NCBI GenBank assembly: GCA_012514635.1
Contig: JAAYZX010000007.1
Coordinates: 23,735 to 87,734 of the forward strand
Length of the DNA: 64,000 nucleotides
Direction: 5' to 3'
Source: Actinomycetota bacterium
GTDB taxonomy: Bacteria > Actinomycetota > Thermoleophilia > RBG-16-64-13
Shown: positions 1-64,000 of the stretch, piece after piece
How positions within the stretch are numbered: the stretch's first letter is position 1
How the letters are laid out: every line of letters begins with the position of its first letter
Notes under the pieces: model-generated
Database searches by the model: none
Seen by the model: only the letters and a program-made list of their open reading frames with translations
Told to the model about the DNA's origin: nothing
Position numbers and translations under genes: made by a program

Positions 1-116
1 CGGCCAAGATGGAGGCTGCCGGGACGTAGAGAACCCGGTGACGGGAAGAGTCTCGTAGAGCGCTTGATCTATTGAAACATTGGGGACAGTAGACTTGAAG
101 AGCATCTGCTGAGAGT

Positions 117-136
117 GTCTGTCGCACGTGCGACAG
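117..136 (+). promoter_or_regulatory. Perfect 18-bp palindrome CTGTCGCACGTGCGACAG abutting the zwf Shine-Dalgarno (candidate operator or SD-sequestering hairpin)
   Basis: The sequence at 119-136 is its own reverse complement. Its 3' arm runs into the AGGAGG at 135-140, 6 nt upstream of the zwf ATG at 146. Confidence 0.3.
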
Positions 137-145
137 GAGGCGGCG

Positions 146-1687
146 ATGAGCACTGTCCCCAGCAGCAACCCCTTGCGCGCCGGGCGCCGGCTGCGCGCGG
201 CGCCGGAACCATCTACCATGGTCATCTTTGGGGCGTCGGGCAACCTTACCCATCGTAAGTTGGTCCCGTCTCTTTACCGATTATTTCTGGACGGGCGGCT
301 CCCGCCGGGGTTCACGGTAGTGGGGTTCGCGCGCCGGGAGTGGTCTGACGATGATTTTCGTTCCTCCATCCATGAGGCCTTGCGGGCTGCCGAGCTTCCC
401 AACCTGGATGCGGAGTTGGGAAGAGCCTTCCTGAGCAGTCTTTTCTTTTGTCCGGCCGAGTTTGGGGACAAGTCGTCGTATGCGTCTCTGCGAGAGCTTC
501 TCCATCAAAAGGACAAGGAGCGGGTACACAGCGGCAACCGCCTCTTCTATCTGGCGGCTCCCCCTGGGACTTATGAGCGGGTGGTCCAGGGATTGGGAGA
601 GAGTGGGTTGGTTCGGTCCGGCGATGCCGCGGAACCCTGGACGCGAATTGTGGTGGAGAAGCCCTTCGGACGCGATCATGATTCGGCTCAAAGGCTCACC
701 GCCGCCCTGCGCCGCTGGTTTCAAGAGGAACAGATCTACCGCATTGATCACTATCTGGGCAAGGAAACGGTCCAGAACATACTCGTCTTTAGACTGGCCA
801 ACGCCATCTTTGAGCCGATTTGGAATCGGGACCATATAGATCACGTGCAGATCACGGTGGCCGAGGACGCCGGCGTGGAGCGTCGCGGTGGCTACTATGA
901 GGAAGCCGGCGCTCTGCGGGACATGATCCAGAATCATTTGTTGCAATTGTTGGCGCTGGTGGCCATGGAGCCGCCCGCGGCCTTCGAAGTTGAAGCCGTA
1001 CGCGACGAGAAGGCCAAGGTGCTTCGCTCTCTTAGACCACCCACGGCAGACCGAGACGGTTCGGCTGTGGTGCGCGGCCAATATGGAGCCGGGGTGGCGC
1101 GCGGCGGCAAGGTGGTTGCCTACCGCGAGGAGTCAGGTGTAGCACCGGACTCCCGTATTGAAACCTACGTGGCGTTGAAGGTGCTCCTCGATAACTGGAG
1201 ATGGGCGGATGTCCCTTTCTTTCTACGCACCGGAAAGCGTCTTCCCAAGAGGATGACTGAGATTGCCATCCAGTTTCGGCGTCCTCCATTGGCCCTCTTC
1301 GGATCCGAAGTTGCCCGTGGTTTGCAACCCAATCTTCTCGTTATGCGCATCCAACCCGATGAGGGTATCACCCTCCGTTTTGGATCGAAGGTTCCCGGAT
1401 CCACTATTCGCATTCACTCCGTGAGCATGGATTTTCACTACGGCACTTCCTTCCAACAGCGTAGCGCGGACGCATACGAGCGATTGCTCCTCGATTGCTT
1501 AGTGGGCGACGCAACGCTCTTCAACAGAGACGATGCTGTGCAGATGGCCTGGAGATACGTGGACAGTGTGCACAGATTGTGGGACGAGGACGCTTCCGAG
1601 CCCGAGTTGTACGAAGCAGGCACGTGGGGCCCGTCCGGAGCAAGACGGCTCATGGACGAAAGTGGAAGAGAATGGAGGCGACTGTGA
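146..1687 (+). CDS. zwf: Glucose-6-phosphate 1-dehydrogenase
   Basis: [18 protein letters not shown]-binding motif, RIDHYLGKE active-site motif, EKPFG. AGGAGG lies 6 nt upstream of the ATG at 146 (the track ORF starts at GTG 128). Confidence 0.9.
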
Positions 1688-2928
1688 ATGAGTTTACCCG
1701 CTGGACCGCACTGGCGGACGTCGAGTCTGTGGTGCACGAGCTGTGGAGCCGGGTGAACGAGAGTCGGCCCTGGGCAGACAAAGGGGCGTCGCTGGCCCTT
1801 CGTCAGCTCAACCTTATTGTACTGGCTCGTGGTGGGCGACAGGCGAAGAGGGCGTCGTCGGTGCTGGAAGCGCTGGCAGCCGCGTTTCCCGCACGGGCGG
1901 TTGTTATGGCGGAGCAAATGCCCGGCGATCGTGTAGAAGAACCACGCGAACTACTGCATGAGGCTCATCCGCTTGCGCGGGTCACAGTTCGTTGTGGTGC
2001 CCCCGGTACGGTCGGGCCGCCGATTTGTTGGGAGGAGATGGTGGTGCCTGTGCGTCGGGAGGATGCGTCGCTCCTGCAGAGCTACGCCGAACCGTTGCTC
2101 TTGGGTGATCTTCCGGTGGTGCTCTGGGTTCCCCAAGAGCCGGATTGCTCTGCGCAGGACTTCCGACGTCTTGCCGACATGGCGGATCGGGTGGTGCTTG
2201 ATTCAGCCGCCTTCGATGCGCCGATTCGAGGCCTTCGGCTCGTGGCCGATCTTGTGCGAGAGATGGCCGGTCACAGGACGGTAGGCGATCTGAGTTGGGC
2301 CAGACTCACGCCGTGGCGGGAGCTGGTGGCGGATGTATTTGAAGACCCCGCGCGTAGAGACATGCTGGACCGCGTCGAGACATTGACGGTGGGCTATGGC
2401 AGCGAGGTGGTGGACAGTGAGTTGGCTGCGGGAGGTGAGGAACACCTGAGTCCAGCGGTGGCCCGTGCTCTGTTGTTCTGCAGTTGGATGGCGAGTCGTC
2501 TGGGCTGGGTACTGGGAGGACGAGGCTGGCACAAGGAAGGCGATGTATCGGTGCTGGAGATGAGGCGCGCAGGTGTGAAGATGACGCCGGGGTCAACGAT
2601 TCTGTTTCGTCTCCATCCCCACCGGTGCCTGCCCGGGGAGTTCGGGGGTCTGGAGACGGTCACGCTGGAGGTGGCGGGAAAGACTTCAGGTACGCCGGGA
2701 GCGGTGATCACCATAAAGCGGACCCCTGATTCGGGCGTGTGCTCGTCGCGCCTCCGGTATGAGGGTCGCGAGGTAGATATTAGGACCATTGACATGCCCC
2801 TACCCACCGAGGAGGCCCTGTTGGCCGAGGAACTGAGCTACGTGGGGAGCGATACCGTATTTGAGGAGTCTCTGGCAGTGGCTGCGCAACTGAGTGGTCT
2901 TCCGGGGAGCGAAGGTCTGGTTATATGA
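1672..2928 (+). CDS. opcA: OpcA-like glucose-6-phosphate dehydrogenase assembly protein
   Basis: Sits between zwf and pgl as in actinobacterial and cyanobacterial zwf-opcA-pgl operons. The ATG at 1672 overlaps the zwf 3' end with GGAAGAGA upstream. About 419 aa. Confidence 0.6.
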
Positions 2929-3713
2929 TGGAAGTCCGGCTAATCGTCTGCGGGTCGGCGGATGCGGCTGCGGAGGCCGCGGCCGCCACCTTTGCACAGG
3001 TGGCCGTGCAGGCGGTGGCGGAGCGCGGAAGGTTCCTGTCTGCATTGAGCGGGGGACAGACTCCGAGGGCTTTGTATACGTTGCTGGCCGATCCCCGCTT
3101 GGCACCGCCGGTGGCGTGGGAGCGTACCCATCTGTTCTTCGTTGACGAAAGATGCGTGCCACCTACGGACAAGCGGAGTAACTATGGTGCGGTGCAGGAC
3201 ACAGGGTTGTTGCATCGCCCGTTGGCGGGTGTGTATCGAATGGAGGGCGAGCGGCCGCCGCCGGAGGCGGCGGCCGCCTACGAAGCCATCATGTATCGCA
3301 TGGTTTCAGAATCTGCGGACGAAAGGTGTGCGGTGCCGCAACTGGATCTTGTCATTCTCGGTGTGGGAGCAGATGGGCATACGGCTTCGCTGTTTCCTGG
3401 GTCAGATGCAACGAGGGAGGGGCAACGGTTGGTGCTGGCGACTACGTCGCCGGATGGTCTGGAGCGGGTCACGTTGACTTTCCCTGTGCTGTGGGCCGCG
3501 CGGCACACCCTGTTGCTGGTGACGGGAGGCGGCAAGGCTACAGTGGTGGAGCAGGTGTTGTCCGCGGCCGGAGAGGGACATGGAGGCCAGGGGCCACCGG
3601 CGGCGCGCGCGATCGCGGGCGCGCGCGCCGCCACGGTATTGTTGGACAGGGAGGCGGCATCCCTCCTGAGCAAGGACGCGCTTGAGGCTGCGGGCGTTTG
3701 CGGACTGCAGTGA
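2925..3713 (+). CDS. pgl: 6-phosphogluconolactonase
   Basis: SGGQTP, FFVDERCVP, LVILGVGADGHTASLFPG motifs. ATGA start/stop overlap with opcA. Confidence 0.85.
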   Translation: MMEVRLIVCGSADAAAEAAAATFAQVAVQAVAERGRFLSALSGGQTPRALYTLLADPRLAPPVAWERTHLFFVDERCVPPTDKRSNYGAVQDTGLLHRPLAGVYRMEGERPPPEAAAAYEAIMYRMVSESADERCAVPQLDLVILGVGADGHTASLFPGSDATREGQRLVLATTSPDGLERVTLTFPVLWAARHTLLLVTGGGKATVVEQVLSAAGEGHGGQGPPAARAIAGARAATVLLDREAASLLSKDALEAAGVCGLQ

Positions 3714-3775
3714 GCTTCGCTACAATCACGGCTTCCTTGAAGGCTTTCCAAACCCCCTGAGAGGAGAGGGCGGTG

Positions 3776-4381
3776 ATGGCCCAGAGCAAGGACTTTGGAG
3801 ACGGTTCGTTCGCGGCAAGGAGCGGATCGCCTACGGACGTGGTCGTGCTGATGGATGAGGAACGCGTGAAGCGTACTCTGGCCCGTATCGCGCACGAAAT
3901 AGCCGAGCAGGCGCCGGATGGGGAGCACGTGGCCTTCGTCGGGATCCAGCGGCGTGGCGTGGAACTCGCCGAACGGTTGGCATCAATCACCGCGGAGTTC
4001 AACGACTATCATCCGGTCACCGGTTCTATCGATATCACCTTCTACCGAGACGATATTGACACACGGCCCCCCACCCTCGCCTACGAGCAACCTGTGGTTC
4101 GCTCCAGCCGTATTCCCTTTAATGTGAACGGCACCACCATCGTACTTGTGGATGATGTGTTGCAGACCGGGCGTACCATTCGCGCGGCCATCGAGGCGCT
4201 CTTTGATTACGGGCGGCCGGCGGCGGTGCGCTTAGCCGTGCTGGTGGATCGGGGTCATCGCGAACTGCCCATCCGGCCGGACTTCGTAGGCAAGAACGTG
4301 CCCACGGCACGTAGCGAGAAGATTATCGTGCACCTGGTGGAACTTGACGGCATAGACGAAGTACTGCTGGAGAAACCGTAA
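3776..4381 (+). CDS. pyrR: Bifunctional pyrimidine operon regulator / uracil phosphoribosyltransferase PyrR
   Basis: PRTase motif VLVDDVLQTGRTIRAA. Full-length similarity to PyrR (about 200 aa). Confidence 0.9.
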   Translation: MAQSKDFGDGSFAARSGSPTDVVVLMDEERVKRTLARIAHEIAEQAPDGEHVAFVGIQRRGVELAERLASITAEFNDYHPVTGSIDITFYRDDIDTRPPTLAYEQPVVRSSRIPFNVNGTTIVLVDDVLQTGRTIRAAIEALFDYGRPAAVRLAVLVDRGHRELPIRPDFVGKNVPTARSEKIIVHLVELDGIDEVLLEKP

Positions 4382-4394
4382 AGGGATGTAGCTC

Positions 4395-4994
4395 GTGATC
4401 CGCGACGACGCCATCATCACCGAGATCAACGCGCTGTGGCTTCCCATCTATCCGTATATGGCGAAGCATCTCATGGCCGTATCGCAGTGTGAGGGCGGGA
4501 GATTACTCGATTTAGGCCCGTTTGCCGGAGGCCTTGCCGTCTCTCTTCTGCGGAGATGTGAGACGTGTACGGCCGTTGTGATCGACGAATCGGAGCCGGT
4601 GTTGCGTTGGGCGGAGGAGCAGGCTGTTGTGGGTAGCTGCGCCTCGCGGCTGACCGCGTGCGGACTTCCTCTCTATCCCATACCCGAGTCGGACGCTTCT
4701 TTCGATCTGGTGGCCGTTCGCGGCGCCTTCTTCTTTCTTACCCCAGAACTCCTGCGCGAGGTGCGACGTGTGTTGCGGCCGGGCGGATTCGGCTGGGTGG
4801 GAGGAGGTTACGGTCCCGCCACGCCGGACGAGATAATCGCGCCCATTGCGGATCGCTCCAAGATACTCAACGAAACCATTGGTAAGCGTCGCATAGCCCC
4901 AGCGGACGCTCAAGCCATGGTGAGTGCTGCCGGTCTCGGTGGCTGCGCCCGAGTAGCAGAGGAAGGCGGTCTGTGGATCGAAATACGGATCTGA
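4395..4994 (+). CDS. Hypothetical protein, class I SAM-methyltransferase-like with a degenerate motif I
   Basis: LLDLGPFAGG (degenerate GxGxG), FDLVAVRGAFFF and VLRPGGFGWVGG resemble MTase motifs I, post-I and the region after. GTG start with AAGGGA RBS. Inserted between pyrR and pyrB. Confidence 0.4.
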   Translation: MIRDDAIITEINALWLPIYPYMAKHLMAVSQCEGGRLLDLGPFAGGLAVSLLRRCETCTAVVIDESEPVLRWAEEQAVVGSCASRLTACGLPLYPIPESDASFDLVAVRGAFFFLTPELLREVRRVLRPGGFGWVGGGYGPATPDEIIAPIADRSKILNETIGKRRIAPADAQAMVSAAGLGGCARVAEEGGLWIEIRI

Positions 4995-5063
4995 TCGCCA
5001 TCCAGGGTTGATTGTATGTGCGGTTGATCGTGGCTATAAGCTGAAGCGCCTCCGGCTGTCGGC

Positions 5064-5273
5064 TTAGGCCGCCTTTTCCAGCCGCTCCCGAGCTTCTGCC
5101 GCTTCTTTGCTATCGTATGTGAAGAGAACGACTGCTACGAGTAGGAGAAGCAGCCCAAGAAACAGCATGATAGGCATCCATGTGGCGCCGCCATCTCGGT
5201 TGATGATAGAAAGGACTATGGCCGCCGCTCCGGCGACAGTAAGGACGCCTCCTCCTGCCTGTGATGACTTCAT
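5064..5273 (-). CDS. Small membrane protein (69 aa, 2 predicted TM helices)
   Basis: GGGAAGGGAGA RBS upstream of the ATG on the minus strand. Two hydrophobic stretches. Charged C-terminus. Confidence 0.45.
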   Translation of the reverse strand: MKSSQAGGGVLTVAGAAAIVLSIINRDGGATWMPIMLFLGLLLLLVAVVLFTYDSKEAAEARERLEKAA

Positions 5274-5461
5274 GGCTATCTCCCTTCCCTAATGGTTCGC
5301 GGAGGATATAAAGTGGTCCACGGCGTCAGCATACATAAAAATAAAATAAAAAACTAGGACTTAATAGACAATCTGTCATAAAGGCCACCAGACGGCAGAG
5401 ACGCGCAGGCTGTGTGCCCGATTGCGGTTGGTTGTAGAATGAACGCGGCAGATGAGGCCGA

Positions 5462-5498
5462 CCTTTAAGCGCGTCCAGAGAGGCCGGAAGGGAGCCGC
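5462..5498 (+). promoter_or_regulatory. PyrR-binding box overlapping the pyrB RBS, with an upstream extended -10 (TGTAGAAT at 5436-5443)
   Basis: CCTTTAAGCGCGTCCAGAGAGGCCGGAAGGGAGCC matches the PyrR binding-loop consensus (R)UCCAGAGAGGCYGGNAAGG. It ends 3 nt before the ATG at 5502. Confidence 0.6.
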
Positions 5499-5501
5499 AC
5501 C

Positions 5502-6419
5502 ATGCATCTCATATCTATCGACGATCTGTCCGTAGCCGATATCAAAGCTCTATTTCAGCTCAGTGATGGCTTTTTGGAAGTCGCCGCGCGCCCTATCAAG
5601 AAGGTGCCCACCCTGCGGGGCCGCACGCAGGTCAATATGTTCTTCGAGCCCAGCACCCGAACTCAGGCATCTTTCGAGATCGCCGGCAAACGTCTTTCGG
5701 CCGACGTCATAAATATTAAGGGATCATCTTCGGCCGTGGCCAAGGGCGAAAGCCTGAAAGACACCATCCTGACACTGGAGAGCTATCGGCCGGACATTAT
5801 TGTCATACGGCATGCGCAGGTGGGAGCTTCGCGCATGGCCACACGTTACACCAAGGCATCGGTCATCAACGCCGGTGATGGTACGGGCGAACATCCTACG
5901 CAGTGCCTGCTCGATCTCTACAGTCTGCGTCGCACCTATGGGGCCCTCAAAGGACTCAAGGTGGCAATAGTAGGTGATGTCGTCAGCAGTCGTGTGGCCC
6001 GCTCCAACATATTCGGGTTCCGCAAGATGGGAATCGAGGTGCGTCTGGTGGGACCGCCCACGCTCATGCCGCCCGGCATCGAATGCTGGGACGTTCCCGT
6101 CCACTATGATCTGGAAGCGCTTAGAGACGTAGACGTCATCTATCTTCTACGCATGCAACTGGAGCGGGTGCAGGGGGGGCTGGTGGCTGTGCCCAGCCTG
6201 CGCGAGTATAGCCGAGTCTGGGGTCTGGATCCCTATAGGCTGCAACCGGGGCAGCGAGTCATGCACCCCGGACCCATCAATCGCGGAGTGGAAATGACCG
6301 GAGACCTTGCCGACTGTGAGCAGAGCCTCATCCTCCACCAGGTGGAGTCGGGCCTGGCCGTGCGTATGGCCATCCTCTACCAAGCGTTGGCGCCGCAGCT
6401 GGAAGAGGAGGCGGCGTAG
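5502..6419 (+). CDS. pyrB: Aspartate carbamoyltransferase catalytic subunit
   Basis: STRTQASFE, HPTQCLLD, HPGP motifs. 305 aa. Confidence 0.92.
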   Translation: MHLISIDDLSVADIKALFQLSDGFLEVAARPIKKVPTLRGRTQVNMFFEPSTRTQASFEIAGKRLSADVINIKGSSSAVAKGESLKDTILTLESYRPDIIVIRHAQVGASRMATRYTKASVINAGDGTGEHPTQCLLDLYSLRRTYGALKGLKVAIVGDVVSSRVARSNIFGFRKMGIEVRLVGPPTLMPPGIECWDVPVHYDLEALRDVDVIYLLRMQLERVQGGLVAVPSLREYSRVWGLDPYRLQPGQRVMHPGPINRGVEMTGDLADCEQSLILHQVESGLAVRMAILYQALAPQLEEEAA

Positions 6420-6421
6420 AG

Positions 6422-6640
6422 TCAGTTCATTCCGGGGGCCACGTAACCCGTGTCCTTGCGTTGGTGGGCCAGGCGCGGTCGGAGCGCCTGTTCCTTGATC
6501 ATGGCAGCCGGCTCATGCGGGTCGGCAAGCATGCAGTAGTAATCCGGGCCGTCCTTGATCTTCAGGACCACACACTTTTCCTCGAGCTCTACATCTTCGA
6601 TAGTGGAAAGCGGTACCACGTCCGGTATGTCGGTGCCCAT
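6422..6640 (-). CDS. Small hypothetical protein (72 aa) convergent with pyrB
   Basis: GGAGGAG RBS 4 nt upstream of the ATG at 6640 on the minus strand. The sequence MGTDIPDVVPLSTIEDVELEEKCVVLKIKDGPDYYCM is not low-complexity. No family recognised. Confidence 0.35.
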   Translation of the reverse strand: MGTDIPDVVPLSTIEDVELEEKCVVLKIKDGPDYYCMLADPHEPAAMIKEQALRPRLAHQRKDTGYVAPGMN

Positions 6641-6806
6641 GCCGCTCCTCCTTCCAGGTGTACGGCATCGTCTGCGCAGCACCCTTCCGGCATGATAAAG
6701 AAACCGCAGCAACTCTATACCCATTCAGAAGTGAGAAGAACACGGGTGCCCAGTATCCGGCGCGCCACGTTTGCGGGTACGCCTGCCCCGCGCTAAGATG
6801 AGACTG

Positions 6807-6842
6807 CCTTTAATCGGATCTCGTGAGACCGAAAGGAACCCC
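6807..6842 (+). promoter_or_regulatory. PyrR-binding box overlapping the pyrC RBS (possible promoter TTTGCG-18-TAAGAT upstream)
   Basis: CCTTTAATCGGATCTCGTGAGACCGAAAGGAACCCC is near-identical to the boxes before pyrB and carB. It ends 2 nt before the ATG at 6845. Confidence 0.55.
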
Positions 6843-6844
6843 GG

Positions 6845-8263
6845 ATGATCTCACCCACTTCCGGCCCCGCGCTACGCTTGGCGTGTCGGTCGCTCCCGCA
6901 AGAGCGCCTACTCCTCCCCTCCGTTCATCTGTTCGATCCTGCGCACCACGTGGACCGTATCGCCGATCTGCTCATCGAAGGCGGGACTATTGCGAAGATG
7001 GGTGACGGAATGGCGGTTCCCAGCGGTGTGGAGATCCTTAACGAATTCCGAGGATGCTGGGTGTTTCCAGGGTTTGTGGACATGCACACACACCTGCGCA
7101 CGCCCGGACAGGAGTACAAGGAAGATGTGGTCAGCGCCTCCAGGGCGGCGGCGGCGGGAGGTTTCGTAGCCGTAGTGGGCATGGCCAACACCGATCCTCC
7201 GGTGGATGTGGGTCCACTGGCTTCGTGGGTACTCGACCAGGCGGCGGTGGGCTCCGAGGTGCTGGTGGGCCAAGTAGGCGCTGTCAGCCACGGGGTTCAG
7301 GGTGAACACATGGCTGAGTTGAGAGAGTTATGCGAGGCGGGTGTCGCGGCCCTCTCCGACGACGGCCGGCCGGTGAACAACGCCGATCTTCTATTGCAGG
7401 CACTCCGCTATCTGCGGGGTACGGGTAGACCTGTACTGCTGCATCTGGAAGATCGTTCCCTATCGGCCACCGGCGTGATGCACGAGGGGCGTTGGAGCGC
7501 GCGTCTGGGTTTGCGCGGTATCCCAACGGCCGCCGAGACGGGACCTTTGGCGAGAGATTTGGAGATCGTCGCTTACGCCGCGCGCGAGGAAGAGAGACAG
7601 ACGGATGAAGGCCACGAGCGGTCCAATGGTGGCGGAGAAGGCAGCGGTAGGCCTTTGGTTCACTTTCAGCACCTGTCCTGTGCAGAGAGCGTTGGTCTCA
7701 TCCGTGCTGCCAAGGGTCAAGGTCTTCCCATCTCGTGCGAAGTGACACCTCACCATCTTGTGCTCACAGACGAGGCGGTGCAGAGCTTCGATCAGAACCT
7801 GAAAATAAACCCGCCCCTACGTTGCGAGGAAGCCCGTCGTGCCCTGGTGGCGGCTCTGGCCGATGGGACCATAGACTGCGTAGGCACTGATCACGCGCCT
7901 CACGCACCGCACGAGAAGGAAGTGCCGTTTGCGGATGCATTGTTTGGCACGGTGGGTCTGGAGACGGCCTTCGCCGTGCTCTATGGGACGCTGGTTGTAC
8001 CGGGAGATCTATCGTTGGACCGGCTCATCGATGCCATGTCGACAACTCCCAGTCGCGTGCTGGGGATGGAAGCGCCCCGGCTGGAAGTGGGTGCGCCTGC
8101 CCACCTCTGCGTGGTGGATCTTGATGAGGAGTGGACTGTGACCACGGCCGACCTGATGGGGAAGTGTCGTAACTCGGCGTTTTTGGGTCGTAGAGTGCAG
8201 GGACGCGTTGTTCTGACCGTGGTCGCCGGGGCCCGACGTTTCTCTCGCGAACGCAAGGAGTAG
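6845..8263 (+). CDS. pyrC: Dihydroorotase
   Basis: FVDMHTHLRTPG metal-binding motif, DHAPH motif. About 22-aa low-complexity insertion (REEERQTDEGHERSNGGGEGSG) relative to canonical DHOases. Confidence 0.88.
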   Translation: MISPTSGPALRLACRSLPQERLLLPSVHLFDPAHHVDRIADLLIEGGTIAKMGDGMAVPSGVEILNEFRGCWVFPGFVDMHTHLRTPGQEYKEDVVSASRAAAAGGFVAVVGMANTDPPVDVGPLASWVLDQAAVGSEVLVGQVGAVSHGVQGEHMAELRELCEAGVAALSDDGRPVNNADLLLQALRYLRGTGRPVLLHLEDRSLSATGVMHEGRWSARLGLRGIPTAAETGPLARDLEIVAYAAREEERQTDEGHERSNGGGEGSGRPLVHFQHLSCAESVGLIRAAKGQGLPISCEVTPHHLVLTDEAVQSFDQNLKINPPLRCEEARRALVAALADGTIDCVGTDHAPHAPHEKEVPFADALFGTVGLETAFAVLYGTLVVPGDLSLDRLIDAMSTTPSRVLGMEAPRLEVGAPAHLCVVDLDEEWTVTTADLMGKCRNSAFLGRRVQGRVVLTVVAGARRFSRERKE

Positions 8264-8267
8264 GGTC

Positions 8268-9473
8268 GTGTATAGAAGCGATGTCCCGGGTTACGTTGTT
8301 TTGGAGGACGGTACGGCCTTTCTGGGCTTCGGTTTTGGGGCCGTGGGGAAGGCCTTCGGTGAGATGGTTTTCAACACCGGGATGACCGGGTATCAGGAGA
8401 TGGTGACCGATCCTTCCTATCACGGGCAGATAATTACGTTCACCTATCCCATGATCGGCAACCACGGGGTGGGACGGTGGCTCATGGAATCCAGCGGTCC
8501 TAAAGTCGGAGCTGTTGTGGTACGCGAGGCCAAGAACACCAACTACGATCGCACCTGCCCCGAGGCTTGGATAGACTGGCTCTCTGCCAACGGTGTAGTG
8601 GGCGTGGGAGGTGTCGACACTAGGGCGCTGGTCGGGCGTGTTCGCAGACTGGGCGCCATGACTGCGTGCGTAGCTGCCGGCCACGAGTTCAGCGTAAACA
8701 AGCTTCTCGAGGAGACACGTGGTTTCCCGGGTCTATCAGGGCGTGATCTTGTCCAGGATCTTACCTGCTCGGCACCGTATGAAGCTCAGGCTGAGGAGCT
8801 GTTCCCCGACGGCCCTCCCCCGGATTTGGATGGGCGTCGGTACCACGTGGTGGCTTTCGACTACGGCATCAAATACTCCATCCTGCGACGGCTGTTGGCG
8901 GCGGGCTGCCGTGTGACCGTAGTACCTGCCGGATACACGGCGGATGCCGTGCTTGCCCTGAAACCTCAGGGTATTCTGCTTTCCAATGGACCGGGTGACC
9001 CGGCCCCTTTAACATATGCCGTGCACGTCATTCGCAACCTTGTAGGAGTCGTTCCTATCTTTGGGATAGGTCTGGGTCATCAACTGCTTTCTCTGGCCGT
9101 TGGATTAGGAACCTTCAAGTTAAAAGCAGGGCATCGAGGTTTGAACCATCCCGTTAAGAATTACCCTAGAGACTCCATCGAAATCACCAGCCAGAACCAC
9201 GGTTTTGCGGTGGAGCCACCGCCCGTAGTGGCTCAGGTTCTTGCGCGAGACGGTGATCTTTCGGCCATTCCCGCTGAGGTTCTGTGGATGGATTCCGCTT
9301 ATGGTCCGGTACGGGTGACGCACCTCAGCCTGAATGACGGCACGGTAGAGGGATTGGAGTTGCCCGACGTTGCCGTCTTGAGTGTACAGAACCAGCCCGA
9401 GGCCGGACCCGGGCCTCATGATGGTCTCTATATGTTTCAGCGCTTCATTGAACTGATGGAACGGGGCGTGTAG
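8268..9473 (+). CDS. carA: Carbamoyl-phosphate synthase small (glutaminase) subunit
   Basis: N-terminal CPSase small-chain domain (GMTGYQE). Class I GATase catalytic triad context (GIGLGHQLL). GTG start with GGAGTAGGG RBS. Confidence 0.9.
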   Translation: MYRSDVPGYVVLEDGTAFLGFGFGAVGKAFGEMVFNTGMTGYQEMVTDPSYHGQIITFTYPMIGNHGVGRWLMESSGPKVGAVVVREAKNTNYDRTCPEAWIDWLSANGVVGVGGVDTRALVGRVRRLGAMTACVAAGHEFSVNKLLEETRGFPGLSGRDLVQDLTCSAPYEAQAEELFPDGPPPDLDGRRYHVVAFDYGIKYSILRRLLAAGCRVTVVPAGYTADAVLALKPQGILLSNGPGDPAPLTYAVHVIRNLVGVVPIFGIGLGHQLLSLAVGLGTFKLKAGHRGLNHPVKNYPRDSIEITSQNHGFAVEPPPVVAQVLARDGDLSAIPAEVLWMDSAYGPVRVTHLSLNDGTVEGLELPDVAVLSVQNQPEAGPGPHDGLYMFQRFIELMERGV

Positions 9474-9517
9474 AGGGTGGGGCGGCACGAATCCGTGATT
9501 AATTTGCGAGGAGTGAC

Positions 9518-9979
9518 ATGATCCACGTGGGAGAGAAGGCGCCGCTGTTCAAAGCGGAGGGCACGACAGGAATGATTGATCTGGGGGAGATGTTGGAGAG
9601 TGGACCGGTTGTCCTCTACTTCTTCCCAAAGGCCAACACCCCCGGCTGAACCATCGAAGCGGTTGAGTTCAACCGTCTATTGGACGATTTCGCAGAGCTG
9701 GGCGTGCGGGTGATCGGGATGTCTGTTGATTCGTTGAAAACACAGCAGAATTTTGCAGCCAAGCATGATCTGCGCTTCCCGTTGATAGGGGATAAAGAAC
9801 GGGTGGTGAGCGCCCGATACTTGGTGCTGAAATCTCCAACAGGGAGCACGGAGCGCGACACTGTGGTGATCGGACGCGACGGGATTGTGGTATTGGCTTA
9901 TCAACAAGTCAAGGCGGCGGGTCATGCGGCCCGCGTTCTGCAGGATGTGAAGGCTGCGCGCGCGGCCGGACGGCTGTAG
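9518..9979 (+). CDS. Selenocysteine-containing peroxiredoxin (Bcp/PrxQ-type AhpC/TSA family). In-frame TGA at 9647-9649 replaces the peroxidatic Cys.
   Basis: GAGGAG RBS 4 nt before the ATG at 9518. Translation gives ...[20 protein letters not shown].... This is the universal Prx motif P-x3-T-x2-C with the Cys codon as TGA. The same frame continues into the track ORF 9680..9979. A SECIS-like hairpin lies 10 nt downstream of the TGA. Confidence 0.7.
9660..9675 (+). promoter_or_regulatory. Candidate bacterial SECIS stem-loop (CGGTTG-AGTT-CAACCG; GU in the apical loop) starting 10 nt 3' of the UGA
   Basis: Inverted repeat seen directly. Spacing and loop GU resemble the fdhF-type bacterial SECIS. 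Confidence 0.45.
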
Positions 9980-9992
9980 CCGTCCGGCCGCG
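9961..9992 (+). terminator. Perfect 14-bp-stem hairpin (CGCGGCCGGACGGC-TGTA-GCCGTCCGGCCGCG) whose loop contains the Prx stop codon
   Basis: Exact inverted repeat. No clear U-tract follows, so this is a stabiliser or pause element rather than a classic terminator. Confidence 0.4.
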
Positions 9993-10083
9993 GCGAATGG
10001 ACATATGAGCGGGTACCGGCCGCGGGCGCTGAAGGCGCGCCGCGCGGCCGGTGGAGGAATACGACGTCTCCGGAGGTTCCCTG

Positions 10084-11691
10084 ATGAGCAGATGGGGTCG
10101 CATCGCACTGGTGATTGTCTGCGTGCTCTGCCTCGTGGTGACGGTGGGATGTGGTAGCCGGGAGGCTACCATGGATCAGCCGGTCCTTGATTCCGGAGCC
10201 ATCCGAGGCGTTCACACGGATGGTGTGTGGTCCTATCTCGGCATACCGTATGCTGCGTCACCCTTGGGGGAGCTGCGTTGGAGGCCTGCCGAGCCGGTAG
10301 AATCTTGGAAAGGTGTGCGCGTCTGCGACGCGTACGGACCCTCGTGTCCTCAGGAAGTCGGTGCCGTATCGATGGGGCCGCTGGGAGTGGGTGAGACAAG
10401 TGAAGACTGCCTCTACCTCAACGCGTGGTCTCCGGCAACAGACCCTGCGGACCGGCTTCCGGTCATGGTTTGGCTTCACGGTGGATCATTCGTGAGCGGA
10501 TCTGCGTCCATGGGATTGTACAACGGTGAGAATCTGGCGCGGTTGGGCGGGGTGGTGGTGATCGGCGTCAATTATCGTCTGGGTCCGTTGGGGTTTCTTG
10601 CCCACCCGGCTCTGAGCGCCGAGTCTCCCGACCGGGTTTCGGGAAACTATGGGCTAATGGACCAGGTGAGTGCTCTCGAATGGGTGCAGCGCAACGTCGC
10701 CTGTCTGGGGGGAGATCCCGAGCGGGTGACCGTGTTCGGAGAATCGGCAGGGGCTATGAGTATTCTCCACCTCATGGTGATGCCTCGAGCTGAGGGGCTG
10801 TTCCACCGTGCCATCCTGCAGAGCGCAGTCTTGTTGGAAGAGGGGTTTGGCGGACTGACCGGCGTCGATCTGGCCACTGCTGAGACCGCGGGGGCGGAAT
10901 TGATCTTGCGGCTGGGTGTGGGCAGGGACGATCCGGCCGCTATGCGTTCCGTCTCGCCGGAAGAGTTGTTGGCTGCGACTTCAGCGTTACCCACAGATTT
11001 TCTGAGTGACGGACTCTCCCTGGCACCGGTGGTGGACGGCGTGGTGGTACCGTTGTCTGTGTCACGTGCCTTTGCGGCAGGGATGCAGCACGAGGTGGCG
11101 TTGATCCTAGGCTCCAATGCCGATGAGGGCAACACGTTCCTTTCGTGGATGGAGGGGATGGAGGAGGAGAATTACTGCGCGTGGGCGAGAGGGCTCTTTG
11201 GACCTTGGGCCGATGAGGTGCTGGCCATGTACCCGTGTGGGGATGCGGAACGCAACATTTCAAGCATCAGTCGCATGTTGACGGAGTTGGGTTTTGCAGC
11301 AACTGCGCGCTACGTGACCGAGTCACAGGTTAGGACCAAAGAGTCTCCGGTCTATCTATACGAGTTCACGCGCGTACCACTCCAGATTGCTCTTCCCGGG
11401 GCTCCGCAGGGGGCCTTCCATGGTCTGGAGCTACCTTATGTGTTTGGGCAGGCGGCGCTGTTCGGGGTGGTCGACCCCGTTGATTTGGCGCTGTCGGAGC
11501 GCATTATGGAGATGTGGACCCGATTTGCAGCGACGGGTGATCCCAACCCGCCCGGAGATGAGCTGTGGCCGCGTTACACGGCGGCCACCGCCCACTACCT
11601 CGAACTGGGAGATAAGATAGTGGTAGGAAGTCGGCTGTATGAAGAGGCGTACGAGCTTTCCTGCCGCATTCGTGAGGCGGGTTTGCAGTGA
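10084..11691 (+). CDS. Carboxylesterase type B (para-nitrobenzyl esterase family), probable lipoprotein
   Basis: VWLHGGSFVSGS oxyanion-hole region and GESAGAMS nucleophile elbow. Lipobox ...VTVGC near the N-terminus. GGAGG RBS 7 nt before the ATG at 10084. Confidence 0.8.
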   Translation: MSRWGRIALVIVCVLCLVVTVGCGSREATMDQPVLDSGAIRGVHTDGVWSYLGIPYAASPLGELRWRPAEPVESWKGVRVCDAYGPSCPQEVGAVSMGPLGVGETSEDCLYLNAWSPATDPADRLPVMVWLHGGSFVSGSASMGLYNGENLARLGGVVVIGVNYRLGPLGFLAHPALSAESPDRVSGNYGLMDQVSALEWVQRNVACLGGDPERVTVFGESAGAMSILHLMVMPRAEGLFHRAILQSAVLLEEGFGGLTGVDLATAETAGAELILRLGVGRDDPAAMRSVSPEELLAATSALPTDFLSDGLSLAPVVDGVVVPLSVSRAFAAGMQHEVALILGSNADEGNTFLSWMEGMEEENYCAWARGLFGPWADEVLAMYPCGDAERNISSISRMLTELGFAATARYVTESQVRTKESPVYLYEFTRVPLQIALPGAPQGAFHGLELPYVFGQAALFGVVDPVDLALSERIMEMWTRFAATGDPNPPGDELWPRYTAATAHYLELGDKIVVGSRLYEEAYELSCRIREAGLQ

Positions 11692-11821
11692 GCAGCGATT
11701 AGGGCGGATGCTCAGTCGTCCAATGGAAGGGACGTTCAAAACGGCAGGAGCGTAGCAGAAGGGTGGTTCATGGCCGACTTCGACTTCCGGGGGACATGAT
11801 TCAGGGGAGGTGGCGACCGAC

Positions 11822-13492
11822 ATGAGTGCCGAACAGGAGGACTTCAAGATATCCGGACGCATCGTGGACGTAGTGGCGGGAGAGATCTTCCCCGGCACTG
11901 TGGAAGTTGTCCAGGGTCGCATAGCCGACATTCAGCGCGAGACCTCCGTTGGATCGGTGGGATATCAAGGACCCTTAGCCGATCGTTTCATCATGCCCGG
12001 TTTCGTCGATGCCCACGTACACGTGGAGAGTTCCATGCTCACCCCCGCGCAGTTCGCGCGACTGGCGGTGCGGCAGGGTACCGTGGCTGCTGTGAGCGAC
12101 CCCCACGAGATCGCCAACGTGCTGGGTGTTCCCGGTGTGGAGTTCATGCTGCGTGATGGAGCGGCGGCTCCGTTCACTTTCGCCTTCGGTGCCCCGTCTT
12201 GCGTGCCCGCTACACCCTTTGAATCATCGGGAGCGTATCTGGGACCGGAGGAGGTGGACGCACTCCTAGCTCGGGATGACATCTATTATCTGAGCGAGAT
12301 GATGAACTTCCCCGGGGTGATTCACGGCGATCCAGAGGTCGCAGCTAAGATTGCTGCGGCCAAGCGACACGGTAAGCCCATCGACGGCCATGCGCCGGGG
12401 GTGCGCGGCGAAGAACTGGTGGCATATGTAAACGCCGGCATCTCCACGGATCACGAGAGCCTCAGTTACGCGGAGGCTGAGGAGAAGATTCGGCTGGGGA
12501 TGAAGATCCTGATTCGCGATGGTTCGGCTGCTCATGAGTTTGACCTACTCTACCCGCTGATGCAGTCGTATCCGGAACAGTGCATGCTCTGCAGCGACGA
12601 CAAACATCCCCAGCACCTGGTCAAGGGACACATCAATGTCCTGGCCGCCAGGGCGGTGGCGGCGGGGATAGATCCGCTCACGGTCATCCGATGTGCCTGT
12701 CTGAATCCGGTGCGTCACTACGGTCTGGATGTGGGGTTGCTTCAGCCGGGCGATCCGGCGGATTTCATCGTTGTGGCCGACCTAGAAGACTTTGATGCCA
12801 TCGGTACATATGTCAAGGGACGGCTGGTGTCTGCCGACGGCACGCCGCTGTTTGCCGCCGACTGTGCTGAGCGCCCCAATCGCTTTGCCGCGCGCGAGCA
12901 GCGGGCGGAGGTCTTCGCAGTGACGGCGCGCCCGGGCCGGATCAACGTGATCGAGGCGCTGGACGGTCAGTTGGTGACGCGCAAATTGGTGGTGACACCG
13001 ACTGTGCGTAACGGGCAGGTGGTATCCGATACCGATCGCGACATCCTCAAAATCGTGGTGCTCAACCGTTATCAGGAGGCTCCTCCGGCAGTCGCCTTCA
13101 TCCGCAATGTGGGGTTGCAACGAGGAGCGATGGCCTCTTCAGTGGCGCACGACTCCCACAACATCGTGGCCGTGGGAACTTCCGACGAGGAATTAGCAGC
13201 GGCGGTCAACGAGGTCATTCGCAATCGGGGCGGCTTGGCAGTTGCCGTACAAGAGAATGTGCGTTCGTTGCCTCTTCCGATAGCGGGTCTCATGAGCCCA
13301 CTCGACGGCCTCGATGTGGCGGAGATTTACGATGCCCTGGATCGCGCAGCTAAGGACTTGGGATCTAGGTTATCAGCGCCCTTCATGACACTATCGTTTA
13401 TGGCTTTGTTGGTAATCCCCAGTCTCAAGATAAGTGATGTAGGCCTGTTCAACGCTGAGGCGTTCAAAGGTGTCAATCTATTTGTCGATTGA
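11822..13492 (+). CDS. ade: Adenine deaminase
   Basis: GFVDAHVHVESS metal-binding motif, DGHAPG, and length about 557 aa are typical of adenine deaminase (amidohydrolase superfamily). An alternative GTG start lies at 11810. Confidence 0.85.
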   Translation: MSAEQEDFKISGRIVDVVAGEIFPGTVEVVQGRIADIQRETSVGSVGYQGPLADRFIMPGFVDAHVHVESSMLTPAQFARLAVRQGTVAAVSDPHEIANVLGVPGVEFMLRDGAAAPFTFAFGAPSCVPATPFESSGAYLGPEEVDALLARDDIYYLSEMMNFPGVIHGDPEVAAKIAAAKRHGKPIDGHAPGVRGEELVAYVNAGISTDHESLSYAEAEEKIRLGMKILIRDGSAAHEFDLLYPLMQSYPEQCMLCSDDKHPQHLVKGHINVLAARAVAAGIDPLTVIRCACLNPVRHYGLDVGLLQPGDPADFIVVADLEDFDAIGTYVKGRLVSADGTPLFAADCAERPNRFAAREQRAEVFAVTARPGRINVIEALDGQLVTRKLVVTPTVRNGQVVSDTDRDILKIVVLNRYQEAPPAVAFIRNVGLQRGAMASSVAHDSHNIVAVGTSDEELAAAVNEVIRNRGGLAVAVQENVRSLPLPIAGLMSPLDGLDVAEIYDALDRAAKDLGSRLSAPFMTLSFMALLVIPSLKISDVGLFNAEAFKGVNLFVD

Positions 13493-13518
13493 CTCGGGGG
13501 TGATGGCGGGTTCACTTC

Positions 13519-14205
13519 CTACTTCATATTAGTGCGGTTGGTGTACTCACGGTTTAGCTGGATCTTGTCCTGCTCCCACAGAAGCTGCGCCTCTTGGGCC
13601 CGCCTCACCGCTTGTTGCCCCGTCCGCCGATTTCTACGTCCCATGTAGCGCACTATGGCGCGCCATGTGCGCACTATGGCGTTGGTAGGCGCATCAGCTC
13701 CGTCGCTTTGGAGACCGGAGAGGGTGAAATAGCCCGGAAATCGGGCCTTGGGGTCCAGTTCATCATCATCGAGGCCGAGACGATTGAGGAGCCTGAAGCC
13801 GGCGTTGCGTACCAGGGGATGGTGAGATGCCGCCCATCGCGGAACCAGGTGGCGCGCTGCCGGTGACTTGGTCAGCAGATGATCTACCAGGTAGGTGGTC
13901 AGTTCTTCGTGGGTTAGTTGGTGAACCCAGCGGTCCAGTTGATCGGCTTGGGTTTTCTTCGGCTCTTCGAGGCGAATGGCAAGCAGGCGCGTCTCGCGCA
14001 GTCCCTCGGCCCACAGCTTCTGGGCCAGGCGGTGGTCTCGGTCCATTTGGCGGGCGATGTCTTCAATCGTCGCCGTATCCACACCGATGACCTCCTGTGG
14101 GTTCCAGCCCAGACCCGTAAGTGCCTGGGCCAACAGCGGATCGCCTGCGGCATGGAGCCGCTCGAGTGCCGCAGAGGTGTCTGGAGCTGTATCATCGAAG
14201 TGCAC
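13519..14205 (-). CDS. DNA alkylation repair (AlkD-like HEAT-repeat) family protein, tentative
   Basis: 228-aa helical-repeat protein with Trp/Arg-rich repeats, weakly reminiscent of AlkC/AlkD. GTG start. Family call is tentative. Confidence 0.35.
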   Translation of the reverse strand: MHFDDTAPDTSAALERLHAAGDPLLAQALTGLGWNPQEVIGVDTATIEDIARQMDRDHRLAQKLWAEGLRETRLLAIRLEEPKKTQADQLDRWVHQLTHEELTTYLVDHLLTKSPAARHLVPRWAASHHPLVRNAGFRLLNRLGLDDDELDPKARFPGYFTLSGLQSDGADAPTNAIVRTWRAIVRYMGRRNRRTGQQAVRRAQEAQLLWEQDKIQLNREYTNRTNMK

Positions 14206-14281
14206 GTGTGAATGGTATCAGCGTTCGGGCACCTTTGGTCTTGGACGACAAATGGCGTTGTCCCTTAGCGAAGGGGATGGC

Positions 14282-15028
14282 ATGAGTATGCAGAAAAGTA
14301 TGAATCGCGGAACGGTGATCGTCGGCGCGGTGTTGATTGCGGTGGGGATTCTTTTCCTGATAGCCTCCGTGCTGGGTAGGGACGTGGTGAAGGGATGGTG
14401 GCCCCTCATCGTGGTAGTGGTGGGGCTGTTGTTCTTTCTTCCGTTGACGCTTCAGAGTTCGGGGTGGGGTGCTTTTGCCATCCCGGGCAGTATCGTGACC
14501 ATGACCGGTCTTGTGCTGCTTTTCCAGAACCTGTTGGATGCGTGGGAGAGTTGGGCGTATGCATGGGCTTTGATCGCTCCGTTCGGAGTGGGTGTGGGTC
14601 TTCACATATTCGGACGGGTGGCAGGATCGCAGAGCCTGCGCGAGGCGGGATCGGTCGTTATGAAGATAGGGCTTGTTCTCTTCTTCGCCTTCGGATTCTT
14701 CTTCGAGGCTTTGCTCAATGTGAGCGGCAGCTCGGCTACCCGCATCCTATGGCCGGTCCTCCTCATCGCGCTCGGCCTGTGGATCATGTTGGCCCCGGTA
14801 GTGCGTAGAAGACAGAATCCGGCTATGGAACCGTCGGTGAAGGCGCAGACGTGGACTACATCGGCACCGGAACCCTCCGATGTAGTGGTTCCGGCTCCTG
14901 CTGCTCCCGCTGCTCTTTCAGTTGAGTGCTCGGAATGCGGTGCTCCGGTGCTGGAGAAGGCGGCCTTCTGCGGCCGATGCGGGGCACGATTGGCGCAAAG
15001 CGATATGTTGCCGGACGAGAGGCATTGA
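14282..15028 (+). CDS. Membrane protein (about 6 TM helices) with a C-terminal CxxC...CxxC zinc-ribbon
   Basis: AGGGGA RBS before the ATG at 14282. The longer track ORF start would overlap the divergent gene. Hydrophobic helices, then ECSECGAPVLEKAAFCGRCGA. Confidence 0.45.
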   Translation: MSMQKSMNRGTVIVGAVLIAVGILFLIASVLGRDVVKGWWPLIVVVVGLLFFLPLTLQSSGWGAFAIPGSIVTMTGLVLLFQNLLDAWESWAYAWALIAPFGVGVGLHIFGRVAGSQSLREAGSVVMKIGLVLFFAFGFFFEALLNVSGSSATRILWPVLLIALGLWIMLAPVVRRRQNPAMEPSVKAQTWTTSAPEPSDVVVPAPAAPAALSVECSECGAPVLEKAAFCGRCGARLAQSDMLPDERH

Positions 15029-15147
15029 TGTTCTCGAGTCTGGGGGCGCGGCGGCCCTTGGGTCAGAATGCCCGTGTCGTCTGGGAAGAAGAGCCACGGG
15101 CTGTGCCGGCCGGGAAGTGAGAAGTCGGCGGGTGGAAGGTGGACGCA

Positions 15148-16686
15148 ATGGCGCTGCGTGATCAGCTGGAACTGGGTCCTCGGGAAGTGATTTGTCTCGT
15201 GGGCGGGGGAGGCAAGAGCACATTCATGGAGGCTCTTGCCCGAGACTATGAAAGAAGCCACGCCGGCGTACTCATCACTACTACCACGAAAATCTTCCCA
15301 CCTTTGGCGAACAGACGTGGTGAGGCGCAGCAAGAAGAGGAGGACTGGGCGGGCGTGCAGGGCCGCCCAAACGCGCAAAGCTCGACGAATGCGGAGGCTT
15401 CGATCGGAGCGGAGACTTCGGTGAGTGTGGAGTGTTGGCCGGGCTTGCGTCCTCTCGTGCTGGGGGAGAGCGTAGCTGCGCTGCGGAGGGCCCTGGGAGA
15501 GGGAAGTGATGGGTCCACAACTTCGGTCTCCACTGTTGGGGACACGTGGGAACCTTCTCCGGTGGTGGGCACCGCAGTGCTCTCCTCAGGCAAACTAGAC
15601 GGCGTGCCGGTGGAATGGGTGCCCAAACTGCGCGACCTGCCGGGTGTGGAGGCGGTCCTGATCGAGGCGGATGGAGCGGCTCGGCTTCCGCTCAAGGCTC
15701 CGGCGTCGTACGAACCCGTTATTCCTTCTTGCGCAACGCTGGTGATCGCGCTGTGTGGACTTGACGCTCAGTGGACGCCGCTCGATGACGAACACGTGCA
15801 CCGTGCGGCCCTTCTGGCAGAGCTTCTGGGCCTACCTGCTGGAGTATCTGTGCCGCCGGAAGCGTTGTTGCCGGCGTTGATCTTGGGGTATCAGAACGCG
15901 GTCCCAGAGCATGCCAGACTGGTCGCCTTCTTCAACAAAGCGGACGCTCATCCGCCCGACCAGGTGCTGGTAGAGTTGGCACGTTGTGCGCCGGTGGATG
16001 TCTGGATGGGCGCCGCGCATCCGGACACCGGGCCTTTGTTTGAGTGTGTCCGGCATATCCCGCGGCGGCCTGTGGCCGTCGTGCTGGCGGCGGGCCTCAG
16101 CCGGCGCATGAGAGGTCGCGCCAAGGTTACGTTGGAGCTGGATGGAGTCAGCTTGGTAGGCCTGGCGGTACGTGCGGCTCTGGACGGAGGAGCACAGCCT
16201 CCGGTACAGGTGGTGGCCGGGCAGGAATATGACGCCATTCGGGAAGCACTGGAGCGTGACGTTCCCATGGGCCGTCATGGTTGCGACCGCTGGAGGATTA
16301 TCCGTAACCATCAGCCTGAACGGGGTATCGGTAGCTCGTTGGCCCTGGCGGCGAAGCAGGCTCGAGGTCGCGATTTGCTGGTGTTGCTGGCAGACCAACC
16401 TTTCGTGCGCGGTACAACGGTGAAGCGGCTGTTGGATGCTTGGGAGCGGGAAACCACAGCGGCGGCTGCAGTGCTGGAGGATTTGGCGGGAGTTTGGGGA
16501 CCGCCCGTGGTGATAAACCGCTCTCTACTACCGCAGGTCCTTGCCCTCACCGGCGATGAAGGAGCGCGTACGGTGCTTGAGGAATTCGACGCGCGTCTGG
16601 TGCGGGTACCGGCACAGGGGGCGGAGCGGCACGACGTGGATTCTGACAAAGACTTAGGCCACGCGGAGAGATTGAGTCGGCTTTAA
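15148..16686 (+). CDS. Fusion protein with an N-terminal YqeC-family (selenium-dependent hydroxylase accessory) domain and a C-terminal MobA-like NTP-transferase domain (MocA/YgfJ-like)
   Basis: N-terminus VICLVGGGGKSTFM is a P-loop-like motif typical of YqeC (TIGR03172). C-terminal 200 aa VAVVLAAGLSRRM...LLVLLADQPFV is the MobA/MocA nucleotidyltransferase signature. GGAAGGTGG RBS before the ATG at 15148. Confidence 0.55.
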   Translation: MALRDQLELGPREVICLVGGGGKSTFMEALARDYERSHAGVLITTTTKIFPPLANRRGEAQQEEEDWAGVQGRPNAQSSTNAEASIGAETSVSVECWPGLRPLVLGESVAALRRALGEGSDGSTTSVSTVGDTWEPSPVVGTAVLSSGKLDGVPVEWVPKLRDLPGVEAVLIEADGAARLPLKAPASYEPVIPSCATLVIALCGLDAQWTPLDDEHVHRAALLAELLGLPAGVSVPPEALLPALILGYQNAVPEHARLVAFFNKADAHPPDQVLVELARCAPVDVWMGAAHPDTGPLFECVRHIPRRPVAVVLAAGLSRRMRGRAKVTLELDGVSLVGLAVRAALDGGAQPPVQVVAGQEYDAIREALERDVPMGRHGCDRWRIIRNHQPERGIGSSLALAAKQARGRDLLVLLADQPFVRGTTVKRLLDAWERETTAAAAVLEDLAGVWGPPVVINRSLLPQVLALTGDEGARTVLEEFDARLVRVPAQGAERHDVDSDKDLGHAERLSRL

Positions 16687-16814
16687 CGGTTGGCGGTTGA
16701 GTCGCCTCTGGGTGTTGGCGTAGAGAGTGCGGCTACTGTGCCACCCTTTTCAGAGCATGTGTTCATCTGTATCATGGCACCCCATAAAATGCGGGGTTCT
16801 CGTAGGAGCGGCCG

Positions 16815-17225
16815 GTGAGCGTTCGCCAATTTTCACTGTTTGTGGAGAACAAGGCGGGGCGGATAGCCCAGATTGCCGGTGTGCTCGCTGCGAGGAAGAT
16901 TAACATCTTTGGATTCTGCCTGGCCGATACCGGTGATTACGGCATCGTGAGGCTGGTGGTCAGCAAGGCTGATGAGGCGGCTGAGGCTTTGCGGGGGGAA
17001 GGATTCACCGTCAAAGAAAACAAGGTCCTCTGTGTTAGACTACCCAACGAGCCCGGCGCTCTGGCCACACTGGGTGCCATAGTGACCGGGTCGGGTAGCA
17101 ACATAGATTATCTCTACTGGGGGGCCCGCGAGTCGGTCATATTCATGACGGATGATATCGAGGGCCTGGAACGTACGCTTACGGACAAGGGGCTACCATG
17201 CTTAGCGGATTCCGATATTGACTGA
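16815..17225 (+). CDS. ACT-domain protein (tandem ACT)
   Basis: FSLFVENKAGRIAQIAGVLAARKINI ACT fold. AGGAG RBS before the GTG at 16815. Commonly precedes Liv-type transporter/PaaK clusters in anaerobes. Confidence 0.7.
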   Translation: MSVRQFSLFVENKAGRIAQIAGVLAARKINIFGFCLADTGDYGIVRLVVSKADEAAEALRGEGFTVKENKVLCVRLPNEPGALATLGAIVTGSGSNIDYLYWGARESVIFMTDDIEGLERTLTDKGLPCLADSDID

Positions 17226-17295
17226 GCTGGAAAGGCCCAACTGTTCCGTGTAGCCGTGCCGGTTTTGCCGGCGTGTTCGTATCCAGGAGAGTGTC

Positions 17296-18522
17296 ATGCG
17301 TAAGTCGCGTAAGGCGGTTCTTACCGCTACATCTATAGCCGTTCTCGCAGTACTTCTAGCCGTATTCCTTGCGGCCTGCGGCGCCACTACCACAACTTCG
17401 GATGCCGGTTCCGCCACTGAGACCGATCAGAGCTTGGAACCCAGTGGTGATCCCATTGTTATCGGCGCCGTGGTATCCACCACCGGCCCCAATGCTCCCC
17501 TGGGGGAGCCTGAGCGCAACACCCTCGAGCTCATGGAAGATAAGATCAATGCTGAGGGCGGTGTGCTCGGTCGGCCTTTGAAGATCGTCATCCTTGATGA
17601 TCAGAGCAATGCCAAAGAGGCGGTGACCGCCACTCAGCGCCTGATCAACCAAGAGAAAGTGGTGGCTCTCATTGGAGCCAGCGGTTCGGCTACCACGTTG
17701 GCCATGAAACCCATAGCGGCACAGGCCGGAATTCCGCAGATAGCTATGGCTGCGGGCAATACTATTACGGACGAGCCGCCCCTGGATTGGGTCTGGCGCG
17801 TTGCTCCCAAGGACGATCTGGCAGTGGAACGGGCCTGCAAGTACATCGCCGAGGACCTCGGACTGAAGAAGATCGCCGTGCTGTACGACGAGAATGCCTT
17901 CGGCTCTTCGGGGATGGCTCAGATAGACGAGGTCAAAGATGTCTATGGTCTTGAGGTGGTGGCTAGGGAGTCCTACAAGACCGACGAAACCGATCTCACT
18001 GCGCAGCTGACCAAACTGCGTGGGTCAAACCCGGAAGCTCTTGTGGTGTGGGGCACCAACCCTGGGCCGGCCGTAGCAGCCAAGAATCTGAAGCAACTCG
18101 GTTGGCCGCTGCCCTATGTGGGTAGTCACGGTATCGCCAACTTCAAGTTTATCGAACTGGCCGGCGATGCGGCAGAGGGTGTGGTTTTCCCCAGCACCAA
18201 GATCCTTTTCCCGCAGTCCATCACAGACGAGGGACAGAAGCAGGTTATCGATACCTTCATCTCCGATTACACGGAGCGCTTCGGCGAGGCCCCCAACCAC
18301 TTCGCCAGTCACGGATGGGATGCCATCTCGTTACTGGTGAAGGCCATCGAGGACGCACAGGACACCAAGCCGGATGCCATTGCGGCTGCACTCAATGCCA
18401 TAAGCGGCTTTGCGGGAGCAGATGGAATCTTCAACTATTCGCCCACCAACCACGATGGCCTGGCCGTGGATGATCTCATCATGGTTGAGATCGAGGACGC
18501 CTCGTGGGTTCTGGCGCAGTAG
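17296..18522 (+). CDS. ABC transporter substrate-binding lipoprotein, branched-chain/aromatic amino acid (LivK/Leu-Ile-Val-binding) family
   Basis: Lipobox LAAC, then a Thr/Ser-rich linker. Periplasmic-binding-protein type I fold motifs. Followed by permease and ATPase genes. Confidence 0.85.
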   Translation: MRKSRKAVLTATSIAVLAVLLAVFLAACGATTTTSDAGSATETDQSLEPSGDPIVIGAVVSTTGPNAPLGEPERNTLELMEDKINAEGGVLGRPLKIVILDDQSNAKEAVTATQRLINQEKVVALIGASGSATTLAMKPIAAQAGIPQIAMAAGNTITDEPPLDWVWRVAPKDDLAVERACKYIAEDLGLKKIAVLYDENAFGSSGMAQIDEVKDVYGLEVVARESYKTDETDLTAQLTKLRGSNPEALVVWGTNPGPAVAAKNLKQLGWPLPYVGSHGIANFKFIELAGDAAEGVVFPSTKILFPQSITDEGQKQVIDTFISDYTERFGEAPNHFASHGWDAISLLVKAIEDAQDTKPDAIAAALNAISGFAGADGIFNYSPTNHDGLAVDDLIMVEIEDASWVLAQ

Positions 18523-18550
18523 GAGGTAGTTGTAGCGCTGTAGGAACTCG

Positions 18551-18631
18551 GATTGAGGCGGAGGCGGGCCGGACGGCCCGCCTCCGCCTCAATCCCCACC
18601 CCCGGCGGCCGCAGGCCGCCGGGGGTGGGGG
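18551..18631 (+). promoter_or_regulatory. Two tandem GC-rich perfect hairpins (20-bp and 16-bp stems) between the binding-protein gene and the first permease gene
   Basis: GATTGAGGCGGAGGCGGGCC-GGAC-GGCCCGCCTCCGCCTCAATC is immediately followed by CCCCACCCCCGGCGGC-CGCAG-GCCGCCGGGGGTGGGG. No U-tract. Confidence 0.55.
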
Positions 18632-18649
18632 TACCAGGAACTTTGCAGC

Positions 18650-19528
18650 GTGACGGGCCAACAGTTTCTTCAGTACATCTTCAGTGGCATCACCAACGGG
18701 AGCATCTATGCGCTGACGGCGTTGGGCTTCACGCTGGTCTACAATGCTACTGGAATCATCAACTTCGCCCAGGGTGAATTGGTCATGCTGGGCGGCTTGA
18801 GTGCTATTGGGCTTTATAGGGCGGGGCTCCCTCTACCGCTGGCCTTCGTCGGTGCCCTTATCATCGTGCTGATCGTAGCCGTCATGTTCGAGCAGCTTGC
18901 CATCCGCCCTCTTATGGCCAAAGGTGTGCTCGCCCAGGTCATTGCCACGGTGGGCGCCTCACTGGCTCTGCGTACGGCGGCCATGATGATCTGGGGAAGA
19001 GAGGCACTTCCTCTCCCTCCTTTTTCGGGAGACACTCCTATTCGCGTGTTGGGCGCCAGCCTCACTCCACAGACCCTATGGGTGGTTGGCACAACCATCG
19101 TCATCGTGTTGGCGTTGCAGTTCTTCTACAAGCGCACACTCACCGGAAAAGCGGTGCGCGCGTGTGCCGTCAACCCGTTGGCCGCAAGGTTGATGGGAGT
19201 ATCGTACGCCAGTGTGGTGCTGCTCAGTTTTGCGGTCAGCGGCGTTATCTCGGCGGCCGGCGGCGCAATGGTTGCACCCATCAGCTTCATGAGTTATTCG
19301 TCGGGGGCGTTGCTTGGTCTGAAGGGATTCGCTGCCGCCACATTAGGAGGGTTGGGTAACCCGCTGGCGGCCGTCTTTGGTGGGCTGACTCTCGGGATCC
19401 TGGAGGGGCTGGCTGTGGGGCTGGTTTCGTCAGGTTACAAAGACGCCATCGCTTTTGTGATTCTTCTGCTGGTCTTGTTCGTGCGTCCGCAGGGGCTTTT
19501 CGGGGGTCGGGTGGTGGAGCGAGAATGA
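18650..19528 (+). CDS. ABC transporter permease (LivH family)
   Basis: Polytopic membrane protein of the branched-chain amino acid permease family. GTG start. Confidence 0.85.
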   Translation: MTGQQFLQYIFSGITNGSIYALTALGFTLVYNATGIINFAQGELVMLGGLSAIGLYRAGLPLPLAFVGALIIVLIVAVMFEQLAIRPLMAKGVLAQVIATVGASLALRTAAMMIWGREALPLPPFSGDTPIRVLGASLTPQTLWVVGTTIVIVLALQFFYKRTLTGKAVRACAVNPLAARLMGVSYASVVLLSFAVSGVISAAGGAMVAPISFMSYSSGALLGLKGFAAATLGGLGNPLAAVFGGLTLGILEGLAVGLVSSGYKDAIAFVILLLVLFVRPQGLFGGRVVERE

Positions 19529-20502
19529 GCACGCCCGTGGGTTTCTGGAATCGTAACTGGGGTTTCATCACGCTGGCGGTGGTGGCGTTGGCCATGCCAC
19601 TCTTGGTCGCGGACGCGTATCTCCTTAGCATTCTGGCCTTCATGGCCACCCGCTTCATGGTGGTCATCGGTCTGAGTCTCTTGTTGGGCCAGGCCGGTCA
19701 GATATCGTTGGGGCACGCAGCGTTTGTTGCCATCGGAGCCTACGGTTCGGCTCTGTTGGTTACCCGCCTGAGCATGAATCCGTGGTTGGCCATGGTTGTT
19801 GCTGCCGTGTTGGCGGCCGGCGTGGCCGGTGTCATAGGCATCCCAACCCTGAAGCTCAAGGGGCACTATCTGGCGATGGCCACTCTGGGCTTCGGAGAGA
19901 TTGTGTTCATCCTGCTTGTGCAGTTGAAGGGACTCACTCGTGGCACCGACGGTATCACGGGGATTCCCCCGTTGACATTGGGCTCTTTGGATTTCAGTCA
20001 ACCCCGTCTCTATCACGTATTGGTCTGGTTGGTGGCTTTGATCGTCTTCCGTTTGGCACTGAATTTGTCGGAGTCCAGGGTGGGACGATCTCTCAAAGCC
20101 CTGCGTCGTTCGGAGCTGGCTGCGGAGTCGCTGGGGGTGAATGCGTCCTGGCGCAAACTGCAGGTCTTCATGATTTCGGCTGTGTTCGCTAGTCTGGCCG
20201 GCAGTTTTGATGCTCACTACGTTCAGTTCATCAGCCCCGACTCATACGGCATAACCTTCTCCGTGATCTTGGTGTGCTCAGTTGTGATTGGAGGGTTTCG
20301 CAGCGTGTGGGGAGCGCTTTGGGGCACGCTGGCCACGGTCATTCTGCCGGAGGTCATCAAACGGATACACGAGGACGCCGTCAATCTGGTCTTCGGGATC
20401 TTACTCATCCTCATCGTGGTGCTGTTGCCCGTGAAGAGTGGCCCTCTGGCGCGGGTGGCGCACGATGTGCGTTGTCTGTTCCATCGGGAAGAGAGGGGCT
20501 GA
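19525..20502 (+). CDS. ABC transporter permease (LivM family)
   Basis: ATGA start/stop overlap with the preceding permease. Polytopic membrane protein. Confidence 0.85.
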   Translation: MSTPVGFWNRNWGFITLAVVALAMPLLVADAYLLSILAFMATRFMVVIGLSLLLGQAGQISLGHAAFVAIGAYGSALLVTRLSMNPWLAMVVAAVLAAGVAGVIGIPTLKLKGHYLAMATLGFGEIVFILLVQLKGLTRGTDGITGIPPLTLGSLDFSQPRLYHVLVWLVALIVFRLALNLSESRVGRSLKALRRSELAAESLGVNASWRKLQVFMISAVFASLAGSFDAHYVQFISPDSYGITFSVILVCSVVIGGFRSVWGALWGTLATVILPEVIKRIHEDAVNLVFGILLILIVVLLPVKSGPLARVAHDVRCLFHREERG

Positions 20503-20503
20503 G

Positions 20504-21268
20504 ATGCCCCTCATGCGTTTAGATGGTGTTTCGAAGCGGTTCGGGGGTCTGGAGGCGCTGCGTGAGGTCAGTTTTGCACTTCACGTAGGACAGATCATGG
20601 CTTTGATCGGTCCCAACGGCGCCGGCAAAACCACCCTCTTCAATTGTGTGGCCGGAGCCGATCGCCCGAGTGCCGGTCAGGTGTTCTTTCGTGGCGAGGA
20701 TGTGACGGGACGTCCCGCGCATGCTATGTGCCGCGCAGGTTTGGCCCGGACGTTCCAGCACAGCCGTCTCTTTGATGACTTGACTGTGCTGGAGAATGTC
20801 ATCGTGGGGCGGCATTGCCGGACCTATGCAGGTTTGGCGGCGGCCTTCCTGCGGTTACCGCGGCACGGGCGCGAAGAGCGGGAATCGCGGGAGCAGGCCA
20901 TGCACGCCCTCACGCGCGTAGGGTTGGCCGACCGGGCGCAGGATGAAGCAGGGTCGCTGCCCCTGGGTGAACGCCATCTCTTGGAGATAGCACGTGGGTT
21001 GGCCACCGAGCCGGTCCTTCTGTTGCTCGATGAGCCGGCGGCGGGTCTTAACGACGAGGAGACCGCAAACCTGGGTCACTGCGTGCGGCGCATCCGCGAC
21101 GATGGTGTCACCATACTGCTGGTAGAGCACGACATGACCTTCGTGATGGATATATCAGACCAGGTGGTGGTGCTGGACTACGGGCGTAAGATTGCCGATG
21201 GTCCGCCGCTCATGATCCAAGCGGATCCTGAAGTGATCCGCGCATACTTGGGCGAAGATCTAGAATGA
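20504..21268 (+). CDS. ABC transporter ATP-binding protein (LivG family)
   Basis: Walker A GPNGAGKTT, signature LPLGERHLLEIARG, Walker B LLLDEP. AGAGGGG RBS. The ATG at 20504 follows the livM stop. Confidence 0.85.
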   Translation: MPLMRLDGVSKRFGGLEALREVSFALHVGQIMALIGPNGAGKTTLFNCVAGADRPSAGQVFFRGEDVTGRPAHAMCRAGLARTFQHSRLFDDLTVLENVIVGRHCRTYAGLAAAFLRLPRHGREERESREQAMHALTRVGLADRAQDEAGSLPLGERHLLEIARGLATEPVLLLLDEPAAGLNDEETANLGHCVRRIRDDGVTILLVEHDMTFVMDISDQVVVLDYGRKIADGPPLMIQADPEVIRAYLGEDLE

Positions 21269-22077
21269 ATGCTTTTGTTGACACCCCCCCTTCGCATGAC
21301 ACCGTGCTGCGACTGCGTGGACTGCGGGCGGGATACGGGGCCGTGGAGGTGCTGCGCGATGTTGATCTCGATGTGGCGCATGGAGAGATTGTGACCATCA
21401 TCGGGGTAAATGGATCCGGCAAGAGCACACTGCTCAAGACAATCTCGGGAGTTGTGAAACCCTGGGAAGGAGTCATAGAGCTGAAAGGTGAGAACCTGGT
21501 GGGTCTGGGCGTGGAGCAGGTGGTGGCGCGGGGTGTGGTGCAGGTGCCGGAGGGTCGGCAACTGTTTGGGCCGTTGACCGTCCAGGAAAACCTGGAACTG
21601 GGTAGCTATTCGCGGCGAGGTAAGCGCGGTCGACCGGCTGCGGACAAGATGGAAGAGGTATTTGAACTGTTCCCCCGTCTTCAGGAGCGGCGACTTCAGC
21701 ACGCCGCTACGCTGTCCGGAGGCGAGCAACAGATGCTGGCTGTAGGTCGCGCATTGATGGCCGAGCCGCGGGTCCTGCTGCTGGATGAACCTTCCATGGG
21801 GTTGGCGCCGCTGGTGGTCAAGGAGATATTCCGGACACTGAGGGAGTTGAACGAGCGAGGATTGACGCTTCTGTTGGTGGAGCAGGATGCGCGGATTGCT
21901 CTGTCGCTGGCGCATCGTGGTTTGGTGATGGAGCGAGGGCGCATCGTCATGGAGGATGGCGCCGCCTCATTGCTGGCTGCCGATATCCAGTCGATCTATT
22001 TTGGTCACGGGGGCGGGCGCACTGATGTGACCGAAGATGGACACGAGAAATACCCAGTCGTCCGGGAAGGGGATTGA
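21265..22077 (+). CDS. ABC transporter ATP-binding protein (LivF family)
   Basis: Walker A GVNGSGKST, signature LSGGEQQML, Walker B LLLDEPS. Confidence 0.85.
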   Translation: MNAFVDTPPSHDTVLRLRGLRAGYGAVEVLRDVDLDVAHGEIVTIIGVNGSGKSTLLKTISGVVKPWEGVIELKGENLVGLGVEQVVARGVVQVPEGRQLFGPLTVQENLELGSYSRRGKRGRPAADKMEEVFELFPRLQERRLQHAATLSGGEQQMLAVGRALMAEPRVLLLDEPSMGLAPLVVKEIFRTLRELNERGLTLLLVEQDARIALSLAHRGLVMERGRIVMEDGAASLLAADIQSIYFGHGGGRTDVTEDGHEKYPVVREGD

Positions 22078-22080
22078 GTT

Positions 22081-23385
22081 ATGAACGAGATCTGGAACCC
22101 GGAATACGAAACCATGACACGCAAAGATTTGCGCACGCTGCAGGAAAAGCGTTTGCAGATGACGCTGCGTTGGGCGCACTCTTCTGTGCCTTTCTATCGA
22201 CAGCGGTGGGAAGAAAGCGGCATCAACGTGCGAGACATCAAGACTCTGGATGACGTGACACGTCTGCCGTTCACTACCAAAGCCGACTTCAGACGAGCCT
22301 ACCCTTACGGCATGTTCGCGGTACCGCTGGAAAGGGTCATTCGCATTCATACGTCATCGGGTAGTCCTTCTTCTCCCACCGTGGTGGGGTTCACACGCGG
22401 GGATCTCAATACCTGGGCCGAGCTGTGCGCCCGCGCCGGCACGGCCGGCGGGGCGCGCTCGCACGATGTGGTACAGATCACTTTCGGTTACGGTCTGCAG
22501 ACGGGGGCGTTGGGATGGCACGCCGGATTGGAGCGCCTAGGGGCCACCGTTATCCCCACGTCCACTGGTGCAACCAAGCGCCAGTTGATGATCATGCGCG
22601 ATTATCACACCAGCGTTCTGGCCGGATCGCCTTTCTATGGACTTCATCTGTGCTACGTGGCTGACGAACTCGGGATCCGCCCACCGGACCTTAATCTGCG
22701 CATAGCTCTTCTCGGGGGAGAGCCTTGGAGCGAAGCTATCCGCCGCGAGATACAAGAGCGCCTGGGAGTCCAGGCACGTGATACGTATGGAGTGTCGGAG
22801 GTGCTGGGACCCGGTTTGTCCTTTGAGTGCCCGGCGGAAGATGGGCTACACGTCAACGAGGATCACGTGTTGGTGGAAGTGGTGGATCCAAAGAGCGGTG
22901 TGCTGCTTGCGGAGGGAGAGGAAGGTGAGCTGGTGTTCACATCACTCACCAAGGAAGCCGTGCCGGTTATCCGTTACCGCACGGGTGATCTGGCTGCAAT
23001 TACCACGCAACGCTGTGCGTGCGGTCGTACACTGGTGCGCCATACCCGTGTACAACGTCGCTGTGACGACATGCTCAAAGTGAGGGGTGTCAACGTGTTC
23101 CCGGCACAGGTGGAGAACGTCCTGGCCGCTGCGATGGGAGTGCCACCGCGATTCCAGATCCTTCTTGAAACCGAAGCCGGTTTGGATCAGATGGAGGTAC
23201 TTGTGCCCATGGACCCGGCGCTCTTCACAGACGATATACGGGATTTTGTAGACCTGCGACGGGAGCTGGAAGAGCGGCTGGCCGATGAGTTGGCCGTTAG
23301 GGTCCGCGTGAGATTCGTGGAGCCCACCGTTTTTACCACAGTCGACGAACTGCCGGCACGGGTGGTCGATAAACGACGCAGATAA
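22081..23385 (+). CDS. paaK: Phenylacetate-CoA ligase family (PaaK-like aryl-acetate/aryl-acid:CoA ligase)
   Basis: N-terminal LQEKRLQ...VPFYRQ, AMP-binding TSSGSPSSPT, about 434 aa, typical of PaaK. Confidence 0.8.
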   Translation: MNEIWNPEYETMTRKDLRTLQEKRLQMTLRWAHSSVPFYRQRWEESGINVRDIKTLDDVTRLPFTTKADFRRAYPYGMFAVPLERVIRIHTSSGSPSSPTVVGFTRGDLNTWAELCARAGTAGGARSHDVVQITFGYGLQTGALGWHAGLERLGATVIPTSTGATKRQLMIMRDYHTSVLAGSPFYGLHLCYVADELGIRPPDLNLRIALLGGEPWSEAIRREIQERLGVQARDTYGVSEVLGPGLSFECPAEDGLHVNEDHVLVEVVDPKSGVLLAEGEEGELVFTSLTKEAVPVIRYRTGDLAAITTQRCACGRTLVRHTRVQRRCDDMLKVRGVNVFPAQVENVLAAAMGVPPRFQILLETEAGLDQMEVLVPMDPALFTDDIRDFVDLRRELEERLADELAVRVRVRFVEPTVFTTVDELPARVVDKRRR

Positions 23386-23459
23386 TCGCATGATGTATAT
23401 GAATATGACGGTTTCCCAATACTTAATTCTCTCAGCTGCTCAATAGATAAGGATCGCTC

Positions 23460-23843
23460 ATGTCTCTTGAACCCGGTCTCCAGGGGTCGGTAAGCACTGT
23501 AGTGGTGGCGGATAACACGGCACTCGCTCAGGGCACCGGTCCGGTACGCAGTCTGTCGACTCCCGCTATGGTGGTCCTGATGGAGAAGGCGGCACTGCGT
23601 GCCATTGCCGACCACCTGCCGGAGGATCGTGCCACCGTGGGGACGCATTTGGACGTCTCTCATCTGGCGCCTACGCGTGTCGGGATGACGATAAAGGCCT
23701 CTGCCACCCTCACGGCTGTGGAGGGGCGTCGTCTCTTGTTTGAGGTGTCGACGGAGGACGAGGCCGGAGTTGTAGGGCGGGGAACGCACGAGCGGGTGGT
23801 CATTGTGTTGGAGGCGTTCGAGCATAAGCTGAGGAACCGCTGA
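23460..23843 (+). CDS. Hotdog-fold acyl-CoA thioesterase family protein
   Basis: 127-aa hotdog-like sequence. Position directly after a CoA ligase. Confidence 0.55.
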   Translation: MSLEPGLQGSVSTVVVADNTALAQGTGPVRSLSTPAMVVLMEKAALRAIADHLPEDRATVGTHLDVSHLAPTRVGMTIKASATLTAVEGRRLLFEVSTEDEAGVVGRGTHERVVIVLEAFEHKLRNR

Positions 23844-24129
23844 AAGATGGACGCAACAGGGCGGATTCAGCGGACGGACCGAGGTGGGCGCCGATGCGTG
23901 TAGTGGGCGGTGTGGGCCGAGATGTGTATGATATAAAGGTAAAGGTAATATAAAGAACAGGTGGCAGGCTGAGGCGGGGCTTCGTACACGAAGCGCTACC
24001 GAGGGAGGTGTATCAGAGCCACCGTGTTTGCAATCGGAGACTGCGCGCCGGTCGTCACGAGGCATCTGGGCCACAACTTGACCCCGATGGTTCCCCCTCC
24101 AAGGCGGGCCGGGGAAGGCGCGTCAAATC

Positions 24130-24891
24130 GTGATTGAGATCTTCTTCGCCCGTGTGCGGATGGCGCCTCTGTCGGTGCTGCTGACCGACTACGACGGGAC
24201 GCTGGCGCCGTTTTTGATCGATCGAAACGCGGCGGTCCCCTATCCGGGGGTTACAGAGGCACTGAACGGGCTTCGTCGCAGTGGGCGTACCGAGATTGTG
24301 GTGGTCAGCGGACGCCCTGTGGCAGAAGTGACCACACTTCTGGGTATGGATCCGGCGCCTGAGATTTGGGGAGCGCACGGATGGGAGTGCCGGACGGCCG
24401 ACGGCAAGAAGAAGATTTTTCCGGTGCCCAGACACGTACAAGATGCCGTGGCCTTCTGCCGCGACCGACTTCTCACACTGACGCAGGAAGACCAAGTGGA
24501 GGTGAAACCCAGTGGGGTGGCCGTTCACTGGAGAGGTCTGTCCCCCGAAGAGCAGTTGAGACTGAGGGAAGAATCCCTAATGTTACTGCGTCCAGCGGCC
24601 GGTTGCACGGGACTGGAAGTGCTCCCCTTTGATGGCGGCATGGAGCTGAGATTCAAAGGCCGCGACAAAGGGGATGTAGTTTCTGAAGTCCTAGCCACAC
24701 GCCCTCCAGGTGTACCGGTGGCCTACCTGGGTGATGACGATACAGATGAGGATGCCTTCAAAGCCCTTGGGAAGAGAGGTCTCACCGTACTGGTTCGCCG
24801 TGAGTACAGGCCGACCCGCGCAGAGCTGTGGTTGCGCCCGCCCGAGGAATTGCTCTCATTCTTGCAGGGGTGGACGAATGCCACAAGATGA
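24130..24891 (+). CDS. otsB: Trehalose-6-phosphate phosphatase (HAD superfamily)
   Basis: HAD motif I LTDYDGTLAP, GDDDTDEDAF motif. Precedes otsA. Confidence 0.8.
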   Translation: MIEIFFARVRMAPLSVLLTDYDGTLAPFLIDRNAAVPYPGVTEALNGLRRSGRTEIVVVSGRPVAEVTTLLGMDPAPEIWGAHGWECRTADGKKKIFPVPRHVQDAVAFCRDRLLTLTQEDQVEVKPSGVAVHWRGLSPEEQLRLREESLMLLRPAAGCTGLEVLPFDGGMELRFKGRDKGDVVSEVLATRPPGVPVAYLGDDDTDEDAFKALGKRGLTVLVRREYRPTRAELWLRPPEELLSFLQGWTNATR

Positions 24892-24907
24892 GGGGAGATG
24901 AGCATTA

Positions 24908-26392
24908 ATGAGCGAGAAGAAGACCGAAGCGCGTTTCATTGTGGCCTCGAACCGGCTGCCCTTTGTGTTGGCTCGTGGCCCCGACGAGGAATGGACCATT
25001 GAGGCGGGCAGCGGAGGATTGGTAACCGCGTTGCTGCCGGTTTTGCGGAACCGCGGGGGGCTGTGGATAGGTTGGCCTGGGACGTGGGAGGAGGTTCCCC
25101 ATCTGCATGAGCTCATGGGGCGTGTTGGGAAGGAACTGGGCTGTACATTCCGTCCTGTGCCGATCGATCAGGACCTGTACCACGATTACTATTTAGGTTA
25201 CTCCAACGAAACGATATGGCCTCTCTTTCACGACCTGCAATCGCGATGTGTCTTTGAGCCGCACTTCTGGCAGGCGTATATGGAGGTCAACCGGCGGTTT
25301 GCCGATGAGATCGCTCGGCGTGTACGCCCCACAGATTTCGTGTGGGTACACGACTATCAGCTGATGATGGTAGGCGAACAGTTGCGGAAACGAGGGGTCA
25401 CCAGTCGCATCGGCTTCTTCCTGCACATCCCCTTCCCGGCCCCAGATATCTTCATGAAGCTTCCCGAACGCCAGACACTTCTGGCGGGCATGCTGCAATA
25501 CGATCTGATCGGTTTCCAAACGCAACGGGATAGGCGGAATTTCATCCAGTGCATTCGTCTTCTCACCAAAAATATCCGTGTGCGGGCTGTAGGATCGCTT
25601 CACCGCATATGGTATGAAGAACGAGAAGTGGACGTTGGTGTTTTTCCTATCAGCATCGACTACCGGTCTTTCCACAGGCGCAGTGAGGAGCCTGCAGTGC
25701 GGGAATGGGCCGACGAGGCGAAGGCGGCCCTTCCCGGCCGCGCGCTGATGCTGGGGTTGGATCGTCTTGACTACACCAAAGGCATTCCGGAGAGACTGCG
25801 TGCGTTCAGGCATCTTCTACGCTCTCGACCGGAAACGCACAGCCGCGTCAATCTGATACAGGTGGTTGTTCCCAGTAGAGCGGAGATCGCCGGCTACGAT
25901 GAGCTGCGGACGGAGATAGAGCAGCTGGTGGGGGCCATCAACGGCGAGTTCACGCGACGGGGATGGGTGCCGGTACACTATATGTATCGCAGTCTTCCGT
26001 CCCTAGATTTGCTTGGGTACTACCGCGCCGCCGACGTAGGTGTCATAACGCCGCTCAAAGACGGCATGAATCTGGTGGCCAAGGAATATTGCGCCTGCAA
26101 CGCGGATGGTAAGGGCGTCTTGGTGCTCAGTCAGTTCGCGGGAGTATCGGCGCAATTAGGGCGCCACTCCCTCGTGGTCAACCCCTATGACGTCGAACAG
26201 ACCTCTGAGGCCCTCTATCAGGCGTGGATCATGCCGGTGGTGGAGAGACGGGAACGCATGCGGCGTATGCGCCGGGTTATCCGCAGACAAGACATCTTCT
26301 GGTGGGTGAACGCGTTTGTACGTGCTGCAATCGATCGGCATTTGGAGGACTTCCCTGTACTCGAGGAGTTCATCCCGGAAATGATGGATTAG
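24908..26392 (+). CDS. otsA: Alpha,alpha-trehalose-phosphate synthase (GT20)
   Basis: FIVASNRLPF, WVHDYQLMMV, HIPFP motifs characteristic of OtsA. 494 aa. Confidence 0.9.
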   Translation: MSEKKTEARFIVASNRLPFVLARGPDEEWTIEAGSGGLVTALLPVLRNRGGLWIGWPGTWEEVPHLHELMGRVGKELGCTFRPVPIDQDLYHDYYLGYSNETIWPLFHDLQSRCVFEPHFWQAYMEVNRRFADEIARRVRPTDFVWVHDYQLMMVGEQLRKRGVTSRIGFFLHIPFPAPDIFMKLPERQTLLAGMLQYDLIGFQTQRDRRNFIQCIRLLTKNIRVRAVGSLHRIWYEEREVDVGVFPISIDYRSFHRRSEEPAVREWADEAKAALPGRALMLGLDRLDYTKGIPERLRAFRHLLRSRPETHSRVNLIQVVVPSRAEIAGYDELRTEIEQLVGAINGEFTRRGWVPVHYMYRSLPSLDLLGYYRAADVGVITPLKDGMNLVAKEYCACNADGKGVLVLSQFAGVSAQLGRHSLVVNPYDVEQTSEALYQAWIMPVVERRERMRRMRRVIRRQDIFWWVNAFVRAAIDRHLEDFPVLEEFIPEMMD

Positions 26393-26545
26393 TTGCCGGC
26401 ACTAGCGAGGAGTGTCAAGCATGATTGGAAAGACTGGTGGATTTACTTTGGGTTATGCGCTACGGCGAAAGCGTCGTGGCTCGCCAAGACAGTTGTGGTA
26501 GCATGACGCTGCTCAAAAAGCACTTGCGGCCGGAGGATTGAAGGA

Positions 26546-27304
26546 ATGTCGAAAGCGATTATCGATTTGAGTGGCAAGGTGGCCATCGTCACCGGGGGCA
26601 CTCGTGGAATCGGGGCGGAGATGGTGCGCACCCTCGCTCTGCAGGGGGCGGATATAGCGCTCAACTATCGCAAGAGCGTCGATGAGGCGGCCAAATTGGT
26701 GGAGGAACTGCAGGCCATGGGCCGGAAGGCCATCGCGGTACAGGCCGACGTCTCCAGCATGGCCGACGCCGAGAAGATGGTGGCCAAGGTTGTCGAGGAG
26801 TTGGGCGGGGTCCACATCTTAGTGTGCAACGCCGGCATGAACTGGGACGGCGTTATATGGAAGATGACGGAAGACCAGTTCGACCGCGTAATTGACGTCG
26901 ACCTGAAGGGTACGTGGAACTACCTGCGTGCCTGCGCTCCGTACTTCAGAGAGCAGAACTACGGTCGCTTTATCAGCGTAACCTCTATCAACGGCATACG
27001 AGGCAAGTTCGGTCAGACCAACTACTCCGCCGCCAAAGCCGGCGCCATTGGTCTCACAAAGGCTGCAGCCAAGGAGCTGGGTAAGTACGGCGTTACGTGC
27101 AACTCGGTGGCTCCCGGTTTCATCCTGACGGAGATGGGCGAGAGTATGCCGGACGAGTTTAAACAGGCCGCTGTAGACGAGTCGGCTGTGAAACGCGCGG
27201 GAGTACCCGACGATATAGCCTGGACTGTGGCCTTCCTGGCGTCTGAACTGGGTCGTCACATTACGGGTGAAGTCATCAAGGTGGATGGCGGCCAGTATAT
27301 CTAG
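26546..27304 (+). CDS. Short-chain dehydrogenase/reductase (FabG-like)
   Basis: TGGTRGIG cofactor motif, NAG, catalytic YSAAK. 252 aa. Confidence 0.85.
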   Translation: MSKAIIDLSGKVAIVTGGTRGIGAEMVRTLALQGADIALNYRKSVDEAAKLVEELQAMGRKAIAVQADVSSMADAEKMVAKVVEELGGVHILVCNAGMNWDGVIWKMTEDQFDRVIDVDLKGTWNYLRACAPYFREQNYGRFISVTSINGIRGKFGQTNYSAAKAGAIGLTKAAAKELGKYGVTCNSVAPGFILTEMGESMPDEFKQAAVDESAVKRAGVPDDIAWTVAFLASELGRHITGEVIKVDGGQYI

Positions 27305-27377
27305 AGTGGCAGCAGACTCTGCGATGTCTCCGCCGACGCCCTGCGGGTGCCGACGGGGAAGCGGAGAAAAGGTAACA

Positions 27378-27412
27378 GGGGCCCGGTTTTCGATAGCCGG
27401 ACCCCTTTGCTA
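27378..27412 (+). terminator. Putative rho-independent terminator after the SDR gene
   Basis: GGGGCCCGG-N10-CCGGACCCC (8/9 bp) followed by TTTGCTAT. Confidence 0.4.
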
Positions 27413-27472
27413 TACACGGTGCAGCAAGAGGTGTGTTGAGGAAGAGGATGTCCCACGAGAAAAGGAGACTAC

Positions 27473-28609
27473 ATGAGTTTGGATTGGTTGCCACGCGACA
27501 ATGAGATCAAAGACCATCGGCTGTTCAAGGGCGAGGAATATTGGGGCACGGAAGCTCCCTGCACCATGTTCGAAAAGAAGCCTTTGGTGGACCCGGACGG
27601 CAACGAGATTCCCGGTCTCTACACGGCTTGGATCACTCTCAACAACCCTGCACAGTACAACTCGTACACCACTGAGATGGTTAAAGGTGTAATCGCCGGT
27701 TTCTGGAACGCCTCCACCGCCCGCGATGTGGTTGCGGTGGTTTTCACCGGAGCGGGCAAAGCCGCCTTCTGCACCGGCGGCAACACCGTAGAGTATTCCG
27801 AGTACTACTCGCGTAGGCCCAAGGAATACCAAGATTACATGGAACTGTTCAACGGGATGGTGGACTCCATTCTGGCCTGCAAAAAACCCGTCATCTGCCG
27901 GGTCAACGGCATGCGGATTGCCGGTGGGCAGGAAATCGGTATGGCTGCCGACCTTGCAGTAGCTGCAGATACTGCCGTGTTCGGTCAGGCCGGCCCGCGC
28001 CACGGCTCCGCCGCCGTTGGTGGTGCTACCGACTTCCTCTGCGAGTTTCTCTCCATCGAAGACGCCATTTGGAGCGGCTTCATGTGCGAGATGTGGTCGG
28101 CCTACAAGATGCGGGTCAAGAACCTCATCACCAAAGCAGTCCCGGTCCTCAAGAAGGACGGCGAATTCATTCGCAATCCGCTGGTCATCACCGACAGCTA
28201 TGTCAAAGACGGCGAGATCGTCTACGGTGAGATGAAGGCCGGCGCTGAGGCGAAGGCTGCGCGCGAACTCATGGCTTCCTGCGAATACGATTACTCGGCT
28301 CTGGATGCCGAAGTAAATAGGATCATCTGGCAGATCGCCAACCTATTCGAGGGCAACGTACAGATGTCGCTCGACTCCATGCGCATGAAGAAGCGCTTTT
28401 TCTGGGATCAGTCCAAGGTGCTTATGCGCCAGTGGCTGGGACAGAACATGATGCTCGACGCCTTCCTGGGCTTCCACGCGTTCAGCACGCGCAAGCTCAC
28501 CGGCAAGGACACCATCGACTTTATCAAGTACCGTCAGTTGGTGGCCGAAGGCAGGCTCATGGAACTCGATGCGCTCGAGGAAATCATGCCGAAGCCACTG
28601 CAGAAGTAA
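27473..28609 (+). CDS. Large crotonase-superfamily (enoyl-CoA hydratase/isomerase) protein. Possibly a BamA/Oah-like ring-hydrolysing 6-oxocyclohex-1-ene-1-carbonyl-CoA hydrolase.
   Basis: Crotonase core VVFTGAGKAAFCTGGN ... VNGMRIAGGQEIGMAAD. The 378-aa length with a long C-terminal extension matches Oah/BamA-type members rather than 260-aa hydratases. The BamA assignment is inference. Confidence 0.7.
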   Translation: MSLDWLPRDNEIKDHRLFKGEEYWGTEAPCTMFEKKPLVDPDGNEIPGLYTAWITLNNPAQYNSYTTEMVKGVIAGFWNASTARDVVAVVFTGAGKAAFCTGGNTVEYSEYYSRRPKEYQDYMELFNGMVDSILACKKPVICRVNGMRIAGGQEIGMAADLAVAADTAVFGQAGPRHGSAAVGGATDFLCEFLSIEDAIWSGFMCEMWSAYKMRVKNLITKAVPVLKKDGEFIRNPLVITDSYVKDGEIVYGEMKAGAEAKAARELMASCEYDYSALDAEVNRIIWQIANLFEGNVQMSLDSMRMKKRFFWDQSKVLMRQWLGQNMMLDAFLGFHAFSTRKLTGKDTIDFIKYRQLVAEGRLMELDALEEIMPKPLQK

Positions 28610-28635
28610 GCACGGCGGCATATTAAGAAGGGCTG

Positions 28636-28678
28636 GTCGGGGCCGGGACGTCGTTTGGCGTCTCGGCCCCGACTTTAA
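28636..28678 (+). terminator. Putative terminator after the crotonase gene
   Basis: GTCGGGGCCGGGACG-N8-CGTCTCGGCCCCGAC (14/15 bp) followed by TTTAAT. Confidence 0.45.
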
Positions 28679-29147
28679 TGGTGGTATCTTGCTCTGGAAC
28701 GACCATAGCGGAGGCTGCATACGTGTGGTGGCGACGTCTTTGTAGGGAGCGGCCCCTATTTCGTACGCATCGTGCGCCGTTCCAGGCCCTGGAATGGGCA
28801 CCGGACGAGTTGGTAGCCCACGAGGGAACACTTTTTAAAGTAACCCGCTGGGAGGAGCTCGCCGTTACGCATCTGTCGCGCGGTGGATCAGTGGGAGAAT
28901 GGGAAGTCTGGGGCAGACCGGCGACTGATGAAGAAGTAGCGGCAACTGCTTCAGCCGCCGTTGAACGCATTCTGTCTGACACGGATTCCTCAGAAACCGG
29001 CTGATTGCCCGGTTGGCCGAGAAACCCGTACCGTAGAGGGCCTTCGTTTGCTACAGTGACTGCGTGTCGGTCATGGATTGGTGGGAGTGCGGCCGCACGC
29101 ATGAAGACCATGACTCGTTGATCCGAACGAGGAAAGGAATGTAGTGC

Positions 29148-29978
29148 ATGTTCAAGGTTATTAGCAACGAAGAGATCGCTCCGCAACTGCATAGGATGGT
29201 TATTGAAGCCCCGCGTATTGCAAAAGCGCGGAAGCCCGGCCAGTTCGCCATTGTGCGTTTGCGGCCGGGGGCCGAGCGCATCCCCCTCACTATTGCCGAC
29301 GACGATCCCGTGGCAGGTACCATCACCCTCATCATCCAGGCTGTTGGTTACAGTACTCAAGAGATCGTCGCTACCAAAGCGGGTGAGTATATTCAGAATA
29401 TCGCCGGCCCTCTGGGCATGCCTACGGAGATAGAGAACTGGGGCAAGGTGATTTGTGTGGGCGGCGGCGCAGGTGCTGCGGTGCTCTACCCACTCGCCAA
29501 AGCATTGGCGCAGGCCGGCAACGAGCTGATCACCATTATTGGTGGTCGCAGTGCGGAATACGTCATTCTGTTTGATGAGCTGGCTGCGTTCTCCAAGGAG
29601 GCCATTGCCACCACCGAAGATGGATCCATGGGTGAAAAGGGGTTTGTCACGGGCCCACTGAAGAGAATCCTGGATGAGTCCACTACCAAGCCGCATGCAG
29701 TGTATGCTGTGGGTCCCGTTCCCATGATGCGCGCGGTGTCAGAATTAACGCGTCCTTACGGTGTTAAGACCATCGTCTCCCTCAACCCCATCATGATCGA
29801 CGGTACCGGTATGTGCGGTGGCTGTCGGGTGACGGTGGGCGGAGAGGTGAAATTCGCCTGTGTCGATGGGCCGGAATTCGATGGCCACCAGGTCGATTAC
29901 GACGAACTCTTCGCACGCCAAAACGCGTACCAGGAACTGGACGAGCACGGCTGCAGGCTCGACTCGGTCAAGGTCTGA
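29148..29978 (+). CDS. nfnA: Ferredoxin-NADP+ reductase-like FAD/[2Fe-2S] subunit (NfnA / sulfide dehydrogenase gamma / PyrK-like)
   Basis: PyrK-like fold with C-terminal CGGCRV...C cluster motif. GAGGAAAGG RBS. Paired with a GltD-like gene. Confidence 0.75.
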   Translation: MFKVISNEEIAPQLHRMVIEAPRIAKARKPGQFAIVRLRPGAERIPLTIADDDPVAGTITLIIQAVGYSTQEIVATKAGEYIQNIAGPLGMPTEIENWGKVICVGGGAGAAVLYPLAKALAQAGNELITIIGGRSAEYVILFDELAAFSKEAIATTEDGSMGEKGFVTGPLKRILDESTTKPHAVYAVGPVPMMRAVSELTRPYGVKTIVSLNPIMIDGTGMCGGCRVTVGGEVKFACVDGPEFDGHQVDYDELFARQNAYQELDEHGCRLDSVKV

Positions 29979-29996
29979 GGAAAGGGACTATCCACG

Positions 29997-31418
29997 ATGA
30001 CTGAGCTCACTATAAAAGAAAGAATGGCCATCCAACGCACCACCATGCCGGAGCAAGATCCGGTGGAACGGGCACAGAACTTCAAGGAAGTCAATCAAGG
30101 TCTACCTCTCGAGTGGGCCATCCAAGAAGCCAAACGTTGCCTGGGTTGCAAGAAGCGGCCCTGTGTGGACGGATGCCCGGTGAACGTGCACATCCCAGAA
30201 TTCCTGGACAAGTTGGCGGAGGGGGATGTTGCGGGTGCGGCGACCATCCTTCGTGTCGACAATGCTCTGCCTGCCACCACCGGTCGTGTGTGTCCACAGG
30301 AAATGCAGTGCGAGGGCAAGTGTGTACGTGGGAAAAAGGGTCAGCCGGTTGCCATTGGGTGGCTGGAGCGTTTTGTGGCCGACTGGGCTGCGGAGAACAT
30401 GGAGCCGGACAAGGCTCCCGCAGAGCAGACCGGGTTTCGTGTGGCCGTCATCGGCTCCGGTCCCGGTGGGCTGACGGCGGCTGGTGAGCTGGCGCGCGCC
30501 GGTCACGGCGTGCACGTCTTCGAGGCTTTGCACGACACGGGCGGCGTGTTGCGCTACGGCATCCCCGAATTTCGTCTTCCTAAGAGGATTGTAGATCAGG
30601 AAGTGGAGAACCTAAGGTCTCTGGGTGTGGAGATTGAGTGCGACGTGATTGTGGGGCGCACCCTCACCTTGAGCGAGATACGCGACGATTTTGACGCGGT
30701 ATTCGTGGCCAATGGTGCCGGTCTGCCCATGTTCCTGAATGTGCCCGGCGAAAACCTTAAGGGTGTATATTCAGCCAACGAATACCTCACGCGAACCAAT
30801 CTGATGGGCGCATGGACGGGAGATGTGACCGGAACGCCCATTTTCCGTGGCAGGCGGGTAGTCGTGTTCGGCGGTGGCAATGTGGCCATGGACTCAGTGC
30901 GCACGGCCAAACGCTTGGGTGCCGAGCGGGCCATCATTGCGTATCGGCGCGGCAAGGAAGAGATGCCCGCTCGTGTAGAAGAAGTTCATCACGCTGAGGA
31001 AGAGGGCATAGAATTTCACCTGCTGGTGGCCCCACTCGAAATACTGGAAGATGATAAAGGCTGGGTGCGTGCGGTCAGACTCCAGAAGATGGAATTGGGT
31101 GAACCCGACGCTTCCGGACGCCGTCGTCCTGTAGCAGTACCGGGCAGCGAGTTTGAGCTCGAGTGCGATGCAGTGGTGGTGGCACTGGGTACGGTGGCCA
31201 ACCCTCTTTTGACGAACGCCGAGCCCGATCTCAAGCTTGACAAGTGGGGCAACATCATTGCAGATGAATCCCAGGCCACATCGCTCGACGGTGTGTTTGC
31301 CGGGGGCGATATCGTGCGGGGTGGCGCCACAGTTATCCTGGCCATGGGTGACGGCAAGTGTGCCGCTCAATCCATCGATGAGTACCTGAAGGGGAAGACC
31401 CCCAAGGCGGCGGCTTAG
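29997..31418 (+). CDS. nfnB: NADPH-dependent glutamate-synthase-small-chain-like subunit (NfnB / GltD family)
   Basis: N-terminal CxxC...CxxC...C Fe-S motifs, FAD/NAD Rossmann motifs VAVIGSGPGGLTAA and VVVFGGGNVAMD. 473 aa. Confidence 0.8.
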   Translation: MTELTIKERMAIQRTTMPEQDPVERAQNFKEVNQGLPLEWAIQEAKRCLGCKKRPCVDGCPVNVHIPEFLDKLAEGDVAGAATILRVDNALPATTGRVCPQEMQCEGKCVRGKKGQPVAIGWLERFVADWAAENMEPDKAPAEQTGFRVAVIGSGPGGLTAAGELARAGHGVHVFEALHDTGGVLRYGIPEFRLPKRIVDQEVENLRSLGVEIECDVIVGRTLTLSEIRDDFDAVFVANGAGLPMFLNVPGENLKGVYSANEYLTRTNLMGAWTGDVTGTPIFRGRRVVVFGGGNVAMDSVRTAKRLGAERAIIAYRRGKEEMPARVEEVHHAEEEGIEFHLLVAPLEILEDDKGWVRAVRLQKMELGEPDASGRRRPVAVPGSEFELECDAVVVALGTVANPLLTNAEPDLKLDKWGNIIADESQATSLDGVFAGGDIVRGGATVILAMGDGKCAAQSIDEYLKGKTPKAAA

Positions 31419-31439
31419 CACGAAGCGGTAACAAGCGGT

Positions 31440-31548
31440 CCCCCGGTCCGGTCCACCGGACCGGGGGAAATCGTGTGGCGGGCGCGGGTGCCTTGACGGC
31501 ACCCGCGCCCGCCGCCGTACTTCAGGTTGCGAAGACGCATCCGCAACC
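31440..31548. terminator. Cluster of three perfect hairpins between convergent nfnB and yjbQ (bidirectional terminator region)
   Basis: CCCCCGGTCCGG-TCCA-CCGGACCGGGGG; GGCGGGCGCGGGTGCC-TTGAC-GGCACCCGCGCCCGCC; GGTTGCG-N10-CGCAACC. Confidence 0.5.
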
Positions 31549-31557
31549 GCCAATCAC

Positions 31558-32022
31558 TTATTCTCCCATGACCTTGATTACCAGCCGCTTGTCGCGCCCG
31601 CCGTCGAACTCGCAGTAGAAAATTTGCTGCCAGGGTCCCAGGTCGAGTCGTCCGGCTGTGATCGGTACGATAACCTGGTGATGGACTAGGAGATTCTTCA
31701 GGTGACCATCACCGTTGTCTTCGCCGTTGGCGTGATGACGGTAATCTCCGGGATCAGGGAGTAGCGCGCGGGCCACCTCATTTGCGGGAGTCTTCCAGCT
31801 CGGCGGTGCGATCTTGTCCAACCATTCCAGTGCATCGACCAGGATGCCATCGGGGTCGTCGTCGTTCACCCACACGCCTGCGGTGATATGCATAGCTGAA
31901 ACCAGAACCATGCCTTCCTGTACGCCGGATTCCGTCACCGCCTGTTCGACATCGGTGGTAATACGCAAGAATTCTCTGCGCTTAGTTGTACGGAATACCT
32001 TGTATACAGTATGCGTCTTCAC
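31558..32022 (-). CDS. yjbQ: YjbQ/UPF0047 family protein (secondary thiamine-phosphate synthase-like)
   Basis: Full-length similarity to the YjbQ family (about 150 aa, motif [10 protein letters not shown]...HANGED). Confidence 0.75.
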
Positions 32023-32060
32023 GTGAATCTCCCTTCCTCAGTGGAGGCAAAGCGTTCCGG

Positions 32061-32945
32061 CTACTTAACCAGCGGCGTGATCAGGCGTCCCAGACCTTCA
32101 ACTTCCACCACAACCTCGTCGCCGGGCTTCAGCCACGGCCTAACACCATCTTTCATGCCCAGTATTACGCCCTCTGGAGTACCGGTGGAGATGATGTCGC
32201 CGGGCTCCAGGGTCATGTATCGGCTTGCATAGCTGATCAATTCCGCTACAGAGAAAACCATGTCCGCCGTGTTGGAGTTTTGGCGCGGATCACCGTTGAC
32301 CCAGCTGCGCACGCTGAGTTGTTGAGGATCATAGACATCGTCGGCGGTGACCAAGTAGGGTCCCAACGGCATGAAACCGTCCAGCGTCTTACCGATCAGC
32401 CACTGTCCGGAGAGAAACTGGAGGTCACGGCAACTGAGGTCATTCCCATTGCAGTAGCCCAGTACATAATCCAGTGCCGCCTCCTCCGTTACGTTTTTGG
32501 CTCTTCTTCCCATTACCACAACGAGTTCGGCCTCGTAATCGTAGCGGGTCATAGGGCCGGGCAGCGATACGGGTTCCCCCGAGCCGGCGAGACTGTTGTT
32601 GAATTTGGAGAAAAGCACGGGCTGTGCTGGGATATCGCTATTGGTCTCAGCCGCATGCCCTCGGTAGTTCAGCCCAATGCAGATGATCTTTCCGGGCGCC
32701 GGGATGCAGGGAGCCGGTTGCAGCTGGTGCTCGGCAACGATCGACTCAGGATGGTGGTGGGCCTGTTCGGCCACTATGCGCATATGTTCTATGGCGTCCT
32801 GCCCGGAGCGGAAGAAAGCCACTGGGTCGATTGCCGGTCCGCTCAGGCCTGCCGCTTGGCCTACGGTGGCCACGTCGACCACACCGTTTGCGGTTTTGAT
32901 ACCCAATGCTGGGCCGGCATCCGTACGATAGGTCATCAGGATCAC
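32061..32945 (-). CDS. Fumarylacetoacetate hydrolase (FAH) family protein
   Basis: FAH-fold metal-binding region (EAELVVV, GTPEGV) and about 294-aa length typical of 2-keto-4-pentenoate hydratase/FAH-family enzymes. Confidence 0.85.
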   Translation of the reverse strand: MILMTYRTDAGPALGIKTANGVVDVATVGQAAGLSGPAIDPVAFFRSGQDAIEHMRIVAEQAHHHPESIVAEHQLQPAPCIPAPGKIICIGLNYRGHAAETNSDIPAQPVLFSKFNNSLAGSGEPVSLPGPMTRYDYEAELVVVMGRRAKNVTEEAALDYVLGYCNGNDLSCRDLQFLSGQWLIGKTLDGFMPLGPYLVTADDVYDPQQLSVRSWVNGDPRQNSNTADMVFSVAELISYASRYMTLEPGDIISTGTPEGVILGMKDGVRPWLKPGDEVVVEVEGLGRLITPLVK

Positions 32946-33050
32946 CAGGCTCCCTCCTCCACTATGTAAGTTGCGGGCAAAAGAGTTACTATTTGCTTAA
33001 AGAATTGGCATAAATATCGGAAAGAGTTATTATTTTAAGGTGATCGACAT

Positions 33051-33812
33051 ATGTCCACGAAGCATAGCAGTCCCATGATCGCCAACGGGATCAAGAACAA
33101 CGAAGAATCGTTGGCGGATGGACATCTCTCCTCGGCACCTACCGGGGCACGGGTGGAACTGCGTCTTTGGTCTCCTAGGGAGCTGGCACAACGTCTTGTC
33201 GCCTGGTTGGAGGAGAGCGGCGCAAAGCCCGGCGACCGCATAGGTGATCGTGCAGGATTGGCAGATCTGTGGGGTGTATCTGCCTCCACAATGCGTGAAG
33301 CGGTTCGTATTCTGGAGGCGGCGGGAATTCTGGAACAGAAGGTAGGGGCGGGAGGTGGGGTGTTCTTCCAACCGCGTGAAGCTGATGCCATTGCCGGTGT
33401 CCTGTTGTGGAGCGCAGCATTGGGTCGTATTGGTGACGCTGCGCTGGTGCGCGCGCTGGCCGAGATCGAGGGGCTGATTGCGGCGCATGCCGCCTTGCGG
33501 GCGGGGCCGGAAGATGTGCGGCGCTGTGAGCGGGCCGCCCGCAGTGATGATGCTTCGCAACGTGACTCTCTCTTTCACGAAGTTCTTACCGAGTGCGCGG
33601 GTAACGAAATGCTTGGGATCTTGAGAAGAGCGCTGGCGGAAGCGGTCGGCGGGCGGGCGGGCGAGGCACGGGCGGCCGGGCGGAGCGTCGGCGGCAATCT
33701 TGACCATGTAGCGTACAGTCACGCATACATAGTGGACGCGGTGCGTACCGGCGACGCTGCGGAAGCATCCCGCAGGGCGCGCAGGCACATTGAGGTGGTT
33801 CTGGAAACATAG
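33051..33812 (+). CDS. GntR-family (FadR/FCD subfamily) transcriptional regulator
   Basis: Winged HTH LADLWGVSASTMREAVRILEAAGIL, then an all-helical ligand-binding domain. Divergent from the FAH gene through an AT-rich promoter region. Start may be internal. Confidence 0.75.
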   Translation: MSTKHSSPMIANGIKNNEESLADGHLSSAPTGARVELRLWSPRELAQRLVAWLEESGAKPGDRIGDRAGLADLWGVSASTMREAVRILEAAGILEQKVGAGGGVFFQPREADAIAGVLLWSAALGRIGDAALVRALAEIEGLIAAHAALRAGPEDVRRCERAARSDDASQRDSLFHEVLTECAGNEMLGILRRALAEAVGGRAGEARAAGRSVGGNLDHVAYSHAYIVDAVRTGDAAEASRRARRHIEVVLET

Positions 33813-33822
33813 GAGGATCAGG

Positions 33823-34721
33823 ATGACGTCTCAAGAGTTGTACAAGAAGATGGCGGAGTTATCCACTGAAGGGAAGGCGTTTGTCCTGGCCACGGTCGTG
33901 GAGTCATTTGGGTCCACTCCTCGGAAGGCCGGCGCCAAGATGTTGGTGCTTGAGGATGGATCCACTATCGACACGGTAGGCGGAGGCAAGGTCGAGCAGC
34001 AGGTGGTGCTGGACGCGCTGGACGCTCTTCAACGCGGTGTGTCGCGGACTGTAAAATATGAGCTGCGCACATCGGGTGAGCATGCGCTGGCATGGAATGT
34101 GGCGGGGAGACCACTGTATTCCTGGAGGTGAACAAACCGGCGCTGACCATTGTGGTCGCCGGTGCGGGGCACATAGCCCAGAAGCTCACACCTATGGCCA
34201 AGCTGCTGGATTTTCGGGTGGTAGTGGTGGACACGCGGCCCGAGTTTGCAAACACCGACAATCTTCCGGATGCCGATGAGGTTATCTGTGGTCACCCGGG
34301 CGAACTGCCGGACCTTGTCTCCTTGGATCACAACTCGTATGTGGTGATCGTCACCCACGGCCACATCCACGATAAGGATGCGCTGAAAGCCGTGCTCTCT
34401 TCCGATGTTGCCTACGTGGGAATGATCGGCAGTCAGCATAAGGTACGTGTTGTGCTGGAACAACTGCTTGACGAGGGCGCCGATATGGAACGTCTCAGTC
34501 GGGTCTATTCACCTATTGGAATAGATCTGGGCGGTGGTGCTCCTGGAGAGATCGCCGTAAGTATCCTGTCGGAGATCGTCGCAATGCAGCATGGACGCCT
34601 TGACCGCTTCCGTGTACGTCGTAATCCGCTGGTGGAAACTGCAGTGTCGCTCAGCTCCGCTTCCGGCGCGACTATGGGTACGGATGCGGTGGGAGGTGGT
34701 CGATCGCAGTGTTGCTCTTAG
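33823..34721 (+). pseudogene. xdhC: XdhC/CoxI-family Mo-hydroxylase maturation factor, split by an apparent frameshift at about 34080-34091 (N-terminal XdhC_CoxI domain in one frame, C-terminal Rossmann XdhC_C domain in the -1 frame)
   Basis: Frame 1 gives ...GSTPRKAGAKMLV...KYELRTSGE then stops at 34131. Frame 3 opens at 34080 with ACAGMECGGETTVFLEV..., the conserved XdhC CGGE motif, and runs to 34721. No RBS precedes the internal ATG at 34092. GGAGGA RBS precedes the ATG at 33823. Confidence 0.55.
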
Positions 34722-34787
34722 GCCGTGGATGATCAGCAGGTGGCCTGGAGGGTCTTTTGTTCTCATCTATAGAAGAGGGCGGAGATT

Positions 34788-35603
34788 ATGACTGTGAAAA
34801 AACCGTTGGCTCTGGTGAAGGGGGCAGGCGATCTGGCCACGGGAGTCTCGTTACGTTTGCACCGGGCGGGTTTTTCGGTTGTGATGACTGAGATCGCTTC
34901 ACCTACGCCTGTTCGGCGCACGGTGGCGTTCGCGGAAGCCGTATACAACGGAAAAGTATTGGTCGAAGGTGTTGAGGCGGTTTTGGCCGGAAACGAAGAG
35001 GATGTGCTGGACATCCTGTCCGGCGGAAAGCTGCCCGTCTTGGTGGATCCAGAGGCCGCCTGTCGTGCGTGGCTGGATCCGGACCTGTTGGTCGACGCCA
35101 TTATCGCGAAGCGTAATCTGGGGACGTCGCCTGCCGATGCCCCAGCAGTGGTTGCCCTGGGGCCGGGGTTTGTCGCCGGCCGAGATTGCCATGCAGTGAT
35201 TGAGACTATGCGGGGCCACACGCTGGGTCGCGTTATATGGGAAGGTGAGGCTATTCCCAACACCGGCGTGCCCGGTGAAGTTGGAGGCAAGGCTGCCGAA
35301 CGAGTTCTTCGTGCCCCCGGGGCGGGAATATTCAAAGCGCATGCAGAGATTGGAGATATGGTGACGAGCGGGCAGGTCGTCGGCTACGTCGACGACCTGC
35401 CGCTGACATCGTCCATCGATGGTGTCCTGCGCGGCCTTCTTCGCTCGGGCCTGGAGGTCTCTCCGGGATTCAAGACCGGGGACGTGGATCCGCGGGCGGC
35501 GCGAGAGCACTGTTTCACGGTATCGGACAAGGCCTTAGCTATTGGCGGTGGAGTCTTGGAAGCGGCGTGTGCCCTGCTGGGAGGTGTGAGGTTTCAGCGA
35601 TAG
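34788..35603 (+). CDS. XdhC-related Rossmann-fold protein, candidate YqeB-family selenium-dependent molybdenum hydroxylase system protein
   Basis: 271 aa. Dinucleotide-binding-like N-terminus LVKGAGDLATGVSLRL. Immediately downstream of xdhC. The YqeB (TIGR03309-like) assignment is from recall of family description and context, not an alignment. Confidence 0.4.
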   Translation: MTVKKPLALVKGAGDLATGVSLRLHRAGFSVVMTEIASPTPVRRTVAFAEAVYNGKVLVEGVEAVLAGNEEDVLDILSGGKLPVLVDPEAACRAWLDPDLLVDAIIAKRNLGTSPADAPAVVALGPGFVAGRDCHAVIETMRGHTLGRVIWEGEAIPNTGVPGEVGGKAAERVLRAPGAGIFKAHAEIGDMVTSGQVVGYVDDLPLTSSIDGVLRGLLRSGLEVSPGFKTGDVDPRAAREHCFTVSDKALAIGGGVLEAACALLGGVRFQR

Positions 35604-35625
35604 GACTGCGTGTCTGCGCAAACGC

Positions 35626-36378
35626 TTAATCCGGTAGTGTTGTCAAGAAACAGTCCACTGCCGCCCGAAACTGCAACGGCCTGGTCCACATGAGTGGATG
35701 GCCTCCGGATGCGCATAGATATACATTGCAGTCCTTGATCTGGCGGGCCATGGCCAAGATCTGACCCGGTAGGTCCGGCATAAGGTGATCGGATAGACTG
35801 CCCGTCAGTAGTACGGGGCATTCCAGCTCTGCGAGTCTGCCCCCGTACCAGTTGATGTCTCCCGCGGCTGCGCGCGCCAAGATGGCTCTGTCGTCGGCGG
35901 CTACTACGGATTCCCAGTCATCTCCATGCGCCCGCTGCCAGAAAAGAATAGTGGAAGGGGATGCCGAGTGGCGCTGTGCGACGATATCTCGCAACCAATC
36001 GGCGGGCAGCCGCTCAACCTGACTGTCCGACACCACGGCTCGGACGAGGTGAGGATTGCGAATGGCCATCATCAGCGCGATTGCCGCTCCTCCACTTTGA
36101 CCAACGACTACGGCAGGAGCATCATCTAGGTGTCGGACGAGCGTCGCCGCATGTTCCGTGCAGATTTCCCACCAGTCCGCAGGCCAGACGGAGACGCGCT
36201 CGGAGAAACCGGTTCCCCAGAAATCCAGACATACGGTGCGGAAGCGATTGCAGAAATGATCGAGCTCGCCGGAATGGTGGGCCGCCGAGGAAGTATCTCC
36301 GGGGAGAATGAGAAGCACAGGGCCGCTGCCTTGCTCGCGATAGTGTAGCCGGAGACCATTCACTGTGAAGTACGGCAT
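35626..36378 (-). CDS. Alpha/beta-fold hydrolase
   Basis: HG-region LLILPGD, nucleophile elbow GQSGGA, catalytic His near the C-terminus. GAAGG RBS before the ATG at 36378. Confidence 0.8.
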   Translation of the reverse strand: MPYFTVNGLRLHYREQGSGPVLLILPGDTSSAAHHSGELDHFCNRFRTVCLDFWGTGFSERVSVWPADWWEICTEHAATLVRHLDDAPAVVVGQSGGAAIALMMAIRNPHLVRAVVSDSQVERLPADWLRDIVAQRHSASPSTILFWQRAHGDDWESVVAADDRAILARAAAGDINWYGGRLAELECPVLLTGSLSDHLMPDLPGQILAMARQIKDCNVYLCASGGHPLMWTRPLQFRAAVDCFLTTLPD

Positions 36379-36576
36379 GTCAGACCTTCTATTGTTCGGT
36401 AGTCGCAACGGTTCGGCAGTCGCGACGTTACCTTAACACCTTCCTCGTTCTGCCGAATAGCTGCTTCCTTCTCGCAGTGATGAGTAAGTCGTTGGTATCC
36501 TACGTGAGTCCTACGTCGGTCTCCCGCGAGGGGGCCGGAGATACTGGCTCAACTTACTAGAAGAGGGAGTGAGCGC

Positions 36577-37257
36577 ATGCGGCCCACCCTGATAGAGGCC
36601 AAAGACCTGGACGAAGCTTGGTTTCGCGTTATCCAGGCCACTCTCGATGACGAACTGGCGTACTGGTACGATATTCAACGGGGGAGTTTTGAGGGAGGCG
36701 GCGCACGGCGCCAGCTGGCCTCTCTTACGTTGTGCGTTGAATTTCCCGAGACACGGCCCCTTGCGCCGGTGGTGCCGGAAGGTATGAACTCTCCCACCAC
36801 CAACGAGAATATAGAGAAGTACTTCGCAGAACAGTTGATGAATCCCGTCCCCGCTCTCAATGAGGACTACAACTACGCGCAGTTCATCGTGCCGCACTTG
36901 CCGCGAGTTGTGGAACTGATGTCCGAGACACCGTATACCAATCATGCGGTGATCAACGTAGGACAACCTTTTGTGGAGGGAGATATCACCGCGGGCACGC
37001 CTAAGCTCTACGAGTTTCCGCCCTGTCTTCGCTGTCTGCACTGGGTCTTCCGAGACGACCGTCTCCACCTGTACACATACTGGCGCAGCTGGGATGTTTT
37101 TGCGGGTCTTCCGGAAAACTTGGGCGGAATGCAGCTTCTGAACGAGTTCATTGCACTGGAGACCGGGTACGAAACCGGTACTCTTAACGCCTTCTCTTCG
37201 GGTGCCCACATCTATAGTTACCAGTTGGAGCTGGTTCAGCAACGGCTGGGGCTGTAG
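36577..37257 (+). CDS. Thymidylate-synthase-fold protein, short and divergent (226 aa). Candidate archaeal-type ThyA or pyrimidine-nucleotide C5-modifying enzyme.
   Basis: FPPC(catalytic Cys)LRCLHWVF...LHLYTYWRSWDVFAGLPENLGG...GAHIYSYQ aligns with TS motifs PCH-FQFYV, LSCQLYQRSxDxFLGxPFNIAS and DAHIY. Arg-Ser-x-Asp and the dUMP-specifying Asn are preserved. GAGGGAG RBS. Confidence 0.65.
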   Translation: MRPTLIEAKDLDEAWFRVIQATLDDELAYWYDIQRGSFEGGGARRQLASLTLCVEFPETRPLAPVVPEGMNSPTTNENIEKYFAEQLMNPVPALNEDYNYAQFIVPHLPRVVELMSETPYTNHAVINVGQPFVEGDITAGTPKLYEFPPCLRCLHWVFRDDRLHLYTYWRSWDVFAGLPENLGGMQLLNEFIALETGYETGTLNAFSSGAHIYSYQLELVQQRLGL

Positions 37258-37351
37258 CGTGGCCGGTAGGAGGGAGTCGTCGAGAGGGGAATATCAATGA
37301 TAGGCGCACGACGGCCCATGCAGATGGGCACGGCATAGAGGAGGAGCGTTC

Positions 37352-37930
37352 ATGAAGATGTCTCTAGGTCCTGGGACGATCTTACTCCCCACCCCCACCT
37401 TGGTCGTAGGGACGTATGATGATGCTGGAAGACCCAACGTCATGACGGCCGCTTGGGGGGGCATCTGCTGTTCCGTCCCACCCTGCGTTTCCGTGTCGCT
37501 ACGTAAGGCTACGTACACGTACGGCAACTTGCTGGCGCAGCAGGCCTTCACCATCAGCATCCCGTCGCGAATATTCGTGCGGGAGGTGGATTACTTCGGC
37601 ATCGTGTCCGGGCGCGATGTGGACAAGTTTGCGGCAACCGATCTGACTCCGGTGCACAGCGATGTCGTGAATGCGCCGTATGTGGGGGAATTTCCTCTGG
37701 TGGTGGAATGCAGTCTGATTCACCAGTTGGAGATTGGCCTCCACACCCTGTTCGTCGGCGAGGTTATGGATGTCAAGGTGGAAGCGGAATGCCGGGATTC
37801 CCGCGGGAATCCCGACCCGGAGAAGATACAAGCGTGCATCTACGCTCCCGGGGTCACAACCTATTATGCGTTTGGTGAGAATCTAGGCAGGGGATTTGAA
37901 ATCGGCCGGGAAGCTTACGGCAGGGGCTGA
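37352..37930 (+). CDS. Flavin reductase-like (FMN-binding split-barrel) domain protein
   Basis: LLPTPTLVVGTYDDAGRPNVMTAAWGG... typical of the flavin reductase / HpaC-like family. GGAGGAG RBS. 95 nt downstream of the TS-like gene on the same strand. Confidence 0.75.
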   Translation: MKMSLGPGTILLPTPTLVVGTYDDAGRPNVMTAAWGGICCSVPPCVSVSLRKATYTYGNLLAQQAFTISIPSRIFVREVDYFGIVSGRDVDKFAATDLTPVHSDVVNAPYVGEFPLVVECSLIHQLEIGLHTLFVGEVMDVKVEAECRDSRGNPDPEKIQACIYAPGVTTYYAFGENLGRGFEIGREAYGRG

Positions 37931-37938
37931 GTCTTCCC

Positions 37939-38565
37939 TTAGTGGGTGATGAGCGTTGTGCGGGTCATGCGTACAGTCGCCCGCATAAGGTGTGTGAAGC
38001 TCTTGGTGTGAAGACCGGCCGGATTGAATGCGCGTATCATGACCCAGGTTCCCAAGTTTTCCCAGAAGCCGGCCGTCCAGAAGCGCAGTCCCGGAGAAGG
38101 TTGGTAGCTGAACTCGAATCCAAAGCGGGCGGCCAAAGCAACTGTGCGTTCGGCTTCATCGGCGGTAACGAAACCGAACCTTCCTTCGAAGAGCGCGACG
38201 GCGTCGAGTTCGGCGTGATCGTCTAGGTAGGTTGCCAGATCATGGAGAGAGGAACGCAGCATCTGCCCGAAGGCGACCGCCCAGCGCAGTGTGGCACCTT
38301 CTGCTGCCAGGACCGGGAGATTCTCGTTGACGAAGTGCAATCTGCCAATAGTGTCGCCTGGTTGTACGGTGACGCCGTCGTGGGACGTGAACGGACGAGT
38401 GGCAGGCACCAACTGGAGGCGCAATATGCACTCCGGACGGGCGGAAATATCCAAGATACCCATTCGTTTGCGGAGAAGGCGGTCGCCTGCGGCGACGACG
38501 CGCCGCAGGCCCGCCGGCGCTACTGCGCCGGCGGGCCCAGGCGCGCGTATCTCGTCGCGTCGCAT
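37939..38565 (-). CDS. Hypothetical protein (208 aa), translationally coupled downstream of the aminotransferase gene
   Basis: Its ATG lies 3 nt after the aminotransferase stop on the minus strand. Non-repetitive composition. No family recognised. Confidence 0.4.
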   Translation of the reverse strand: MRRDEIRAPGPAGAVAPAGLRRVVAAGDRLLRKRMGILDISARPECILRLQLVPATRPFTSHDGVTVQPGDTIGRLHFVNENLPVLAAEGATLRWAVAFGQMLRSSLHDLATYLDDHAELDAVALFEGRFGFVTADEAERTVALAARFGFEFSYQPSPGLRFWTAGFWENLGTWVMIRAFNPAGLHTKSFTHLMRATVRMTRTTLITH

Positions 38566-38568
38566 GTT

Positions 38569-39702
38569 TCAGGGGCCGCCGGCGCCGAGATACTCGTCGA
38601 ACGCCGCCAGTGCATCGGGAAAGGTGACGCGACCTAGTCCGATACGCACATGGGAATCTCCGTAGCCGTACACAGTTGAAGGAAGCAACAGAATCGCCGC
38701 CCGATGAGCCGTTTCGTGGCAGAGCTGTGCTGCGCCGACGGCGCAACGCAGCCTCGGGAAGCACACCGTTCCCGCCCGCGGGGGAATCAGCTGAAACAGA
38801 TCAGGCCGCCGTGCGCAGAACTCTGCGAGGAGATGGAGGTTGTAAATGACGCGCTCGCGATGCGCCGGGAGCAGTTGATTGCGCCCGCGCAGGGCCGCCA
38901 GAGCCAGTATCTCCGAGGGGGCTGGTGTACATATGGTGGTGTAGTCCTTGAGGGAGGCACAAATCTGCAGGATGGATGTGTCTCTGCATACCAGCCATCC
39001 CAGGCGCAATCCCGGGAGTCCGTAGGTCTTGGACATGCCGCTCAGCACTATGGCGCCGGACGATAGCTCCACTGCAGACGGGAGTGTGGAGTAGCCGGGT
39101 AGTTCCAGGCCTCGATACATCTCGTCGGAGAAGAGAACGGCGCCGGCACGGCGTGTAAGGTCCACGATACGGCGGAAAGTAGCGGGTGGGGGCAGATAGC
39201 CCGTGGGATTGTGGGGGAAGTTGCAGACCACCAAGCGCGTGGATCCCGGGCGGAGGAGGGTGGAGAGATCTTCCGTTGCGAACCGCCAGCCCTCCTCCTC
39301 GCGTGGACGCCAGAAAGAAAGGTCGGCGCCTAAGCCGCGGGCCACCTCGTAGAGAGACTGGTAGCCGGGAAAAGTAGAGATGACGTGATCTCCGGGCTTC
39401 ACGAGGGCCAACATTGTAAGAAGTATGCCTTCCTCGGGTACCACCACGAGCACGTCGTCGGGAGAAAGGAGAGGTGATTCGGGGGTGTATAGGTTGGCGA
39501 TCTCCTGACGCAGAATCGGCAATCCCTGAGACTCAGTGTAGCCAAGGGTCAGCGATTGCCAGAGAGCGGTGGTCTCCTCGTCGGCCTGTGCAAGCAGTGC
39601 GTGCAGCGAAGGGCCGTCGCAGTCGGAGGCACACAGCAGGTAGCGCGAAGCAAACTCATACCGCGCGAAATACCGCTCCAGTGCAAATGGCGCCAAGTGC
39701 AT
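38569..39702 (-). CDS. PLP-dependent aminotransferase, class I/II fold
   Basis: N-terminal LERYFARYEF, SGMSKTYGLPGLRLGW (PLP-lysine region), NPTG. The track ORF's first 78 codons are probably 5' leader. The true start is the ATG at 39702, preceded 12 nt upstream by TATAAT. Confidence 0.75.
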   Translation of the reverse strand: MHLAPFALERYFARYEFASRYLLCASDCDGPSLHALLAQADEETTALWQSLTLGYTESQGLPILRQEIANLYTPESPLLSPDDVLVVVPEEGILLTMLALVKPGDHVISTFPGYQSLYEVARGLGADLSFWRPREEEGWRFATEDLSTLLRPGSTRLVVCNFPHNPTGYLPPPATFRRIVDLTRRAGAVLFSDEMYRGLELPGYSTLPSAVELSSGAIVLSGMSKTYGLPGLRLGWLVCRDTSILQICASLKDYTTICTPAPSEILALAALRGRNQLLPAHRERVIYNLHLLAEFCARRPDLFQLIPPRAGTVCFPRLRCAVGAAQLCHETAHRAAILLLPSTVYGYGDSHVRIGLGRVTFPDALAAFDEYLGAGGP

Positions 39703-39992
39703 TGGAAATAGATTATAGACGGAATAAGTTCTGTATGTGAGGTTGACGTGCGTATCGGGTAGGGATAACTTTGCGCGACCGCCCACAGTGTGCTTGGACG
39801 TTCTGGTCGGTTGAGTGATCCCGACTGGGAAGAAAGGCCGGACCAACGGAATGCAGCGACTCTGGAGAACAGACGGCGACGGCCGTCTGCGGAGAATGAT
39901 GTCGCGGCGTTCGCCGCAGGCAAATTGGCGGTTCACCCGGGTCGTGCGCCGGTGGAGCCAAGACTACGTCGGCCGCCATCTATTTTGCGCAG

Positions 39993-40367
39993 GTGCGTGC
40001 TCTTCTCAGCAGACATTCAGAAGTGTGTCTCCTCGGTCGTTCGTTGACGGGGGACGTTGTGCAGCGGGCGGGACAAGTATTGATGCTGGCGGCCGGATGG
40101 AACCTGATTGGGATACTGTTGTTGGCGGCCGTAGAAGTGCCGGGATCCGGTTTCAATTTGGAGCACATGGTATTCGAACAGCTCTCTGCATTCGGCACGG
40201 TTGGACTCTCGGCTGATGTGACGTCGGCGCTGTCGGTGGCGGGCAAGATGTGGATAATCGTCACGATGTTCGTTGGAAGGCTGGGACCGCTGACGCTTGC
40301 CACCTGGGTGAAATCAGGGAGAAGACCACGTGTGAAATATCCCGAGGGGAGGGTGATGATTGGATGA
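39993..40367 (+). pseudogene. ktrB: Remnant of K+ transporter membrane subunit ktrB/trkH (C-terminal about 110 aa only)
   Basis: FEQLSAFGTVGLSADVTS...GKMWIIVTMFVGRLGPLTLA is the conserved C-terminal end of TrkH/KtrB. The other 350 aa are absent. Upstream DNA is occupied by an opposite-strand gene. Confidence 0.6.
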
Positions 40368-41053
40368 CTCACAGGAAGCAGTTATGCGTCATTGGGCTGG
40401 GGCAATTCGGCAGCGAGCTGGCCCGCAATCTGGCCGGAGATTGTGAGGTGCTTGCCCTAGATCTCGATGTGCAGCGGGTGGATGAGATAGCAGATTATGT
40501 GCAGCGGGCACTTGTAGTAGATGCCCGCGATCTGGAGGCATTGCGGTCTACGGTTTCAGAAGATTTCGACGAGGCCATAGTGAGCATGGGGGAGGGTCTC
40601 GAAGCGAGCATCCTGTGCACACTGCACCTGAGCCGGTTGGGTGTGCGCAGTATCCGGGCCAAGGCCGTCACCGAAGACCACGCCTCCATCCTGCGCATGG
40701 TTGGCGCTTCCCACGTAATTTTTCCGGAACGGGAAACAGCGCGTCGGGTGGCCGCGCAGATCGTTCGTCCTAATCTGGTGGACTATCTACCTCTCGAAGG
40801 CGAATACCTTGTTCAGGATGTCTTGCTGCCCGACGTGTTTGTGGGTCGGAGCATCGGTGAACTGCGTTTGCGCACCCATTTCAACGCGCTGGTCATGGCC
40901 GTGCGTACGCAGGACGCTCCCTATTTTGTGTTTCTTCCCTCTCCCGACTACGTGTGTTCACAGGGTGATGTATTGGTAATGATTGGACGTAAAGACGACT
41001 TAGATGCTCTAGGAGCCACCCGGTCGTTGCCCCCATTGCAGGAGAAGCGATAG
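40364..41053 (+). CDS. ktrA: K+ uptake regulatory subunit KtrA/TrkA (RCK_N + RCK_C)
   Basis: Rossmann VIGLGQFGSELARNL, then RCK_C. The ATG at 40364 overlaps the end of the ktrB remnant. Confidence 0.8.
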   Translation: MTHRKQLCVIGLGQFGSELARNLAGDCEVLALDLDVQRVDEIADYVQRALVVDARDLEALRSTVSEDFDEAIVSMGEGLEASILCTLHLSRLGVRSIRAKAVTEDHASILRMVGASHVIFPERETARRVAAQIVRPNLVDYLPLEGEYLVQDVLLPDVFVGRSIGELRLRTHFNALVMAVRTQDAPYFVFLPSPDYVCSQGDVLVMIGRKDDLDALGATRSLPPLQEKR

Positions 41054-41070
41054 GCGCCCGAGGGGTATGG

Positions 41071-41922
41071 GTGAGCAGGAAAGTGATAAATGAAGCTCAC
41101 ACGCCGAGATCTGCGGAAGTGTCGGCACGGCGTATTGCTGCGCGCGCAGCCACAGCGGTGACCGGCGCGGTGTTGCTTGCCTATCATCTACCGATACTCG
41201 CGTCTCTCCCGGCGCCTTCTTGGCTGCGGCGCACGTTTGGTGTGCGTGATCGTTTGTCCGGATCTGTCGGAATGGCCCTGACTTTTGATGACGGTCCCGA
41301 TCCGCATGGTACCCCCGCTGTTTTAGAAGCGCTGGAGAGCTTGGGGGTCGTAGCGACATTCTTCTTGGTGGGTGAGAGGGTGGAGCGCTATCCGTCGGTG
41401 GCTCGGGAGATCGTTGCTGCCGGCCATGGTATAGGTGCTCACGGTTACCGCCATCTTCCACAGCCTCTGCTAGCCCCCTGGGCAATTGAGGAAGACTTGG
41501 AGCGGGGCCTGAGCGTTGTGGGAGAGGTGACAGGTCTGTTGCCGTGTCACTTCCGTCCTCCATACGGGATCGTGAGCTTACCGGGACTGGCGTGGGTGAG
41601 GCGGCATGGTGGCTCCACGTGGCTGTGGACTACCGATGGACGCGATTGGGAGCGCAATGCGACCCCCGCGTCCATCGCGGGGAAAATTCTGAGGCGGGCC
41701 GTCGCAGGGGGAGTGATTCTGCTCCACGACGGTGACGAATATGGGACCTGCGGGTCGTGGGAGAACGTGGTGGCCACTCTACCGGTCATTGTGCAGGGAT
41801 TGCAGGCGCGCGGCCTACACATCAGACCGCTATCCGATAACAGGTGTTATGCTTGCAGTGTAAGTTGTGACTCGAGGAGAATGCCGGTCACAACCGGCGG
41901 AATCGAAGTAGCGAGAGATTAA
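41071..41922 (+). CDS. Polysaccharide deacetylase (NodB-domain) family protein with N-terminal TM anchor
   Basis: LTFDDGPDP, HGYRH, LLHDGD motifs. GAGGGG RBS before the GTG at 41071. Confidence 0.75.
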   Translation: MSRKVINEAHTPRSAEVSARRIAARAATAVTGAVLLAYHLPILASLPAPSWLRRTFGVRDRLSGSVGMALTFDDGPDPHGTPAVLEALESLGVVATFFLVGERVERYPSVAREIVAAGHGIGAHGYRHLPQPLLAPWAIEEDLERGLSVVGEVTGLLPCHFRPPYGIVSLPGLAWVRRHGGSTWLWTTDGRDWERNATPASIAGKILRRAVAGGVILLHDGDEYGTCGSWENVVATLPVIVQGLQARGLHIRPLSDNRCYACSVSCDSRRMPVTTGGIEVARD

Positions 41923-42005
41923 ACGGCCGGAAACCGCGCGTTCCTTGACCGGCCGCGGGGTGTGAGAGTGGATGGTTTGTCCACCGCTGGGGGGAGGAAG
42001 GGGCA

Positions 42006-43307
42006 ATGGAAGAGAACGCGGAAGCTTGTGGCCTGGAGGCTACGGAGACGACGCCCTGTGACGAGGCCAAGCTTCTCGATGCGGCATACATGCATTTTCG
42101 GGAGGCGGTCTCACATCTCATGCTTGAGCCGGGGATGGCCGAGCTGCTATGGCGGGGCTCGCGGAGCTATGTAGTGGAATTCCCGGTGCGTATGGACGAC
42201 GGGTCCATCCGGGTTTTCAGCGGTTATCGTGTGCAGCACTCCACGCACCGCGGGCCGGCCAAAGGCGGAATCAGATTTCACCCCAGTGTAGATCTGGACG
42301 AAATCAAGGCATTGGCAGCCCTCATGACCTGGAAGTGCGCCGTCATGAATATTCCGTTCGGGGGCGCCAAGGGCGGAGTACAGTGTGATCCTCCTGAGCT
42401 GTCGTTGGGTGAGTTGGAACGCATCACTCGTCGTTTTACCTGGGAGATTGCGCGTTTTATTGGGCCGGAGAGGGATATCCCGGCTCCAGACGTATTCACC
42501 AACGCTCAAACCATGGCTTGGATCATGGATACGTATTCAATCTTGGCCGGTTACACTGTGCCGGGAGTGGTCACCGGCAAGCCTGTAGATGTGGGTGGTA
42601 GCTTGGGTCGAGAGGCAGCTACGGCGCAGGGGGTCGTCTATGTCATCCGCGAGTCCGCCCACTATTTGGGAATGGATCTCCAAGGCGCCACTGTCGCGGT
42701 ACAAGGTTTCGGCAATGTGGGCTGGCACACCGCACGATTGCTCAGCGAGCTCGGTTGTTTTGTTATTGCTATCAGTGACGTCTTCGGTGGCGTCTACAAC
42801 GACAAGGGACTTGCCGTAAGACGAGATGTCAGAGCCCATCTCGATGCTACCGGTTCCGTGGTCAATGCACCCGGGACGGAATCCATCTCCAACGCGGAGT
42901 TGCTGGAGTTGGACGTGGATATTCTGGTGCCGGCCGCGATTGAAGGGCAGATAACCAAGGACAATGCGACTCGTGTCAAGGCCCGTATCATCGCGGAAGG
43001 TGCGAACGGTCCCACCACGCCGTCGGCCGATGTCATCCTTGCCGAGAAGAACGTATTCGTGGTGCCCGACATCTTGGCCAACGGCGGAGGAGTAACCGTC
43101 TCCTACTTCGAGTGGGTGCAGAACACTCAGAAGCTGTTTTGGCAGGAAGAGGACATCAACTCCCGCCTCGATGCGATCATGACGCGCGCCTTCCGGGACG
43201 TGTTACGCATCGCCGAGAGAGAAAAGGTGAGTATGCGCACTGCCGCGTATATCTTGGCTGTGGAACGCGTGGCTGTGGCCGCCCGTCTGCGGGGGATCTT
43301 CCCCTGA
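42006..43307 (+). CDS. gdh: Glu/Leu/Phe/Val-family NAD(P)-dependent glutamate dehydrogenase
   Basis: KGGIRFHPSV, GGAKGG glycine-rich active-site motifs, GFGNVG Rossmann. GGAGGAAGGGG RBS. Confidence 0.9.
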   Translation: MEENAEACGLEATETTPCDEAKLLDAAYMHFREAVSHLMLEPGMAELLWRGSRSYVVEFPVRMDDGSIRVFSGYRVQHSTHRGPAKGGIRFHPSVDLDEIKALAALMTWKCAVMNIPFGGAKGGVQCDPPELSLGELERITRRFTWEIARFIGPERDIPAPDVFTNAQTMAWIMDTYSILAGYTVPGVVTGKPVDVGGSLGREAATAQGVVYVIRESAHYLGMDLQGATVAVQGFGNVGWHTARLLSELGCFVIAISDVFGGVYNDKGLAVRRDVRAHLDATGSVVNAPGTESISNAELLELDVDILVPAAIEGQITKDNATRVKARIIAEGANGPTTPSADVILAEKNVFVVPDILANGGGVTVSYFEWVQNTQKLFWQEEDINSRLDAIMTRAFRDVLRIAEREKVSMRTAAYILAVERVAVAARLRGIFP

Positions 43308-43356
43308 TCTTCGCCGGGGTCTGAAACCGGCAACCGGATGAGCCTCCTCATCCCGA

Positions 43357-43390
43357 GAGGCGCTCCCGGCGGGGCGCCTCCCTTTCTTTG
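43357..43390. terminator. Rho-independent terminator between convergent gdh and the MFS gene
   Basis: GAGGCGC-TCCCGGCGG-GGCGCCTC followed by CCTTTCTTTG. Confidence 0.55.
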
Positions 43391-43497
43391 AATCAGCCGG
43401 ATGCTACTGTGAGCCTATGAAGGCATTTGTACAGCTGCTGGGTGTAATGGGGTTGGGGGCGGTGCAACTGCCGGCGTATTGGCTGTTGGCTTGATGT

Positions 43498-45033
43498 CTA
43501 CTGTGTAATCCTGCGCGGTCCACGGACCAGGGAAACAGCCGCGGATACCACGGCTATACCCGCGGACAGGAACATGGCGGTACGGTAACCGGAGGCAAAG
43601 GACTGTGTCGCCGTGTGACTTGCCTCTTCACCCAGAAAGAGCACGCGGCCACCGGTGGGTCCCAATCCGGATGCTGTTACGGCACCCAGCAGAGCTACGG
43701 AGATGCTCTGTCCTACCGTTCGCATGGTGCCCAAGAAGCCCGCAGCAAGACTGAGCTGCGAGCGCTCCACCGAGCCCATCACCGAAGAGGTATTGGGCGA
43801 TCCAAACGCTGCCATACCTAGACCTACGGTACCCAGAGCCAGAAGCACCCGCCAGGAGGGACTCGATGCAGACAGGTAGGCCAGCTGAGCCATGCCGGCT
43901 GCCGCCACCAGCATGCCGCCCGTGGCCGGAGCGCGGGAGCCGATCCGATCAGACAACAGCCCAAAGACGGGAGACAGACCGGCCATGAATATGGGCTGAA
44001 TGAGCAGAAGCAGTCCGGTTCGCTGAGGAGAGGCGCCCTGAACCACCTCCAGAAAGATGGCGGTGAACACGGTTACGCCGTAGCCGGCCGCGAAATTCAG
44101 AAGGGCCGCCAGGTTGCCGGCGGCGAATGCCCGATTGTAGCGGACCAACTTCAGATCGAGCATGGGGTTGGCGATTCTGCTCTCGACTGAAATGAAGACG
44201 ATCAGTAGCACCACGGAAGCCGCAAGCAGTCCGATGGTGGGTGGGCTCAACCATCCCCAGAAGGGCACGAAAGTGAGCGGCACCACGAGCGCTACCAAGG
44301 AGGTGGAAAGAAGGGCTGCGCCCGGCCAGTCGATGGCACTGGAAGCGTGGATTTTCTTGGCTTGGGCTGGTGCTACTGCGGCTCTGCCTGTCTGACCATG
44401 TATTACTGCTGCCTTTTGATGTCGGTTCTCGGCGCGCATCAGCAGCCAGCCGTTGGCGAGAGTAATGATGGAGATGGGTACGTTGATGAGGAATATCCAA
44501 CGCCAATCAGTGTGGGTGACGATAACACCGCCCAGCGGAGGACCGGCCATGAGCCCGAGGAAGCCCGCACTGGCGTTCATTCCTATACCGCGACCCCTCT
44601 GTGACGGTGGGAATGCTTCCGTGACGAGAGCTGGAGAGGTGGTAGCGGTAAATGCTGCGCCCAGTCCTTGAAGGCTGCGGGCGATGATAAGGAAGACTCC
44701 GTTGGTGGCAAGAGAGCAGGCCAACGAGAACACGCCAAATAGACCGATACCGATAAGATAGAAGCGCATGCGGCCGTACCGATCGGCCAGACGGCCCAGA
44801 GGTATGAGGAAGACGCTTATGGCCAGTAGATAGGCTGCCTGCACCCATAGGGCCTCCGAGTAGCTGAGGCCCAGTGCAGGGCTGAGCACAGGTAGAGCTA
44901 CGGATACAATGGTGCCGTCGAGCGTGCCCATGAACATGCCCACGGAAGTAAGGCTGAGCACTCGCCAGCGTTGACGACGAAACTCGCTCTCCACTGTGGG
45001 GAACGCGTGCTGGTTCAAGCCCTCCCTTTCCAA
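43498..45033 (-). CDS. MFS transporter, DHA2 (EmrB/QacA-like, 14-TMS) family
   Basis: 511 aa. Many hydrophobic helices. MFS motif GRLADRYGRMR. Confidence 0.85.
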   Translation of the reverse strand: MEREGLNQHAFPTVESEFRRQRWRVLSLTSVGMFMGTLDGTIVSVALPVLSPALGLSYSEALWVQAAYLLAISVFLIPLGRLADRYGRMRFYLIGIGLFGVFSLACSLATNGVFLIIARSLQGLGAAFTATTSPALVTEAFPPSQRGRGIGMNASAGFLGLMAGPPLGGVIVTHTDWRWIFLINVPISIITLANGWLLMRAENRHQKAAVIHGQTGRAAVAPAQAKKIHASSAIDWPGAALLSTSLVALVVPLTFVPFWGWLSPPTIGLLAASVVLLIVFISVESRIANPMLDLKLVRYNRAFAAGNLAALLNFAAGYGVTVFTAIFLEVVQGASPQRTGLLLLIQPIFMAGLSPVFGLLSDRIGSRAPATGGMLVAAAGMAQLAYLSASSPSWRVLLALGTVGLGMAAFGSPNTSSVMGSVERSQLSLAAGFLGTMRTVGQSISVALLGAVTASGLGPTGGRVLFLGEEASHTATQSFASGYRTAMFLSAGIAVVSAAVSLVRGPRRITQ

Positions 45034-45191
45034 CGAGCCGGGTTAAGGCTCCGCTATCGGCTGCTGCGGTCCCGGAGAACGTGAGAAGCACCAATAAGAA
45101 TAGCATCGGTCGGCCAAACATGAAGGATGCAGTCCATACTTCTTCTTAGAGGTCAATATCGCCTTCTCGTGACGCAAAGCGGCCTTTGTGC

Positions 45192-45219
45192 TTGCATGCT
45201 GAGCGCATCGCGGTAGTAT
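45192..45219 (+). promoter_or_regulatory. Candidate sigma-70 promoter for carB (TTGCAT-16-TAGTAT)
   Basis: Hexamers at 45192-45197 and 45214-45219 with a 16-nt spacer, about 45 nt upstream of the carB ATG. Confidence 0.4.
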
Positions 45220-45226
45220 GAGTAGG

Positions 45227-45263
45227 CCTTTAATCGCGTCCAGTGAGACCGAAAGGAACCCCC
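45227..45263 (+). promoter_or_regulatory. PyrR-binding box overlapping the carB RBS
   Basis: CCTTTAATCGCGTCCAGTGAGACCGAAAGGAACCCCC. Near-identical to the boxes at 5462 and 6807. Ends at the ATG at 45264. Confidence 0.6.
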
Positions 45264-48200
45264 ATGCCGCGCCGCACGGATATCCATAAGATCCTGCTGT
45301 TGGGATCAGGCCCCATTGTGATCGGGCAGGCCTGCGAATTCGACTATTCCGGTACTCAGGCCTGCAAAGTGCTCATGGAAGAGGGCTACGAGGTGGTATT
45401 GGTGAACTCCAACCCGGCTACCATCATGACCGATCCGGCCTTCGCCCACCGCACGTATATAGAGCCGCTGGTCCCGGAAGTAGTGACACGAATCATCGAG
45501 GTGGAACGTCCCGATGCGCTTCTGCCCACGCTGGGAGGGCAGACGGCGCTCAATCTGGCCGTGGCGCTGCAGGAGGGCGGGGTGCTGGAACGGTTCAGCG
45601 TGGAGATGATTGGCGTCAACTACGAGGCCATTAGGCGGGCGGAGTCCCGCGACGAGTTTCGGGACGCAATGTCCTCTATAGGATTGCGCGTGCCCGACAG
45701 TGCTGTGGTCAACAGCTTGAACGAGGCCCGAGATGCCCTGGATGAGCTCAAGCTGCCCCTGATCATTCGTCCCAGCTTCACGCTGGGTGGCCACGGGGGC
45801 GGCGTGGCCGCCACCGACGCCGAGTTCGACGAGGTTGTTCTGGCCGGTCTAGACGCATCGCCCACCCACCAAGTACTCCTAGAGGAGAGCGTGATTGGTT
45901 GGAAGGAGTTCGAGCTCGAGGTCATGCGCGACATCAAGGACAACGTGATCATCGTCTGTTCTATCGAGAATATCGATCCCATGGGTGTGCACACCGGTGA
46001 CTCCCTCACTGTGGCACCGCAACAGACCCTCACCGATCGCCAATACCAGCGCCTACGTAACGCCTCACTTGCCATCATCCGCGCTATTGGGGTGGACTCC
46101 GGGGGATCCAACATCCAGTTTGCCTACTCGCCGGAGACAGACGGGCTGGTAGTCATCGAGATGAACCCGCGTGTCAGTCGCTCCTCAGCTCTGGCATCCA
46201 AGGCCACCGGCTTTCCCATTGCCAAGATTGCCGCCAGACTGGCTGTGGGTTACACGCTCGACGAGATCCGCAACGACATCACGCGCACGACGCCGGCCTG
46301 TTTTGAGCCAGCCCTGGACTATGTAGTGGTCAAGACACCGCGCTGGGCCTTCGAGAAGTTTCCGTTGGCCGACGCCCGTCTCACCACGCACATGAAGAGC
46401 GTGGGCGAGAACATGGCTATAGGCCGCACGTTCAAGGAGGCCTTCCAGAAGTCTATGCGCTCACGTGAACTGGACGTCAAGCCCGACATCCCTGCCGCCA
46501 ACGGCGCCCTCCTGGCGCTGATCAGCATTCCTTCCGCCGAGCGCTACGATTTCATTCTGGAGGCCTACCGGCGGGGAGTTACGCTACAGGAGATCTTCGA
46601 AGTCACCCGGATCGACAAGTGGTTCCTGGAGGAGCTGCAGGAGATCGTGGAAGCGGAGAATGCCATCAAAGCATGGGCCGATCGCGGCGGCGTTTTTGCC
46701 ATCTCTCGCTCCGATCTGTGGCATGCCAAGCGACTCGGTTTCAGCGATGCGCGCCTGGCGCAGTTCTTGGGTTGCGCAGAGATGGACGTGCGTACGCGGC
46801 GCAAGGTGGAAGGGATCGTGCCTACGTACAAAGGGGTCGACACCTGTGCGGCCGAGTTCGAAGCCTATGCTCCGTACTTCTATTCCACCTACGAGGAGGA
46901 GAACGAGGCCGTTCCTGTGGCGGATAAGCAACGCGTGCTCATTCTGGGAAGCGGTCCCAATCGCATCGGCCAGGGCATCGAGTTTGACTACTGCTGCGTA
47001 CACGCCGTCATGGAGATGCAGCGTCAAGGATATTGCGCAGTGATGGTCAACTGCAACCCCGAGACCGTATCCACTGACTACGATATCTCCGATCGGTTGT
47101 ATTTTGAGCCGCTCACCTTCGAAGATGTCATGAACATCGTGGAGAACGAGCAGCCGATGGGTGTTGTGGTTCAGTTCGGTGGCCAGACGCCGCTCAAGAT
47201 AGCCGAGCGACTGCATGCGGCCGGGGTGCCCATCCTAGGGACTTCGCAAGACGCCATCGACCTGGCGGAAGACCGCCGGCGCTTTGGCGAGGTCCTCGAA
47301 CACTTGGGTCTGCAGGCGCCGCCTTACGGAACGGCGCGCAGCGAGAAGGAGGCCCTCGATATTGCCGAGCGTATCGGTTTTCCGGTTCTGGTTCGGCCCT
47401 CGTACGTATTGGGCGGGCGGGCCATGGAGATTGTGTACGACCGCGATGGTCTCAGGCGATATATTCGGACGGCGGTGAAGGCATCACCGCATCACCCGGT
47501 GTTGATCGATAGGTTCCTGGAGCGATCCGTAGAGATCGATGTAGACGCCGTCTGTGACGGAGAGGACGTATATATCGGCGCCATCATGCAGCATGTGGAG
47601 GAAGCCGGGGTGCACTCGGGCGACTCGGCGTGTGTGATCCCCACAGTCACGCTGGGCGGCTCGGTGCAGGAACAGATCGAGCAGCAGACGGCGGCGCTGG
47701 CTCGCGAGTTGGGCGTGGTGGGCCTGATGAACATCCAGTTCGCTCTGCAGCAGGCATCGGACGGGGCGCGGCTGTACGTGCTGGAAGTCAACCCGCGGGG
47801 CAGTCGCACGGTTCCCTTTGTCAGCAAGGCTACGGGCGTGCCGCTGGCGCGGGTGGCTACGCAGGTCATCGCCGGCCGGCGGCTACGCGACCTCAACCTG
47901 CCGGGCTGGGGGGAAGCGGTGCGCGAGAAACGCGTGCCGCGGTTGCGCAATCTGGATCACGTAGCGGTTAAAGAGGCCGTGCTTCCCTTCCCGCGCTTCC
48001 CGGGAGTAGACACAACATTGGGCCCGGAGATGAAGTCCACCGGCGAAGTCATGGGTTTGGCGTCCAACTTCCCGTTGGCGTTTGATAAGTCACAGCTGGC
48101 GACCGGGATACGTCTGCCGCGCGCCGGGCGTGTGTTCCTGTCGGTAACCGACGCCGACAAGGATCCTGCCGTGCTGGTGGCCCGTATGTTGTGGATGGCG

Positions 48201-48635
48201 GGGTGTGAGTTGCTGGCCACACACTGGACGCACGAAGCGCTGGCCCGGAACGGCATCCCGTCGCAGTTGGTGCTGAAGTTCACAGAGGGTGAAGAGCTGC
48301 GGCTGGCTGCCGAAGGCCTGTGTTGCGACCCGGAGGTGCAGGCGGGGGCGCGAATTCTGAGCAGGCAAGGTCCCATCATTACCATCGTCGATCTGATCGA
48401 AGAGGGGAAGGTGGATCTCGTGATTAACACGCCGCGCGGTCGGGGAGCCCGCACCGATGGTTACGAGATTCGGCGGGCGGCCGTGAGGCGCGGCATCCCT
48501 ACTATCACTACTATGGCCGCCGCGCTGGCGGCGGTGCAGGCGATGGTGTCTTCCACAGAAGACGAAGTAAGTGTGGTGTGTCTTCAGGATCTGCACAAGG
48601 GCCTGACAGCGCATACGAGCGGTCAACGGGATTGA
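45264..48635 (+). CDS. carB: Carbamoyl-phosphate synthase large subunit
   Basis: Duplicated ATP-grasp halves, oligomerisation and MGS-like domains. About 1123 aa. The track start at 45243 is an artefact of the PyrR box (MRPKGTP). Confidence 0.95.
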
Positions 48636-48659
48636 GCGGCGCAAAGGGGGAATGGTTCT

Positions 48660-49556
48660 ATGCGGTTGGTTGGGCGGGTGGCGGAGGCGGCTTTTGTAGG
48701 TCCTTATGCGCATCTGGCAGTTGAGATCCCCGGGTGGAAGGGTGCGCAGAGCGGTCAGTTCGCCATGATACAGGCGGCGGAGTCACGCTGTTTCCTGGCC
48801 CGCCCCTTCAGTGTGAGCGATGATGAGACTCATATAGAGACAACACCGGGTACGCACCATGCGGCTCGGGTATCTTTCTTGGTGGATGAGGTTGGGCGTG
48901 GCAGCGGTGAGTTGGCGGCTTTGCGGGTGGACGATCGGGTGCACGTGCTGGGCCCACTCGGCCGAGGTTTTGCGGCGGCGGGCGCGGTAGCGCCCGCCGC
49001 CCGCCGCACAGCCGCCTGCCCCGCCGCGGGCGTCGGCCGCGGCGGGGCAGGCCGGCTGGTGATTGTGGCGGGAGGTGCGGGCATAGCTCCTCTGCCACTT
49101 CTGTTGCGAGAAATCGAGTCCCGGCTGATTAGGAGTGGTGTGCTGGTGCTGGCAGGTTTTCGGTCGTCTCGAGAAGCCCAGGCTCTATGCATACTTGACG
49201 ATGGTCTGGAGAGACTACGCCGTTGTCGAATACCGAGTGAGGTAGGGATCACTACGGAGGACGGATCCTTCGGTTTTGCCGGTATGGTTACCGACCTCCT
49301 GGATAGGGACTTACAGCCGGACGACACCGTACTAGTCTGCGGCCCCAGCGCAATGTGCGAAGCGGTGTGGAAGGTATGCCGGAGGCATGGTGTCCGGCGG
49401 GCGTGGTTCAGCCTCGAAACCTTGATGGCCTGCGGAGTGGGGTCGTGCCATGGTTGCGTGACTCGCGTAGCTGATGGGACCCTGACACGGGTGTGCCGCA
49501 GGGGGCCGGTTATGGCAGGGGAGGAGGCGTTTGGGGCAGAGGAGGAGACGACGTGA
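48660..49556 (+). CDS. pyrK: Dihydroorotate dehydrogenase electron-transfer subunit (FAD/[2Fe-2S])
   Basis: FNR-like fold. C-terminal CGVGSCHGC cluster ligands. Contains a GC-rich low-complexity insertion (AAGAVAPAARRTAACPAAGVGRGGAG). Confidence 0.85.
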   Translation: MRLVGRVAEAAFVGPYAHLAVEIPGWKGAQSGQFAMIQAAESRCFLARPFSVSDDETHIETTPGTHHAARVSFLVDEVGRGSGELAALRVDDRVHVLGPLGRGFAAAGAVAPAARRTAACPAAGVGRGGAGRLVIVAGGAGIAPLPLLLREIESRLIRSGVLVLAGFRSSREAQALCILDDGLERLRRCRIPSEVGITTEDGSFGFAGMVTDLLDRDLQPDDTVLVCGPSAMCEAVWKVCRRHGVRRAWFSLETLMACGVGSCHGCVTRVADGTLTRVCRRGPVMAGEEAFGAEEETT

Positions 49557-50515
49557 GTTCTCGGCTGCATACTCATTTGGGCCCCATGTTTCTGGAGTAT
49601 CCTGTGATCAATGCGTCGGGCACGCTGGACCTGTTGGAGACGGCCGATGCCCTGGGGTTGGACGGCGACTACAGGGTTCCAGTAGCGGCGTATGTTCCAA
49701 AGACCGTTACCATGTTACCGCGTGAGGGCAATCCCACACCGCGTGTTGCGGAAGTGGCGGCGGGTATGGTCAACTCTATCGGCCTGCCCAATGAAGGGGT
49801 GAAGGCATTTGTGGCAGACACGCTGCCGCGATTGCTCAATCTGACATGTCCTCTTATCGTGAATGTGGCCGGTTTCTCGCGTGATGAATACGTCTCCGTG
49901 GTAGAGCGGGTGAGTCGTGCACTTGCGGATGAGCTGGGCTCTGACAAAGGAACGTGGGCCCCTCGAGTGGGGATAGAGCTGAATGTCTCCTGCCCAAACG
50001 TGGACTCGGGGTGTATGTCCATAGGAACGGATGCGGAGGAAATCGCCCGACTCACTCAAGCGGTCCGTGACGTGTGGCCGACCCCTCTTCTTCTGGCCGT
50101 CAAGTTAACACCTAACGTTACGGATATAGCGTCCATGGCTCTAGCTGCGGAAGAGGCCGGAGCATCGGCGGTTTCGCTGGTAAATACGTTCAAAGGTTTG
50201 ATAGTAGATAGAGATACGTTAAAGCCTTATCTGGGCGGAATTACCGGTGGATTGTCGGGACCGGCCATCAAACCTCTGGCCCTGCGCTGTGTATTCGAAG
50301 TGGCTGCGGTTGTCGATATCCCCATAATCGGCATGGGCGGAATCGCCTGCACGCAGGATGTTGTGGAGTTTATGGCGTGTGGAGCGAGTGTCGTGGCGGT
50401 AGGGGCAGCCGGTTTTGTCGACCCGTGGCTGCCGGCCCGCTTGGCGGAAGAGTTGGAGGAGGTTTTGTGCGAACGATCCCTTACCCTCAGTGAACTGATT
50501 GGCAAAATACATTGA
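49553..50515 (+). CDS. pyrD: Dihydroorotate dehydrogenase (class 1B) catalytic subunit
   Basis: PVINASGT, NxxxSCPN, GG(I/L)xG, IGMGGI motifs. The GTG at 49553 overlaps the pyrK stop (GTGA). An alternative ATG lies at 49586. Confidence 0.85.
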   Translation: MSSRLHTHLGPMFLEYPVINASGTLDLLETADALGLDGDYRVPVAAYVPKTVTMLPREGNPTPRVAEVAAGMVNSIGLPNEGVKAFVADTLPRLLNLTCPLIVNVAGFSRDEYVSVVERVSRALADELGSDKGTWAPRVGIELNVSCPNVDSGCMSIGTDAEEIARLTQAVRDVWPTPLLLAVKLTPNVTDIASMALAAEEAGASAVSLVNTFKGLIVDRDTLKPYLGGITGGLSGPAIKPLALRCVFEVAAVVDIPIIGMGGIACTQDVVEFMACGASVVAVGAAGFVDPWLPARLAEELEEVLCERSLTLSELIGKIH

Positions 50516-50563
50516 AAGGCACCAAGGCGTGAAGAAGTTTGGGTTCTGGAGGTTTGGGCTATA

Positions 50564-50908
50564 ATGGCGGCGATGGAGCACCAGTCTGCACCTCCCGCAA
50601 TACGCACACCCGCACGCACCGAGCAGCAACGGCTCGAGGCGCTGGCGCGCGCCAATGCTGTTCGTACGCAGCGTTCCCAACTGAAGATCAGACTTAAGAA
50701 TGGTGAGGAGCGCTTGGAAGACATCTTACTTTCGCCCCCGGACTACGTACACACGGCGAAGGTGCTGGAACTCTTGATGGCTCTGCCACAAGTGGGTCCT
50801 GTTCGAGCGGGACGTATTCTGGAGGCATGTCGGGTCAGCGCGTCTAAAACAGTGATCGGGTTGACGCCTCGTCAGCGGACAGAGCTGTTGACACACATTC
50901 AGGATTGA
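50564..50908 (+). CDS. Actinobacterial-type integration host factor-like protein (mIHF/sIHF family), tentative
   Basis: About 110-aa helical protein LTPRQRTELL... immediately upstream of gmk-rpoZ-coaBC, as in mycobacterial mihF-gmk-rpoZ-dfp. Start may be the ATG at 50573. A TATAAT at 50560-50565 overlaps the first ATG. Confidence 0.5.
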   Translation: MAAMEHQSAPPAIRTPARTEQQRLEALARANAVRTQRSQLKIRLKNGEERLEDILLSPPDYVHTAKVLELLMALPQVGPVRAGRILEACRVSASKTVIGLTPRQRTELLTHIQD

Positions 50909-50911
50909 TAT

Positions 50912-51520
50912 GTGGAGTCGGAGCTTATCGCCAAGCTGATCGTCATCTCTGGTCCTTCAGGTGCAGGCAAGGGCACGTTGATCAAGAGCGTGCTGCCGTC
51001 TCTCGATAATTTCGTGGTATCAGTATCGGCTACCACCCGCGGGCGTCGCGCGGGCGAGAGGCAAGGAGTGGACTACCACTTTCTTTCGCGACGGGAGTTT
51101 CTGCGGAAAGTCGAAGAAGGGCTTTTTCTGGAGTGGGCGGAATACGGAGGCAATCTGTACGGTACTCCCAGGGACTTCGTCGATGCCGCCCTCAGCACGG
51201 GCAAAGATGTGCTGTTGGAGATTGAGTTGGAGGGGGCGCGCCAGATAGTGGAGCACTGTCCGGTGGCGGTGGGTATCTTCATCGCACCCCCTGATCTGCA
51301 GATCCTTGAAGGGCGGCTGAGAGATCGCAAGACGGACAGTGAGGCCGACATCACACTCAGGTTGGCCCGAGCCTGTGACGAGCTTGAAGCCGTGGAGCGG
51401 GACCGTGCCGAGGGGGGGCTGTGTTTCGACTATGCTATAGTGAACGATGATCTAGAGCAGGCCTCTCGCGAGCTTCTTACAACTATCCAGCAAATACGTG
51501 CCGGTAACACGGCAAGGTGA
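50912..51520 (+). CDS. gmk: Guanylate kinase
   Basis: P-loop GPSGAGKGTL, GMP-binding region. GTG start. Confidence 0.9.
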   Translation: MESELIAKLIVISGPSGAGKGTLIKSVLPSLDNFVVSVSATTRGRRAGERQGVDYHFLSRREFLRKVEEGLFLEWAEYGGNLYGTPRDFVDAALSTGKDVLLEIELEGARQIVEHCPVAVGIFIAPPDLQILEGRLRDRKTDSEADITLRLARACDELEAVERDRAEGGLCFDYAIVNDDLEQASRELLTTIQQIRAGNTAR

Positions 51521-51527
51521 ATATTTT

Positions 51528-51791
51528 ATGAATAAGCCTACCGCAGACGAGATTCTTCAGGGCCTTCGGCAGTCTCTGCCGGAGGGAGAGGAACAACCCA
51601 ATCGTTACACCGCTGTGATGGTCACAGCCAAGCGGGCACGGCAGATCAACACCTACTATCGTCAACTGGGCGAAGGTGGAGCTCTTGAAGGCCTCGGAGT
51701 CCCTATGCTTCCCGGCGGCACCCGTAACTACCTCAGCATTGCCATGGAAGAGGTGGCTCGGGGGGAAGTCACGTACCGGCTACGCTCCTAG
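51528..51791 (+). CDS. rpoZ: DNA-directed RNA polymerase subunit omega
   Basis: NRYTAVMVTAKRARQIN is the omega signature. AAGGTGA RBS before the ATG at 51528. Confidence 0.8.
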   Translation: MNKPTADEILQGLRQSLPEGEEQPNRYTAVMVTAKRARQINTYYRQLGEGGALEGLGVPMLPGGTRNYLSIAMEEVARGEVTYRLRS

Positions 51792-51824
51792 GTCCTCTCA
51801 CCAGACCACGGGTTCCGTGAGACC

Positions 51825-53057
51825 GTGATATCTAAACAGGCCACTGTTTTGCTCGGCGTTACAGGCGGCATCGCTGTTTACAAGGCCGTCGAACTGCTGC
51901 GCGGCTTCCAGCGCTCCGGGATGGATGTGCGGGTGATCATGACCCGTATGGCTACGGAGTTTGTGGCGCCTTTGACATTTGAGACCTTGTCGGGCAACCC
52001 CGTGCGACTGGATGACCAGCACGGCCTGCGTCACGATTCCAGTATCACCCACATCGAAGAAGGAAATCTGGCAGATATCATGGTCATCGCGCCTGCTACG
52101 GCCAACACGCTGGGCAAGATGGCTCAGGGTGTGGCTGATAATCTGTTGACCACCACGTACATGGCGTTCAACGGTACGGTGGTAGTGGCTCCGGCCATGA
52201 ACACCAACATGTGGCAGCATCGTGCCATGCAGCGCAATATGGAAATTCTGCGGGAGGATGGGGTACATGTAGTGGAGCCAGGCACCGGCGAGCTGGCGTG
52301 TGGAGTGTATGGATCGGGCCGCATGGCGGATCCGGACAGTATTTTGGCCGAAGTCAAACTGCGGTTGCAGGTGGATCGCAAAACAGATCTACGGGGCCTG
52401 CGGGTATTGATCACGGCCGGAGGCACCCGTGAGCCCATCGATGCCGTTCGCTATATCGGCAATCGCAGCTCCGGGAAGATGGGTTTCGCGTTGGCGCGTG
52501 CCGCCTACTCGCGCGGTGCATCCGTAGATCTCATCAAGGCCAACATCGATCTGCCGCGGGCACCCGGAGTGCAGGAGGTCGCCACTCCTACGGCGGACGA
52601 GATGTATCATGAGGTAGTGGATCGGTTGCCCGATCACGATATCCTCATCATGGCGGCCGCCGTGGCCGACTATCGGTTAAGCGAGGAGCCCACCAGCGGC
52701 AAAATCGGCAAGAATCTGGATGATCTGAGTGTATGTCTGCATCCCACCACGGACATCCTGCTGGAGTGCTCTAAGATCAAGCGGGGCGACCAATTTCTGG
52801 TGGGCTTCGCGGCAGAGTACGGTCCGGACAGTCTCGCCCGCGCGCGCGGCAAGATGGAACGCAAGCGCCTGGACATGATTGTGTTCAACGATATCGCGCG
52901 GCGGGATATCGGTTTCAGCTCGGACTACAATGAGGTCACCATCATCACGCCCACCTCAGAGACAAGGGTGCAACGCGCGCCCAAAGAGACGGTGGCGGAG
53001 ATCATACTCGATCACATAGCGCGCGGCATCAAAGAGAAGCGGTTGTCTCTCAGCTGA
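51825..53057 (+). CDS. coaBC: Bifunctional phosphopantothenoylcysteine decarboxylase / phosphopantothenate-cysteine ligase
   Basis: N-terminal flavoprotein domain GVTGGIAVYKA. C-terminal DFP/CoaB domain. 410 aa. Confidence 0.9.
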   Translation: MISKQATVLLGVTGGIAVYKAVELLRGFQRSGMDVRVIMTRMATEFVAPLTFETLSGNPVRLDDQHGLRHDSSITHIEEGNLADIMVIAPATANTLGKMAQGVADNLLTTTYMAFNGTVVVAPAMNTNMWQHRAMQRNMEILREDGVHVVEPGTGELACGVYGSGRMADPDSILAEVKLRLQVDRKTDLRGLRVLITAGGTREPIDAVRYIGNRSSGKMGFALARAAYSRGASVDLIKANIDLPRAPGVQEVATPTADEMYHEVVDRLPDHDILIMAAAVADYRLSEEPTSGKIGKNLDDLSVCLHPTTDILLECSKIKRGDQFLVGFAAEYGPDSLARARGKMERKRLDMIVFNDIARRDIGFSSDYNEVTIITPTSETRVQRAPKETVAEIILDHIARGIKEKRLSLS

Positions 53058-53117
53058 CCCCCGGCCCCGGCTTTGCTCGGTGCTGGTGGGATAGTGGGAT
53101 AAGAGCGGCGTGATCCG

Positions 53118-54215
53118 TTAAGCCGTCTCACGCATAGCCTGAATCTCGTCTGCAGCCTTGATCTGTTCGAGCGCCTTGGCCTCGATCTGCCGGATTCGTT
53201 CCCGGCTGACGTTGAAGCGAGAACTCACCTCGGCCAGAGTGCGCGGATGCTCACCTTTCAGCCCAAAGCGAAGCTCTACTACCTTGCGTTCGCGCTCGTC
53301 CATACTGCGTAGAACGCGCTGAAGGCTCTCACGGGCGATGATAGTGGATACCACATCCGCCGGGTCGGGCGTGCTTTGATTCTCGATGAAGTCTCCGAGC
53401 TCCGCATCTTCCTCGTCACCGATGGGTGTTTCCAGCGATGTGGTGCGCTGTGCAATTTTGCGCATCTCTCTGATTTCCTCGGGCTCAATACCCAGCTCGT
53501 ACGCAAGGTCTTCGTCCGATGGATCCTTGCCCGTTTCTTGAAGCAGTCTACGTTCCGTCCTCACCATCTTGTTGATGCGCTCGATCATGTGGACAGGGAT
53601 ACGGATATTGCGGTCTTGATTGGCAATGGCCCGCGTTATGGCCTGCCTGATCCACCACGTGGCGTACGTTGAGAACTTGTATCCCTTGCGGTAATCAAAC
53701 TTCTCCACGGCGCGAATGAGTCCGGTATTGCCTTCCTGGATGAGGTCCAGGAGATCCATGTCTTGGGTGTAGTAGTTTTTGGCAATGGAGATCACCAAGC
53801 GCAGGTTCGACTGGATCATACGGTCCTTCGCCTGTTTGTCTCCCTGCTCGATACGCATGGCCAATTCGATCTCCTCTTTCTTGGTCAGAAGAGGGATCTC
53901 TCCGGCCTCTTTGAGATACAGGCGCAGCGGATCGTGTGTTACGGTATCGATTGAAAGATCCAAAGTGGGTTCAGGGTGTTCCAATTGGCCATGGCTCATT
54001 GGATTCTGTTCATAGACTTCAACAGAGAGGTCAAAGAGCTGAGCGTACAGGTCTTCAATAGCATCAGTGGACATGTCATACTCTTCCACCATTGCCATAA
54101 TCTCGTCGCTGGTGACAAAACCCCGTTCTTGGCCGACCGTGATGAGGTCCTGGATGTCCAGGATGGGGCGTTCGTCCGCAACAGTAGTATCTGAAGACCT
54201 CTCCGCTCTCATCAC
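53118..54215 (-). CDS. sigA: Primary RNA polymerase sigma factor (short SigA/RpoD type, 365 aa)
   Basis: Regions 1.2 to 4.2 including [32 protein letters not shown] and C-terminal HTH. Confidence 0.9.
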
Positions 54216-54599
54216 GCGTTCTGACCGTCCTTCATATCGACTACATACTAAAACGCCCTGGACTGGGAGCGTCCGGGCGCACTCACAACCTGCACAGTAT
54301 ACTACAAAAATGCCTCCCGTGCCTATAGAATATTGCGTGTCACTGAGGAATGTGCGCGTTGAGGCGCCTGTATAGCGCCTTGGTAGCCCCCTGTGAAGCA
54401 GCCCCGCTGGTGACCTGCTGGTGAGTTATCCACAGTTTAACGAACATTCGTTCACTGCGCAAGCACTTTTTCACATACGTCCAACATGAGACGCGGGGGA
54501 GGATTCGGCGGTTCCCTGCATCCTCTGGTAGCATGCGGCCGGAGTCGAAGGACTAAGCGCCGCAACAAACAAGTAAGGCTACCTTATTGTGATTGATAA

Positions 54600-55676
54600 G
54601 TGGTGGTGATGGATAGCGTGGAGGGGCACAAAGGACCCGTGCGGTTGGCGCTGGATGCTGAAGGTGGCGATTACGCGCCGGCAGAGATCGTGGCGGGAGC
54701 AGTTGAGACGGCGTCTGCGCATATGCATGTCCTTCTGGTCGGCAGACCGGAAATAATAGAGCCATGTCTGCAGGAGGCGCCGGCGGAGATACGGCGGTAT
54801 GTAGATATTGTTCCGGCAACTTCGGTGATTTCGTTCCATGATGAGCCTGCTTGGGCGGTACGCAACAAACCGGATTCGTCTATTGTAATAGGAGCGAGAC
54901 TGGTGACGGACGGCGTGGCGGACGGTTTTATCTCCGCTGGAAGCACGGGTGCCATGCTTGCTGCGGGTCTTCTCGTGGTCAAACGTATCCGCGGAGTGAA
55001 ACGCCCGGCCATACTGGTTGTATTGCCCGGCATGGAGGGTCCCATTGCCTTTCTGGATGCCGGGGCCAATGCCAACTGTCGCCCTGAGCATCTGGTTGAA
55101 TTCGGGGTGATGGGTGCGGCGTTTGCAAGGACCGTGCTGGGAATTGCACAGCCTCGGGTGGGGTTGTTGAATATAGGTGAAGAAAATTCCAAGGGGAATG
55201 AGCTCACGGTGGCGGCCCATCGGCTGCTTGCCGGTTCCACTCTCAACTTCGTCGGTAACATCGAGGGAAGAGAATTGCTCTACAACCACGCCGATGTAGT
55301 GGTTACTGACGGCTTCACCGGCAATGTAGCTCTGAAGCTTCTCGAGGGCACTGCGCAATCCATCCTGCAACGCATACGTGCGGCGGCTTCCTCAAGTGCG
55401 CGCGCAAAGTTGGGAGGGTTGCTGCTACGGCCGGCACTGCAAACCACGCGGGCCTCACTCGACTCCGAGGAGTATGGCGGCACATATCTTTTGGGTGTGC
55501 GGGGCCTTGTAGTCATATGCCACGGCAGTTCGTCCCGCAGAGCGGTGGCCAATGCGCTGCGCTTTGCTGCTCGGGCTGCTGAACAAGGTCTGGTGACGCA
55601 ACTGCCGGTCGACGTTGAGGCTGCGCTGGCGGCGTCTACGCGGGCCTCCGATACTGTGGGCGGCGAGGTGTCGTAG
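54600..55676 (+). CDS. plsX: Phosphate:acyl-ACP acyltransferase
   Basis: [10 protein letters not shown]... full-length PlsX similarity. Followed directly by acpP. Confidence 0.9.
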
Positions 55677-55761
55677 GAAGTGTGTGGCGCATTGCCGGTG
55701 GTTGGTACAATACTTAACTGCTGTGTCCGGGGGCGGGAGCTCTCAAGAACAAGGAGCCTTA

Positions 55762-56001
55762 ATGGATAAGGACGACATTCTCGGCAAGGTACGTGGCATC
55801 CTCGTGGAGCAACTTGGGGTAGACGAGGAAGCTGTGACGCTGGAGGCGTCGTTTCAGGAAGACTTGGATGCGGACAGCCTCGATTTGGTGCAGCTCATCA
55901 TGGAGCTGGAGGACCAGTTTGGAATCACGATCTCCGACGAAGAGGCAGAGACCATCGTCACGGTTGGAGATGCGGTGGACTTCATCGCGGTACGCGTCTA
56001 G
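55762..56001 (+). CDS. acpP: Acyl carrier protein
   Basis: [16 protein letters not shown] phosphopantetheine-attachment motif (DSL). 79 aa. AGGAG RBS. Confidence 0.9.
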
Positions 56002-56010
56002 GAGTGGGGT

Positions 56011-56733
56011 GTGACTGAGGCTGGGGGTCTGTCGCCCGGAGGCGAGAGGCCCCCTGTTTCGTTGATGGACCTATTTCACAAGCTGCCCGCCTCCCTGATG
56101 GAGCAGGCGTTGACTCATCCTCACTCTGTACAGGAGCGCGCCGAATCATACGAGAGGCTGGAGTTTCTGGGGGACAGTGTCCTGGGTTTGGCTGTGGCAG
56201 CCCGCCTGTTCCGCGACCTTCCGGCGGCTCCCGAGGGAACACTGGCTAAAACAAAGGCGTACGCAGTAGCACGGAGCAGTTGTGCGGTGGTGGCCGAGAG
56301 TGTGGGTCTACGCGAGTTCATCTTAGAAGAGGCTCCCGTTGACGAGAGCCACCGCACAGAGATGTCACAGAACCGCACTTTGCTGGGCAACGTGCTTGAA
56401 GCATTAGTGGGTGCAGCATTTGTGGCGTTTGGATACGAAGCCGTTGCCGAGCCGCTGGCGGATGCATTCGCGGGTCGTGTTAAGTACGCGCTGCAACACA
56501 CCGTCGATTACAAGAGCACCCTCCAAGAGGCTTTGGCCGCAGAGGGGCAGACGGCGGTGTATGAGGTGGTTGGAGAGTCTGGGCCGCCCCACCGGCGTTC
56601 GTTCACATCCGTGGTGACCGTTCGGGGAGAGATGTACGGAAAAGGAACCGGTCGTTCAATTAAGCGTAGCGAGCAGGCGGCGGCGCTGGAGGCTCTGGAG
56701 CGTCTCGGAGTCCTGGATAAAGGGAACTCCTAG
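56011..56733 (+). CDS. rnc: Ribonuclease III
   Basis: RNase III signature ERLEFLGDSVLG, C-terminal dsRBD. An alternative ATG start lies at 56065. Confidence 0.85.
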   Translation: MTEAGGLSPGGERPPVSLMDLFHKLPASLMEQALTHPHSVQERAESYERLEFLGDSVLGLAVAARLFRDLPAAPEGTLAKTKAYAVARSSCAVVAESVGLREFILEEAPVDESHRTEMSQNRTLLGNVLEALVGAAFVAFGYEAVAEPLADAFAGRVKYALQHTVDYKSTLQEALAAEGQTAVYEVVGESGPPHRRSFTSVVTVRGEMYGKGTGRSIKRSEQAAALEALERLGVLDKGNS

Positions 56734-59700
56734 TGGCGTTTCTGAAAGCACTGAATCTTAGGGGCTTCAAGACCTTCTCCCGCAGCACGGAATTGCGGTT
56801 CGAACCGGGCGTAACAGTGATAATCGGCCCCAACGGCAGCGGCAAGAGCAACCTCGCAGACGCCGTTCTGTGGGCCCTGGGCGAGCAGAGCCCCGGAACG
56901 TTACGGGGCAAAGCTATGCAGGATGTGATTTTTGCGGGATCGGATGGGCATAGACCTTCCCATCTGGCTGAGGTGCGATTGTTGTTTGAGAACTCGTCCG
57001 GTGCGTTTCCCGGCGGCTTTGCCGAGGTGGAGGTCACGCGTCGCCTGTCGCGAGAGGGTCATTCGGAGTATTTGGTGAACGGCGTGCCTCGCCGTCTGCT
57101 CGATGTTCAGGAGCTCTGTGCCGCCGTTGGCCTGGGGCGGGAGATGCATAGCATCATCAGCCAAGGGCGCGTGGAAGAATTGCTGAGCTCCAGTTCAATT
57201 GCACGCAGAGCACTGGTGGAGGAAGCGGCGGGATTGGCTCTGCTCAAGAAACGAAGGGAGCGTAGCGCCGCTAAGCTGGAGAGGGTGGGCGCCGATCTGG
57301 CTCGAGTCACCGATATCGAGCGCGAAGTTCGCAACGCCCTGCGGCCACTGAAACAGCAGGCCAGCACTGCAGAGCGCCATCTGGATTTGAGCGAACGCAT
57401 AGCCGGCTTGGAAGCTTTGCTGTTGCTGCGAGAGATTGCCCGTCTAGAAGCAAGGCAAAAACGGTTGGCGCATGATGCGACCACTAAGATCCAAGAGCGT
57501 AACCAAGCCGAGCAGGCCCTGGCCGAGCTTAGACGGCATCGGGAGAATGAGGAGCGGGGTTTCACGCAGGCGTTGGCGGCGCGCGAGGCGCAGGGCATGG
57601 CTCTCAACGTCATCCAATCGGGAGCGCGCCGCCTTCATGAACGGCGGCAGGACATTCTGCAGCGTGTGGCGCGGAACGAAGCCGAACTAGCGCGGCTGGA
57701 GCGTCGGGAGGCCGTGCTTGCTGCCGATTTTGCCGACGTGGAAGAACGATTGCAGGCCTTAGGTGAGCCGACTGGGTGGTCGACTGGGCGCTTGAGTATC
57801 GTGCGGCGGCAGGGGGATCTGGTGGCCGCACAGCTGGAGCAATTGCGGCCTCGTTTGGCGAGTGGGCGGGCCGAAGAGGATGCGCAGAAGGATCGAATCT
57901 TCGATCTGGAAGGGCGGAAATCGCGGGATCGGCAAAAGATCGAACTTCTGCGGCGAGAGGTGGGAGAACTGCGTCGCCGGCGGGCGCAGATGGTCGAGAA
58001 GGTATCTGTCGCCGGAGATGACGTCACCAAATTGCAGGAAGAGGTGGCCGATATCAGTGCCCGCCGGGAGGAGGCGGCGGCAGCAGCAGAGGCCGCCGCC
58101 GCCTCCTCTCGCCAAGCCGCCGCCGCCTCCCATGCGGCTCGGCAGGTGTTGAGTGAAGCCAAAGCGTCGCTGCGCCGTGCAGAAGAGGGCTGTGCGGACC
58201 TCCAGGGACGACTGGGGATTGCGCAACGAGCGGTTGAACGGCGCGAAGGATTGCCTGCGGCCGCTCGGGACCTACTGGCCGGTAGGTCTAGTGCATGTTT
58301 GCTGATCGAGATGCTGGAGGTGCAGGCGGGCTTTGAGCGGGCCGTGTCTGCCATCCTGGGACCGCTCGCGGAAGCGGTGGTGGTGCAGGAGTCCGTATCG
58401 GCTTCGGTATTGGCTTCCACGCAAGGTGCCATCGAGCTGGTTGGGTTGGAGACATTGCTCCCGGATGGAGAAGGGGGGAGCTCGGCGGCGGGCGACACTT
58501 CAGGATCTCGTACCGAGTGGGCGGATCCGGATCACCGGTCAACTGAGGCCCCAGATGGAGTGTGGGCATTGTGGGACGTGGTGAATGTGCCGGAACCGCT
58601 CGCGGGAACGCTGCGCACCCTGCTGCCGGAGGCGTTCATCGTAGACGACCTTAGTCACAAAACTCTTCTTGCCGATAGTGCGATGCGGGTTACAGGCACG
58701 CTGATCGCGACCAGGGCGGGTGAGTTGTTGCGGGGTGGAGTACACGGCGCTCGACGTGTGTCGGCGGGGCCGGAGGCACTGCTTTTGGCACGACGTTCTG
58801 TCAAAGAGCTGCAAATCGGGGCCGCAGAGGCGGAGCGGCAGGTAGCCCAAGCGCGTACTGCGCTGGTGGAGGGTGAGAAGGCGGTGAGCGAAACCCACAG
58901 GGTACGGGAGAAAGAGGAACGGAACGTCAAGGCGGCGCGGGGGCTTGTGGCGCAGACCGAAGAGAAGTTGGGTTCGCTGCAGCGACGACTTGTGGAGATA
59001 AGTGAAAGCGCAGAGCGGCTGCGGATGGAGAATGAACATCTTGTGGCCGCTGAGAATGAGTTGACGGAAGAGATTGAGAAGCTGACGGAGAGCTTGAAGA
59101 TTACCGACCGCGGGCTCAGCGAGTCGCGGGATGGTTTGCGCTTGGAACGCGATCGTTTGCAACAGCTGGGAGTGACCGTAGCGTACTTGGAAGAGAAACG
59201 TGCCCAGGCAGGCGTGCTGGAGGCGCGGCTTGTGGAGAGGCAGAAGGCACACATGGCAGAAGTCGCCCGTGTGGAGCGAGATCGTGCTCGACTACGCGGT
59301 CAACTGAAAGCCTTGAACGAGCGTCACCGTGCTCTGACGACGGCGTTACCGGTAGTCCGTGAGTTATTGCACGTGGTGGAAGAGCTGGGCGAGATTGTGG
59401 AGGAGCGAGCTGTGCAGGCCGAGGCCGGAATGGCAGCGTCCAAGGAGACCACAGCGGCATTCGCCGAGGCATTGCGTCAGATGGCCGATCGCGAGTCCGA
59501 ACTTCAGCGCCGGCACACTGATACAGGTGAGGCTTTGGTGGAGTTGCAGGTGGAGCGTGCGCGTGTCGAGGATGATCTTAAGGACTCGCAGGAAAGCCTG
59601 GAGGGATTGAAGCAGCGCCATCTGTCTCCTCGTGCGATCACGAGGGAAGAAGCGGAGGCCGTCGCGGTGGAAACCGCGACGGCCTCCCTCGACCAACTAC

Positions 59701-60437
59701 GTAGACGCCGTGCCGCTCTCGGCCCGGTCAATCCTCTGGCCGACCGCGAATATCGGGAAACTGCGGAGCGACTGTCGTTCTTAGTGGAGCAACGAAAAGA
59801 TCTTGAAGACTCTTTGACGGAGTTGGGGCGCATTATCAGCGATCTCGATACTCATGTGGCTAGGGAGTTTGCTGAGTTCTTCGAGGAAACCCGGCGCAAC
59901 TTTGGAGAGATGGTGGCTGTCTTGTTCCCGGGGGGTAAGGGGGAGCTGAGGTTGGAGGAGCAGCCTGAGCCACCCCAGCCTGAGCCACCCGGTGCCGAAT
60001 ATGAAGGTGTTGTTGAGGAAGGAGAGACCGGGGTTCGTCGCAAAGTTGCCGGAGTTGAAGTGGTGATCAAGTTGCCGCAGAAGGCTCCGCGCATATTGAC
60101 CCTGCTTTCGGGCGGGGAGAAAGCGCTGGCAGCCATCGCCTTCCTTTTCGCCCTGTTCCTGGCGCGACCGTGCCCCTTCTACATCCTTGATGAGGTGGAA
60201 GCGGCGCTTGATGACATTAACATAGGACGCTTCCTATCGTTAGTGCGGAGGTATCAGGACCGGACGCAGTTCATCATCATCACGCACCAGCGACGCACAA
60301 TGGAGATCGCCGACACGCTGTATGGAGTGGCCATGGGGGGTGACGGGGTCTCACGCGTGTTGTCCCGACGATTGACCGGGGGACGAAGCGAGGAAGAGCG
60401 GCCGGCGGAAGAACCGGTTCAACAACGGAGGATATAA
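56733..60437 (+). CDS. smc: Chromosome partition protein SMC
   Basis: Walker A GPNGSGKSN, long coiled coils with hinge, C-terminal LSGGEKAL and Walker B ILDEVEAALD. 1234 aa. GTG start overlaps the rnc stop by 1 nt. Confidence 0.9.
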   Translation: MAFLKALNLRGFKTFSRSTELRFEPGVTVIIGPNGSGKSNLADAVLWALGEQSPGTLRGKAMQDVIFAGSDGHRPSHLAEVRLLFENSSGAFPGGFAEVEVTRRLSREGHSEYLVNGVPRRLLDVQELCAAVGLGREMHSIISQGRVEELLSSSSIARRALVEEAAGLALLKKRRERSAAKLERVGADLARVTDIEREVRNALRPLKQQASTAERHLDLSERIAGLEALLLLREIARLEARQKRLAHDATTKIQERNQAEQALAELRRHRENEERGFTQALAAREAQGMALNVIQSGARRLHERRQDILQRVARNEAELARLERREAVLAADFADVEERLQALGEPTGWSTGRLSIVRRQGDLVAAQLEQLRPRLASGRAEEDAQKDRIFDLEGRKSRDRQKIELLRREVGELRRRRAQMVEKVSVAGDDVTKLQEEVADISARREEAAAAAEAAAASSRQAAAASHAARQVLSEAKASLRRAEEGCADLQGRLGIAQRAVERREGLPAAARDLLAGRSSACLLIEMLEVQAGFERAVSAILGPLAEAVVVQESVSASVLASTQGAIELVGLETLLPDGEGGSSAAGDTSGSRTEWADPDHRSTEAPDGVWALWDVVNVPEPLAGTLRTLLPEAFIVDDLSHKTLLADSAMRVTGTLIATRAGELLRGGVHGARRVSAGPEALLLARRSVKELQIGAAEAERQVAQARTALVEGEKAVSETHRVREKEERNVKAARGLVAQTEEKLGSLQRRLVEISESAERLRMENEHLVAAENELTEEIEKLTESLKITDRGLSESRDGLRLERDRLQQLGVTVAYLEEKRAQAGVLEARLVERQKAHMAEVARVERDRARLRGQLKALNERHRALTTALPVVRELLHVVEELGEIVEERAVQAEAGMAASKETTAAFAEALRQMADRESELQRRHTDTGEALVELQVERARVEDDLKDSQESLEGLKQRHLSPRAITREEAEAVAVETATASLDQLRRRRAALGPVNPLADREYRETAERLSFLVEQRKDLEDSLTELGRIISDLDTHVAREFAEFFEETRRNFGEMVAVLFPGGKGELRLEEQPEPPQPEPPGAEYEGVVEEGETGVRRKVAGVEVVIKLPQKAPRILTLLSGGEKALAAIAFLFALFLARPCPFYILDEVEAALDDINIGRFLSLVRRYQDRTQFIIITHQRRTMEIADTLYGVAMGGDGVSRVLSRRLTGGRSEEERPAEEPVQQRRI

Positions 60438-60438
60438 C

Positions 60439-61446
60439 GTGTCGTACAACTGGTCTGAGGTGTTCGTGGGCGTGTCGCCGACTGCGGAGGTGGAGCCTGC
60501 GGCGGCCCGCGAGGAGGGTCGCAAGGGCTGGTTTCGCAGCCTCAAAGAAGGTCTCTCGCGGAGCACCAAGGCTCTGGCCCAGCAGCTATCCGCCATCTTG
60601 GTGGATCGCATAGACGAAGATGCCTGGGAGCGCATTGAAGAGGCGCTCATTGGTGCGGATATAGGTGTGAGTAGTACGGTCGCTATTGTGGAAAAGCTGG
60701 AACAGATGGCGGACGCCGGAGAGGTCAGAGGGCCGGCTGAGCTTGTGGCTGCATTGCGTCGGGTTACAGCTGAGCTCTTCTCCACCAAAGACACGCGCAT
60801 CGATGTGGCGCATTCACCTGCCGTCATCCTGATGACGGGCGTGAACGGCACCGGTAAGACTACCACTATCGGCAAAATTGCCTGGCATCTGAAGAACGTA
60901 GGTAAGCAGCCGCTACTGGTGGCGGCGGACACATTTCGTGCTGCGGCGGTAGAGCAACTGGTGGAATGGGGCAGACGAGTGGACGTGGATGTCATCCATC
61001 AGGATCGGGGGAGCGATCCGGGGGCGGTGGTGTTCGACGGGCTGAGTGCCGCCATGGCGCGGGGCAGCGACGTGGTCATTATTGACACCGCCGGCAGACT
61101 GCACACCCAGGTCAACCTCATGCGCGAGTTGGAGAAGATGGTACGGGTCATTCGGAAACAGGTTACCGATGCTCCGCATGAGACATTGATTACCATCGAT
61201 GCCACTACCGGGCAGAATGGACTGGTGCAGGCTCGGCTGTTCAGGGAGGCTGTGGGAGTAACCGGTGTGGTGCTCACCAAGATGGACGGCACGGCCAAAG
61301 GCGGCATCGCCGTTGCCGTGTCTCACGAGTTGGACCTCCCTATCAAGCTTATCGGTGTGGGAGAGAAGATGACCGATCTACAGCCATTCGACGCCGCGGG
61401 CTTCACGGAGTTGCTCTTCTCGGATGAAATCTTGAAGGCTTCCTAG
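60439..61446 (+). CDS. ftsY: Signal recognition particle receptor FtsY
   Basis: NG domain GVNGTGKTTTIGKIA, DTAGR, TKMDGTAKGG motifs. Short N-terminus. GTG start. Confidence 0.9.
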   Translation: MSYNWSEVFVGVSPTAEVEPAAAREEGRKGWFRSLKEGLSRSTKALAQQLSAILVDRIDEDAWERIEEALIGADIGVSSTVAIVEKLEQMADAGEVRGPAELVAALRRVTAELFSTKDTRIDVAHSPAVILMTGVNGTGKTTTIGKIAWHLKNVGKQPLLVAADTFRAAAVEQLVEWGRRVDVDVIHQDRGSDPGAVVFDGLSAAMARGSDVVIIDTAGRLHTQVNLMRELEKMVRVIRKQVTDAPHETLITIDATTGQNGLVQARLFREAVGVTGVVLTKMDGTAKGGIAVAVSHELDLPIKLIGVGEKMTDLQPFDAAGFTELLFSDEILKAS

Positions 61447-61577
61447 TGTTCTGAGCAGTCAAGAAGTAGTTGTTGCGCTCCAGTCACCCGGCTGATGTGA
61501 CGCAGGTGGAAACGGTTCTGGGCGAGGGCTATAATCATGTCTGCGGCTTCCGGCTCGGTAAGGCGGTCGCTGCGTAG

Positions 61578-61684
61578 GATGAGATAGTTGCTGGGGGAGC
61601 GCTTGGCGCTGAGAGTGTGGTTCGGCCACTGACCCCGCGAACCTGATCTGGGTAATGCCAGCGAAGGGAAGCGAATGGGAAGCT
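61578..61684 (+). ncRNA. TPP (THI-box) riboswitch
   Basis: CUGGGGGAGCGC...GCUGAGAG...GACCC...GAACCUGAUCUGGGUAAUGCCAGCGAAGGGAA matches the conserved TPP aptamer core. A TATAAT lies at 61534-61539. A thiamine ABC operon follows. Confidence 0.75.
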
Positions 61685-61691
61685 CCAGAAG

Positions 61692-61723
61692 CCAAGGCGC
61701 CTGTGTTGGCGCCTTTTGTCGTT
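61692..61723 (+). terminator. Riboswitch expression-platform terminator
   Basis: AAGGCGCC-TGTGTT-GGCGCCTT followed by TTGTCGTT, immediately after the aptamer. Confidence 0.5.
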
Positions 61724-61902
61724 CAGCGTCCCTTCCCAATTGGTCTACTCGGGCACGAGGATTCAAGGGAGGCGGATTTTGGAGGCAGTTGTAGTGGCCG
61801 CCTCCGCTTTGGTCATGTTGGCGCCGCTACTTCTCTGGCCACGTCCTCTGGCGAAAGAGTCGCTCAGATCCAATGAACAAGCAAAGCACAAAGGGGGCAG
61901 GA

Positions 61903-63012
61903 ATGAGTAGGCAACCTTCAAGACGCACTCTTCCTTCGGCGTCGCCGATGGTTGCGACTTTGCTGGCGGTGGTCCTGCTTGCTGCGGGTTGCGGCGGCGG
62001 CGGGGGGGTGGCAACTTCGAGTGCCTCCGCGGAAAAGAGCGGCGAGGTGGTGCTGATGACGCATGACTCCTTCGCGCTGCCCGACACCGTCATGGCTGCA
62101 TTCCGACAGGAAACGGGCTTGGAACTGCGGGTGCTGAAATCCGGTGACGCCGGCTCGATGCTGAACCAAGCCATTCTCACCAAAGATAATCCGATGGCGG
62201 ATGTAATATTCGGTGTGGACAACACCTTTCTCTCTCGAGCGCTGGACGAGGACATCTTCTCCGTGTATGTGTCCGGCTCCCTGGCCGACGTGCCCGACGA
62301 ATTCGAGCTCGATCCGGAGCATCGGGTAACGCCTGTTGACTACGGCGACGTTTGTCTGAACTATGACAAAGAAGTGATCGGTACCGTAGATCTCCCTCTC
62401 CCGGCGACCCTCGCAGACCTCACCCGACCGGAGTATAAGGGGTTGTTGGTCGTTCAGAATCCGGCCACTTCGTCTCCTGGCCTGGCCTTCCTGCTTGCCA
62501 CGATCGCCGAATTCGGGGAGAGCGGGGACTACCCCTGGCAGCAGTTCTGGCGGGACCTGATGGCAAACGATGTCCTGGTGGTATCCGGCTGGGAGGAAGC
62601 CTACTACTCCGAGTTTTCGGGCGGAGCCGGTGAAGGAGACCGGCCGCTGGTGGTCTCGTATGCCTCTTCGCCTCCGGCTGAAGCAATCTTCGCGGAAACG
62701 CCGCTCACGGAGGCCTCCACCGGCGTTGTTCCTGCGGGTGCCTTTCGCCATATCGAGTTTGCCGCCATCCTCAAGGGAGCGCGCAATCCCTCTGGGGCTG
62801 AGAAACTGATCGACTTCATGTTGAGCATCTCTTTCCAGGAGGCAATTCCGGAAAGTATGTTCGTCTTCCCCGTGAACCAGAACGCTGAGCTGCCGGACAC
62901 ATTTACTAGGTTTACAACTATCCCCGATAACCCGGTGAAGATGGACTACGAATCCATAGGGCATAATCGGGAGCGGTGGATTCGGGAGTGGACCGAAATC
63001 GCAATCGGCTGA
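61903..63012 (+). CDS. thiB: Thiamine ABC transporter substrate-binding lipoprotein
   Basis: Lipobox LLAAGC plus Gly-rich linker. ThiB/TbpA-family similarity. AAGGGGG RBS before the ATG at 61903 (the track ORF start at 61873 has no RBS). Confidence 0.8.
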   Translation: MSRQPSRRTLPSASPMVATLLAVVLLAAGCGGGGGVATSSASAEKSGEVVLMTHDSFALPDTVMAAFRQETGLELRVLKSGDAGSMLNQAILTKDNPMADVIFGVDNTFLSRALDEDIFSVYVSGSLADVPDEFELDPEHRVTPVDYGDVCLNYDKEVIGTVDLPLPATLADLTRPEYKGLLVVQNPATSSPGLAFLLATIAEFGESGDYPWQQFWRDLMANDVLVVSGWEEAYYSEFSGGAGEGDRPLVVSYASSPPAEAIFAETPLTEASTGVVPAGAFRHIEFAAILKGARNPSGAEKLIDFMLSISFQEAIPESMFVFPVNQNAELPDTFTRFTTIPDNPVKMDYESIGHNRERWIREWTEIAIG

Positions 63013-63023
63013 CCCGTCTGCCG

Positions 63024-64000
63024 GTGCGGCGTCTGGCTCTGGCCGTTGCGCCGGCGCTATTCCTCGGGTTTTTCTTCGTCTATCCGCTGGTTAGAATCCT
63101 GCAGGCGAGCCTGGCTCCGAGTGGTTGTCTCGACCTGGCTGCCGTGGCAGAAGTATTCACTCGGGGATCGTTGCGGCAGGTAGTGTGGTTTACGCTCTGG
63201 CAGGCGACTGTTTCCACGATCCTGACCGTGGTGGTGGCGCTTCCGGCCGCCTGGGTGTTCGCCCGCTTCAAGTTCCCCGGACGCGATCTTCTTAGAGCCG
63301 GCCTCACTATTCCTTTTGTTCTCCCCACCGTGGTAGTGGGGGCTGCTTTCCTGGCCCTACTCGGGCCATCGGGACCACTGGGGGTGGATCTTCGCCGCAC
63401 CATCTGGGCCATCCTGATAGCCCATGTGTTCTACAACTACGCTGTGATTGTGCGCACGGTAGGAGGACTCTGGGCCCACCTAGATCCACGTTTGGAGGAG
63501 GCTTCGCGGACCCTGGGGGCAGGTCGCGTCAGAACCTTCTGTGAGGTTACGCTACCTCTGCTCAGTCCGGCTTTGGCGGCAGCCTCGTCAATGGTGTTTC
63601 TTTTTACCGCCACTTCCTTCGGGGTTGTGCTCATCCTGGGCGGACTTAGTTATGCCACCATAGAAGTGGAGATCTGGCGTCAGACCACCAGCTTTCTCAA
63701 CCTGGCGGTTGCCGGGGCTTTGGCAGTGGTCCAACTTGTGCTGGTAGGGGGTATTTTGTGGCTCTACTCCCGTTATCAGGAGCGGGTTACGGTGCAGCAA
63801 CCATTACGGGCGGCGGCGGATACCGCACGCCGCCCGCAGACCTGGCGGGAGCGGGCTATCGTTGGAGGGGTAATAGTCTTCACCGGAGTATTTCTGGGGG
63901 GGCCGCTTCTGCTCCTGGTCGAGAGATCACTTCGGACGGTTGGAGGCTACGGCTTCGACCACTACCGCACGCTGCTACAGGGCGGCGGCGGAGCACTTGT
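63024..64000 (+). CDS. thiP: Thiamine ABC transporter permease (partial, runs off the window end)
   Basis: Open frame from the GTG at 63024 to the window end. ABC permease EAA-like motif LEEASRTLGAG...TLPLLSPAL. Multiple TM helices. Not in the track because no stop is reached. Confidence 0.7.
   Translation, partial: MRRLALAVAPALFLGFFFVYPLVRILQASLAPSGCLDLAAVAEVFTRGSLRQVVWFTLWQATVSTILTVVVALPAAWVFARFKFPGRDLLRAGLTIPFVLPTVVVGAAFLALLGPSGPLGVDLRRTIWAILIAHVFYNYAVIVRTVGGLWAHLDPRLEEASRTLGAGRVRTFCEVTLPLLSPALAAASSMVFLFTATSFGVVLILGGLSYATIEVEIWRQTTSFLNLAVAGALAVVQLVLVGGILWLYSRYQERVTVQQPLRAAADTARRPQTWRERAIVGGVIVFTGVFLGGPLLLLVERSLRTVGGYGFDHYRTLLQGGGGAL

Follow-up and report, generated by a model that had tools for sequence, protein, structure and literature searches.

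The pyr operon of Mycobacterium smegmatis is known for PyrR-dependent translational repression, and a single loop is said to lie before the first gene of a pyrR-pyrB-pyrC-carA-carB-pyrF operon, so that pyrR is autoregulated. The pyr operon of Thermus is reportedly controlled by PyrR together with a translated leader peptide. Two parts of the RNA are reported to be crucial for PyrR binding, namely the purine bulge and the terminal loop together with its stem top. Here, we analyzed a 64-kb stretch of DNA (the window) that carries three predicted PyrR binding hairpins, and compared them with these systems and with the loops BL1-BL3 of Bacillus subtilis, represented by the Rfam family RF00515.

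The closest likeness is to M. smegmatis, also a member of the Actinomycetota: the predicted PyrR loop overlaps the ribosome-binding site and includes the Shine-Dalgarno sequence of the regulated cistron, no terminator follows it, and the outcome would presumably be a uridine-nucleotide-dependent translational repression. Unlike M. smegmatis, where a single site is said to stand before pyrR as first gene of the operon, the window has three loops with separate putative promoters, for pyrB, pyrC-carA and carB-pyrK-pyrD, and none on pyrR; moreover, the hairpin would make up nearly the whole 5' UTR. With B. subtilis the window hairpins share the CCUU/AAGG stem, the UAA bulge, the GUC/G(A/G)C top and the CNGNGA hexaloop, the presence of several sites per genome and a regulator of the same protein family, whereas they differ by a one-base bulge in the upper stem, a U-A pair that takes the place of U-G in two of the three and the lack of any anti-antiterminator, antiterminator or terminator logic. 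As in Thermus, the PyrR box adjoins a Shine-Dalgarno sequence and a start codon, so that PyrR would compete with ribosomes; a Thermus-like design is found in sister genomes of the window organism, whereas in the window the start codon to be occluded is that of the enzyme gene itself, and there is neither leader ORF nor terminator.

Identification of three predicted PyrR binding hairpins

The first-pass annotation had proposed that a motif recurring at 5462, 6807 and 45227 is the PyrR RNA-binding loop, and both the three copies and their identity are borne out. A degenerate 30-mer derived from the three copies themselves, CCTTTAAKCGSRTCYMGWGAGRCCGRAAGG, occurs exactly three times in the 64-kb window, always on the + strand, with no further window match at up to three mismatches and none in 100 shuffles. 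The copies were also scored with a covariance model, R1, built from 33 seeds that are mostly copies from other genomes and include the three window copies.

5462..5491, + strand: predicted PyrR binding hairpin 1 (pyrB), CCUUUAAGCGCGUCCAGAGAGGCCGGAAGG; RF00515 positions 5-36, 18.2 bits; R1 44.9 bits
6807..6836, + strand: predicted PyrR binding hairpin 2 (pyrC), CCUUUAAUCGGAUCUCGUGAGACCGAAAGG; R1 44.5 bits
45227..45256, + strand: predicted PyrR binding hairpin 3 (carB), CCUUUAAUCGCGUCCAGUGAGACCGAAAGG; R1 52.4 bits

When the window was scanned with R1, the three sites scored 44.5-52.4 bits (E 2e-7 to 5e-9), the next-best match reached 10.3 bits, and the reverse strand gave 9.4 bits vs 44-52 forward.

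In each hairpin, an A-rich bulge of 3 nt lies between the lower stem (CCUUU/AAAGG) and an upper stem of 5 bp from which one base bulges out, and the top is a C-N-G-N-G-A hexaloop. The purine-rich 5' bulge and lower stem, CCUUU-AA(G/U)...(G/A)AAGG, are present in all three copies, and the hexaloop sits on a G-U-C / G-(G/A)-C upper stem. The loops CAGAGA (pyrB), CAGUGA (carB) and UCGUGA (pyrC) align with the Rfam consensus GUCCaGaGAGGC; the pyrC hairpin deviates by a U instead of a C as first loop base and by a bulge displaced by one base. The binding-hairpin part of RF00515 has the same CCUU/AAGG lower stem, UAA bulge and C-N-G-N-G-A hexaloop, and the pyrB copy aligns to it without any paired or loop position falling out of register. 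The curated Rfam model nevertheless misses the window sites at its gathering threshold (54 bits): the pyrB copy has an E-value of 1.1 even in a 101-nt search, and RF00515 leaves unreported both the carB copy (101-nt search) and the pyrC copy (1.7-kb search). The window copies have counterparts for only 32 of the 115 model positions, which keeps the score far under the threshold, the model including an attenuator context that is absent at these sites.

Among the 33 distinct copies (about 70 loci), C15, G17, G19 and A20 are fixed, whereas loop positions 16 and 18 and the bulged base 11 vary freely, the two variable loop positions being those in lower case in the Rfam consensus; 98.9% of the cells are paired in the model structure. 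Pair 13-22 is seen as U-A, U-G and C-G, and the occurrence of U-G argues for selection on the RNA in this orientation. Covariation is minimal, since the sequence is nearly invariant: one pair varies at both of its bases, and an equal or higher score was reached by 37 of 500 shuffles. The window hairpins do not fold better than shuffled sequences (z -0.5 to -1.65). In the PyrR register the hairpin has an energy of -5.4 to -5.6 kcal/mol and an occupancy of 0.8-6.6% in free RNA, which would suit a protein-dependent switch. Both the loop with the stem top and the purine bulge are conserved across copies.

The presumed trans-acting regulator is encoded 1.1 kb upstream of the pyrB hairpin:

3773..4381, + strand: pyrR (PyrR/UPRTase); NCBIfam PyrR equivalog, 226.8 bits; likely start ATG 3776

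The protein matches solved PyrR structures (E 1e-45 to 1e-52), including that of Bacillus caldolyticus (1non, E 1.5e-52), and retains the predicted RNA-binding surface: among the residues said to take part in RNA binding, the equivalents of R19, H22, R141, R146 and K152 are conserved. It has A at the equivalent of T18 and Q at that of R27, two residues reported to be important in B. subtilis PyrR; both positions also vary in Thermus PyrR and among relatives. The three motifs are best explained as binding hairpins for this PyrR.

It had also been suggested that a weaker related box precedes pyrR itself. This was not upheld: a full-model R1 scan with filters off gave no match upstream of pyrR at E<=10, and matches to the proposed box, TCCAGAGAGG, at two mismatches are as frequent as chance predicts (70 observed vs 67 expected). 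The candidate is simply the Shine-Dalgarno region of pyrR.

Target genes, ribosome-binding sites and putative promoters

All three copies are sense-oriented in the 5' leaders of the following genes:

5502..6419, + strand: pyrB (aspartate carbamoyltransferase); NCBIfam NF002032, 353 bits, aligned from residue 2
6845..8263, + strand: pyrC, NCBIfam dihydroorotase; first gene of the operon behind hairpin 2
8268..9473, + strand: carA, NCBIfam CPSase small subunit; after pyrC in the same operon
45264..48635, + strand: carB, NCBIfam; first gene of the operon behind hairpin 3
48660..49556, + strand: pyrK, NCBIfam; after carB in the operon behind hairpin 3
49493..50515, + strand: ORF of pyrD, Pfam DHO_dh, true start probably later; operon behind hairpin 3

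The shared sequence had been held responsible for artefactual MRPKGTP N-termini. This applies to ORF 45243, which extends carB in frame from a GTG, and to an out-of-frame 60-aa ORF at 6823, both of which are artefacts, and does not apply to pyrB, whose product begins with an N-terminus, MHLISIDD, that is kept in relatives. The true start codons are thereby settled. The copies had been described as ending 0-3 nt before the start codons; this is roughly right but not exact. For pyrB, pyrC and carB in turn, the 36-nt version leaves 4, 2 and 1 nt up to the ATG, and the 30-nt version 10, 8 and 7 nt. The 3' arm of each hairpin coincides with the Shine-Dalgarno sequence, in agreement with the initial proposal that the boxes sit on the ribosome-binding sites.

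5488..5494, + strand: Shine-Dalgarno sequence of pyrB, AAGGGAG; first four bases are the 3' arm of the lower stem; 7 nt to ATG 5502
6831..6837, + strand: Shine-Dalgarno sequence of pyrC, GAAAGGA; hairpin 3' arm; 7 nt to ATG 6845
45251..45257, + strand: Shine-Dalgarno sequence of carB, GAAAGGA; hairpin 3' arm; 6 nt to ATG 45264

At 6-7 nt, the distance to the ATG resembles that at neighbouring genes, where 7-10 nt is typical; the pyrC sequence is complementary over 7 nt to the usual 16S 3' tail; and the 7-10-nt spacer between hairpin and ATG holds no alternative Shine-Dalgarno sequence.

A plausible promoter had been claimed before each copy. A strict sigma-70 scan found none at the boxes; reading the sequence for TANNNT hexamers gave one candidate per site:

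5435..5440, + strand: -10-like hexamer TAGAAT, putative pyrB promoter; 21 nt 5' of the box
6794..6799, + strand: -10-like hexamer TAAGAT, putative pyrC promoter; 7 nt 5' of the box
45214..45219, + strand: -10-like hexamer TAGTAT, putative carB promoter; 7 nt 5' of the box

The position of the hexamer is strongly enriched in relatives, where 66 of 87 instances show a TANNNT ending 7-9 nt upstream of the box vs 0.24 expected per position; at their pyrB boxes it lies 15-21 nt upstream. Taking these hexamers as the sole guide to transcription starts, the transcripts of most relatives probably begin at the hairpin.

No terminator-like site was found on the + strand in 5200-7100 or 44900-45600, and the gaps of 7-10 nt leave no room for one before the ATG, as had been noted. 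In sister genomes, one box is followed by a short leader ORF (about 20 codons), a strong terminator (-20.4 kcal/mol, z -4.1, then U6) and pyrR. Since the terminator is plain there, an attenuator in the window would have been visible if present.

Distribution of the boxes in related genomes

The same box-to-ATG layout before pyrB and pyrC was found in about 70 loci, mainly from Thermoleophilia and other Actinomycetota MAGs. All copies are sense-oriented ahead of pyrB, pyrC, carB or pyrR, with the start codon usually 7-8 nt on. The downstream gene in relatives is pyrC in 39 cases, pyrB in 18, to which the model added 9, pyrR in 3 from the same scan plus further pyrR-preceding copies, and carB in 1 plus 1 from a metagenome scan. 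More than 20 related loci have the architecture pyrR [box] pyrB [box] pyrC carA, and the overlap with the Shine-Dalgarno sequence is kept in every pyrB, pyrC and carB copy.

Proposed mechanism and alternative explanations

Considering the overlap with the Shine-Dalgarno sequences, the lack of a terminator and the adjacent pyrR, control by occlusion of the ribosome-binding site rather than by attenuation, as first suggested, finds computational support, and we regard it as likely that PyrR represses translation of its three targets in this way when uridine nucleotides are plentiful. From the sequence we infer that PyrR binds, which nucleotides act as the signal, where transcription starts and how translation is affected, as follows. 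The pyrC and carB transcripts would begin 1-2 nt upstream of the hairpin, and the pyrB transcript about 14 nt upstream. Because the free hairpin alone is marginal, ribosomes could open it, and the pyr genes would be translated. With plentiful uridine nucleotides, PyrR-UMP/UTP would bind and lock the hairpin, which would hide the Shine-Dalgarno sequence and sterically exclude the 30S subunit. The repressed genes would be pyrB, pyrC (with carA if coupled) and carB (with pyrK and pyrD if coupled).

Among the other explanations, the one to which we give most room, while still considering it unlikely, is that PyrR binds the hairpins and acts mainly on mRNA lifetime and not on ribosome access: the bound hairpin at the 5' end could shield the transcript from 5'-end-dependent RNases, or untranslated mRNA could decay faster. 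Stem-loops at the 5' terminus are known to stabilize transcripts, and the -10 hexamers would place the start 1-2 nt before the hairpin for pyrC, carB and most relatives. However, if PyrR binding stabilized the mRNA, expression would go up with abundant pyrimidines, an effect of the wrong sign; a faster decay of untranslated mRNA would follow from occlusion and not compete with it as an explanation; and the Shine-Dalgarno overlap in all pyrB, pyrC and carB copies points to translation. That the hairpin is recognized by a factor other than PyrR, either another RNA-binding protein or a small ligand, with a partial likeness to the PyrR loop, seems very improbable. The two copies out of three that the Rfam model does not report, and the A and Q in PyrR at two positions of reported importance in the B. 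subtilis protein, would fit such a factor; against it, the targets across the roughly 70 loci are exclusively pyrimidine biosynthesis genes and pyrR, pyrR is always nearby, and both regions reported to be crucial for PyrR binding are conserved.

Bacillus-type attenuation, the best-known PyrR mode and the one modelled by RF00515, would have PyrR on the hairpin block an antiterminator so that a downstream intrinsic terminator stops transcription, and a terminator is indeed present in those relatives whose box precedes pyrR. The window sites show no anti-antiterminator set over an antiterminator and terminator: the ATG follows too closely, no + strand hairpin with a U-tract lies near any of the three sites, and only positions 5-36 of the 115 in RF00515 align, so that this mode is already largely refuted by the sequence and has very little left in its favour. 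Hardly any weight can be given either to a DNA role, with the motif as a transcription-factor operator over +1 to +30 of the three promoters. Although it lies directly 3' of the -10 hexamers and has outer arms that mirror each other as an inverted repeat (CCTTT...AAAGG), the motif matches an RNA family in both sequence and structure, is always sense-oriented and non-palindromic at its centre, and scores poorly on the reverse strand; in addition, read from the opposite strand, the U-G variants of pairs 13-22 and 5-26 would turn into A-C mismatches.

Significance and origin of the carB box

As PyrR-dependent translational repression has already been shown in mycobacteria (Fields and Switzer 2007, J Bacteriol 189:6236), the present case is a sound annotation and not a new mechanism, and leaves the understanding of how PyrR works unchanged. 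For an uncultured, Thermoleophilia-related lineage of Actinomycetota from anaerobic digesters, it allows the cis-regulation of pyrimidine biosynthesis to be annotated with confidence, and it indicates that the predicted occlusion of ribosome-binding sites by PyrR is not peculiar to mycobacteria, the design being conserved across many MAGs and on several independent transcripts. A hairpin-only covariance model such as R1 would recover such sites in genome annotation.

The novelties are modest: three separately promoted targets, the lack of a pyrR box, and a carB copy that seems to have arisen by duplication of the pyrC leader. We tentatively suggest, with slightly more doubt than conviction, that the regulatory unit in this clade is a portable cassette of about 60 nt, copied whenever a pyr operon breaks, which may combine the -10 hexamer, the PyrR hairpin with transcription starting at it and with the Shine-Dalgarno sequence as its 3' arm, and the ATG. 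If so, a whole translational switch would be spreading by duplication, and PyrR would be a purely multi-target translational repressor whose own synthesis escapes its control. The related loci with the window layout have no carB after carA within the stretch examined. Copies before carB were found solely in a narrow lineage, namely the window and two related loci with orthologues of the carB box (L048 and L076). In the window genome, the carB and pyrC copies have the rare T8 in common, and in the relative AnMBR.bin144 they likewise share a rare GA bulge variant.

Three PyrR boxes precede pyrB, pyrC and carB

A degenerate 30-mer, allowed up to three mismatches, matched the window at three places only, those at which the first-pass annotation had noticed a recurring motif (5462, 6807 and 45227), and was not matched in any of 100 shuffles. 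R1, a covariance model seeded with 33 distinct copies, mostly from other genomes and including the window's three, scored these boxes at 44.5-52.4 bits, the next best score in the window being 10.3 bits.

Pyrimidine genes of the window with their boxes (read from the sequence) and -10 hexamers (TANNNT)
3773-4381, + strand, pyrR (NCBIfam)
4395-4994, + strand, class I SAM-methyltransferase-like gene between pyrR and pyrB (NCBIfam, weak matches only)
5435-5440, + strand, -10 hexamer of pyrB, TAGAAT
5462-5491, + strand, box 1, pyrB, CCTTTAAGCGCGTCCAGAGAGGCCGGAAGG
5502-6419, + strand, pyrB (NCBIfam)
6794-6799, + strand, -10 hexamer of pyrC, TAAGAT
6807-6836, + strand, box 2, pyrC, CCTTTAATCGGATCTCGTGAGACCGAAAGG
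6845-8263, + strand, pyrC (NCBIfam)
8268-9473, + strand, carA (NCBIfam)
45214-45219, + strand, -10 hexamer of carB, TAGTAT
45227-45256, + strand, box 3, carB, CCTTTAATCGCGTCCAGTGAGACCGAAAGG
45264-48635, + strand, carB (NCBIfam)
48660-49556, + strand, pyrK (NCBIfam)
3' of pyrK: pyrD, mIHF-like protein, gmk, coaBC (Pfam)

The start codons are sound: the NCBIfam profile alignments of PyrB and CarB begin at residues 1-2 and the N-termini MHLISIDD (PyrB) and MPRRTDI (CarB) are common to relatives. The motif does lie just before the ATGs, as initially described, but small details of the spacing were off: the 30-nt box stops 10 nt (pyrB), 8 nt (pyrC) and 7 nt (carB) before them. The MRPKGTP N-termini, already suspected to be artefactual, were traced to a GTG within the motif, which yields an in-frame extension at carB (ORF 45243) and an out-of-frame 60-aa ORF at pyrC.

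A weaker related sequence had also been reported before pyrR; both the pattern-match count and the R1 scan led us to reject a fourth box there. Likewise, a match at the GTG start of coaBC (51808-51825, + strand, ACGGGUUCCGUGAGACCG; 10.3 bits, E 3.3) was judged to be due to chance, because it has the upper stem only, lacks a lower stem and belongs to a non-pyr gene. The methyltransferase-like gene at 4395-4994 (+ strand) starts 14 nt past the pyrR stop and, given this short gap, is probably co-transcribed with pyrR.

Identity of the motif and of its putative ligand

At gathering thresholds, Rfam returned a TPP riboswitch alone and no PyrR element over the whole window, and at E<=10 no PyrR match was obtained in a 1.7-kb search covering the pyrC copy or in a 101-nt search at carB. 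A 101-nt search at pyrB aligned 5462-5491 with positions 5-36 of the 115 of RF00515 (PyrR), with 18.2 bits and an E value of 1.1 for a gathering score of 54 (consensus row CCUUuUAAaucAGUCCaGaGAGGCUgaaAAGG; window row CCUUU-AAGCGCGUCCAGAGAGGC-CGGAAGG). The matched segment is the binding hairpin proper, the remainder of the model describing an attenuator context that is absent in the window. The hairpin has a lower stem of five pairs (CCUUU with AAAGG or GAAGG), above it a 3-nt A-rich bulge, then a five-pair upper stem in which a single base is bulged out, and at the top the hexaloop C-N-G-N-G-A. In the pyrC copy, the loop begins with U and the bulged base has moved by one.

The PyrR encoded in the window matches solved PyrR proteins with E values of 1e-45 to 1e-52 and keeps the equivalents of R19, H22, R141, R146 and K152, while T18 and R27 are replaced by A and Q, two positions that also vary in Thermus PyrR and among relatives. 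The list of important residues reportedly originates from Savacool and Switzer in 2002.

Copies in other genomes

Scanning one genome per species with the pattern CCTTTAANCGNNTCNNGNGAGNCCGNAAGG retrieved 70 loci, for about 0.07 chance matches expected. Nearly all hosts are MAGs labelled Thermoleophilia, Gaiellales or Actinomycetota, with a minority of a few Zixibacteria and Ignavibacteria and one Clostridiales. Within these loci, R1 recovered ten extra copies missed by the pattern, nine before pyrB and one before pyrC. The boxes are always in sense orientation, usually 7-8 nt from the start codon, and precede pyrC (39), pyrB (18 plus 9), as well as pyrR and carB. Among the 33 distinct copies, free variation is limited to position 8, position 11 (the bulged base) and, in the loop, positions 16 and 18; these two loop positions are lower-case letters in the Rfam consensus. 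The modelled pairing holds in 98.9% of cells, and in at most 60% when the partners are slid. Covariation is weak, the test being applied to an almost invariant element, and such near-invariance is as expected of a protein-recognition site. The sole pair that changes is 13-22 (U-A in 23, U-G in 12 and C-G in 3), and the occurrence of U-G speaks for selection acting on this strand's RNA.

The non-Actinomycetota loci (Zixibacteria and Ignavibacteria MAGs L012, L033, L042, L056 and L072; Clostridiales L024) carry the same 30-nt box variant before pyrR or pyrB with longer spacers, so that their regulatory design is probably different.

Promoters, ribosome-binding sites and mode of control

A strict sigma-70 promoter scan around the boxes found none, and promoters were deduced instead from the positional enrichment of TANNNT. 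In 66 of 87 instances, this hexamer ends 7-9 nt 5' of the box (0.24 expected per position), and a second cluster, 15-21 nt upstream, corresponds to the pyrB leaders. In mycobacteria, mapped starts have an ANNNT -10 motif at -13 to -6 and lack a -35 consensus (bioRxiv 10.1101/423392). Applying this distance, the pyrC and carB transcripts would probably start 1-2 nt 5' of the hairpin; the position of the pyrB -10 hexamer probably sets that start about 14 nt 5' of it.

In pyrC and carB, the 3' arm of the hairpin reads GAAAGGA, which can pair with seven bases of the usual 16S 3' tail and is located 6-7 nt from the ATG; the pyrB AAGGGAG shares four bases with this arm. The Shine-Dalgarno to start distance is 7-10 nt in neighbouring genes, and no second Shine-Dalgarno sequence was found in the box-to-ATG spacers. 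Folding in the PyrR register yields only -5.4 to -5.6 kcal/mol, and the resulting hairpin accounts for 0.8-6.6% of the ensemble of the free RNA; its z-scores against shuffles are not significant. With a hairpin so weak and so rarely occupied, the free leader should be translatable and closure of the hairpin would require the bound protein.

An alternative is transcription attenuation of the Bacillus type, and relatives reveal what an attenuator looks like next to the same box. Related loci fall into two architectures. The window type (A) reads pyrR-box-pyrB-box-pyrC-carA, with no carB 3' of carA within the stretch examined; the other (B) reads box-pyrR-pyrB-pyrC-carA-carB. In B, GGGGTG-ATG and a ~20-codon ORF (MTLPYRDDGDGGLFYARIQT) come after the box, which covers the Shine-Dalgarno sequence of this ORF. 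Inside the ORF is a strong hairpin followed by U6 (-20.4 kcal/mol, z -4.1). The ORF runs into the start codon of pyrR, whose ATG comes immediately past the U-tract.

L016 725-850, + strand, single box, leader ORF and terminator in a Thermoleophilia MAG

Other Thermoleophilia MAGs have the same arrangement (L041, L051, L052, L063, L040, L070, L019, L020, L026, L034, L053). The leader of architecture B is thus a terminator coupled to a leader ORF, that is, a leader-peptide-coupled attenuator, and resembles in this respect Thermus, where a similar coupling exists. Attenuators are therefore easily seen where present, and they are absent from all three window leaders: no hairpin plus U-tract lies on the + strand near any of the boxes. 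Together with the Shine-Dalgarno sequence in the hairpin arm, this supports the initial proposal of occlusion over attenuation, and we regard PyrR-dependent occlusion of the ribosome-binding site as the best-supported reading and a likely one. Fields and Switzer (2007) name this mechanism for Mycobacterium smegmatis in the title of their paper.

Variations on the known system would be the three independently promoted translational targets, a pyrR that is apparently not autoregulated, a hairpin that appears to form essentially the whole 5' UTR, and a probable spread by cassette duplication.

In the pyrC leader (6822-6860, + strand), the PyrR hairpin has a competing structure that itself covers the AUG: GUGAGA of the hairpin 3' half can instead base-pair with UCUCAC of codons 2-4, and for the free RNA this is the minimum-free-energy structure predicted.

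The carB copy and the separation of carA from carB

In the window, carA and carB are ~36 kb apart (9473-45227), with unrelated genes between them, including a carboxylesterase, a glutamate dehydrogenase and an MFS efflux pump. carB heads carB-pyrK-pyrD-mIHF-gmk-rpoZ-coaBC, and actinobacteria typically have the order carB ... mIHF-gmk-rpoZ-coaBC; pyrE and pyrF, like upp and uracil permease genes, are absent from the window. Only one other genome, AnMBR.bin144 (L048), yielded a carB box in the genome scan; at the carB start this locus shares 87% DNA identity with the window. The metagenome scan added one true copy (L076), its three other matches being due to chance. In each genome, the carB box has lineage-specific variants in common with the pyrC box: the window has T8 in both, and AnMBR.bin144 has two identical 30-mers with a rare GA at positions 11-12. 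The -10 regions upstream of the two boxes also align. We infer that the carB leader is probably a duplicate of the pyrC promoter-box-Shine-Dalgarno cassette, acquired after carB left carA.

A small antisense gene lies between pyrB and pyrC (6422-6640, - strand; 72 aa as called on metagenome contigs, 100 aa at most as an ORF), which explains why pyrC requires a promoter and a box of its own; the small gene has no Pfam match.

Source and other features of the window

Identical PyrB (100%) occurs on short metagenome contigs only (ERZ747220, ERZ27268596, ERZ27268613, JGI 3300009652). Among species representatives, the nearest is a Thermoleophilia MAG recovered from an anaerobic membrane bioreactor (PyrC identity 70-73%). 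Compared with dihydroorotase profiles, PyrC (6845-8263, + strand) has an N-terminal extension of ~20 residues and a charged, glycine-rich insertion of ~30 residues (residues ~243-271, ...EEERQTDEGHERSNGGGEGSGRP...).

61583-61686, + strand, TPP riboswitch RF00059 (Rfam, 76.3 bits, E 2.9e-13)

This riboswitch precedes an ABC-type solute-binding protein gene (ORF 61873-63012, SBP_bac_6/8), presumably part of a transporter for thiamine or a precursor.

Follow-up and report, generated by a model that had tools for sequence, protein, structure and literature searches.

To judge from its sequence, the segment between positions 9518 and 9979 (plus strand) of the window, as we call the whole stretch of 64,000 nucleotides analysed here, is very probably an intact and genuine selenoprotein gene, which would encode a 153-residue peroxiredoxin of the BCP/PrxQ type with selenocysteine (Sec, U) as its peroxidatic residue. 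The original prediction for this DNA had proposed a candidate selenocysteine peroxiredoxin at this place. With the UGA falling on the position of the peroxidatic cysteine, the TGA conserved in the clade and a downstream hairpin that fits the consensus of bacterial SECIS elements (bSECIS), we share that proposal with high confidence. The limits of the complete coding sequence are drawn from the reading frame, a Pfam AhpC-TSA domain, the similarity to solved BCP structures and the conservation in six relatives from the genome collection (L001-L006).

One frame runs through the whole segment, with 153 codons, including that for U44, followed by a TAG stop at 9977-9979. Its sole in-frame stop is the TGA at 9647-9649 (plus strand), codon 44, which occupies the peroxidatic position, has a TGA counterpart at the homologous codon in relatives, and would be read as selenocysteine. 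The ATG start (9518-9520) stands 4 nt after a Shine-Dalgarno-like GAGGAG, which we read from the sequence at 9508-9513 on the same strand. Both the start at this ATG, with GAGGAG as its ribosome binding site, and a frame unbroken to 9979 apart from the UGA had been anticipated in the original prediction, together with a gene that callers would split or truncate. This is indeed how the gene has fared: mechanical ORF calling gives only two pieces, a 43-aa N-terminal one (9518-9649) and a 99-aa C-terminal one (9680-9979), and the public annotation keeps the 99-aa piece only (GenBank NLE73211.1). The downstream starts chosen by gene callers vary among the relatives, with products of 88, 91, 93 or 133 aa, and in metagenome relatives at 82-83% identity (L089, L090-L092, L093 and L098) the callers split the gene into ORFs of 43 and 88-91 residues. 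At the 3′ end of the gene, a G+C-rich hairpin of 14 bp with a UGUA loop extends across the TAG stop (9961-9992, plus strand), with a folding energy of -39.6 kcal/mol and z=-6.65. No U-tract follows this hairpin, and it is absent from the consensus terminator scan because it lacks the T run; it is possibly a transcription terminator or an mRNA-stabilising 3′ stem.

When searched with a cysteine put in at codon 44, the protein matches the Pfam AhpC-TSA family (PF00578) over residues 4-125, a stretch that spans the TGA, with E=9.9e-31 and 106.7 bits against a cutoff of 26. The closest solved structures found by phmmer are BCP proteins, matched over their full length, such as 5enu (E=3.4e-26) and the Xanthomonas BCP 3gkk/5iiz (~1e-24), and the top nine PDB matches are all either BCP proteins or the BCP-like AhpC/TSA entry 5enu. 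The Bcp/PrxQ-like identity first proposed for the protein is well founded on these matches. In the same phmmer alignments, codon 44 falls on the Cys of the '...PKDNTPGCTTE...' motif of the BCP structures, so that alignment to BCP/PrxQ places the UGA exactly on the peroxidatic cysteine, as had been claimed. The active-site set of P37, T41, U44 and R113 is complete: the motif P37-K-A-N-T41-P-G-U44 (PxxxTxxU; 9626-9649, plus strand) aligns with the PKDNTPGC of solved BCPs, and the conserved peroxiredoxin arginine R113 (within TERDTVVI; codon at 9854-9856, plus strand) aligns with the Arg of GIERSTFLI in 5enu.

The best NCBIfam matches of the protein are PrxQ and Bcp, in both cases below the equivalog cutoff (75.8 vs 260 bits for the Deinococcus PrxQ NF053650, and 73.8 vs 140 bits for the E. 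coli Bcp PRK09437), and the cutoff of PrxU NF040737 is missed as well, with 37 bits vs 270. We would place the protein in the known Sec-Prx family, as a divergent BCP-like member, and not as an equivalog of the curated Bcp or PrxQ. Its translation contains no cysteine in any of the 153 residues, so that neither CP+5 nor helix alpha-3 has a resolving Cys. Since an internal resolving Cys is lacking, the oxidised selenium would be reduced by an external thiol partner, and the enzyme appears to be of the 1-Cys type (here 1-Sec) rather than of the atypical 2-Cys type. Several Sec forms of the Terriglobales have a Cys at U+5 (U-T-I-E-A-C), and in these an internal selenenylsulfide could form, like the CP-CR disulfide of E. 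coli-type BCPs.

The in-frame TGA is a shared feature of the relatives of this gene. It is kept at the homologous codon in 10 out of 10 other distinct Thermoleophilia/Gaiellales-type Actinomycetota relatives found (48-83% identity), and about 90 Acidobacteriota loci have it as well, while the other homologues have TGC or TGT. In the genome collection, where one genome per species was scanned, 80 loci encode relatives. Together with the window these make 81 genes, 49 with TGA and 32 with TGC/TGT at the homologous codon, and a second, independent collection of metagenomes gave 51 TGA and 28 Cys loci; these Sec:Cys proportions are not unbiased, because the loci were gathered partly through conserved peptide patterns (YFFPKANT and others). 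All six Actinomycetota relatives of the genome collection (L001-L006; Thermoleophilia, Gaiellales and unclassified MAGs) are TGA forms, at 48-71% identity, and so are L089-L093 and L095-L099, which are closer relatives from metagenomes. A short contig from an ENA metagenome assembly (L083), belonging to the same organism, has the identical sequence with its TGA.

TGA is found in the Actinomycetota clade, in one Candidatus Cybelea locus (L039) and in many Acidobacteriota (Terriglobia, Ca. Acidiferrales and Bryobacteraceae); forms with Cys occur, among others, in Thermoplasmata, Thermotogae, Sphingomonadales and some Terriglobia. One full-length Cys form with TGC (P0002/L088) is 63% identical to the window protein, and the two, as they align, form the Sec/Cys pairing that defines genuine selenoproteins. 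Moreover, identity to L001-L006 amounts to 38-77% over residues 1-43 and to 47-70% over residues 45-153; the part before the TGA being conserved as much as the part behind it, both halves are under the same protein-level selection. In a quick neighbour-joining tree, the window protein falls in a Thermoleophilia/Gaiellales Sec clade, apart from the Acidobacteriota Sec clades, within which Cys forms are scattered. This topology hints at several Sec/Cys conversions, although with so short a protein and so biased a sample we do not rely on the tree.

Downstream of the UGA and inside the coding sequence lies a putative bacterial SECIS hairpin (9659-9676, plus strand), recognised from its minimum free energy (MFE), its agreement with published constraints and the contrast between Sec and Cys forms. 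Its stem of 7 bp, GCGGUUG/CAACCGU, pairs 9659-9665 with 9670-9676 and is closed by a G9659-U9676 wobble, and its apical loop, AGUU, occupies 9666-9669. The original prediction had described a 6-bp stem with an AGUU loop starting 10 nt after the UGA, and this is present as the core of the element (CGGUUG/CAACCG, 9660-9665 with 9670-9675); the full stem extends to 7 bp and begins 9 nt after the UGA, and the distance from the UGA to the loop is 16 nt. Bacterial SECIS geometry, which had also been claimed, is borne out by the published bSECIS consensus (review PMC13188914), which describes a loop of 3-9 nt on a stem of 4-16 bp, a G at loop position 1 or 2 with, as a rule, G or U after it, a UGA-to-loop distance of 16-37 nt and an MFE of -7.5 kcal/mol or lower. 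With a 4-nt loop (AGUU, with G at position 2 and then U), 7 bp, 16 nt and -9.5 kcal/mol, the window element lies within all four constraints.

Taken by itself, this hairpin gives a mixed picture. The 27-nt stretch at 9656-9682 folds with -9.5 kcal/mol (z=-3.77), and none of 200 dinucleotide shuffles was as stable, whereas the 71-nt context of the hairpin folds ordinarily (z=-0.06). Nor does the hairpin stand out when its peptide is recoded with shuffled synonymous codons: p is 0.21 with weighted and 0.08 with uniform codon choice, with 8-21% of the shuffles folding as well as the natural sequence, and the encoded peptide, EAVEFNR, by its nature favours base pairing in the RNA. The significance of the element therefore rests on the comparison with its relatives. 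Rfam gave no match to a SECIS family, either at the gathering threshold or at E up to 10, and only chance-level matches within 9500-9800; the element evidently has no Rfam model.

This comparison separates Sec from Cys forms. Every Sec gene of the genome set has a hairpin, which begins at a distance of 9-10 nt from the UGA, and the median energy is -10.2 kcal/mol vs -3.55 kcal/mol in Cys homologues of similar G+C (Mann-Whitney p=2e-12, for sequences that are not independent), and the difference is replicated in the metagenome set, with -10.2 kcal/mol for Sec vs -4.5 kcal/mol for Cys. Within the clade itself, the Cys form L088 encodes its peptide EAIEFNQ by GAGGCUAUCGAGUUCAACCAG, which forms no hairpin (-1.0 kcal/mol, z=+1.36), while the Sec forms L089 and L090 retain GCGGUUGAGUUCAACCGC, with -11.2 and -12.2 kcal/mol, respectively. 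The stem sequences are specific to each clade, GCGGUUG/CAACCGC in Thermoleophilia, and GCGUCCGA/UCG-C-GACGC, GCCGGCG/CGCCGG and GCCGUCC/GG-G-AUGGC in Acidobacteriota; despite this, stem pairing is near 90%, vs 14-55% when the 3′ arm is slid. The seven Thermoleophilia sequences contain one compensatory pair, a change from G-C to C-G in L006, and three stem pairs show double changes in Acidobacteriota. Since the register of the stem shifts between clades, with differences in bulge position and a loop of 3-7 nt, column-based covariation is weakened, and more weight was put on the energy and synonymous-site tests. In codons 47-53, the seven Thermoleophilia-type genes agree in their synonymous codons in 83% of comparisons, vs 50.5% in the rest of the gene; these comparisons are likewise non-independent. 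A GUU valine codon is retained within the conserved sites of codons 47-53. All in all, and with statistics across homologues that are inflated by shared ancestry, the combined comparative pattern is the usual signature by which a functional SECIS is recognised computationally.

As for the machinery that would decode such a codon, a search of the window (64 kb) and of the regions flanking some 160 related loci found no selA, selB, selD or tRNA-Sec gene. ARAGORN detected zero tRNA genes in the window, and in 48 Sec loci it gave no relevant one, Rfam gave no tRNA-Sec match in the window, and tblastn with SelA, SelB and SelD of E. coli against the window and the ~160 loci retrieved only GTPase look-alikes; a SelB-like match in L040, for instance, is LepA. 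The window does encode two maturation proteins of a selenium cofactor, markers of a use of selenium other than selenocysteine: YqeC, as a YqeC-MocA fusion (15139-16686; TIGR03172, 119.7 bits vs a cutoff of 73), and YqeB (34788-35603; TIGR03309, 368 bits vs a cutoff of 220). According to PMC5029168, the joint occurrence of the two genes is the accepted signature of the SelD-dependent Se-cofactor trait, and their presence in the window gives indirect support to the existence of SelD in this genome. In the supplement to that paper, four cultured Thermoleophilia (Solirubrobacter soli, Solirubrobacter sp. URHD0082, Patulibacter americanus and Conexibacter woesei Iso977N) have positive entries in columns 1-3 of the six for traits, which we take as SelD, SelA and SelB from the order in the text of the paper, and each of the four is credited with 1-2 selenoproteins. 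With regard to gene order, the position of YqeC is shared by L001 and L002, where the gene lies in synteny.

Other readings of the locus have to be weighed against that of a selenoprotein gene. A nonsense change from TGC or TGT to TGA in an ordinary Cys-peroxiredoxin gene, be it a pseudogene or an assembly or sequencing error, would take a single base in the case of TGC, and would agree with the treatment of the gene as truncated (99 aa) in public annotation. However, such an accident would hardly recur as the same TGA in every relative of the clade, across many independent samples and assemblies, and in some 90 Acidobacteriota loci. It would also leave unexplained the identical ENA metagenome contig, the 43 upstream codons that are as conserved as the downstream part, and a hairpin that co-varies with the presence of the TGA. 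The conservation of the codon across the clade and the Acidobacteriota effectively rules out this explanation, to which we give next to no weight. Just as improbable is the annotated alternative of two products, a 43-residue peptide and a separately initiated 99-residue C-terminal protein: the TTG start at 9680 does exist, and gene callers pick it, but the 99-residue piece would be devoid of the entire active site and of the first half of the thioredoxin fold, and the Pfam domain is continuous across the TGA. The downstream starts, moreover, differ from one relative to another, as expected of an artefact. A genome-wide reassignment of UGA to sense (Trp or Gly), as in Mycoplasma or Gracilibacteria, is the least credible reading of all, and only the in-frame TGA itself speaks for it. 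TGA is the commonest terminator in the window, where it ends 26 of the 57 likely genes, and this stop-codon usage excludes an alternative genetic code. The G+C content is ~60%, and no other convincing TGA-interrupted gene appeared among the matches listed, in a scan that is noisy at this G+C. The plausible TGA-interrupted cases among those matches correspond to adjacent genes sharing a frame, and an apparent stop inside the YqeB homologue is a TAG that separates two genes.

Somewhat less improbable, yet still quite unlikely, is a site-specific read-through of the UGA in which a near-cognate or suppressor tRNA supplies Cys or Trp, the hairpin merely slowing termination and no Sec pathway being involved. 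Such a mechanism would fit with a 64-kb window in which no gene for the Sec machinery was found. Nevertheless, it clashes with the geometry of the hairpin, which is that of a SelB-type bSECIS with the G-U of the apical loop at the right spacing, and with the membership of the protein in a known selenoprotein family. Moreover, the genome has both YqeB and YqeC, which would imply SelD, and relatives of the same class have SelA, SelB and SelD according to the PMC5029168 supplement, as we read its columns. The insertion of selenocysteine is by far the reading that we prefer.

If the UGA is decoded as selenocysteine by the established bacterial mechanism, codon 44 would not be read as a stop during translation. 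The hairpin at 9659-9676, lying inside the coding sequence, would set its G-U-containing apical loop 16 nt past the UGA and, acting as the SECIS, would recruit SelB, loaded with Sec-tRNA(Sec), to a ribosome that has the UGA in its A site, so that selenocysteine would be put in at position 44. By analogy with the chemistry of the peroxiredoxin family, the selenolate of U44, within the P37/T41/R113 site, would then attack the hydroperoxide to yield a selenenic acid. This acid would be reduced directly by an external thiol partner, for example thioredoxin or a glutaredoxin-like reductant, in a 1-Cys-type (1-Sec) cycle, for which a catalytic benefit of selenium may be supposed.

A more far-reaching and rather doubtful proposal is that the Thermoleophilia/Gaiellales proteins are a separate clade of wholly cysteine-free 1-Sec BCPs, which would have arisen by a Cys-to-Sec conversion of their own, independent of that of the Acidobacteriota Sec clade. 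They would make do with a minimal SECIS whose spacing is the shortest allowed, and would rely on an external reductant. Their expression might perhaps be linked to the way in which the cell manages its selenium, since the YqeC and YqeB genes lie 5.5 and 25 kb away.

As a selenoprotein gene, the window gene is a new, mis-annotated member of the established Sec-Prx family. It leaves our knowledge of selenocysteine decoding and of peroxiredoxins unchanged, and its value is mainly one of annotation. The gene and its relatives have been deposited as 'peroxiredoxin' fragments of 88-133 residues without the active site (e.g. NLE73211.1 and NLT35094.1), and as a result of such deposits both antioxidant capacity and selenium dependence are probably under-counted in anaerobic Thermoleophilia/Gaiellales and in many soil Acidobacteriota. 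The set also offers a natural experiment, in which Sec and Cys forms of one small enzyme occur side by side and the SECIS hairpin comes with Sec and goes with Cys. It could be used to train predictors of selenoproteins and SECIS elements, or to compare the catalysis of 1-Sec and 1-Cys BCPs.

Selenocysteine-containing peroxiredoxins are listed in the literature as 'Peroxiredoxin (Prx), PF00578, TxxU', and Eubacterium acidaminophilum has provided the experimental proof. A survey of 2006 counted 12 Sec-Prx members and inferred five Cys-to-Sec conversions, the Sargasso Sea data contained 43 Sec-Prx genes, under COG1225, and a survey of 5200 genomes reported 91 Sec-Prx proteins in 78 organisms. In our literature search we found no report specifically on selenoproteins of Thermoleophilia or Gaiellales, and none tying BCP by name to selenocysteine. 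The taxonomic placement of Sec-Prx in Thermoleophilia may be unreported, although this kind of object is already known.

With the Sec-Prx family as described in the surveys of Kryukov, Zhang and Gladyshev, the window gene shares the same Pfam domain and the PxxxTxxU motif, with U for the peroxidatic Cys. Cys homologues are likewise widespread, and the SECIS is found directly downstream, inside the coding sequence. It departs from that family in belonging to a Thermoleophilia-type clade without cysteine anywhere in the protein. PrxU of E. acidaminophilum (NF040737, peroxi_PrxU) has, like the predicted window protein, a UGA-encoded selenocysteine at the peroxidatic position, experimentally verified for PrxU; however, it represents a different subfamily, with a profile of 233 positions vs the 153 residues of the window protein. 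The Cys-type BCP/PrxQ enzymes (E. coli Bcp PRK09437, 3GKK/5IIZ of Xanthomonas campestris and 5ENU of Burkholderia) have the same length, the same fold class and the same active-site Pro, Thr and Arg. In contrast to them, the window protein would carry Sec for the peroxidatic Cys, lacks a resolving Cys at CP+5 or elsewhere, and has the motif PKANT instead of the usual PKDNT. With respect to the bSECIS consensus (bSECISearch model; E. coli fdhF-type), the window element is the same kind of 3′ stem-loop within the ORF, with a small apical loop containing G and then U, but it is very compact, its spacing of 16 nt being the minimum of the range, and a bulged U is missing from the Thermoleophilia form. 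In Acidobacteriota, the SECIS has a bulged C or U on the 3′ arm and a shifted register.

The gene for the predicted selenocysteine (Sec) peroxiredoxin (9518-9979, forward strand) is directly preceded in the window by carA, which encodes the small subunit of carbamoyl-phosphate synthase (8268-9473, forward strand), and carB is absent as the next gene after this pair. In its closest metagenome relatives (L088-L092), the peroxiredoxin gene lies instead between a DUF3467 gene and a photolyase gene, and therefore the immediate gene context is not conserved.

Further along the forward strand, the window encodes a 515-residue fusion protein (15139-16686), the first part of which is the selenium cofactor biosynthesis protein YqeC (TIGR03172, with 119.7 bits where the cutoff is 73), while residues 312-505 correspond to a MocA/PucB-like molybdenum cofactor cytidylyltransferase. 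The fusion gene lies 5.2 kb downstream of the peroxiredoxin gene, with genes for a carboxylesterase and an adenine deaminase in between. YqeC homologues occur at a comparable distance from the peroxiredoxin gene in two actinomycetotal loci with relatives of the protein (L001 and L002). The window also carries yqeB (34788-35603, forward strand; TIGR03309, 368 bits), and together YqeB and YqeC mark a selenium-dependent molybdenum hydroxylase system. Upstream of yqeB on the same strand, an XdhC-like maturation factor is found in two overlapping frames, with its N-terminal part in one (about 33822-34130) and its C-terminal part in another (34092-34721). Either the split results from a frameshift of 1 nt or an error of assembly near 34085-34092, or the two ORFs overlap naturally.

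Two other forward-strand genes serve as markers for the anaerobic degradation of aromatic compounds (benzoyl-CoA type) and agree with an anaerobic lifestyle: one codes for a phenylacetate-CoA ligase-like protein (22081-23385), the other for a 6-oxocyclohex-1-ene-1-carbonyl-CoA hydratase (27473-28609), which scores above the cutoff of TIGR03200 with 519 bits. The isolate names of at least two close relatives (L001 and L002) suggest anaerobic reactors. Near the end of the window there is a TPP riboswitch (61583-61686, forward strand; Rfam RF00059, 76.3 bits), followed by a 379-residue ORF (61873-63012) that, judging from its sequence, looks like a lipoprotein-type solute-binding protein, whose ligand is presumably thiamine.

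Within the peroxiredoxin gene, codons 36-42 (FFPKANT, 9623-9643), just before the UGA, also show a raised synonymous codon identity among the seven Thermoleophilia-type genes (0.76, compared with about 0.5 for the whole gene). A constraint on the RNA or on the decoding context 5' of the Sec codon might account for this. At the other end of the gene, a very stable G+C hairpin of 14 bp (9961-9992, forward strand; -39.6 kcal/mol, z=-6.65) holds the TAG stop codon in its loop and 3' arm. This hairpin is not followed by a U-tract and, because of this, was not reported by the consensus terminator scan.

Among the relatives, the peroxiredoxin gene of a Ca. Acidiferrales locus (L023, at about 8155) is a Cys form with TGC, nested among Sec forms in a quick neighbour-joining tree of this short protein and biased sample. 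Its SECIS-like hairpin is preserved, at -9.1 kcal/mol, as is TNEASEFRD, a peptide of the Sec type, and the gene looks like a recent Sec-to-Cys replacement. The Sec forms themselves appear, from their residue patterns, to comprise two mechanistic types: those of Thermoleophilia, including the window protein, are devoid of any Cys, whereas six from Terriglobales/Acidobacteriota (L040, L047, L048, L057, L071 and L074) carry a Cys at U+5 (U-[ST]-[IV]-E-A-C), the same position that the resolving Cys occupies in E. coli-type BCP.

Follow-up and report, generated by a model that had tools for sequence, protein, structure and literature searches.

Marker genes of the selenium-dependent molybdenum hydroxylase trait at two conserved, dispersed loci of an uncultured Actinomycetota lineage

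Two loci lying 17 kb apart on one contig of an uncultured member of the Actinomycetota together carry the four modules of the yqeB-yqeC-mocA set in a rejoined form, and they probably serve the maturation of a molybdenum hydroxylase encoded outside the 64,000-nucleotide stretch of DNA analysed here (the window). The first locus holds a fusion gene that joins a YqeC domain to one of the MobA/MocA-like nucleotidyltransferase type, and the second an XdhC-family gene followed by yqeB (Table 1). The genes are real and conserved, but their recognition is a routine annotation of known marker genes and leaves current understanding unchanged. The NCBI names of NLE73216.1, which matches the fusion protein exactly (P0204), and of NLE73237.1 ('EF2563 family'), both from an Actinomycetota MAG, already agree with the two family calls. 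The insertion of selenium into molybdenum hydroxylases is biochemically unsolved, and each well-characterised genomic case gives slight comparative information.

Table 1. Features of the two accessory loci, in window coordinates
Feature	Position	Strand	Details
YqeC + MobA/MocA-like nucleotidyltransferase fusion	15148..16686	+	512 aa; = NCBI NLE73216.1
YqeC domain of fusion	15148..16032	+	TIGR03172, PF19842, motif columns of alignment A3
MocA-like NTP-transferase domain	16060..16683	+	LAAGLSRRM and LLADQP motifs
GntR/FCD-family regulator	33051..33812	+	PF00392 and PF07729
XdhC-family gene (XdhC_CoxI + XdhC Rossmann domain)	33823..34721	+	PF02625, PF13478
YqeB core protein	34788..35603	+	271 aa; = NCBI NLE73237.1; TIGR03309

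Domain architecture of the YqeC-MocA-like fusion

The N-terminal domain of the fusion protein is a member of the YqeC family, as originally predicted, with 119.7 bits against TIGR03172 (cutoff 73.05) and 117.3 bits against PF19842 (cutoff 27.6). It displays each of the motifs GGGGK[ST], TTTT, EADG...LPLKAP and VHR, which form invariant or near-invariant columns in a 37-sequence alignment (A3). The Walker-A-like GGGGKS occupies aa 19-24 (nt 15202-15219), the EADG of the hhhhEADG motif aa 173-176 and the NKAD motif aa 263-266. Between these lies a lineage-specific, low-confidence insertion (about aa 56-135), and the AF2 model of the fusion (pLDDT 89.7, pTM 0.90) falls below a pLDDT of 50 at aa 69-88 and 119-130. 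Fold searches gave no classification for the YqeC domain. An alternative GTG start at 15139 would lengthen the protein to 515 aa.

For the C-terminal domain, a MobA-like cytidylyltransferase had been predicted. The broader family assignment stands (PF12804, 100.6 bits), but the specific one to YgfJ does not: TIGR03310 (MocA/YgfJ) is the top NCBIfam model, yet its score of 95.3 bits lies below the equivalog cutoff of 186.45. Fold and motif similarity connect the domain to the MocA-related Rv0371c and to MobA, and on its sequence it should be filed as MobA/MocA-like rather than as proven MocA. The combination of YqeC with NTP_transf_3 recurs in at least 65 of the 73 homologous clusters, and such a fusion would tie YqeC functionally to the synthesis of the cytosine-dinucleotide cofactor.

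XdhC, its frameshift, and YqeB

The XdhC-family gene contains both of its Pfam domains in order (PF02625, 86.2 bits; PF13478, 145.1 bits), the former in the ORF at 33790-34131 (ATG at 33823) and the latter in a different frame, in the ORF at 34092-34721. The predicted frameshift is borne out, as one G is missing from the run at 34089-34090: the window reads GCGCTGGCATGG at the break, and the metagenomic contig L002 reads GCGCTGGGCATGG. Apart from this one G, the two are 100% identical over 2,288 nt, and L002 encodes an intact XdhC of 299 aa. The frameshift recurs in contig L001, and the gene is also intact in L087 and L088. The lesion is a single-base indel at the level of the strain or of the assembly. 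Programmed frameshifting was rejected, given that the G-CUG-GCA at the break is no slippery heptamer and that the identical strain has the extra G. The intact protein of L002 scores below the equivalog cutoff of TIGR02964, the model for XdhC proper, the xanthine dehydrogenase accessory protein (135.1 vs 161.6), and below that of NF045664, the AOR maturation factor (259.2 vs 350).

The stop codon of the regulator gene lies 10 nt upstream of xdhC, a position kept in relatives, and the order GntR-XdhC-YqeB is also seen in L087 and L088. Further upstream, a long plus-strand ORF at 31986-32969 was discarded as spurious, the real gene being one for an FAA-hydrolase family protein on the minus strand.

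The downstream gene product, previously noted as YqeB-like, belongs to the YqeB family, scoring 368.4 bits against TIGR03309 (cutoff 220; E = 1.7e-110) over model positions 2-253 of 256. It couples a Rossmann-like N-terminal domain to a biotinyl/lipoyl-like barrel-sandwich domain and has an invariant Cys242 (nt 35511-35513). Its earlier description as an XdhC-related Rossmann protein has to be dropped: hhalign assigns the relationship a probability of 0.4%, and the Rossmann-like N-terminal fold is the sole common feature.

Conservation of the dispersed layout

The original prediction had suggested that the accessory genes might be dispersed or partly decaying, and of these two options the first holds. 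The synteny of the fusion locus is kept in L005 and L095, that of the second locus in L087 and L088, and Clostridioides difficile offers a precedent for dispersal (PMC11448449). Both loci lie inside a stretch flanked by aspartate carbamoyltransferase-like, amidohydrolase, carA, carB and pyrD genes. The separation of the genes into two loci is conserved and under selection in this uncultured Actinomycetota lineage.

Under the second option, the genes would be left over from a lost hydroxylase system, with the xdhC frameshift as the first visible lesion. Such decay would fit the recurrence of the frameshift in the window and L001, the 64 kb without a hydroxylase, and an adenine deaminase gene two genes upstream that is fragmented in the relative L005. 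However, the otherwise identical L002 lacks the indel and, like L087 and L088, retains an intact XdhC. Moreover, the dN/dS values of 0.087 for XdhC (vs L087), 0.094 for YqeB and 0.12 for the fusion are similar to those of adjacent housekeeping genes, and all catalytic-looking invariant residues are kept. A missing hydroxylase neighbor also has parallels, with 9 of 35 fully flanked YqeB loci of other genomes showing none within 10 kb. We hence regard decay as very improbable.

More generally, among 80 genomes surveyed for the neighborhood of YqeB, 46 encode YqeC and 22 encode XdhC no more than 1 kb away, and a hydroxylase large subunit is found within 10 kb at 26 of the 35 fully flanked loci. 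In the two closest genomes, those of the Thermoleophilia L007 and L067, the hydroxylases, YqeC, MocA and YqeB are encoded in one cluster, which in L067 also holds XdhC.

The target enzyme and the role of selenium

The statement that no hydroxylase subunit is encoded nearby holds for the whole window: profiles of the large, [2Fe-2S] and FAD subunits, each derived from 30-50 sequences, match none of its six-frame ORFs of at least 50 aa. Pfam and NCBIfam scans assign unrelated functions to the ORFs between and around both loci. Neither selD nor a Molybdenum-cofactor riboswitch nor a tRNA-Sec was found in the window. A search with the large subunit of L097 yielded candidate hydroxylase clusters, none with an accession of the NLE7xxxx series, and P0238 comes from unrelated samples.

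From the family identities and the correspondence of the modules, we infer a target hydroxylase encoded outside the window, the use of selenium, and the following series of steps. The MocA-like domain would transfer CMP onto Mo-molybdopterin to form the cytosine-dinucleotide cofactor of xanthine-oxidase-family hydroxylases, and the YqeC domain could be a nucleotide-dependent partner to it, in a role loosely like that of MobB beside MobA. XdhC would then hold the cofactor and deliver it to the apo-enzyme, and YqeB would install or protect the terminal chalcogen ligand. If the trait is selenium-dependent, this ligand would be selenium from selenophosphate made by SelD.

The predicted selenocysteine peroxiredoxin is confirmed, in that its gene in the window has an in-frame TGA at the catalytic Cys position that is conserved in a relative at about 68% nucleotide identity. 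This implies the presence of the Sec machinery and hence of SelD, so that the proposed use of selenium both as Sec and as a ligand of the molybdenum cofactor is plausible. Furthermore, the joint presence of YqeB with YqeC is the published signature of the selenium-cofactor trait (PMC5029168), and the two are encoded here on the same contig. TIGR03309 is confined to genomes that have selD, and its members are frequently fused to XdhC (PMC2276186). In C. difficile, a yqeB deletion resembles selD mutants on xanthine and urate, and a yqeC deletion has no phenotype (PMC11448449). For neither YqeB nor YqeC has a biochemical role ever been demonstrated (PMC11448449).

These same markers also admit a selenium-independent function, in which the fusion, and possibly XdhC and YqeB, would make and insert an ordinary sulfurated cytosine-dinucleotide cofactor lacking labile selenium, for a 4-hydroxybenzoyl-CoA-reductase-like or other hydroxylase. 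Any one of these markers by itself may function in processes unrelated to selenium (PMC5029168), and the silent yqeC deletion of C. difficile points the same way (PMC11448449). So do fusion homologs in L006, L096 and L097 (42-46% identity), which have neither YqeB nor XdhC within 10 kb and are divergently oriented from an adjoining three-subunit hydroxylase. The large subunits of these hydroxylases score 1105-1119 bits against TIGR03194, the model for the alpha subunit of 4-hydroxybenzoyl-CoA reductase, above its cutoff of 994.55. The window itself encodes Oah, a hydrolase that is a marker of the benzoyl-CoA pathway (TIGR03200, 519 bits; cutoff 464). Against this stand the presence of YqeB, from a family reported only in selD-positive genomes (PMC2276186), its pairing with YqeC in the published signature, and the availability of SelD to a Sec-decoding organism. 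We favor the maturation scheme set out above, in which the use of selenium is plausible, and consider the selenium-independent alternative rather unlikely.

Since these distant relatives of the fusion adjoin a hydroxylase in the absence of YqeB, the fusion may have a role in cytosine-dinucleotide cofactor synthesis in general, in line with suggestions in the literature that selenium specificity is lower for YqeC than for YqeB. A bolder proposal, which we view as quite unlikely, is that the YqeC-MocA fusion clade is a dedicated maturation partner of a widespread 4-hydroxybenzoyl-CoA-reductase-alpha-like hydroxylase that is a labile-selenium enzyme in the window lineage. If true, selenium-dependent molybdenum hydroxylases would reach beyond purine and nicotinate catabolism into anaerobic aromatic-ring metabolism. 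The window lineage also has YqeB, XdhC, the implied Sec machinery and Oah.

Comparison with known systems

The pairing of YqeC with a MocA-like domain recalls the synthesis of molybdopterin guanine dinucleotide, where a MobA-fold nucleotidyltransferase works with MobB, a small P-loop protein. The parallel would be functional only: hhalign aligns the P-loop region of YqeC with E. coli MobB over 31 columns at a probability of 55%, there is no significant homology outside the P-loop, and MobB lacks the EADG and NKAD motifs. The likeness is best treated as a working analogy rather than as family membership.

The EF2563 cluster of Enterococcus faecalis and the Haloarcula pNG7241 system (Haft and Self 2008, PMC2276186) have TIGR03309 in common with the window, as well as the frequent association or fusion of this family with an XdhC-like domain. 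In the orphan-selD genomes of that study, selD lies a few genes from TIGR03309, whereas the window has no selD. C. difficile (Johnstone and Self 2024, PMC11448449) resembles the window in that its yqeB and yqeC are dispersed and in that its yqeB lies among pyrimidine-metabolism genes, comparable to the pyrimidine-biosynthesis-flanked stretch of the window loci. It differs in that its yqeC stands as a gene of its own, close to xdhA1-xdhB1 and mocA, and in that genetic phenotypes exist for it, the window lineage being uncultured.

The closest match in content is yqeB-yqeC-mocA of E. coli K-12 (b2875-b2877), in the xdh/ygf purine-catabolism region, with which the window has all four modules in common. 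The intact form of the window XdhC aligns with aa 2-252 of E. coli YqeB (32% identity, E = 7e-46) and the window YqeB with aa 270-527, its C-terminal half (51% identity), so that the two window genes are collinear with the two halves of the E. coli protein. The fusion is 28% identical to E. coli YqeC (BLASTP, E = 8.5e-18) and 21% identical to MocA. In E. coli the modules all adjoin xdhD/ygfK/ssnA, whereas those of the window form loci in hydroxylase-free surroundings. YqeC and MocA are encoded by separate genes in E. coli and are fused in the window. Conversely, the XdhC-like and YqeB core regions form one 541-aa protein in E. coli and are encoded by separate genes in the window, a split that mirrors the E. 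coli fusion.

YqeC fusion and YqeB-XdhC loci

The two accessory loci lie in a window of ~60% G+C in which the + strand carries most genes. As originally predicted, the first codes for a fusion of a YqeC domain, which scores above the TIGR03172 cutoff, to a MobA-like nucleotidyltransferase domain matching PF12804. The narrower MocA/YgfJ assignment of the second domain falls short of its model's threshold: TIGR03310 is its top NCBIfam model but reaches only 95.3 bits, below the cutoff of 186.45. Of 73 homologous clusters, at least 65 share this YqeC+NTP_transf_3 architecture. Fold searches with YqeC returned no classification; going by its conserved GGGGK[ST], EADG and NKAD motifs, it is probably a P-loop NTPase. 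The YqeC domain also carries a lineage-specific, acidic, low-complexity insertion (window 15313-15552, aa ~56-135), which is missing from most homologues and is predicted to be disordered, pLDDT dropping under 50 at aa 69-88 and 119-130.

Features of the window and of related loci (window coordinates unless a locus is named)
Feature	Position	Strand	Evidence or remark
Selenocysteine-containing BCP/PrxQ-type peroxiredoxin	9518-9979	+	in-frame TGA 9647-9649
Adenine deaminase	11810-13492	+	TIGR01178 597 bits, cutoff 472
YqeC + MobA-like nucleotidyltransferase fusion, 512 aa	15148-16686	+	TIGR03172 119.7 bits, cutoff 73.05; PF19842 117 bits; PF12804 100.6 bits
Oah/BamA, 6-oxocyclohex-1-ene-1-carbonyl-CoA hydratase/hydrolase	27473-28609	+	TIGR03200 519 bits, cutoff 464
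NfnAB-like pair	29148-31418	+	gene 1, NF004862 390 bits; gene 2, TIGR01316 589 bits, cutoff 472
GntR/FCD regulator	33051-33812	+	stop 10 nt before xdhC
XdhC_CoxI domain ORF	33823-34131	+	directly upstream of yqeB
XdhC Rossmann domain ORF	34092-34721	+	overlaps 33823-34131, other frame
YqeB	34788-35603	+	TIGR03309 368.4 bits, cutoff 220
226-aa ORF, weak partial thymidylate-synthase similarity	36577-37257	+	PF00303 47.7 bits
TPP riboswitch	61583-61686	+	RF00059 76.3 bits, gathering score 54.3
Fusion homologue + three-subunit hydroxylase	L006 6098-11641; L096 2846-9428; L097 284-5992	divergent	

On its TIGR03309 score, the last gene of the second locus unambiguously specifies YqeB. Its earlier description as an XdhC-related protein is not borne out, as profile comparison of YqeB with XdhC gave no significant similarity. 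Across 36 homologues, Cys242 of YqeB is invariant; it may serve as a carrier residue. The XdhC beside it is, as anticipated, split by a frameshift, which had been taken as a possible sign of decay. In the metagenomic contig L002 (JGI 3300009773), 2,288 nt align to the window with zero mismatches and a single gap, namely one additional G in the run at 34089-34090, which yields an intact 299-aa XdhC. Two relatives with the order GntR-XdhC-YqeB also have intact versions (299 aa in L087, YqeB 86% identical; 303 aa in L088, YqeB 75% identical). The deletion recurs in L001, but this contig has a coverage of ~2.7x and may derive from related reads. The dN/dS values relative to L087 are 0.087 for the restored XdhC, 0.094 for YqeB and 0.11 for GntR, and that of the fusion relative to L005 is 0.12. 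Hence, the lesion either arose very recently as a variant of the strain or is an error of the assembly, and it does not count as evidence of decay. A 226-aa ORF downstream (TIGR03283 59.8 bits, below the cutoff of 174) overlaps a longer - strand ORF without recognisable function.

Gene neighborhoods and the missing hydroxylase

Searching the six-frame ORFs of the window with profiles of the Mo-hydroxylase large, [2Fe-2S] and FAD subunits gave no match, which, with the marker matches, confirms the observation of accessory genes without a hydroxylase. The genes separating the two loci are functionally unrelated, coding for an ACT protein, a branched-chain amino-acid ABC transporter, a PaaK-like ligase, a thioesterase, OtsBA, an SDR, Oah, the NfnAB-like pair, YjbQ and an FAA-hydrolase family protein. 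The NfnAB-like pair combines a PyrK-like FAD/NAD subunit with a GltA-type NADPH-dependent subunit, the latter also scoring weakly against the YgfK/AegA/YgfT models, and is kept beside the GntR-XdhC-YqeB locus in L087. Oah marks the anaerobic degradation of benzoyl-CoA through cleavage of its ring; it occurs here in an uncultured Actinomycetota MAG, near the SDR (26546-27304), the PaaK-like CoA ligase (22081-23385) and the thioesterase. Elsewhere, the TPP riboswitch precedes a solute-binding protein (61873-63012).

Of 80 YqeB loci surveyed in species-representative genomes, 46 have YqeC and 22 have XdhC no more than 1 kb from YqeB. In 35 of the loci, the flanks extend for at least 8 kb in each direction; 26 of these have a hydroxylase large subunit within 10 kb, and the other 9 have none. 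In the two closest genomes, Thermoleophilia L007 and L067 (70-72% identical), a single cluster combines hydroxylase operons with YqeC, MocA and YqeB; L067 has XdhC as well. In L005 and L095 (fusion 60% and 50% identical), the window order of carboxylesterase, adenine deaminase, membrane protein, fusion, ACT protein and liv genes is kept; the lineage to which the window belongs conserves the dispersed layout. The adenine deaminase is the second gene upstream of the fusion, in a neighborhood kept in L095 and, in fragments, in L005; a link to purine catabolism is possible but weak.

A new detail emerging from this analysis is that three distant fusion homologues (L006, 43%; L096, 46%; L097, 42%) each lie beside, and in divergent orientation to, a three-subunit hydroxylase. 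Their large subunits pass TIGR03194 (4-hydroxybenzoyl-CoA reductase alpha; 1105-1119 bits, cutoff 994.55), while the FAD and Fe-S subunits fall under the corresponding cutoffs and the FAD subunit is without the 4-HBCR beta signature. Neither YqeB nor XdhC lies within 10 kb of these loci, and the window itself codes for Oah. This points to a role of the fusion in making the cytosine-dinucleotide cofactor for 4-hydroxybenzoyl-CoA-reductase-alpha-like hydroxylases generally. Such a general role fits the lack of a phenotype upon yqeC deletion in C. difficile (PMC11448449).

Selenium and comparison with known systems

The predicted Sec-peroxiredoxin is upheld: its in-frame TGA occupies precisely the position of the peroxidatic Cys, a hairpin of 7 bp and a 4-nt loop begins 11 nt downstream, and both TGA and flanks are conserved in L005 (~68% nucleotide identity), in which gene callers had cut the gene short. 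Sec decoding needs SelD; hence, a selenium donor is very likely available in this organism, its use by a hydroxylase being putative. The original interpretation is partly supported: the signature of the selenium trait is present, but the proposed decay is not supported. NCBI nr already lists the fusion (NLE73216.1) and YqeB (NLE73237.1), both on a 137,627-bp contig of an Actinomycetota MAG, and the finding amounts to known, annotated marker genes whose dispersed arrangement is conserved.

There is a precedent for this layout in C. difficile, where yqeB and yqeC are likewise dispersed (PMC11448449). Pyrimidine-biosynthesis genes (PyrR-like PRTase, aspartate carbamoyltransferase-like, amidohydrolase, carA, carB and pyrD) flank the region at 3773-9473 and 45243-50515, recalling the pyrimidine-gene neighborhood of C. 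difficile yqeB (PMC11448449); the likeness is probably a coincidence. TIGR03309 proteins are often fused with XdhC-like domains (Haft and Self, PMC2276186). Residues 2-252 of E. coli K-12 YqeB match the restored XdhC (32% identity, E = 7e-46) and residues 270-527 the window YqeB (51%, E = 6e-87), while E. coli YqeC (28%, E = 8.5e-18) and, weakly, MocA (21%, E = 1e-3) match the fusion. Judged by these alignments, the window holds the four modules of E. coli yqeB-yqeC-mocA, joined differently.

What the first reader, a model, noticed from the sequence alone, without database searches (positions are those of the whole stretch)
36577..37930. Short divergent thymidylate-synthase-fold enzyme paired with a flavin-reductase-like protein
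The 226-aa protein keeps the TS catalytic Cys (FPPC), the R-S-x-D phosphate clamp, the dUMP-specifying Asn and the HIY motif. It is otherwise highly divergent and about 40 aa shorter than bacterial ThyA, resembling archaeal-type TS or nucleotide C5-hydroxymethylases (MilA/PolB-like). It is followed 95 nt later on the same strand by an FMN-binding split-barrel (flavin-reductase-like) protein. That fold is also used by flavin-dependent dihydropterin reductases, so the pair could be a TS plus alternative dihydrofolate/dihydropterin reductase module or a nucleotide-modification pair. Neighbours are an alpha/beta hydrolase, a PLP aminotransferase and an unknown protein.
Basis: partly seen in the sequence, partly recalled or inferred. 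Interest (0 to 1): 0.65.

Follow-up and report, generated by a model that had tools for sequence, protein, structure and literature searches.

The report
Short thymidylate synthase beside unrelated flavoredoxin
The 226-residue gene is a real but unusually short thymidylate-synthase-family enzyme that most likely makes the DNA precursor dTMP, and the flavin protein next to it is an ordinary flavoredoxin whose position looks like an accident of this lineage, so the two are probably not a working pair.

Summary
Both ORFs exist as described: 36577-37257 (+, 226 aa) and 37352-37930 (+, 192 aa).

**ORF1.**
- It passes Pfam PF00303, but only over its C-terminal half. It fails every curated thymidylate-synthase (TS) equivalog. 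The best is the methanogen type, TIGR03283: 59.8 bits against a cutoff of 174.55.
- It belongs to a large, uncharacterised "short ThyA" clade (220 cluster representatives at E<=1e-30). The clade occurs in uncultured phages and several cellular lineages.
- It keeps Cys150, Arg170-Ser171-x-Asp173, Asn181 and His211-x-Tyr213.
- Published diagnostic residues point to dUMP, a pterin cofactor and a methyl product.
- The inter-subunit Arg-Arg pair is replaced by Thr-Asn-His, and the clade carries a Cys-Leu-Arg motif.

**ORF2.** It is a flavoredoxin orthologue (PDB 2D5M, E=5.8e-69).

**The pairing.** Among the 154 loci with a TS-like match, a flavoredoxin homologue sits nearby in only 5. All 5 are at least 82% identical to the window protein, and where flanks are held the whole neighbourhood is syntenic. 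Relatives at 75% and 65-67% identity lack it. In phage loci the usual neighbours are dCMP deaminase and ribonucleotide reductase, and one relative is fused to thymidine kinase.

**Verdict.** This is a divergent thymidylate synthase, not a TS-reductase module. It is of modest interest because the clade is biochemically untested and its closest solved fold is a flavin-dependent dCMP hydroxylase.

The parts
36577..37257 (+). Short ThyA-family enzyme, 226 aa. Probable thymidylate synthase of an uncharacterised 'TN[HQ]/CLR' short clade.
37352..37930 (+). Flavoredoxin orthologue, 192 aa, of the FMN-binding split-barrel family. A neighbour, and probably not a functional partner.
   Evidence: PF01613 111 bits. 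PDB 2d5m flavoredoxin, E=5.8e-69, residues 1-186 aligned to 1-186 of 190. Adjacent to the TS-like gene only in loci at least 82% identical.
37258..37351 (+). 94-nt spacer between the two ORFs, with a GGAGG ribosome-binding site before ORF2.
   Evidence: Sequence read. The scan found no + strand terminator-like site in the spacer, so co-transcription is possible but unproven.
36409..36576 (+). 168-nt region upstream of the TS-like gene, with a GGGAG ribosome-binding site. It is divergent from the alpha/beta-hydrolase gene. The Mut7-C gene found here in relatives is absent.
   Evidence: Sequence read. A Mut7-C gene lies upstream of the TS-like gene in L001, L002, L075 and L007. The window has no Mut7-C homologue.

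Best explanation
ORF1 is the thymidylate synthase of this Thermoleophilia-like anaerobe. It belongs to a large, biochemically untested 'short' branch of the ThyA superfamily.

**Proposed mechanism (inferred from conserved residues, not tested).**
1. Cys150 attacks C6 of dUMP.
2. Asn181 reads the uracil O4/N3 edge.
3. His211 and Tyr213 hold the 3'-OH.
4. Arg44, Arg170 and Ser171 bind the 5'-phosphate. The clade-specific Arg152 probably also does, standing in for the missing inter-subunit Arg-Arg pair.
5. Asp173 binds the pterin ring of a methylene-tetrahydropterin, presumably 5,10-methylene-tetrahydrofolate.
6. Phe147 occupies the position where a bulky hydrophobic residue goes with hydride transfer to give a methyl group. 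The product would be dTMP plus dihydrofolate.

**ORF2.** It is a flavoredoxin, a general FMN electron-transfer protein of anaerobes. Its position next to ORF1 is a lineage-specific accident of gene order. The two genes may still be co-transcribed.
For: **Shown.**
- TS-family membership and a confident TS-fold model.
- Near-invariance of C150, R170, S171, D173, N181, H211, Y213 and R44 across 149 family members.
- Published diagnostic positions (PMC13326640): Asn at the N177 position indicates dUMP; Asp at the D169 position is the folate-type state, whereas 5-hydroxy-dCMP synthases have Asn; a bulky hydrophobic residue at the L143 position goes with a methyl product. The window protein has N181, D173 and F147 at these positions.
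- It is the most conserved gene of its neighbourhood against L001: 93% identity, compared with 89% for glutamate dehydrogenase, 80% for flavoredoxin and 51-79% for the others. That fits an essential function.
- The gene sits in different chromosomal contexts at 75% and 65-67% identity, and in other cellular lineages next to ferrochelatase, PanB or PEPCK genes. This is how a housekeeping gene behaves.
- In phage contigs the recurrent neighbours are dCMP deaminase (17 loci, often immediately downstream) and class II ribonucleotide reductase (13 loci).
- One family member (P0044) is fused to thymidine kinase.
- NCBI and JGI already name cluster members 'thymidylate synthase'.
- The window holds no other thyA, thyX or folA.

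**Against a functional pairing.**
- ORF2 is a flavoredoxin orthologue.
- Adjacency occurs in only 5 of 154 loci, all at least 82% identical to the window protein.
Against: - No member of this clade has been assayed.
- Even the related methanogen-type enzymes are poorly characterised (PMC9931769 and PMC9012536).
- The protein fails every curated TS equivalog cutoff.
- Only the C-terminal half aligns to canonical TS by sequence.
- These elements of canonical ThyA could not be matched in the sequence alignments: the C-terminal lid, the Trp80/Trp83 folate-packing residues, Phe176 and an invariant Glu58 equivalent. The cofactor and the reductive step are therefore inferred.
- At the L143 position most family members carry Asp (82 of 149), the state linked to hydroxymethylases. 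The one methanogen-type sequence examined (virus PhiF1) has Glu there, so this rule may not carry over to short TS enzymes.
- I could not check whether the genome has another thyA or thyX, or any folA.
- No terminator separates the two ORFs.
Confidence: 0.62

Rival explanations
1. ORF1 is a dUMP 5-hydroxymethylase. It would use methylene-tetrahydrofolate but add water in place of the hydride, making 5-hydroxymethyl-dUMP as some phage TS homologues do.
For: - The short architecture lacks the C-terminal lid that seals the canonical active site from solvent.
- Most members of the wider family have Asp at the L143 position, the hydroxymethylase-associated state (rule from PMC13326640).
- Many members are phage-borne.
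Against: - The window protein and its closest relatives have Phe at that position.
- The gene is chromosomal, highly conserved and found in varied cellular contexts. A cellular bacterium has no known use for 5-hydroxymethyl-dUMP.
- A family member is fused to thymidine kinase.
- The one methanogen-type TS examined also has an acidic residue there, which weakens the rule for this clade.
Confidence: 0.12
2. ORF1 and flavoredoxin form a two-component flavin-dependent system. ORF1 would be either a C5 hydroxylase of a uracil nucleotide, like the phage dCMP hydroxylase AfhB / RB69 gp48, or a ThyA-fold enzyme that takes its hydride from reduced flavin, so that tetrahydrofolate rather than dihydrofolate is released.
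For: - RB69 gp48 has the same short architecture and binds a flavin loosely (PMC13326640).
- An FMN protein gene lies 94 nt downstream on the same strand with no terminator between.
Against: - The diagnostic D169N change of 5-hydroxy-dCMP synthases is absent: Asp173 is 97% conserved.
- Asn181 and Tyr213 also differ from RB69 gp48, which has Asp and Phe at those positions.
- The known hydroxylation needs O2. These organisms come from anaerobic digesters, and flavoredoxin is a protein of anaerobes (own knowledge).
- The adjacency is not conserved beyond relatives at least 82% identical.
Confidence: 0.06
3. The first reader's module: ORF1 is a TS, and the flavoredoxin-like protein recycles dihydrofolate or a dihydropterin in place of FolA.
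For: - The genes are adjacent on the same strand.
- The window has no folA.
- In one distant relative (L078) a nitroreductase-family gene and a RibD_C (DHFR-like fold) gene lie convergently next to the TS-like gene.
Against: - The adjacency is not conserved.
- ORF2 is about as close to Desulfovibrio flavoredoxin (235 bits, full length) as an orthologue would be.
- I know of no PF01613 member with dihydrofolate reductase activity (own knowledge).
- The window is only 64 kb of the genome, so the absence of folA here says little.
- The L078 genes are on the opposite strand and occur in only one locus.
Confidence: 0.05
4. ORF1 is a MilA/PolB-like nucleotide C5-modifying enzyme in a small natural-product cluster, together with the VioD/GntC-like aminotransferase, the YkoP protein and the hydrolase.
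For: - The neighbouring aminotransferase matches GntC and VioD models, below their cutoffs.
Against: - Asn181 specifies uracil rather than cytosine. MilA has Asp at this position.
- The neighbouring genes are on the opposite strand.
- The TS-like gene keeps none of these neighbours at 65-75% identity.
Confidence: 0.03

Closest known systems
Methanogen-type (archaeal short) thymidylate synthase, NCBIfam TIGR03283; example: Methanobacterium virus PhiF1 ORF59
   Same: - It is the best curated model and aligns over nearly the full length (residues 6-216 to model positions 3-197 of 201).
- The architecture is the same: an N-terminal strand plus helix, and an end shortly after the His-x-Tyr helix.
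- It shares the Cys-Leu, Arg-Ser-x-Asp, Asn and His-Ile-Tyr motifs.
   Different: - The score is 59.8 bits against a cutoff of 174.55, and other family members reach only 70-108 bits.
- PhiF1 keeps the Arg-Arg pair (VTRRA) and has Cys-Leu-Ile. This clade has Thr-Asn-His/Gln and Cys-Leu-Arg.
- The hosts here are bacteria and phages, so methanopterin is unlikely to be the cofactor (inference).
Canonical bacterial/eukaryotic ThyA (PF00303; E. coli ThyA, L. casei TS)
   Same: - The catalytic Cys, Arg166-Ser167-x-Asp169, Asn177 and His207-x-Tyr209 equivalents are present.
   Different: - Only residues from about 110 to 224 align by sequence.
- The C-terminal segment of about 45 residues, the Arg126-Arg127 pair and the Trp80/Trp83 equivalents were not found.
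- It fails TIGR03284: 38.5 bits against a cutoff of 108.35.
Flavin-dependent 5-hydroxy-dCMP synthases (phage HY126 AfhB, PDB 9iqc/9iqu; RB69 gp48)
   Same: - Both are short, and RB69 gp48 shares the N-terminal strand.
   Different: - RB69 gp48 has Arg-Ser-Gln-Asn (the D169N change), Asp at the N177 position, Phe at the Y209 position and Glu at the L143 position, and it keeps the Arg-Arg pair.
- Its sequence score against the family profile (37.4 bits) is no better than that of ordinary TS chains.
Pyrimidine hydroxymethylases (MilA, T4 dCMP hydroxymethylase gp42)
   Different: These enzymes have Asp at the N177 position and an acidic residue at the L143 position (PMC13326640). The window protein has Asn181 and Phe147.
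Flavoredoxin (Desulfovibrio vulgaris Miyazaki F, PDB 2D5M), for ORF2
   Same: Full-length alignment with no visible gaps, E=5.8e-69, 235 bits. PF01613 domain.
   Different: The host is an actinobacterial (Thermoleophilia-like) lineage rather than a sulfate reducer. Its physiological partner here is unknown.

Membership tests
ThyA / dCMP-hydroxymethylase superfamily (Pfam PF00303) | Score above the Pfam gathering threshold | tested here: met
   47.7 bits against 24.3, residues 110-224.
ThyA / dCMP-hydroxymethylase superfamily (Pfam PF00303) | TS fold | tested here: met
   [not shown]
ThyA / dCMP-hydroxymethylase superfamily (Pfam PF00303) | Catalytic Cys nucleophile and the Arg-Ser-x-Asp segment | tested here: met
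   Cys150 aligns to E. coli Cys146, and Arg170-Ser171-Trp-Asp173 to Arg166-Asp169. These residues are 97-100% conserved in 149 homologues.
Canonical ThyA (TIGR03284 and PRK01827 equivalogs) | Curated equivalog score | tested here: not met
   38.5 bits against 108.35. The other equivalogs score 19-40 bits against cutoffs of 325-576.
Canonical ThyA (TIGR03284 and PRK01827 equivalogs) | Inter-subunit Arg126-Arg127 phosphate clamp | tested here: not met
   These positions align to Asn122-His123, within the motif Thr121-Asn122-His123. Asn122 is 95% conserved.
Canonical ThyA (TIGR03284 and PRK01827 equivalogs) | C-terminal lid closing over the folate | tested here: not met
   The protein ends 13 residues after Tyr213.
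Methanogen-type TS (TIGR03283) | Curated equivalog score | tested here: not met
   59.8 bits against 174.55, although the alignment covers nearly the full length.
Methanogen-type TS (TIGR03283) | Short architecture (N-terminal strand, no C-terminal lid) | tested here: met
   Alignment with PhiF1 ORF59.
dUMP-specific TS-type enzymes | Asn at the E. coli N177 position (Asp would indicate dCMP/CMP) | tested here: met
   Asn181, conserved in 148 of 149. Rule from PMC13326640.
Flavin-dependent 5-hydroxy-dCMP synthase (AfhB / RB69 gp48) | Asn replacing Asp169 (D169N) | tested here: not met
   Asp173, 97% conserved. Rule from PMC13326640.
Flavin-dependent 5-hydroxy-dCMP synthase (AfhB / RB69 gp48) | Flavin binding | not testable with these tools
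   This needs purified protein.
Pyrimidine hydroxymethylases | Acidic residue at the E. coli L143 position | tested here: not met
   Phe147 in the window protein. However, Asp is found there in 82 of 149 family members.
Thymidylate synthase (function) | Converts dUMP and methylene-tetrahydrofolate to dTMP and dihydrofolate | not testable with these tools
   No member of this clade has been assayed. Only indirect support exists: dCMP-deaminase neighbours and a thymidine-kinase fusion.
Flavoredoxin (ORF2) | Full-length similarity to a characterised flavoredoxin, plus a PF01613 domain | tested here: met
   PDB 2d5m, E=5.8e-69, residues 1-186 to 1-186. PF01613 111 bits.
Conserved TS-reductase gene pair | Adjacency kept across divergent genomes | tested here: not met
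   5 of 154 loci, all at least 82% identical to the window protein.

The most novel reading that the evidence does not exclude
The TN[HQ]/CLR short-ThyA clade is a functionally distinct branch of the TS superfamily, not merely a divergent thymidylate synthase.

- It has lost the inter-subunit Arg pair, the folate-tail contacts and the C-terminal lid.
- Its nearest solved fold is a flavin-dependent enzyme.
- In this lineage it could take reducing equivalents from flavoredoxin-bound FMN. That would be ThyX-like chemistry on a ThyA scaffold, with no need for a dihydrofolate reductase.
- Alternatively, many phage members with Asp at the L143 position could make 5-hydroxymethyl-dUMP for DNA hypermodification.
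Probability: 0.08. Interest if true: 0.75.

Novelty: new variant of a known kind. Interest (0 to 1): 0.3.

Why it matters
If the main reading holds, the finding is ordinary. A housekeeping thymidylate synthase from a poorly studied branch sits next to an unrelated redox protein, and databases already call it thymidylate synthase.

Its remaining value is in enzymology and annotation.
- The clade is large: 220 cluster representatives at E<=1e-30.
- It is absent from cultured phages.
- It fails all curated TS models.
- It has a rearranged phosphate-binding set.
- It has never been assayed.

Knowing its product (methyl or hydroxymethyl) and its cofactor would improve the prediction of thymidylate metabolism in uncultured anaerobes. 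It would also improve the prediction of DNA base modification in uncultured phages. The TS superfamily has recently yielded unexpected flavin chemistry, so this matters.

Tried and rejected
- **AlphaFold database fold search (afdb50):** unavailable. I could not obtain named archaeal structural neighbours.
- **Profile-profile alignment to E. coli ThyA:** it aligned only the C-terminal half. The N-terminal equivalences (Arg44 to Arg21, Tyr100 to Tyr94, and Glu58) rest on MAFFT alignments and are tentative. The model coordinates are not exposed, so no residue-level superposition was possible.
- **Literature:** 'dCMP hydroxylase' with 'phage' and 'MJ0757' gave no hits. The primary AfhB paper (He et al. 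2026, Nat Chem Biol) is not held, so the flavin-binding residues of AfhB could not be compared.
- **A second TS or a FolA in the same genome:** only the 64-kb window could be scanned, with motif and tblastn searches. This question stays open.
- **Compensation hypothesis (Arg152 replacing the Arg-Arg pair):** within the family, 15 of 149 members lack both. The swap is therefore a clade-level difference and not a strict covariation.
- **Cultured-phage search (INPHARED):** no close member. The best hit is PhiF1 at 27.6% identity.
- **Natural-product cluster reading:** rejected because the neighbouring genes are on the opposite strand and are not kept in relatives.
Full report
**Observation**

The window contains ORF1 at 36577-37257 (+, 226 aa) and ORF2 at 37352-37930 (+, 192 aa). 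They are 94 nt apart, and each has a Shine-Dalgarno-like sequence. The scan found no + strand terminator-like site between them.

They are flanked by genes on the opposite strand:
- an alpha/beta hydrolase, 35626-36408
- a YkoP-domain protein, 37939-38565
- a class I/II aminotransferase, 38569-39936

The window is about 59% G+C. Its closest genomic relatives are Thermoleophilia/Gaiellales MAGs, one of them from an anaerobic membrane bioreactor (L001 at 93% and L002 at 82% protein identity).

**ORF1 is a real but atypical TS-family protein**

- Pfam PF00303 is passed (47.7 bits against 24.3), but only for residues 110-224.
- All curated thymidylate-synthase equivalogs are failed. The best is the methanogen-type model TIGR03283: 59.8 bits against a cutoff of 174.55, although the alignment is almost full length.
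- Alignments to solved TS chains put Cys150 on the catalytic Cys, Arg170-Ser171-Trp-Asp173 on Arg166-Asp169, Asn181 on Asn177 and His211-Ile-Tyr213 on His207-Tyr209.
- An AlphaFold2 model built on 25 homologues is confident (pLDDT 91.3, pTM 0.88).

**The family**

A word-indexed search found only 25 relatives. An exhaustive profile search then found 220 cluster representatives at E<=1e-30 and 1050 at E<=1e-10. Some carry inteins.

Ten members tested score 70-108 bits on TIGR03283. All are below its cutoff and none fits canonical models better.

The family signature across 149 sequences is:
- Gly36-Ser37
- Arg44
- Glu96-x-Tyr98-x-Tyr100
- Thr-Asn122-His/Gln
- Pro-Pro-Cys150-Leu-Arg152
- Arg170-Ser-Trp-Asp173
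- Asn181
- His211-x-Tyr213

- All three references keep the inter-subunit Arg-Arg pair and lack an Arg two residues after the catalytic Cys.
- This clade has the opposite arrangement: Thr-Asn-His/Gln, with Cys-Leu-Arg in 134 of 149 members.
- I infer that Arg152 contributes to phosphate binding. The swap is not a strict covariation, because 15 members have neither feature.

**What reaction?**

Lee et al. (PMC13326640) give three diagnostic positions.

| E. coli position | Rule | Window protein |
|---|---|---|
| N177 | Asn = dUMP, Asp = dCMP | Asn181 (148 of 149) |
| D169 | Asn marks the flavin-dependent 5-hydroxy-dCMP synthases | Asp173 (97%) |
| L143 | bulky hydrophobic = methyl product, acidic = hydroxymethyl product | Phe147 |

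The window protein therefore reads as dUMP-specific, pterin-dependent and methyl-forming. RB69 gp48 differs at all three positions and also at the Tyr209 position.

There is a caveat. In the wider family the L143 position is Asp in 82 of 149 members, and PhiF1 has Glu there. Either the rule does not carry over to short TS enzymes, or many phage members are hydroxymethylases.

These elements of canonical ThyA could not be matched in the sequence alignments: the C-terminal lid, Trp80/Trp83, Phe176 and an invariant Glu58 equivalent. The cofactor and the hydride-transfer step are therefore inferred.

**Context evidence for a thymidylate role**

- Against L001, ORF1 is the most conserved gene of the neighbourhood: 93%, compared with 89% for glutamate dehydrogenase, 80% for flavoredoxin and 51-79% for the others.
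- Relatives at 75% identity (L007) and 65-67% identity (L006, L078, L079) sit in different chromosomal contexts.
- More distant members lie beside ferrochelatase/HemY, PanB or PEPCK genes in other cellular lineages.
- In IMG/VR and metagenomic phage-like contigs, the recurrent neighbours are dCMP deaminase (17 loci, often immediately downstream), class II ribonucleotide reductase (13 loci), DNA polymerase and other replication genes.
- P0044 fuses the domain to thymidine kinase.
- JGI and NCBI already name cluster members thymidylate synthase, for example HZJ02819.1 from a Thermoleophilia bacterium.
- The nearest relatives outside Thermoleophilia (48-55% identity) include genes on phage-like contigs of about 100 kb and 39-40% G+C. 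This suggests past exchange with phages.
- No cultured phage in INPHARED has a close member.

**ORF2 and the pairing**

ORF2 is a flavoredoxin orthologue. It aligns with PDB 2d5m at E=5.8e-69 with no visible gaps over 186 residues, and PF01613 scores 111 bits.

I searched the 154 loci that carry a TS-like homologue with tblastn and with phmmer over all six-frame ORFs.
- A flavoredoxin homologue appears in only five: L001, L002, L076, L077 and L082.
- All five are at least 82% identical to ORF1. In L001 and L002, where long flanks are held, the whole region from the FAA-hydrolase gene to the glutamate-dehydrogenase gene is syntenic.
- The adjacency is therefore one inherited arrangement, not repeated selection.
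- It is gone in L007, which has a CDP-alcohol phosphatidyltransferase gene downstream.
- It is gone in L006, which has a molybdopterin oxidoreductase gene downstream.
- It is gone in L078. L079 holds only about 1.1 kb downstream, so it tests this only weakly.

L078 has a nitroreductase-family gene and a RibD_C (DHFR-like fold) gene lying convergently. This is the only hint of a link to a reductase. It occurs once and on the other strand.

The window has no folA, thyX, second thyA, RibD_C or dCMP deaminase gene. This says little about the whole genome.

**Conclusion**

The 'short, archaeal-type TS-fold enzyme' reading is supported. The 'TS plus flavin reductase module' reading is not.

The most likely function of ORF1 is thymidylate synthase (confidence about 0.6), from an unassayed clade with a rearranged phosphate clamp. 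ORF2 is an incidental neighbour.

The rivals cannot be excluded without biochemistry or a whole-genome gene census: a dUMP hydroxymethylase, a flavin-linked enzyme, and a dihydrofolate-recycling pair.

Interest is modest. The result is mostly ordinary, but the clade deserves an assay because the TS superfamily has recently been shown to include flavin-dependent hydroxylases.

Noticed in passing
window 33790-34721: The XdhC accessory gene is split between two reading frames near 34089-34107. The N-terminal XdhC_CoxI domain is in frame 1 and the Rossmann domain in frame 3. In L001 and L002 it is one continuous ORF. This is either a frameshifted pseudogene or an assembly error.
   Followed up: partly
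window 36409-36576, compared with L001 7076-7993, L002 7055-7885, L075 5-907 and L007 1506-2267: A Ub-Mut7C/Mut7-C RNase gene lies upstream of the TS-like gene on the same strand in relatives at 75-93% identity. It is missing from the window, which has only 168 nt there and no Mut7-C homologue anywhere.
   Followed up: partly
L078 1577-2903 (- strand): In a relative at 66% identity, a nitroreductase-family gene and a RibD_C (dihydrofolate-reductase-like fold) gene end right next to the 3' end of the TS-like gene. It is seen in only one locus.
   Followed up: partly
protein P0044 (422 aa; Logan contigs up to about 7 kb): A natural fusion of the short TS-like domain (residues 6-215) with thymidine kinase (PF00265, residues 244-418). 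The TS part has Cys-Leu-Ile in place of Cys-Leu-Arg.
   Followed up: partly
proteins P0070, P0094, P0113, P0160 and others of 500-1000 aa: Several family members are interrupted by inteins with LAGLIDADG homing-endonuclease domains, and at least one has two insertions.
   Followed up: no
L003 and L005 (phage-like contigs of 108 kb and 96 kb): The TS-like gene sits beside an NAD-dependent sugar epimerase/dehydratase gene, a GT2-TPR glycosyltransferase gene, a metallophosphatase gene and, in L003, a 1083-aa collagen-repeat protein gene. HNH endonuclease genes are inserted just downstream in L005. I did not examine whether the sugar genes relate to DNA modification.
   Followed up: no
window 37939-39936 (- strand): A class I/II aminotransferase gives its best, sub-threshold matches to the GntC (guanitoxin cyclodehydratase), PRK07324 and VioD (capreomycidine synthase) models. 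It is followed by a YkoP-domain protein. The listed ORF start at 39936 is probably too far upstream, since homology begins near residue 76-100.
   Followed up: no
window 34788-35603: A YqeB orthologue (selenium-dependent molybdenum cofactor maturation; TIGR03309, 368 bits against a cutoff of 220) lies next to XdhC. This points to a selenium-dependent molybdenum hydroxylase system somewhere in the genome.
   Followed up: no
window 61583-61686 (+): A TPP riboswitch: Rfam RF00059, 76.3 bits against a gathering score of 54.3. No tRNA genes occur in the whole window.
   Followed up: no
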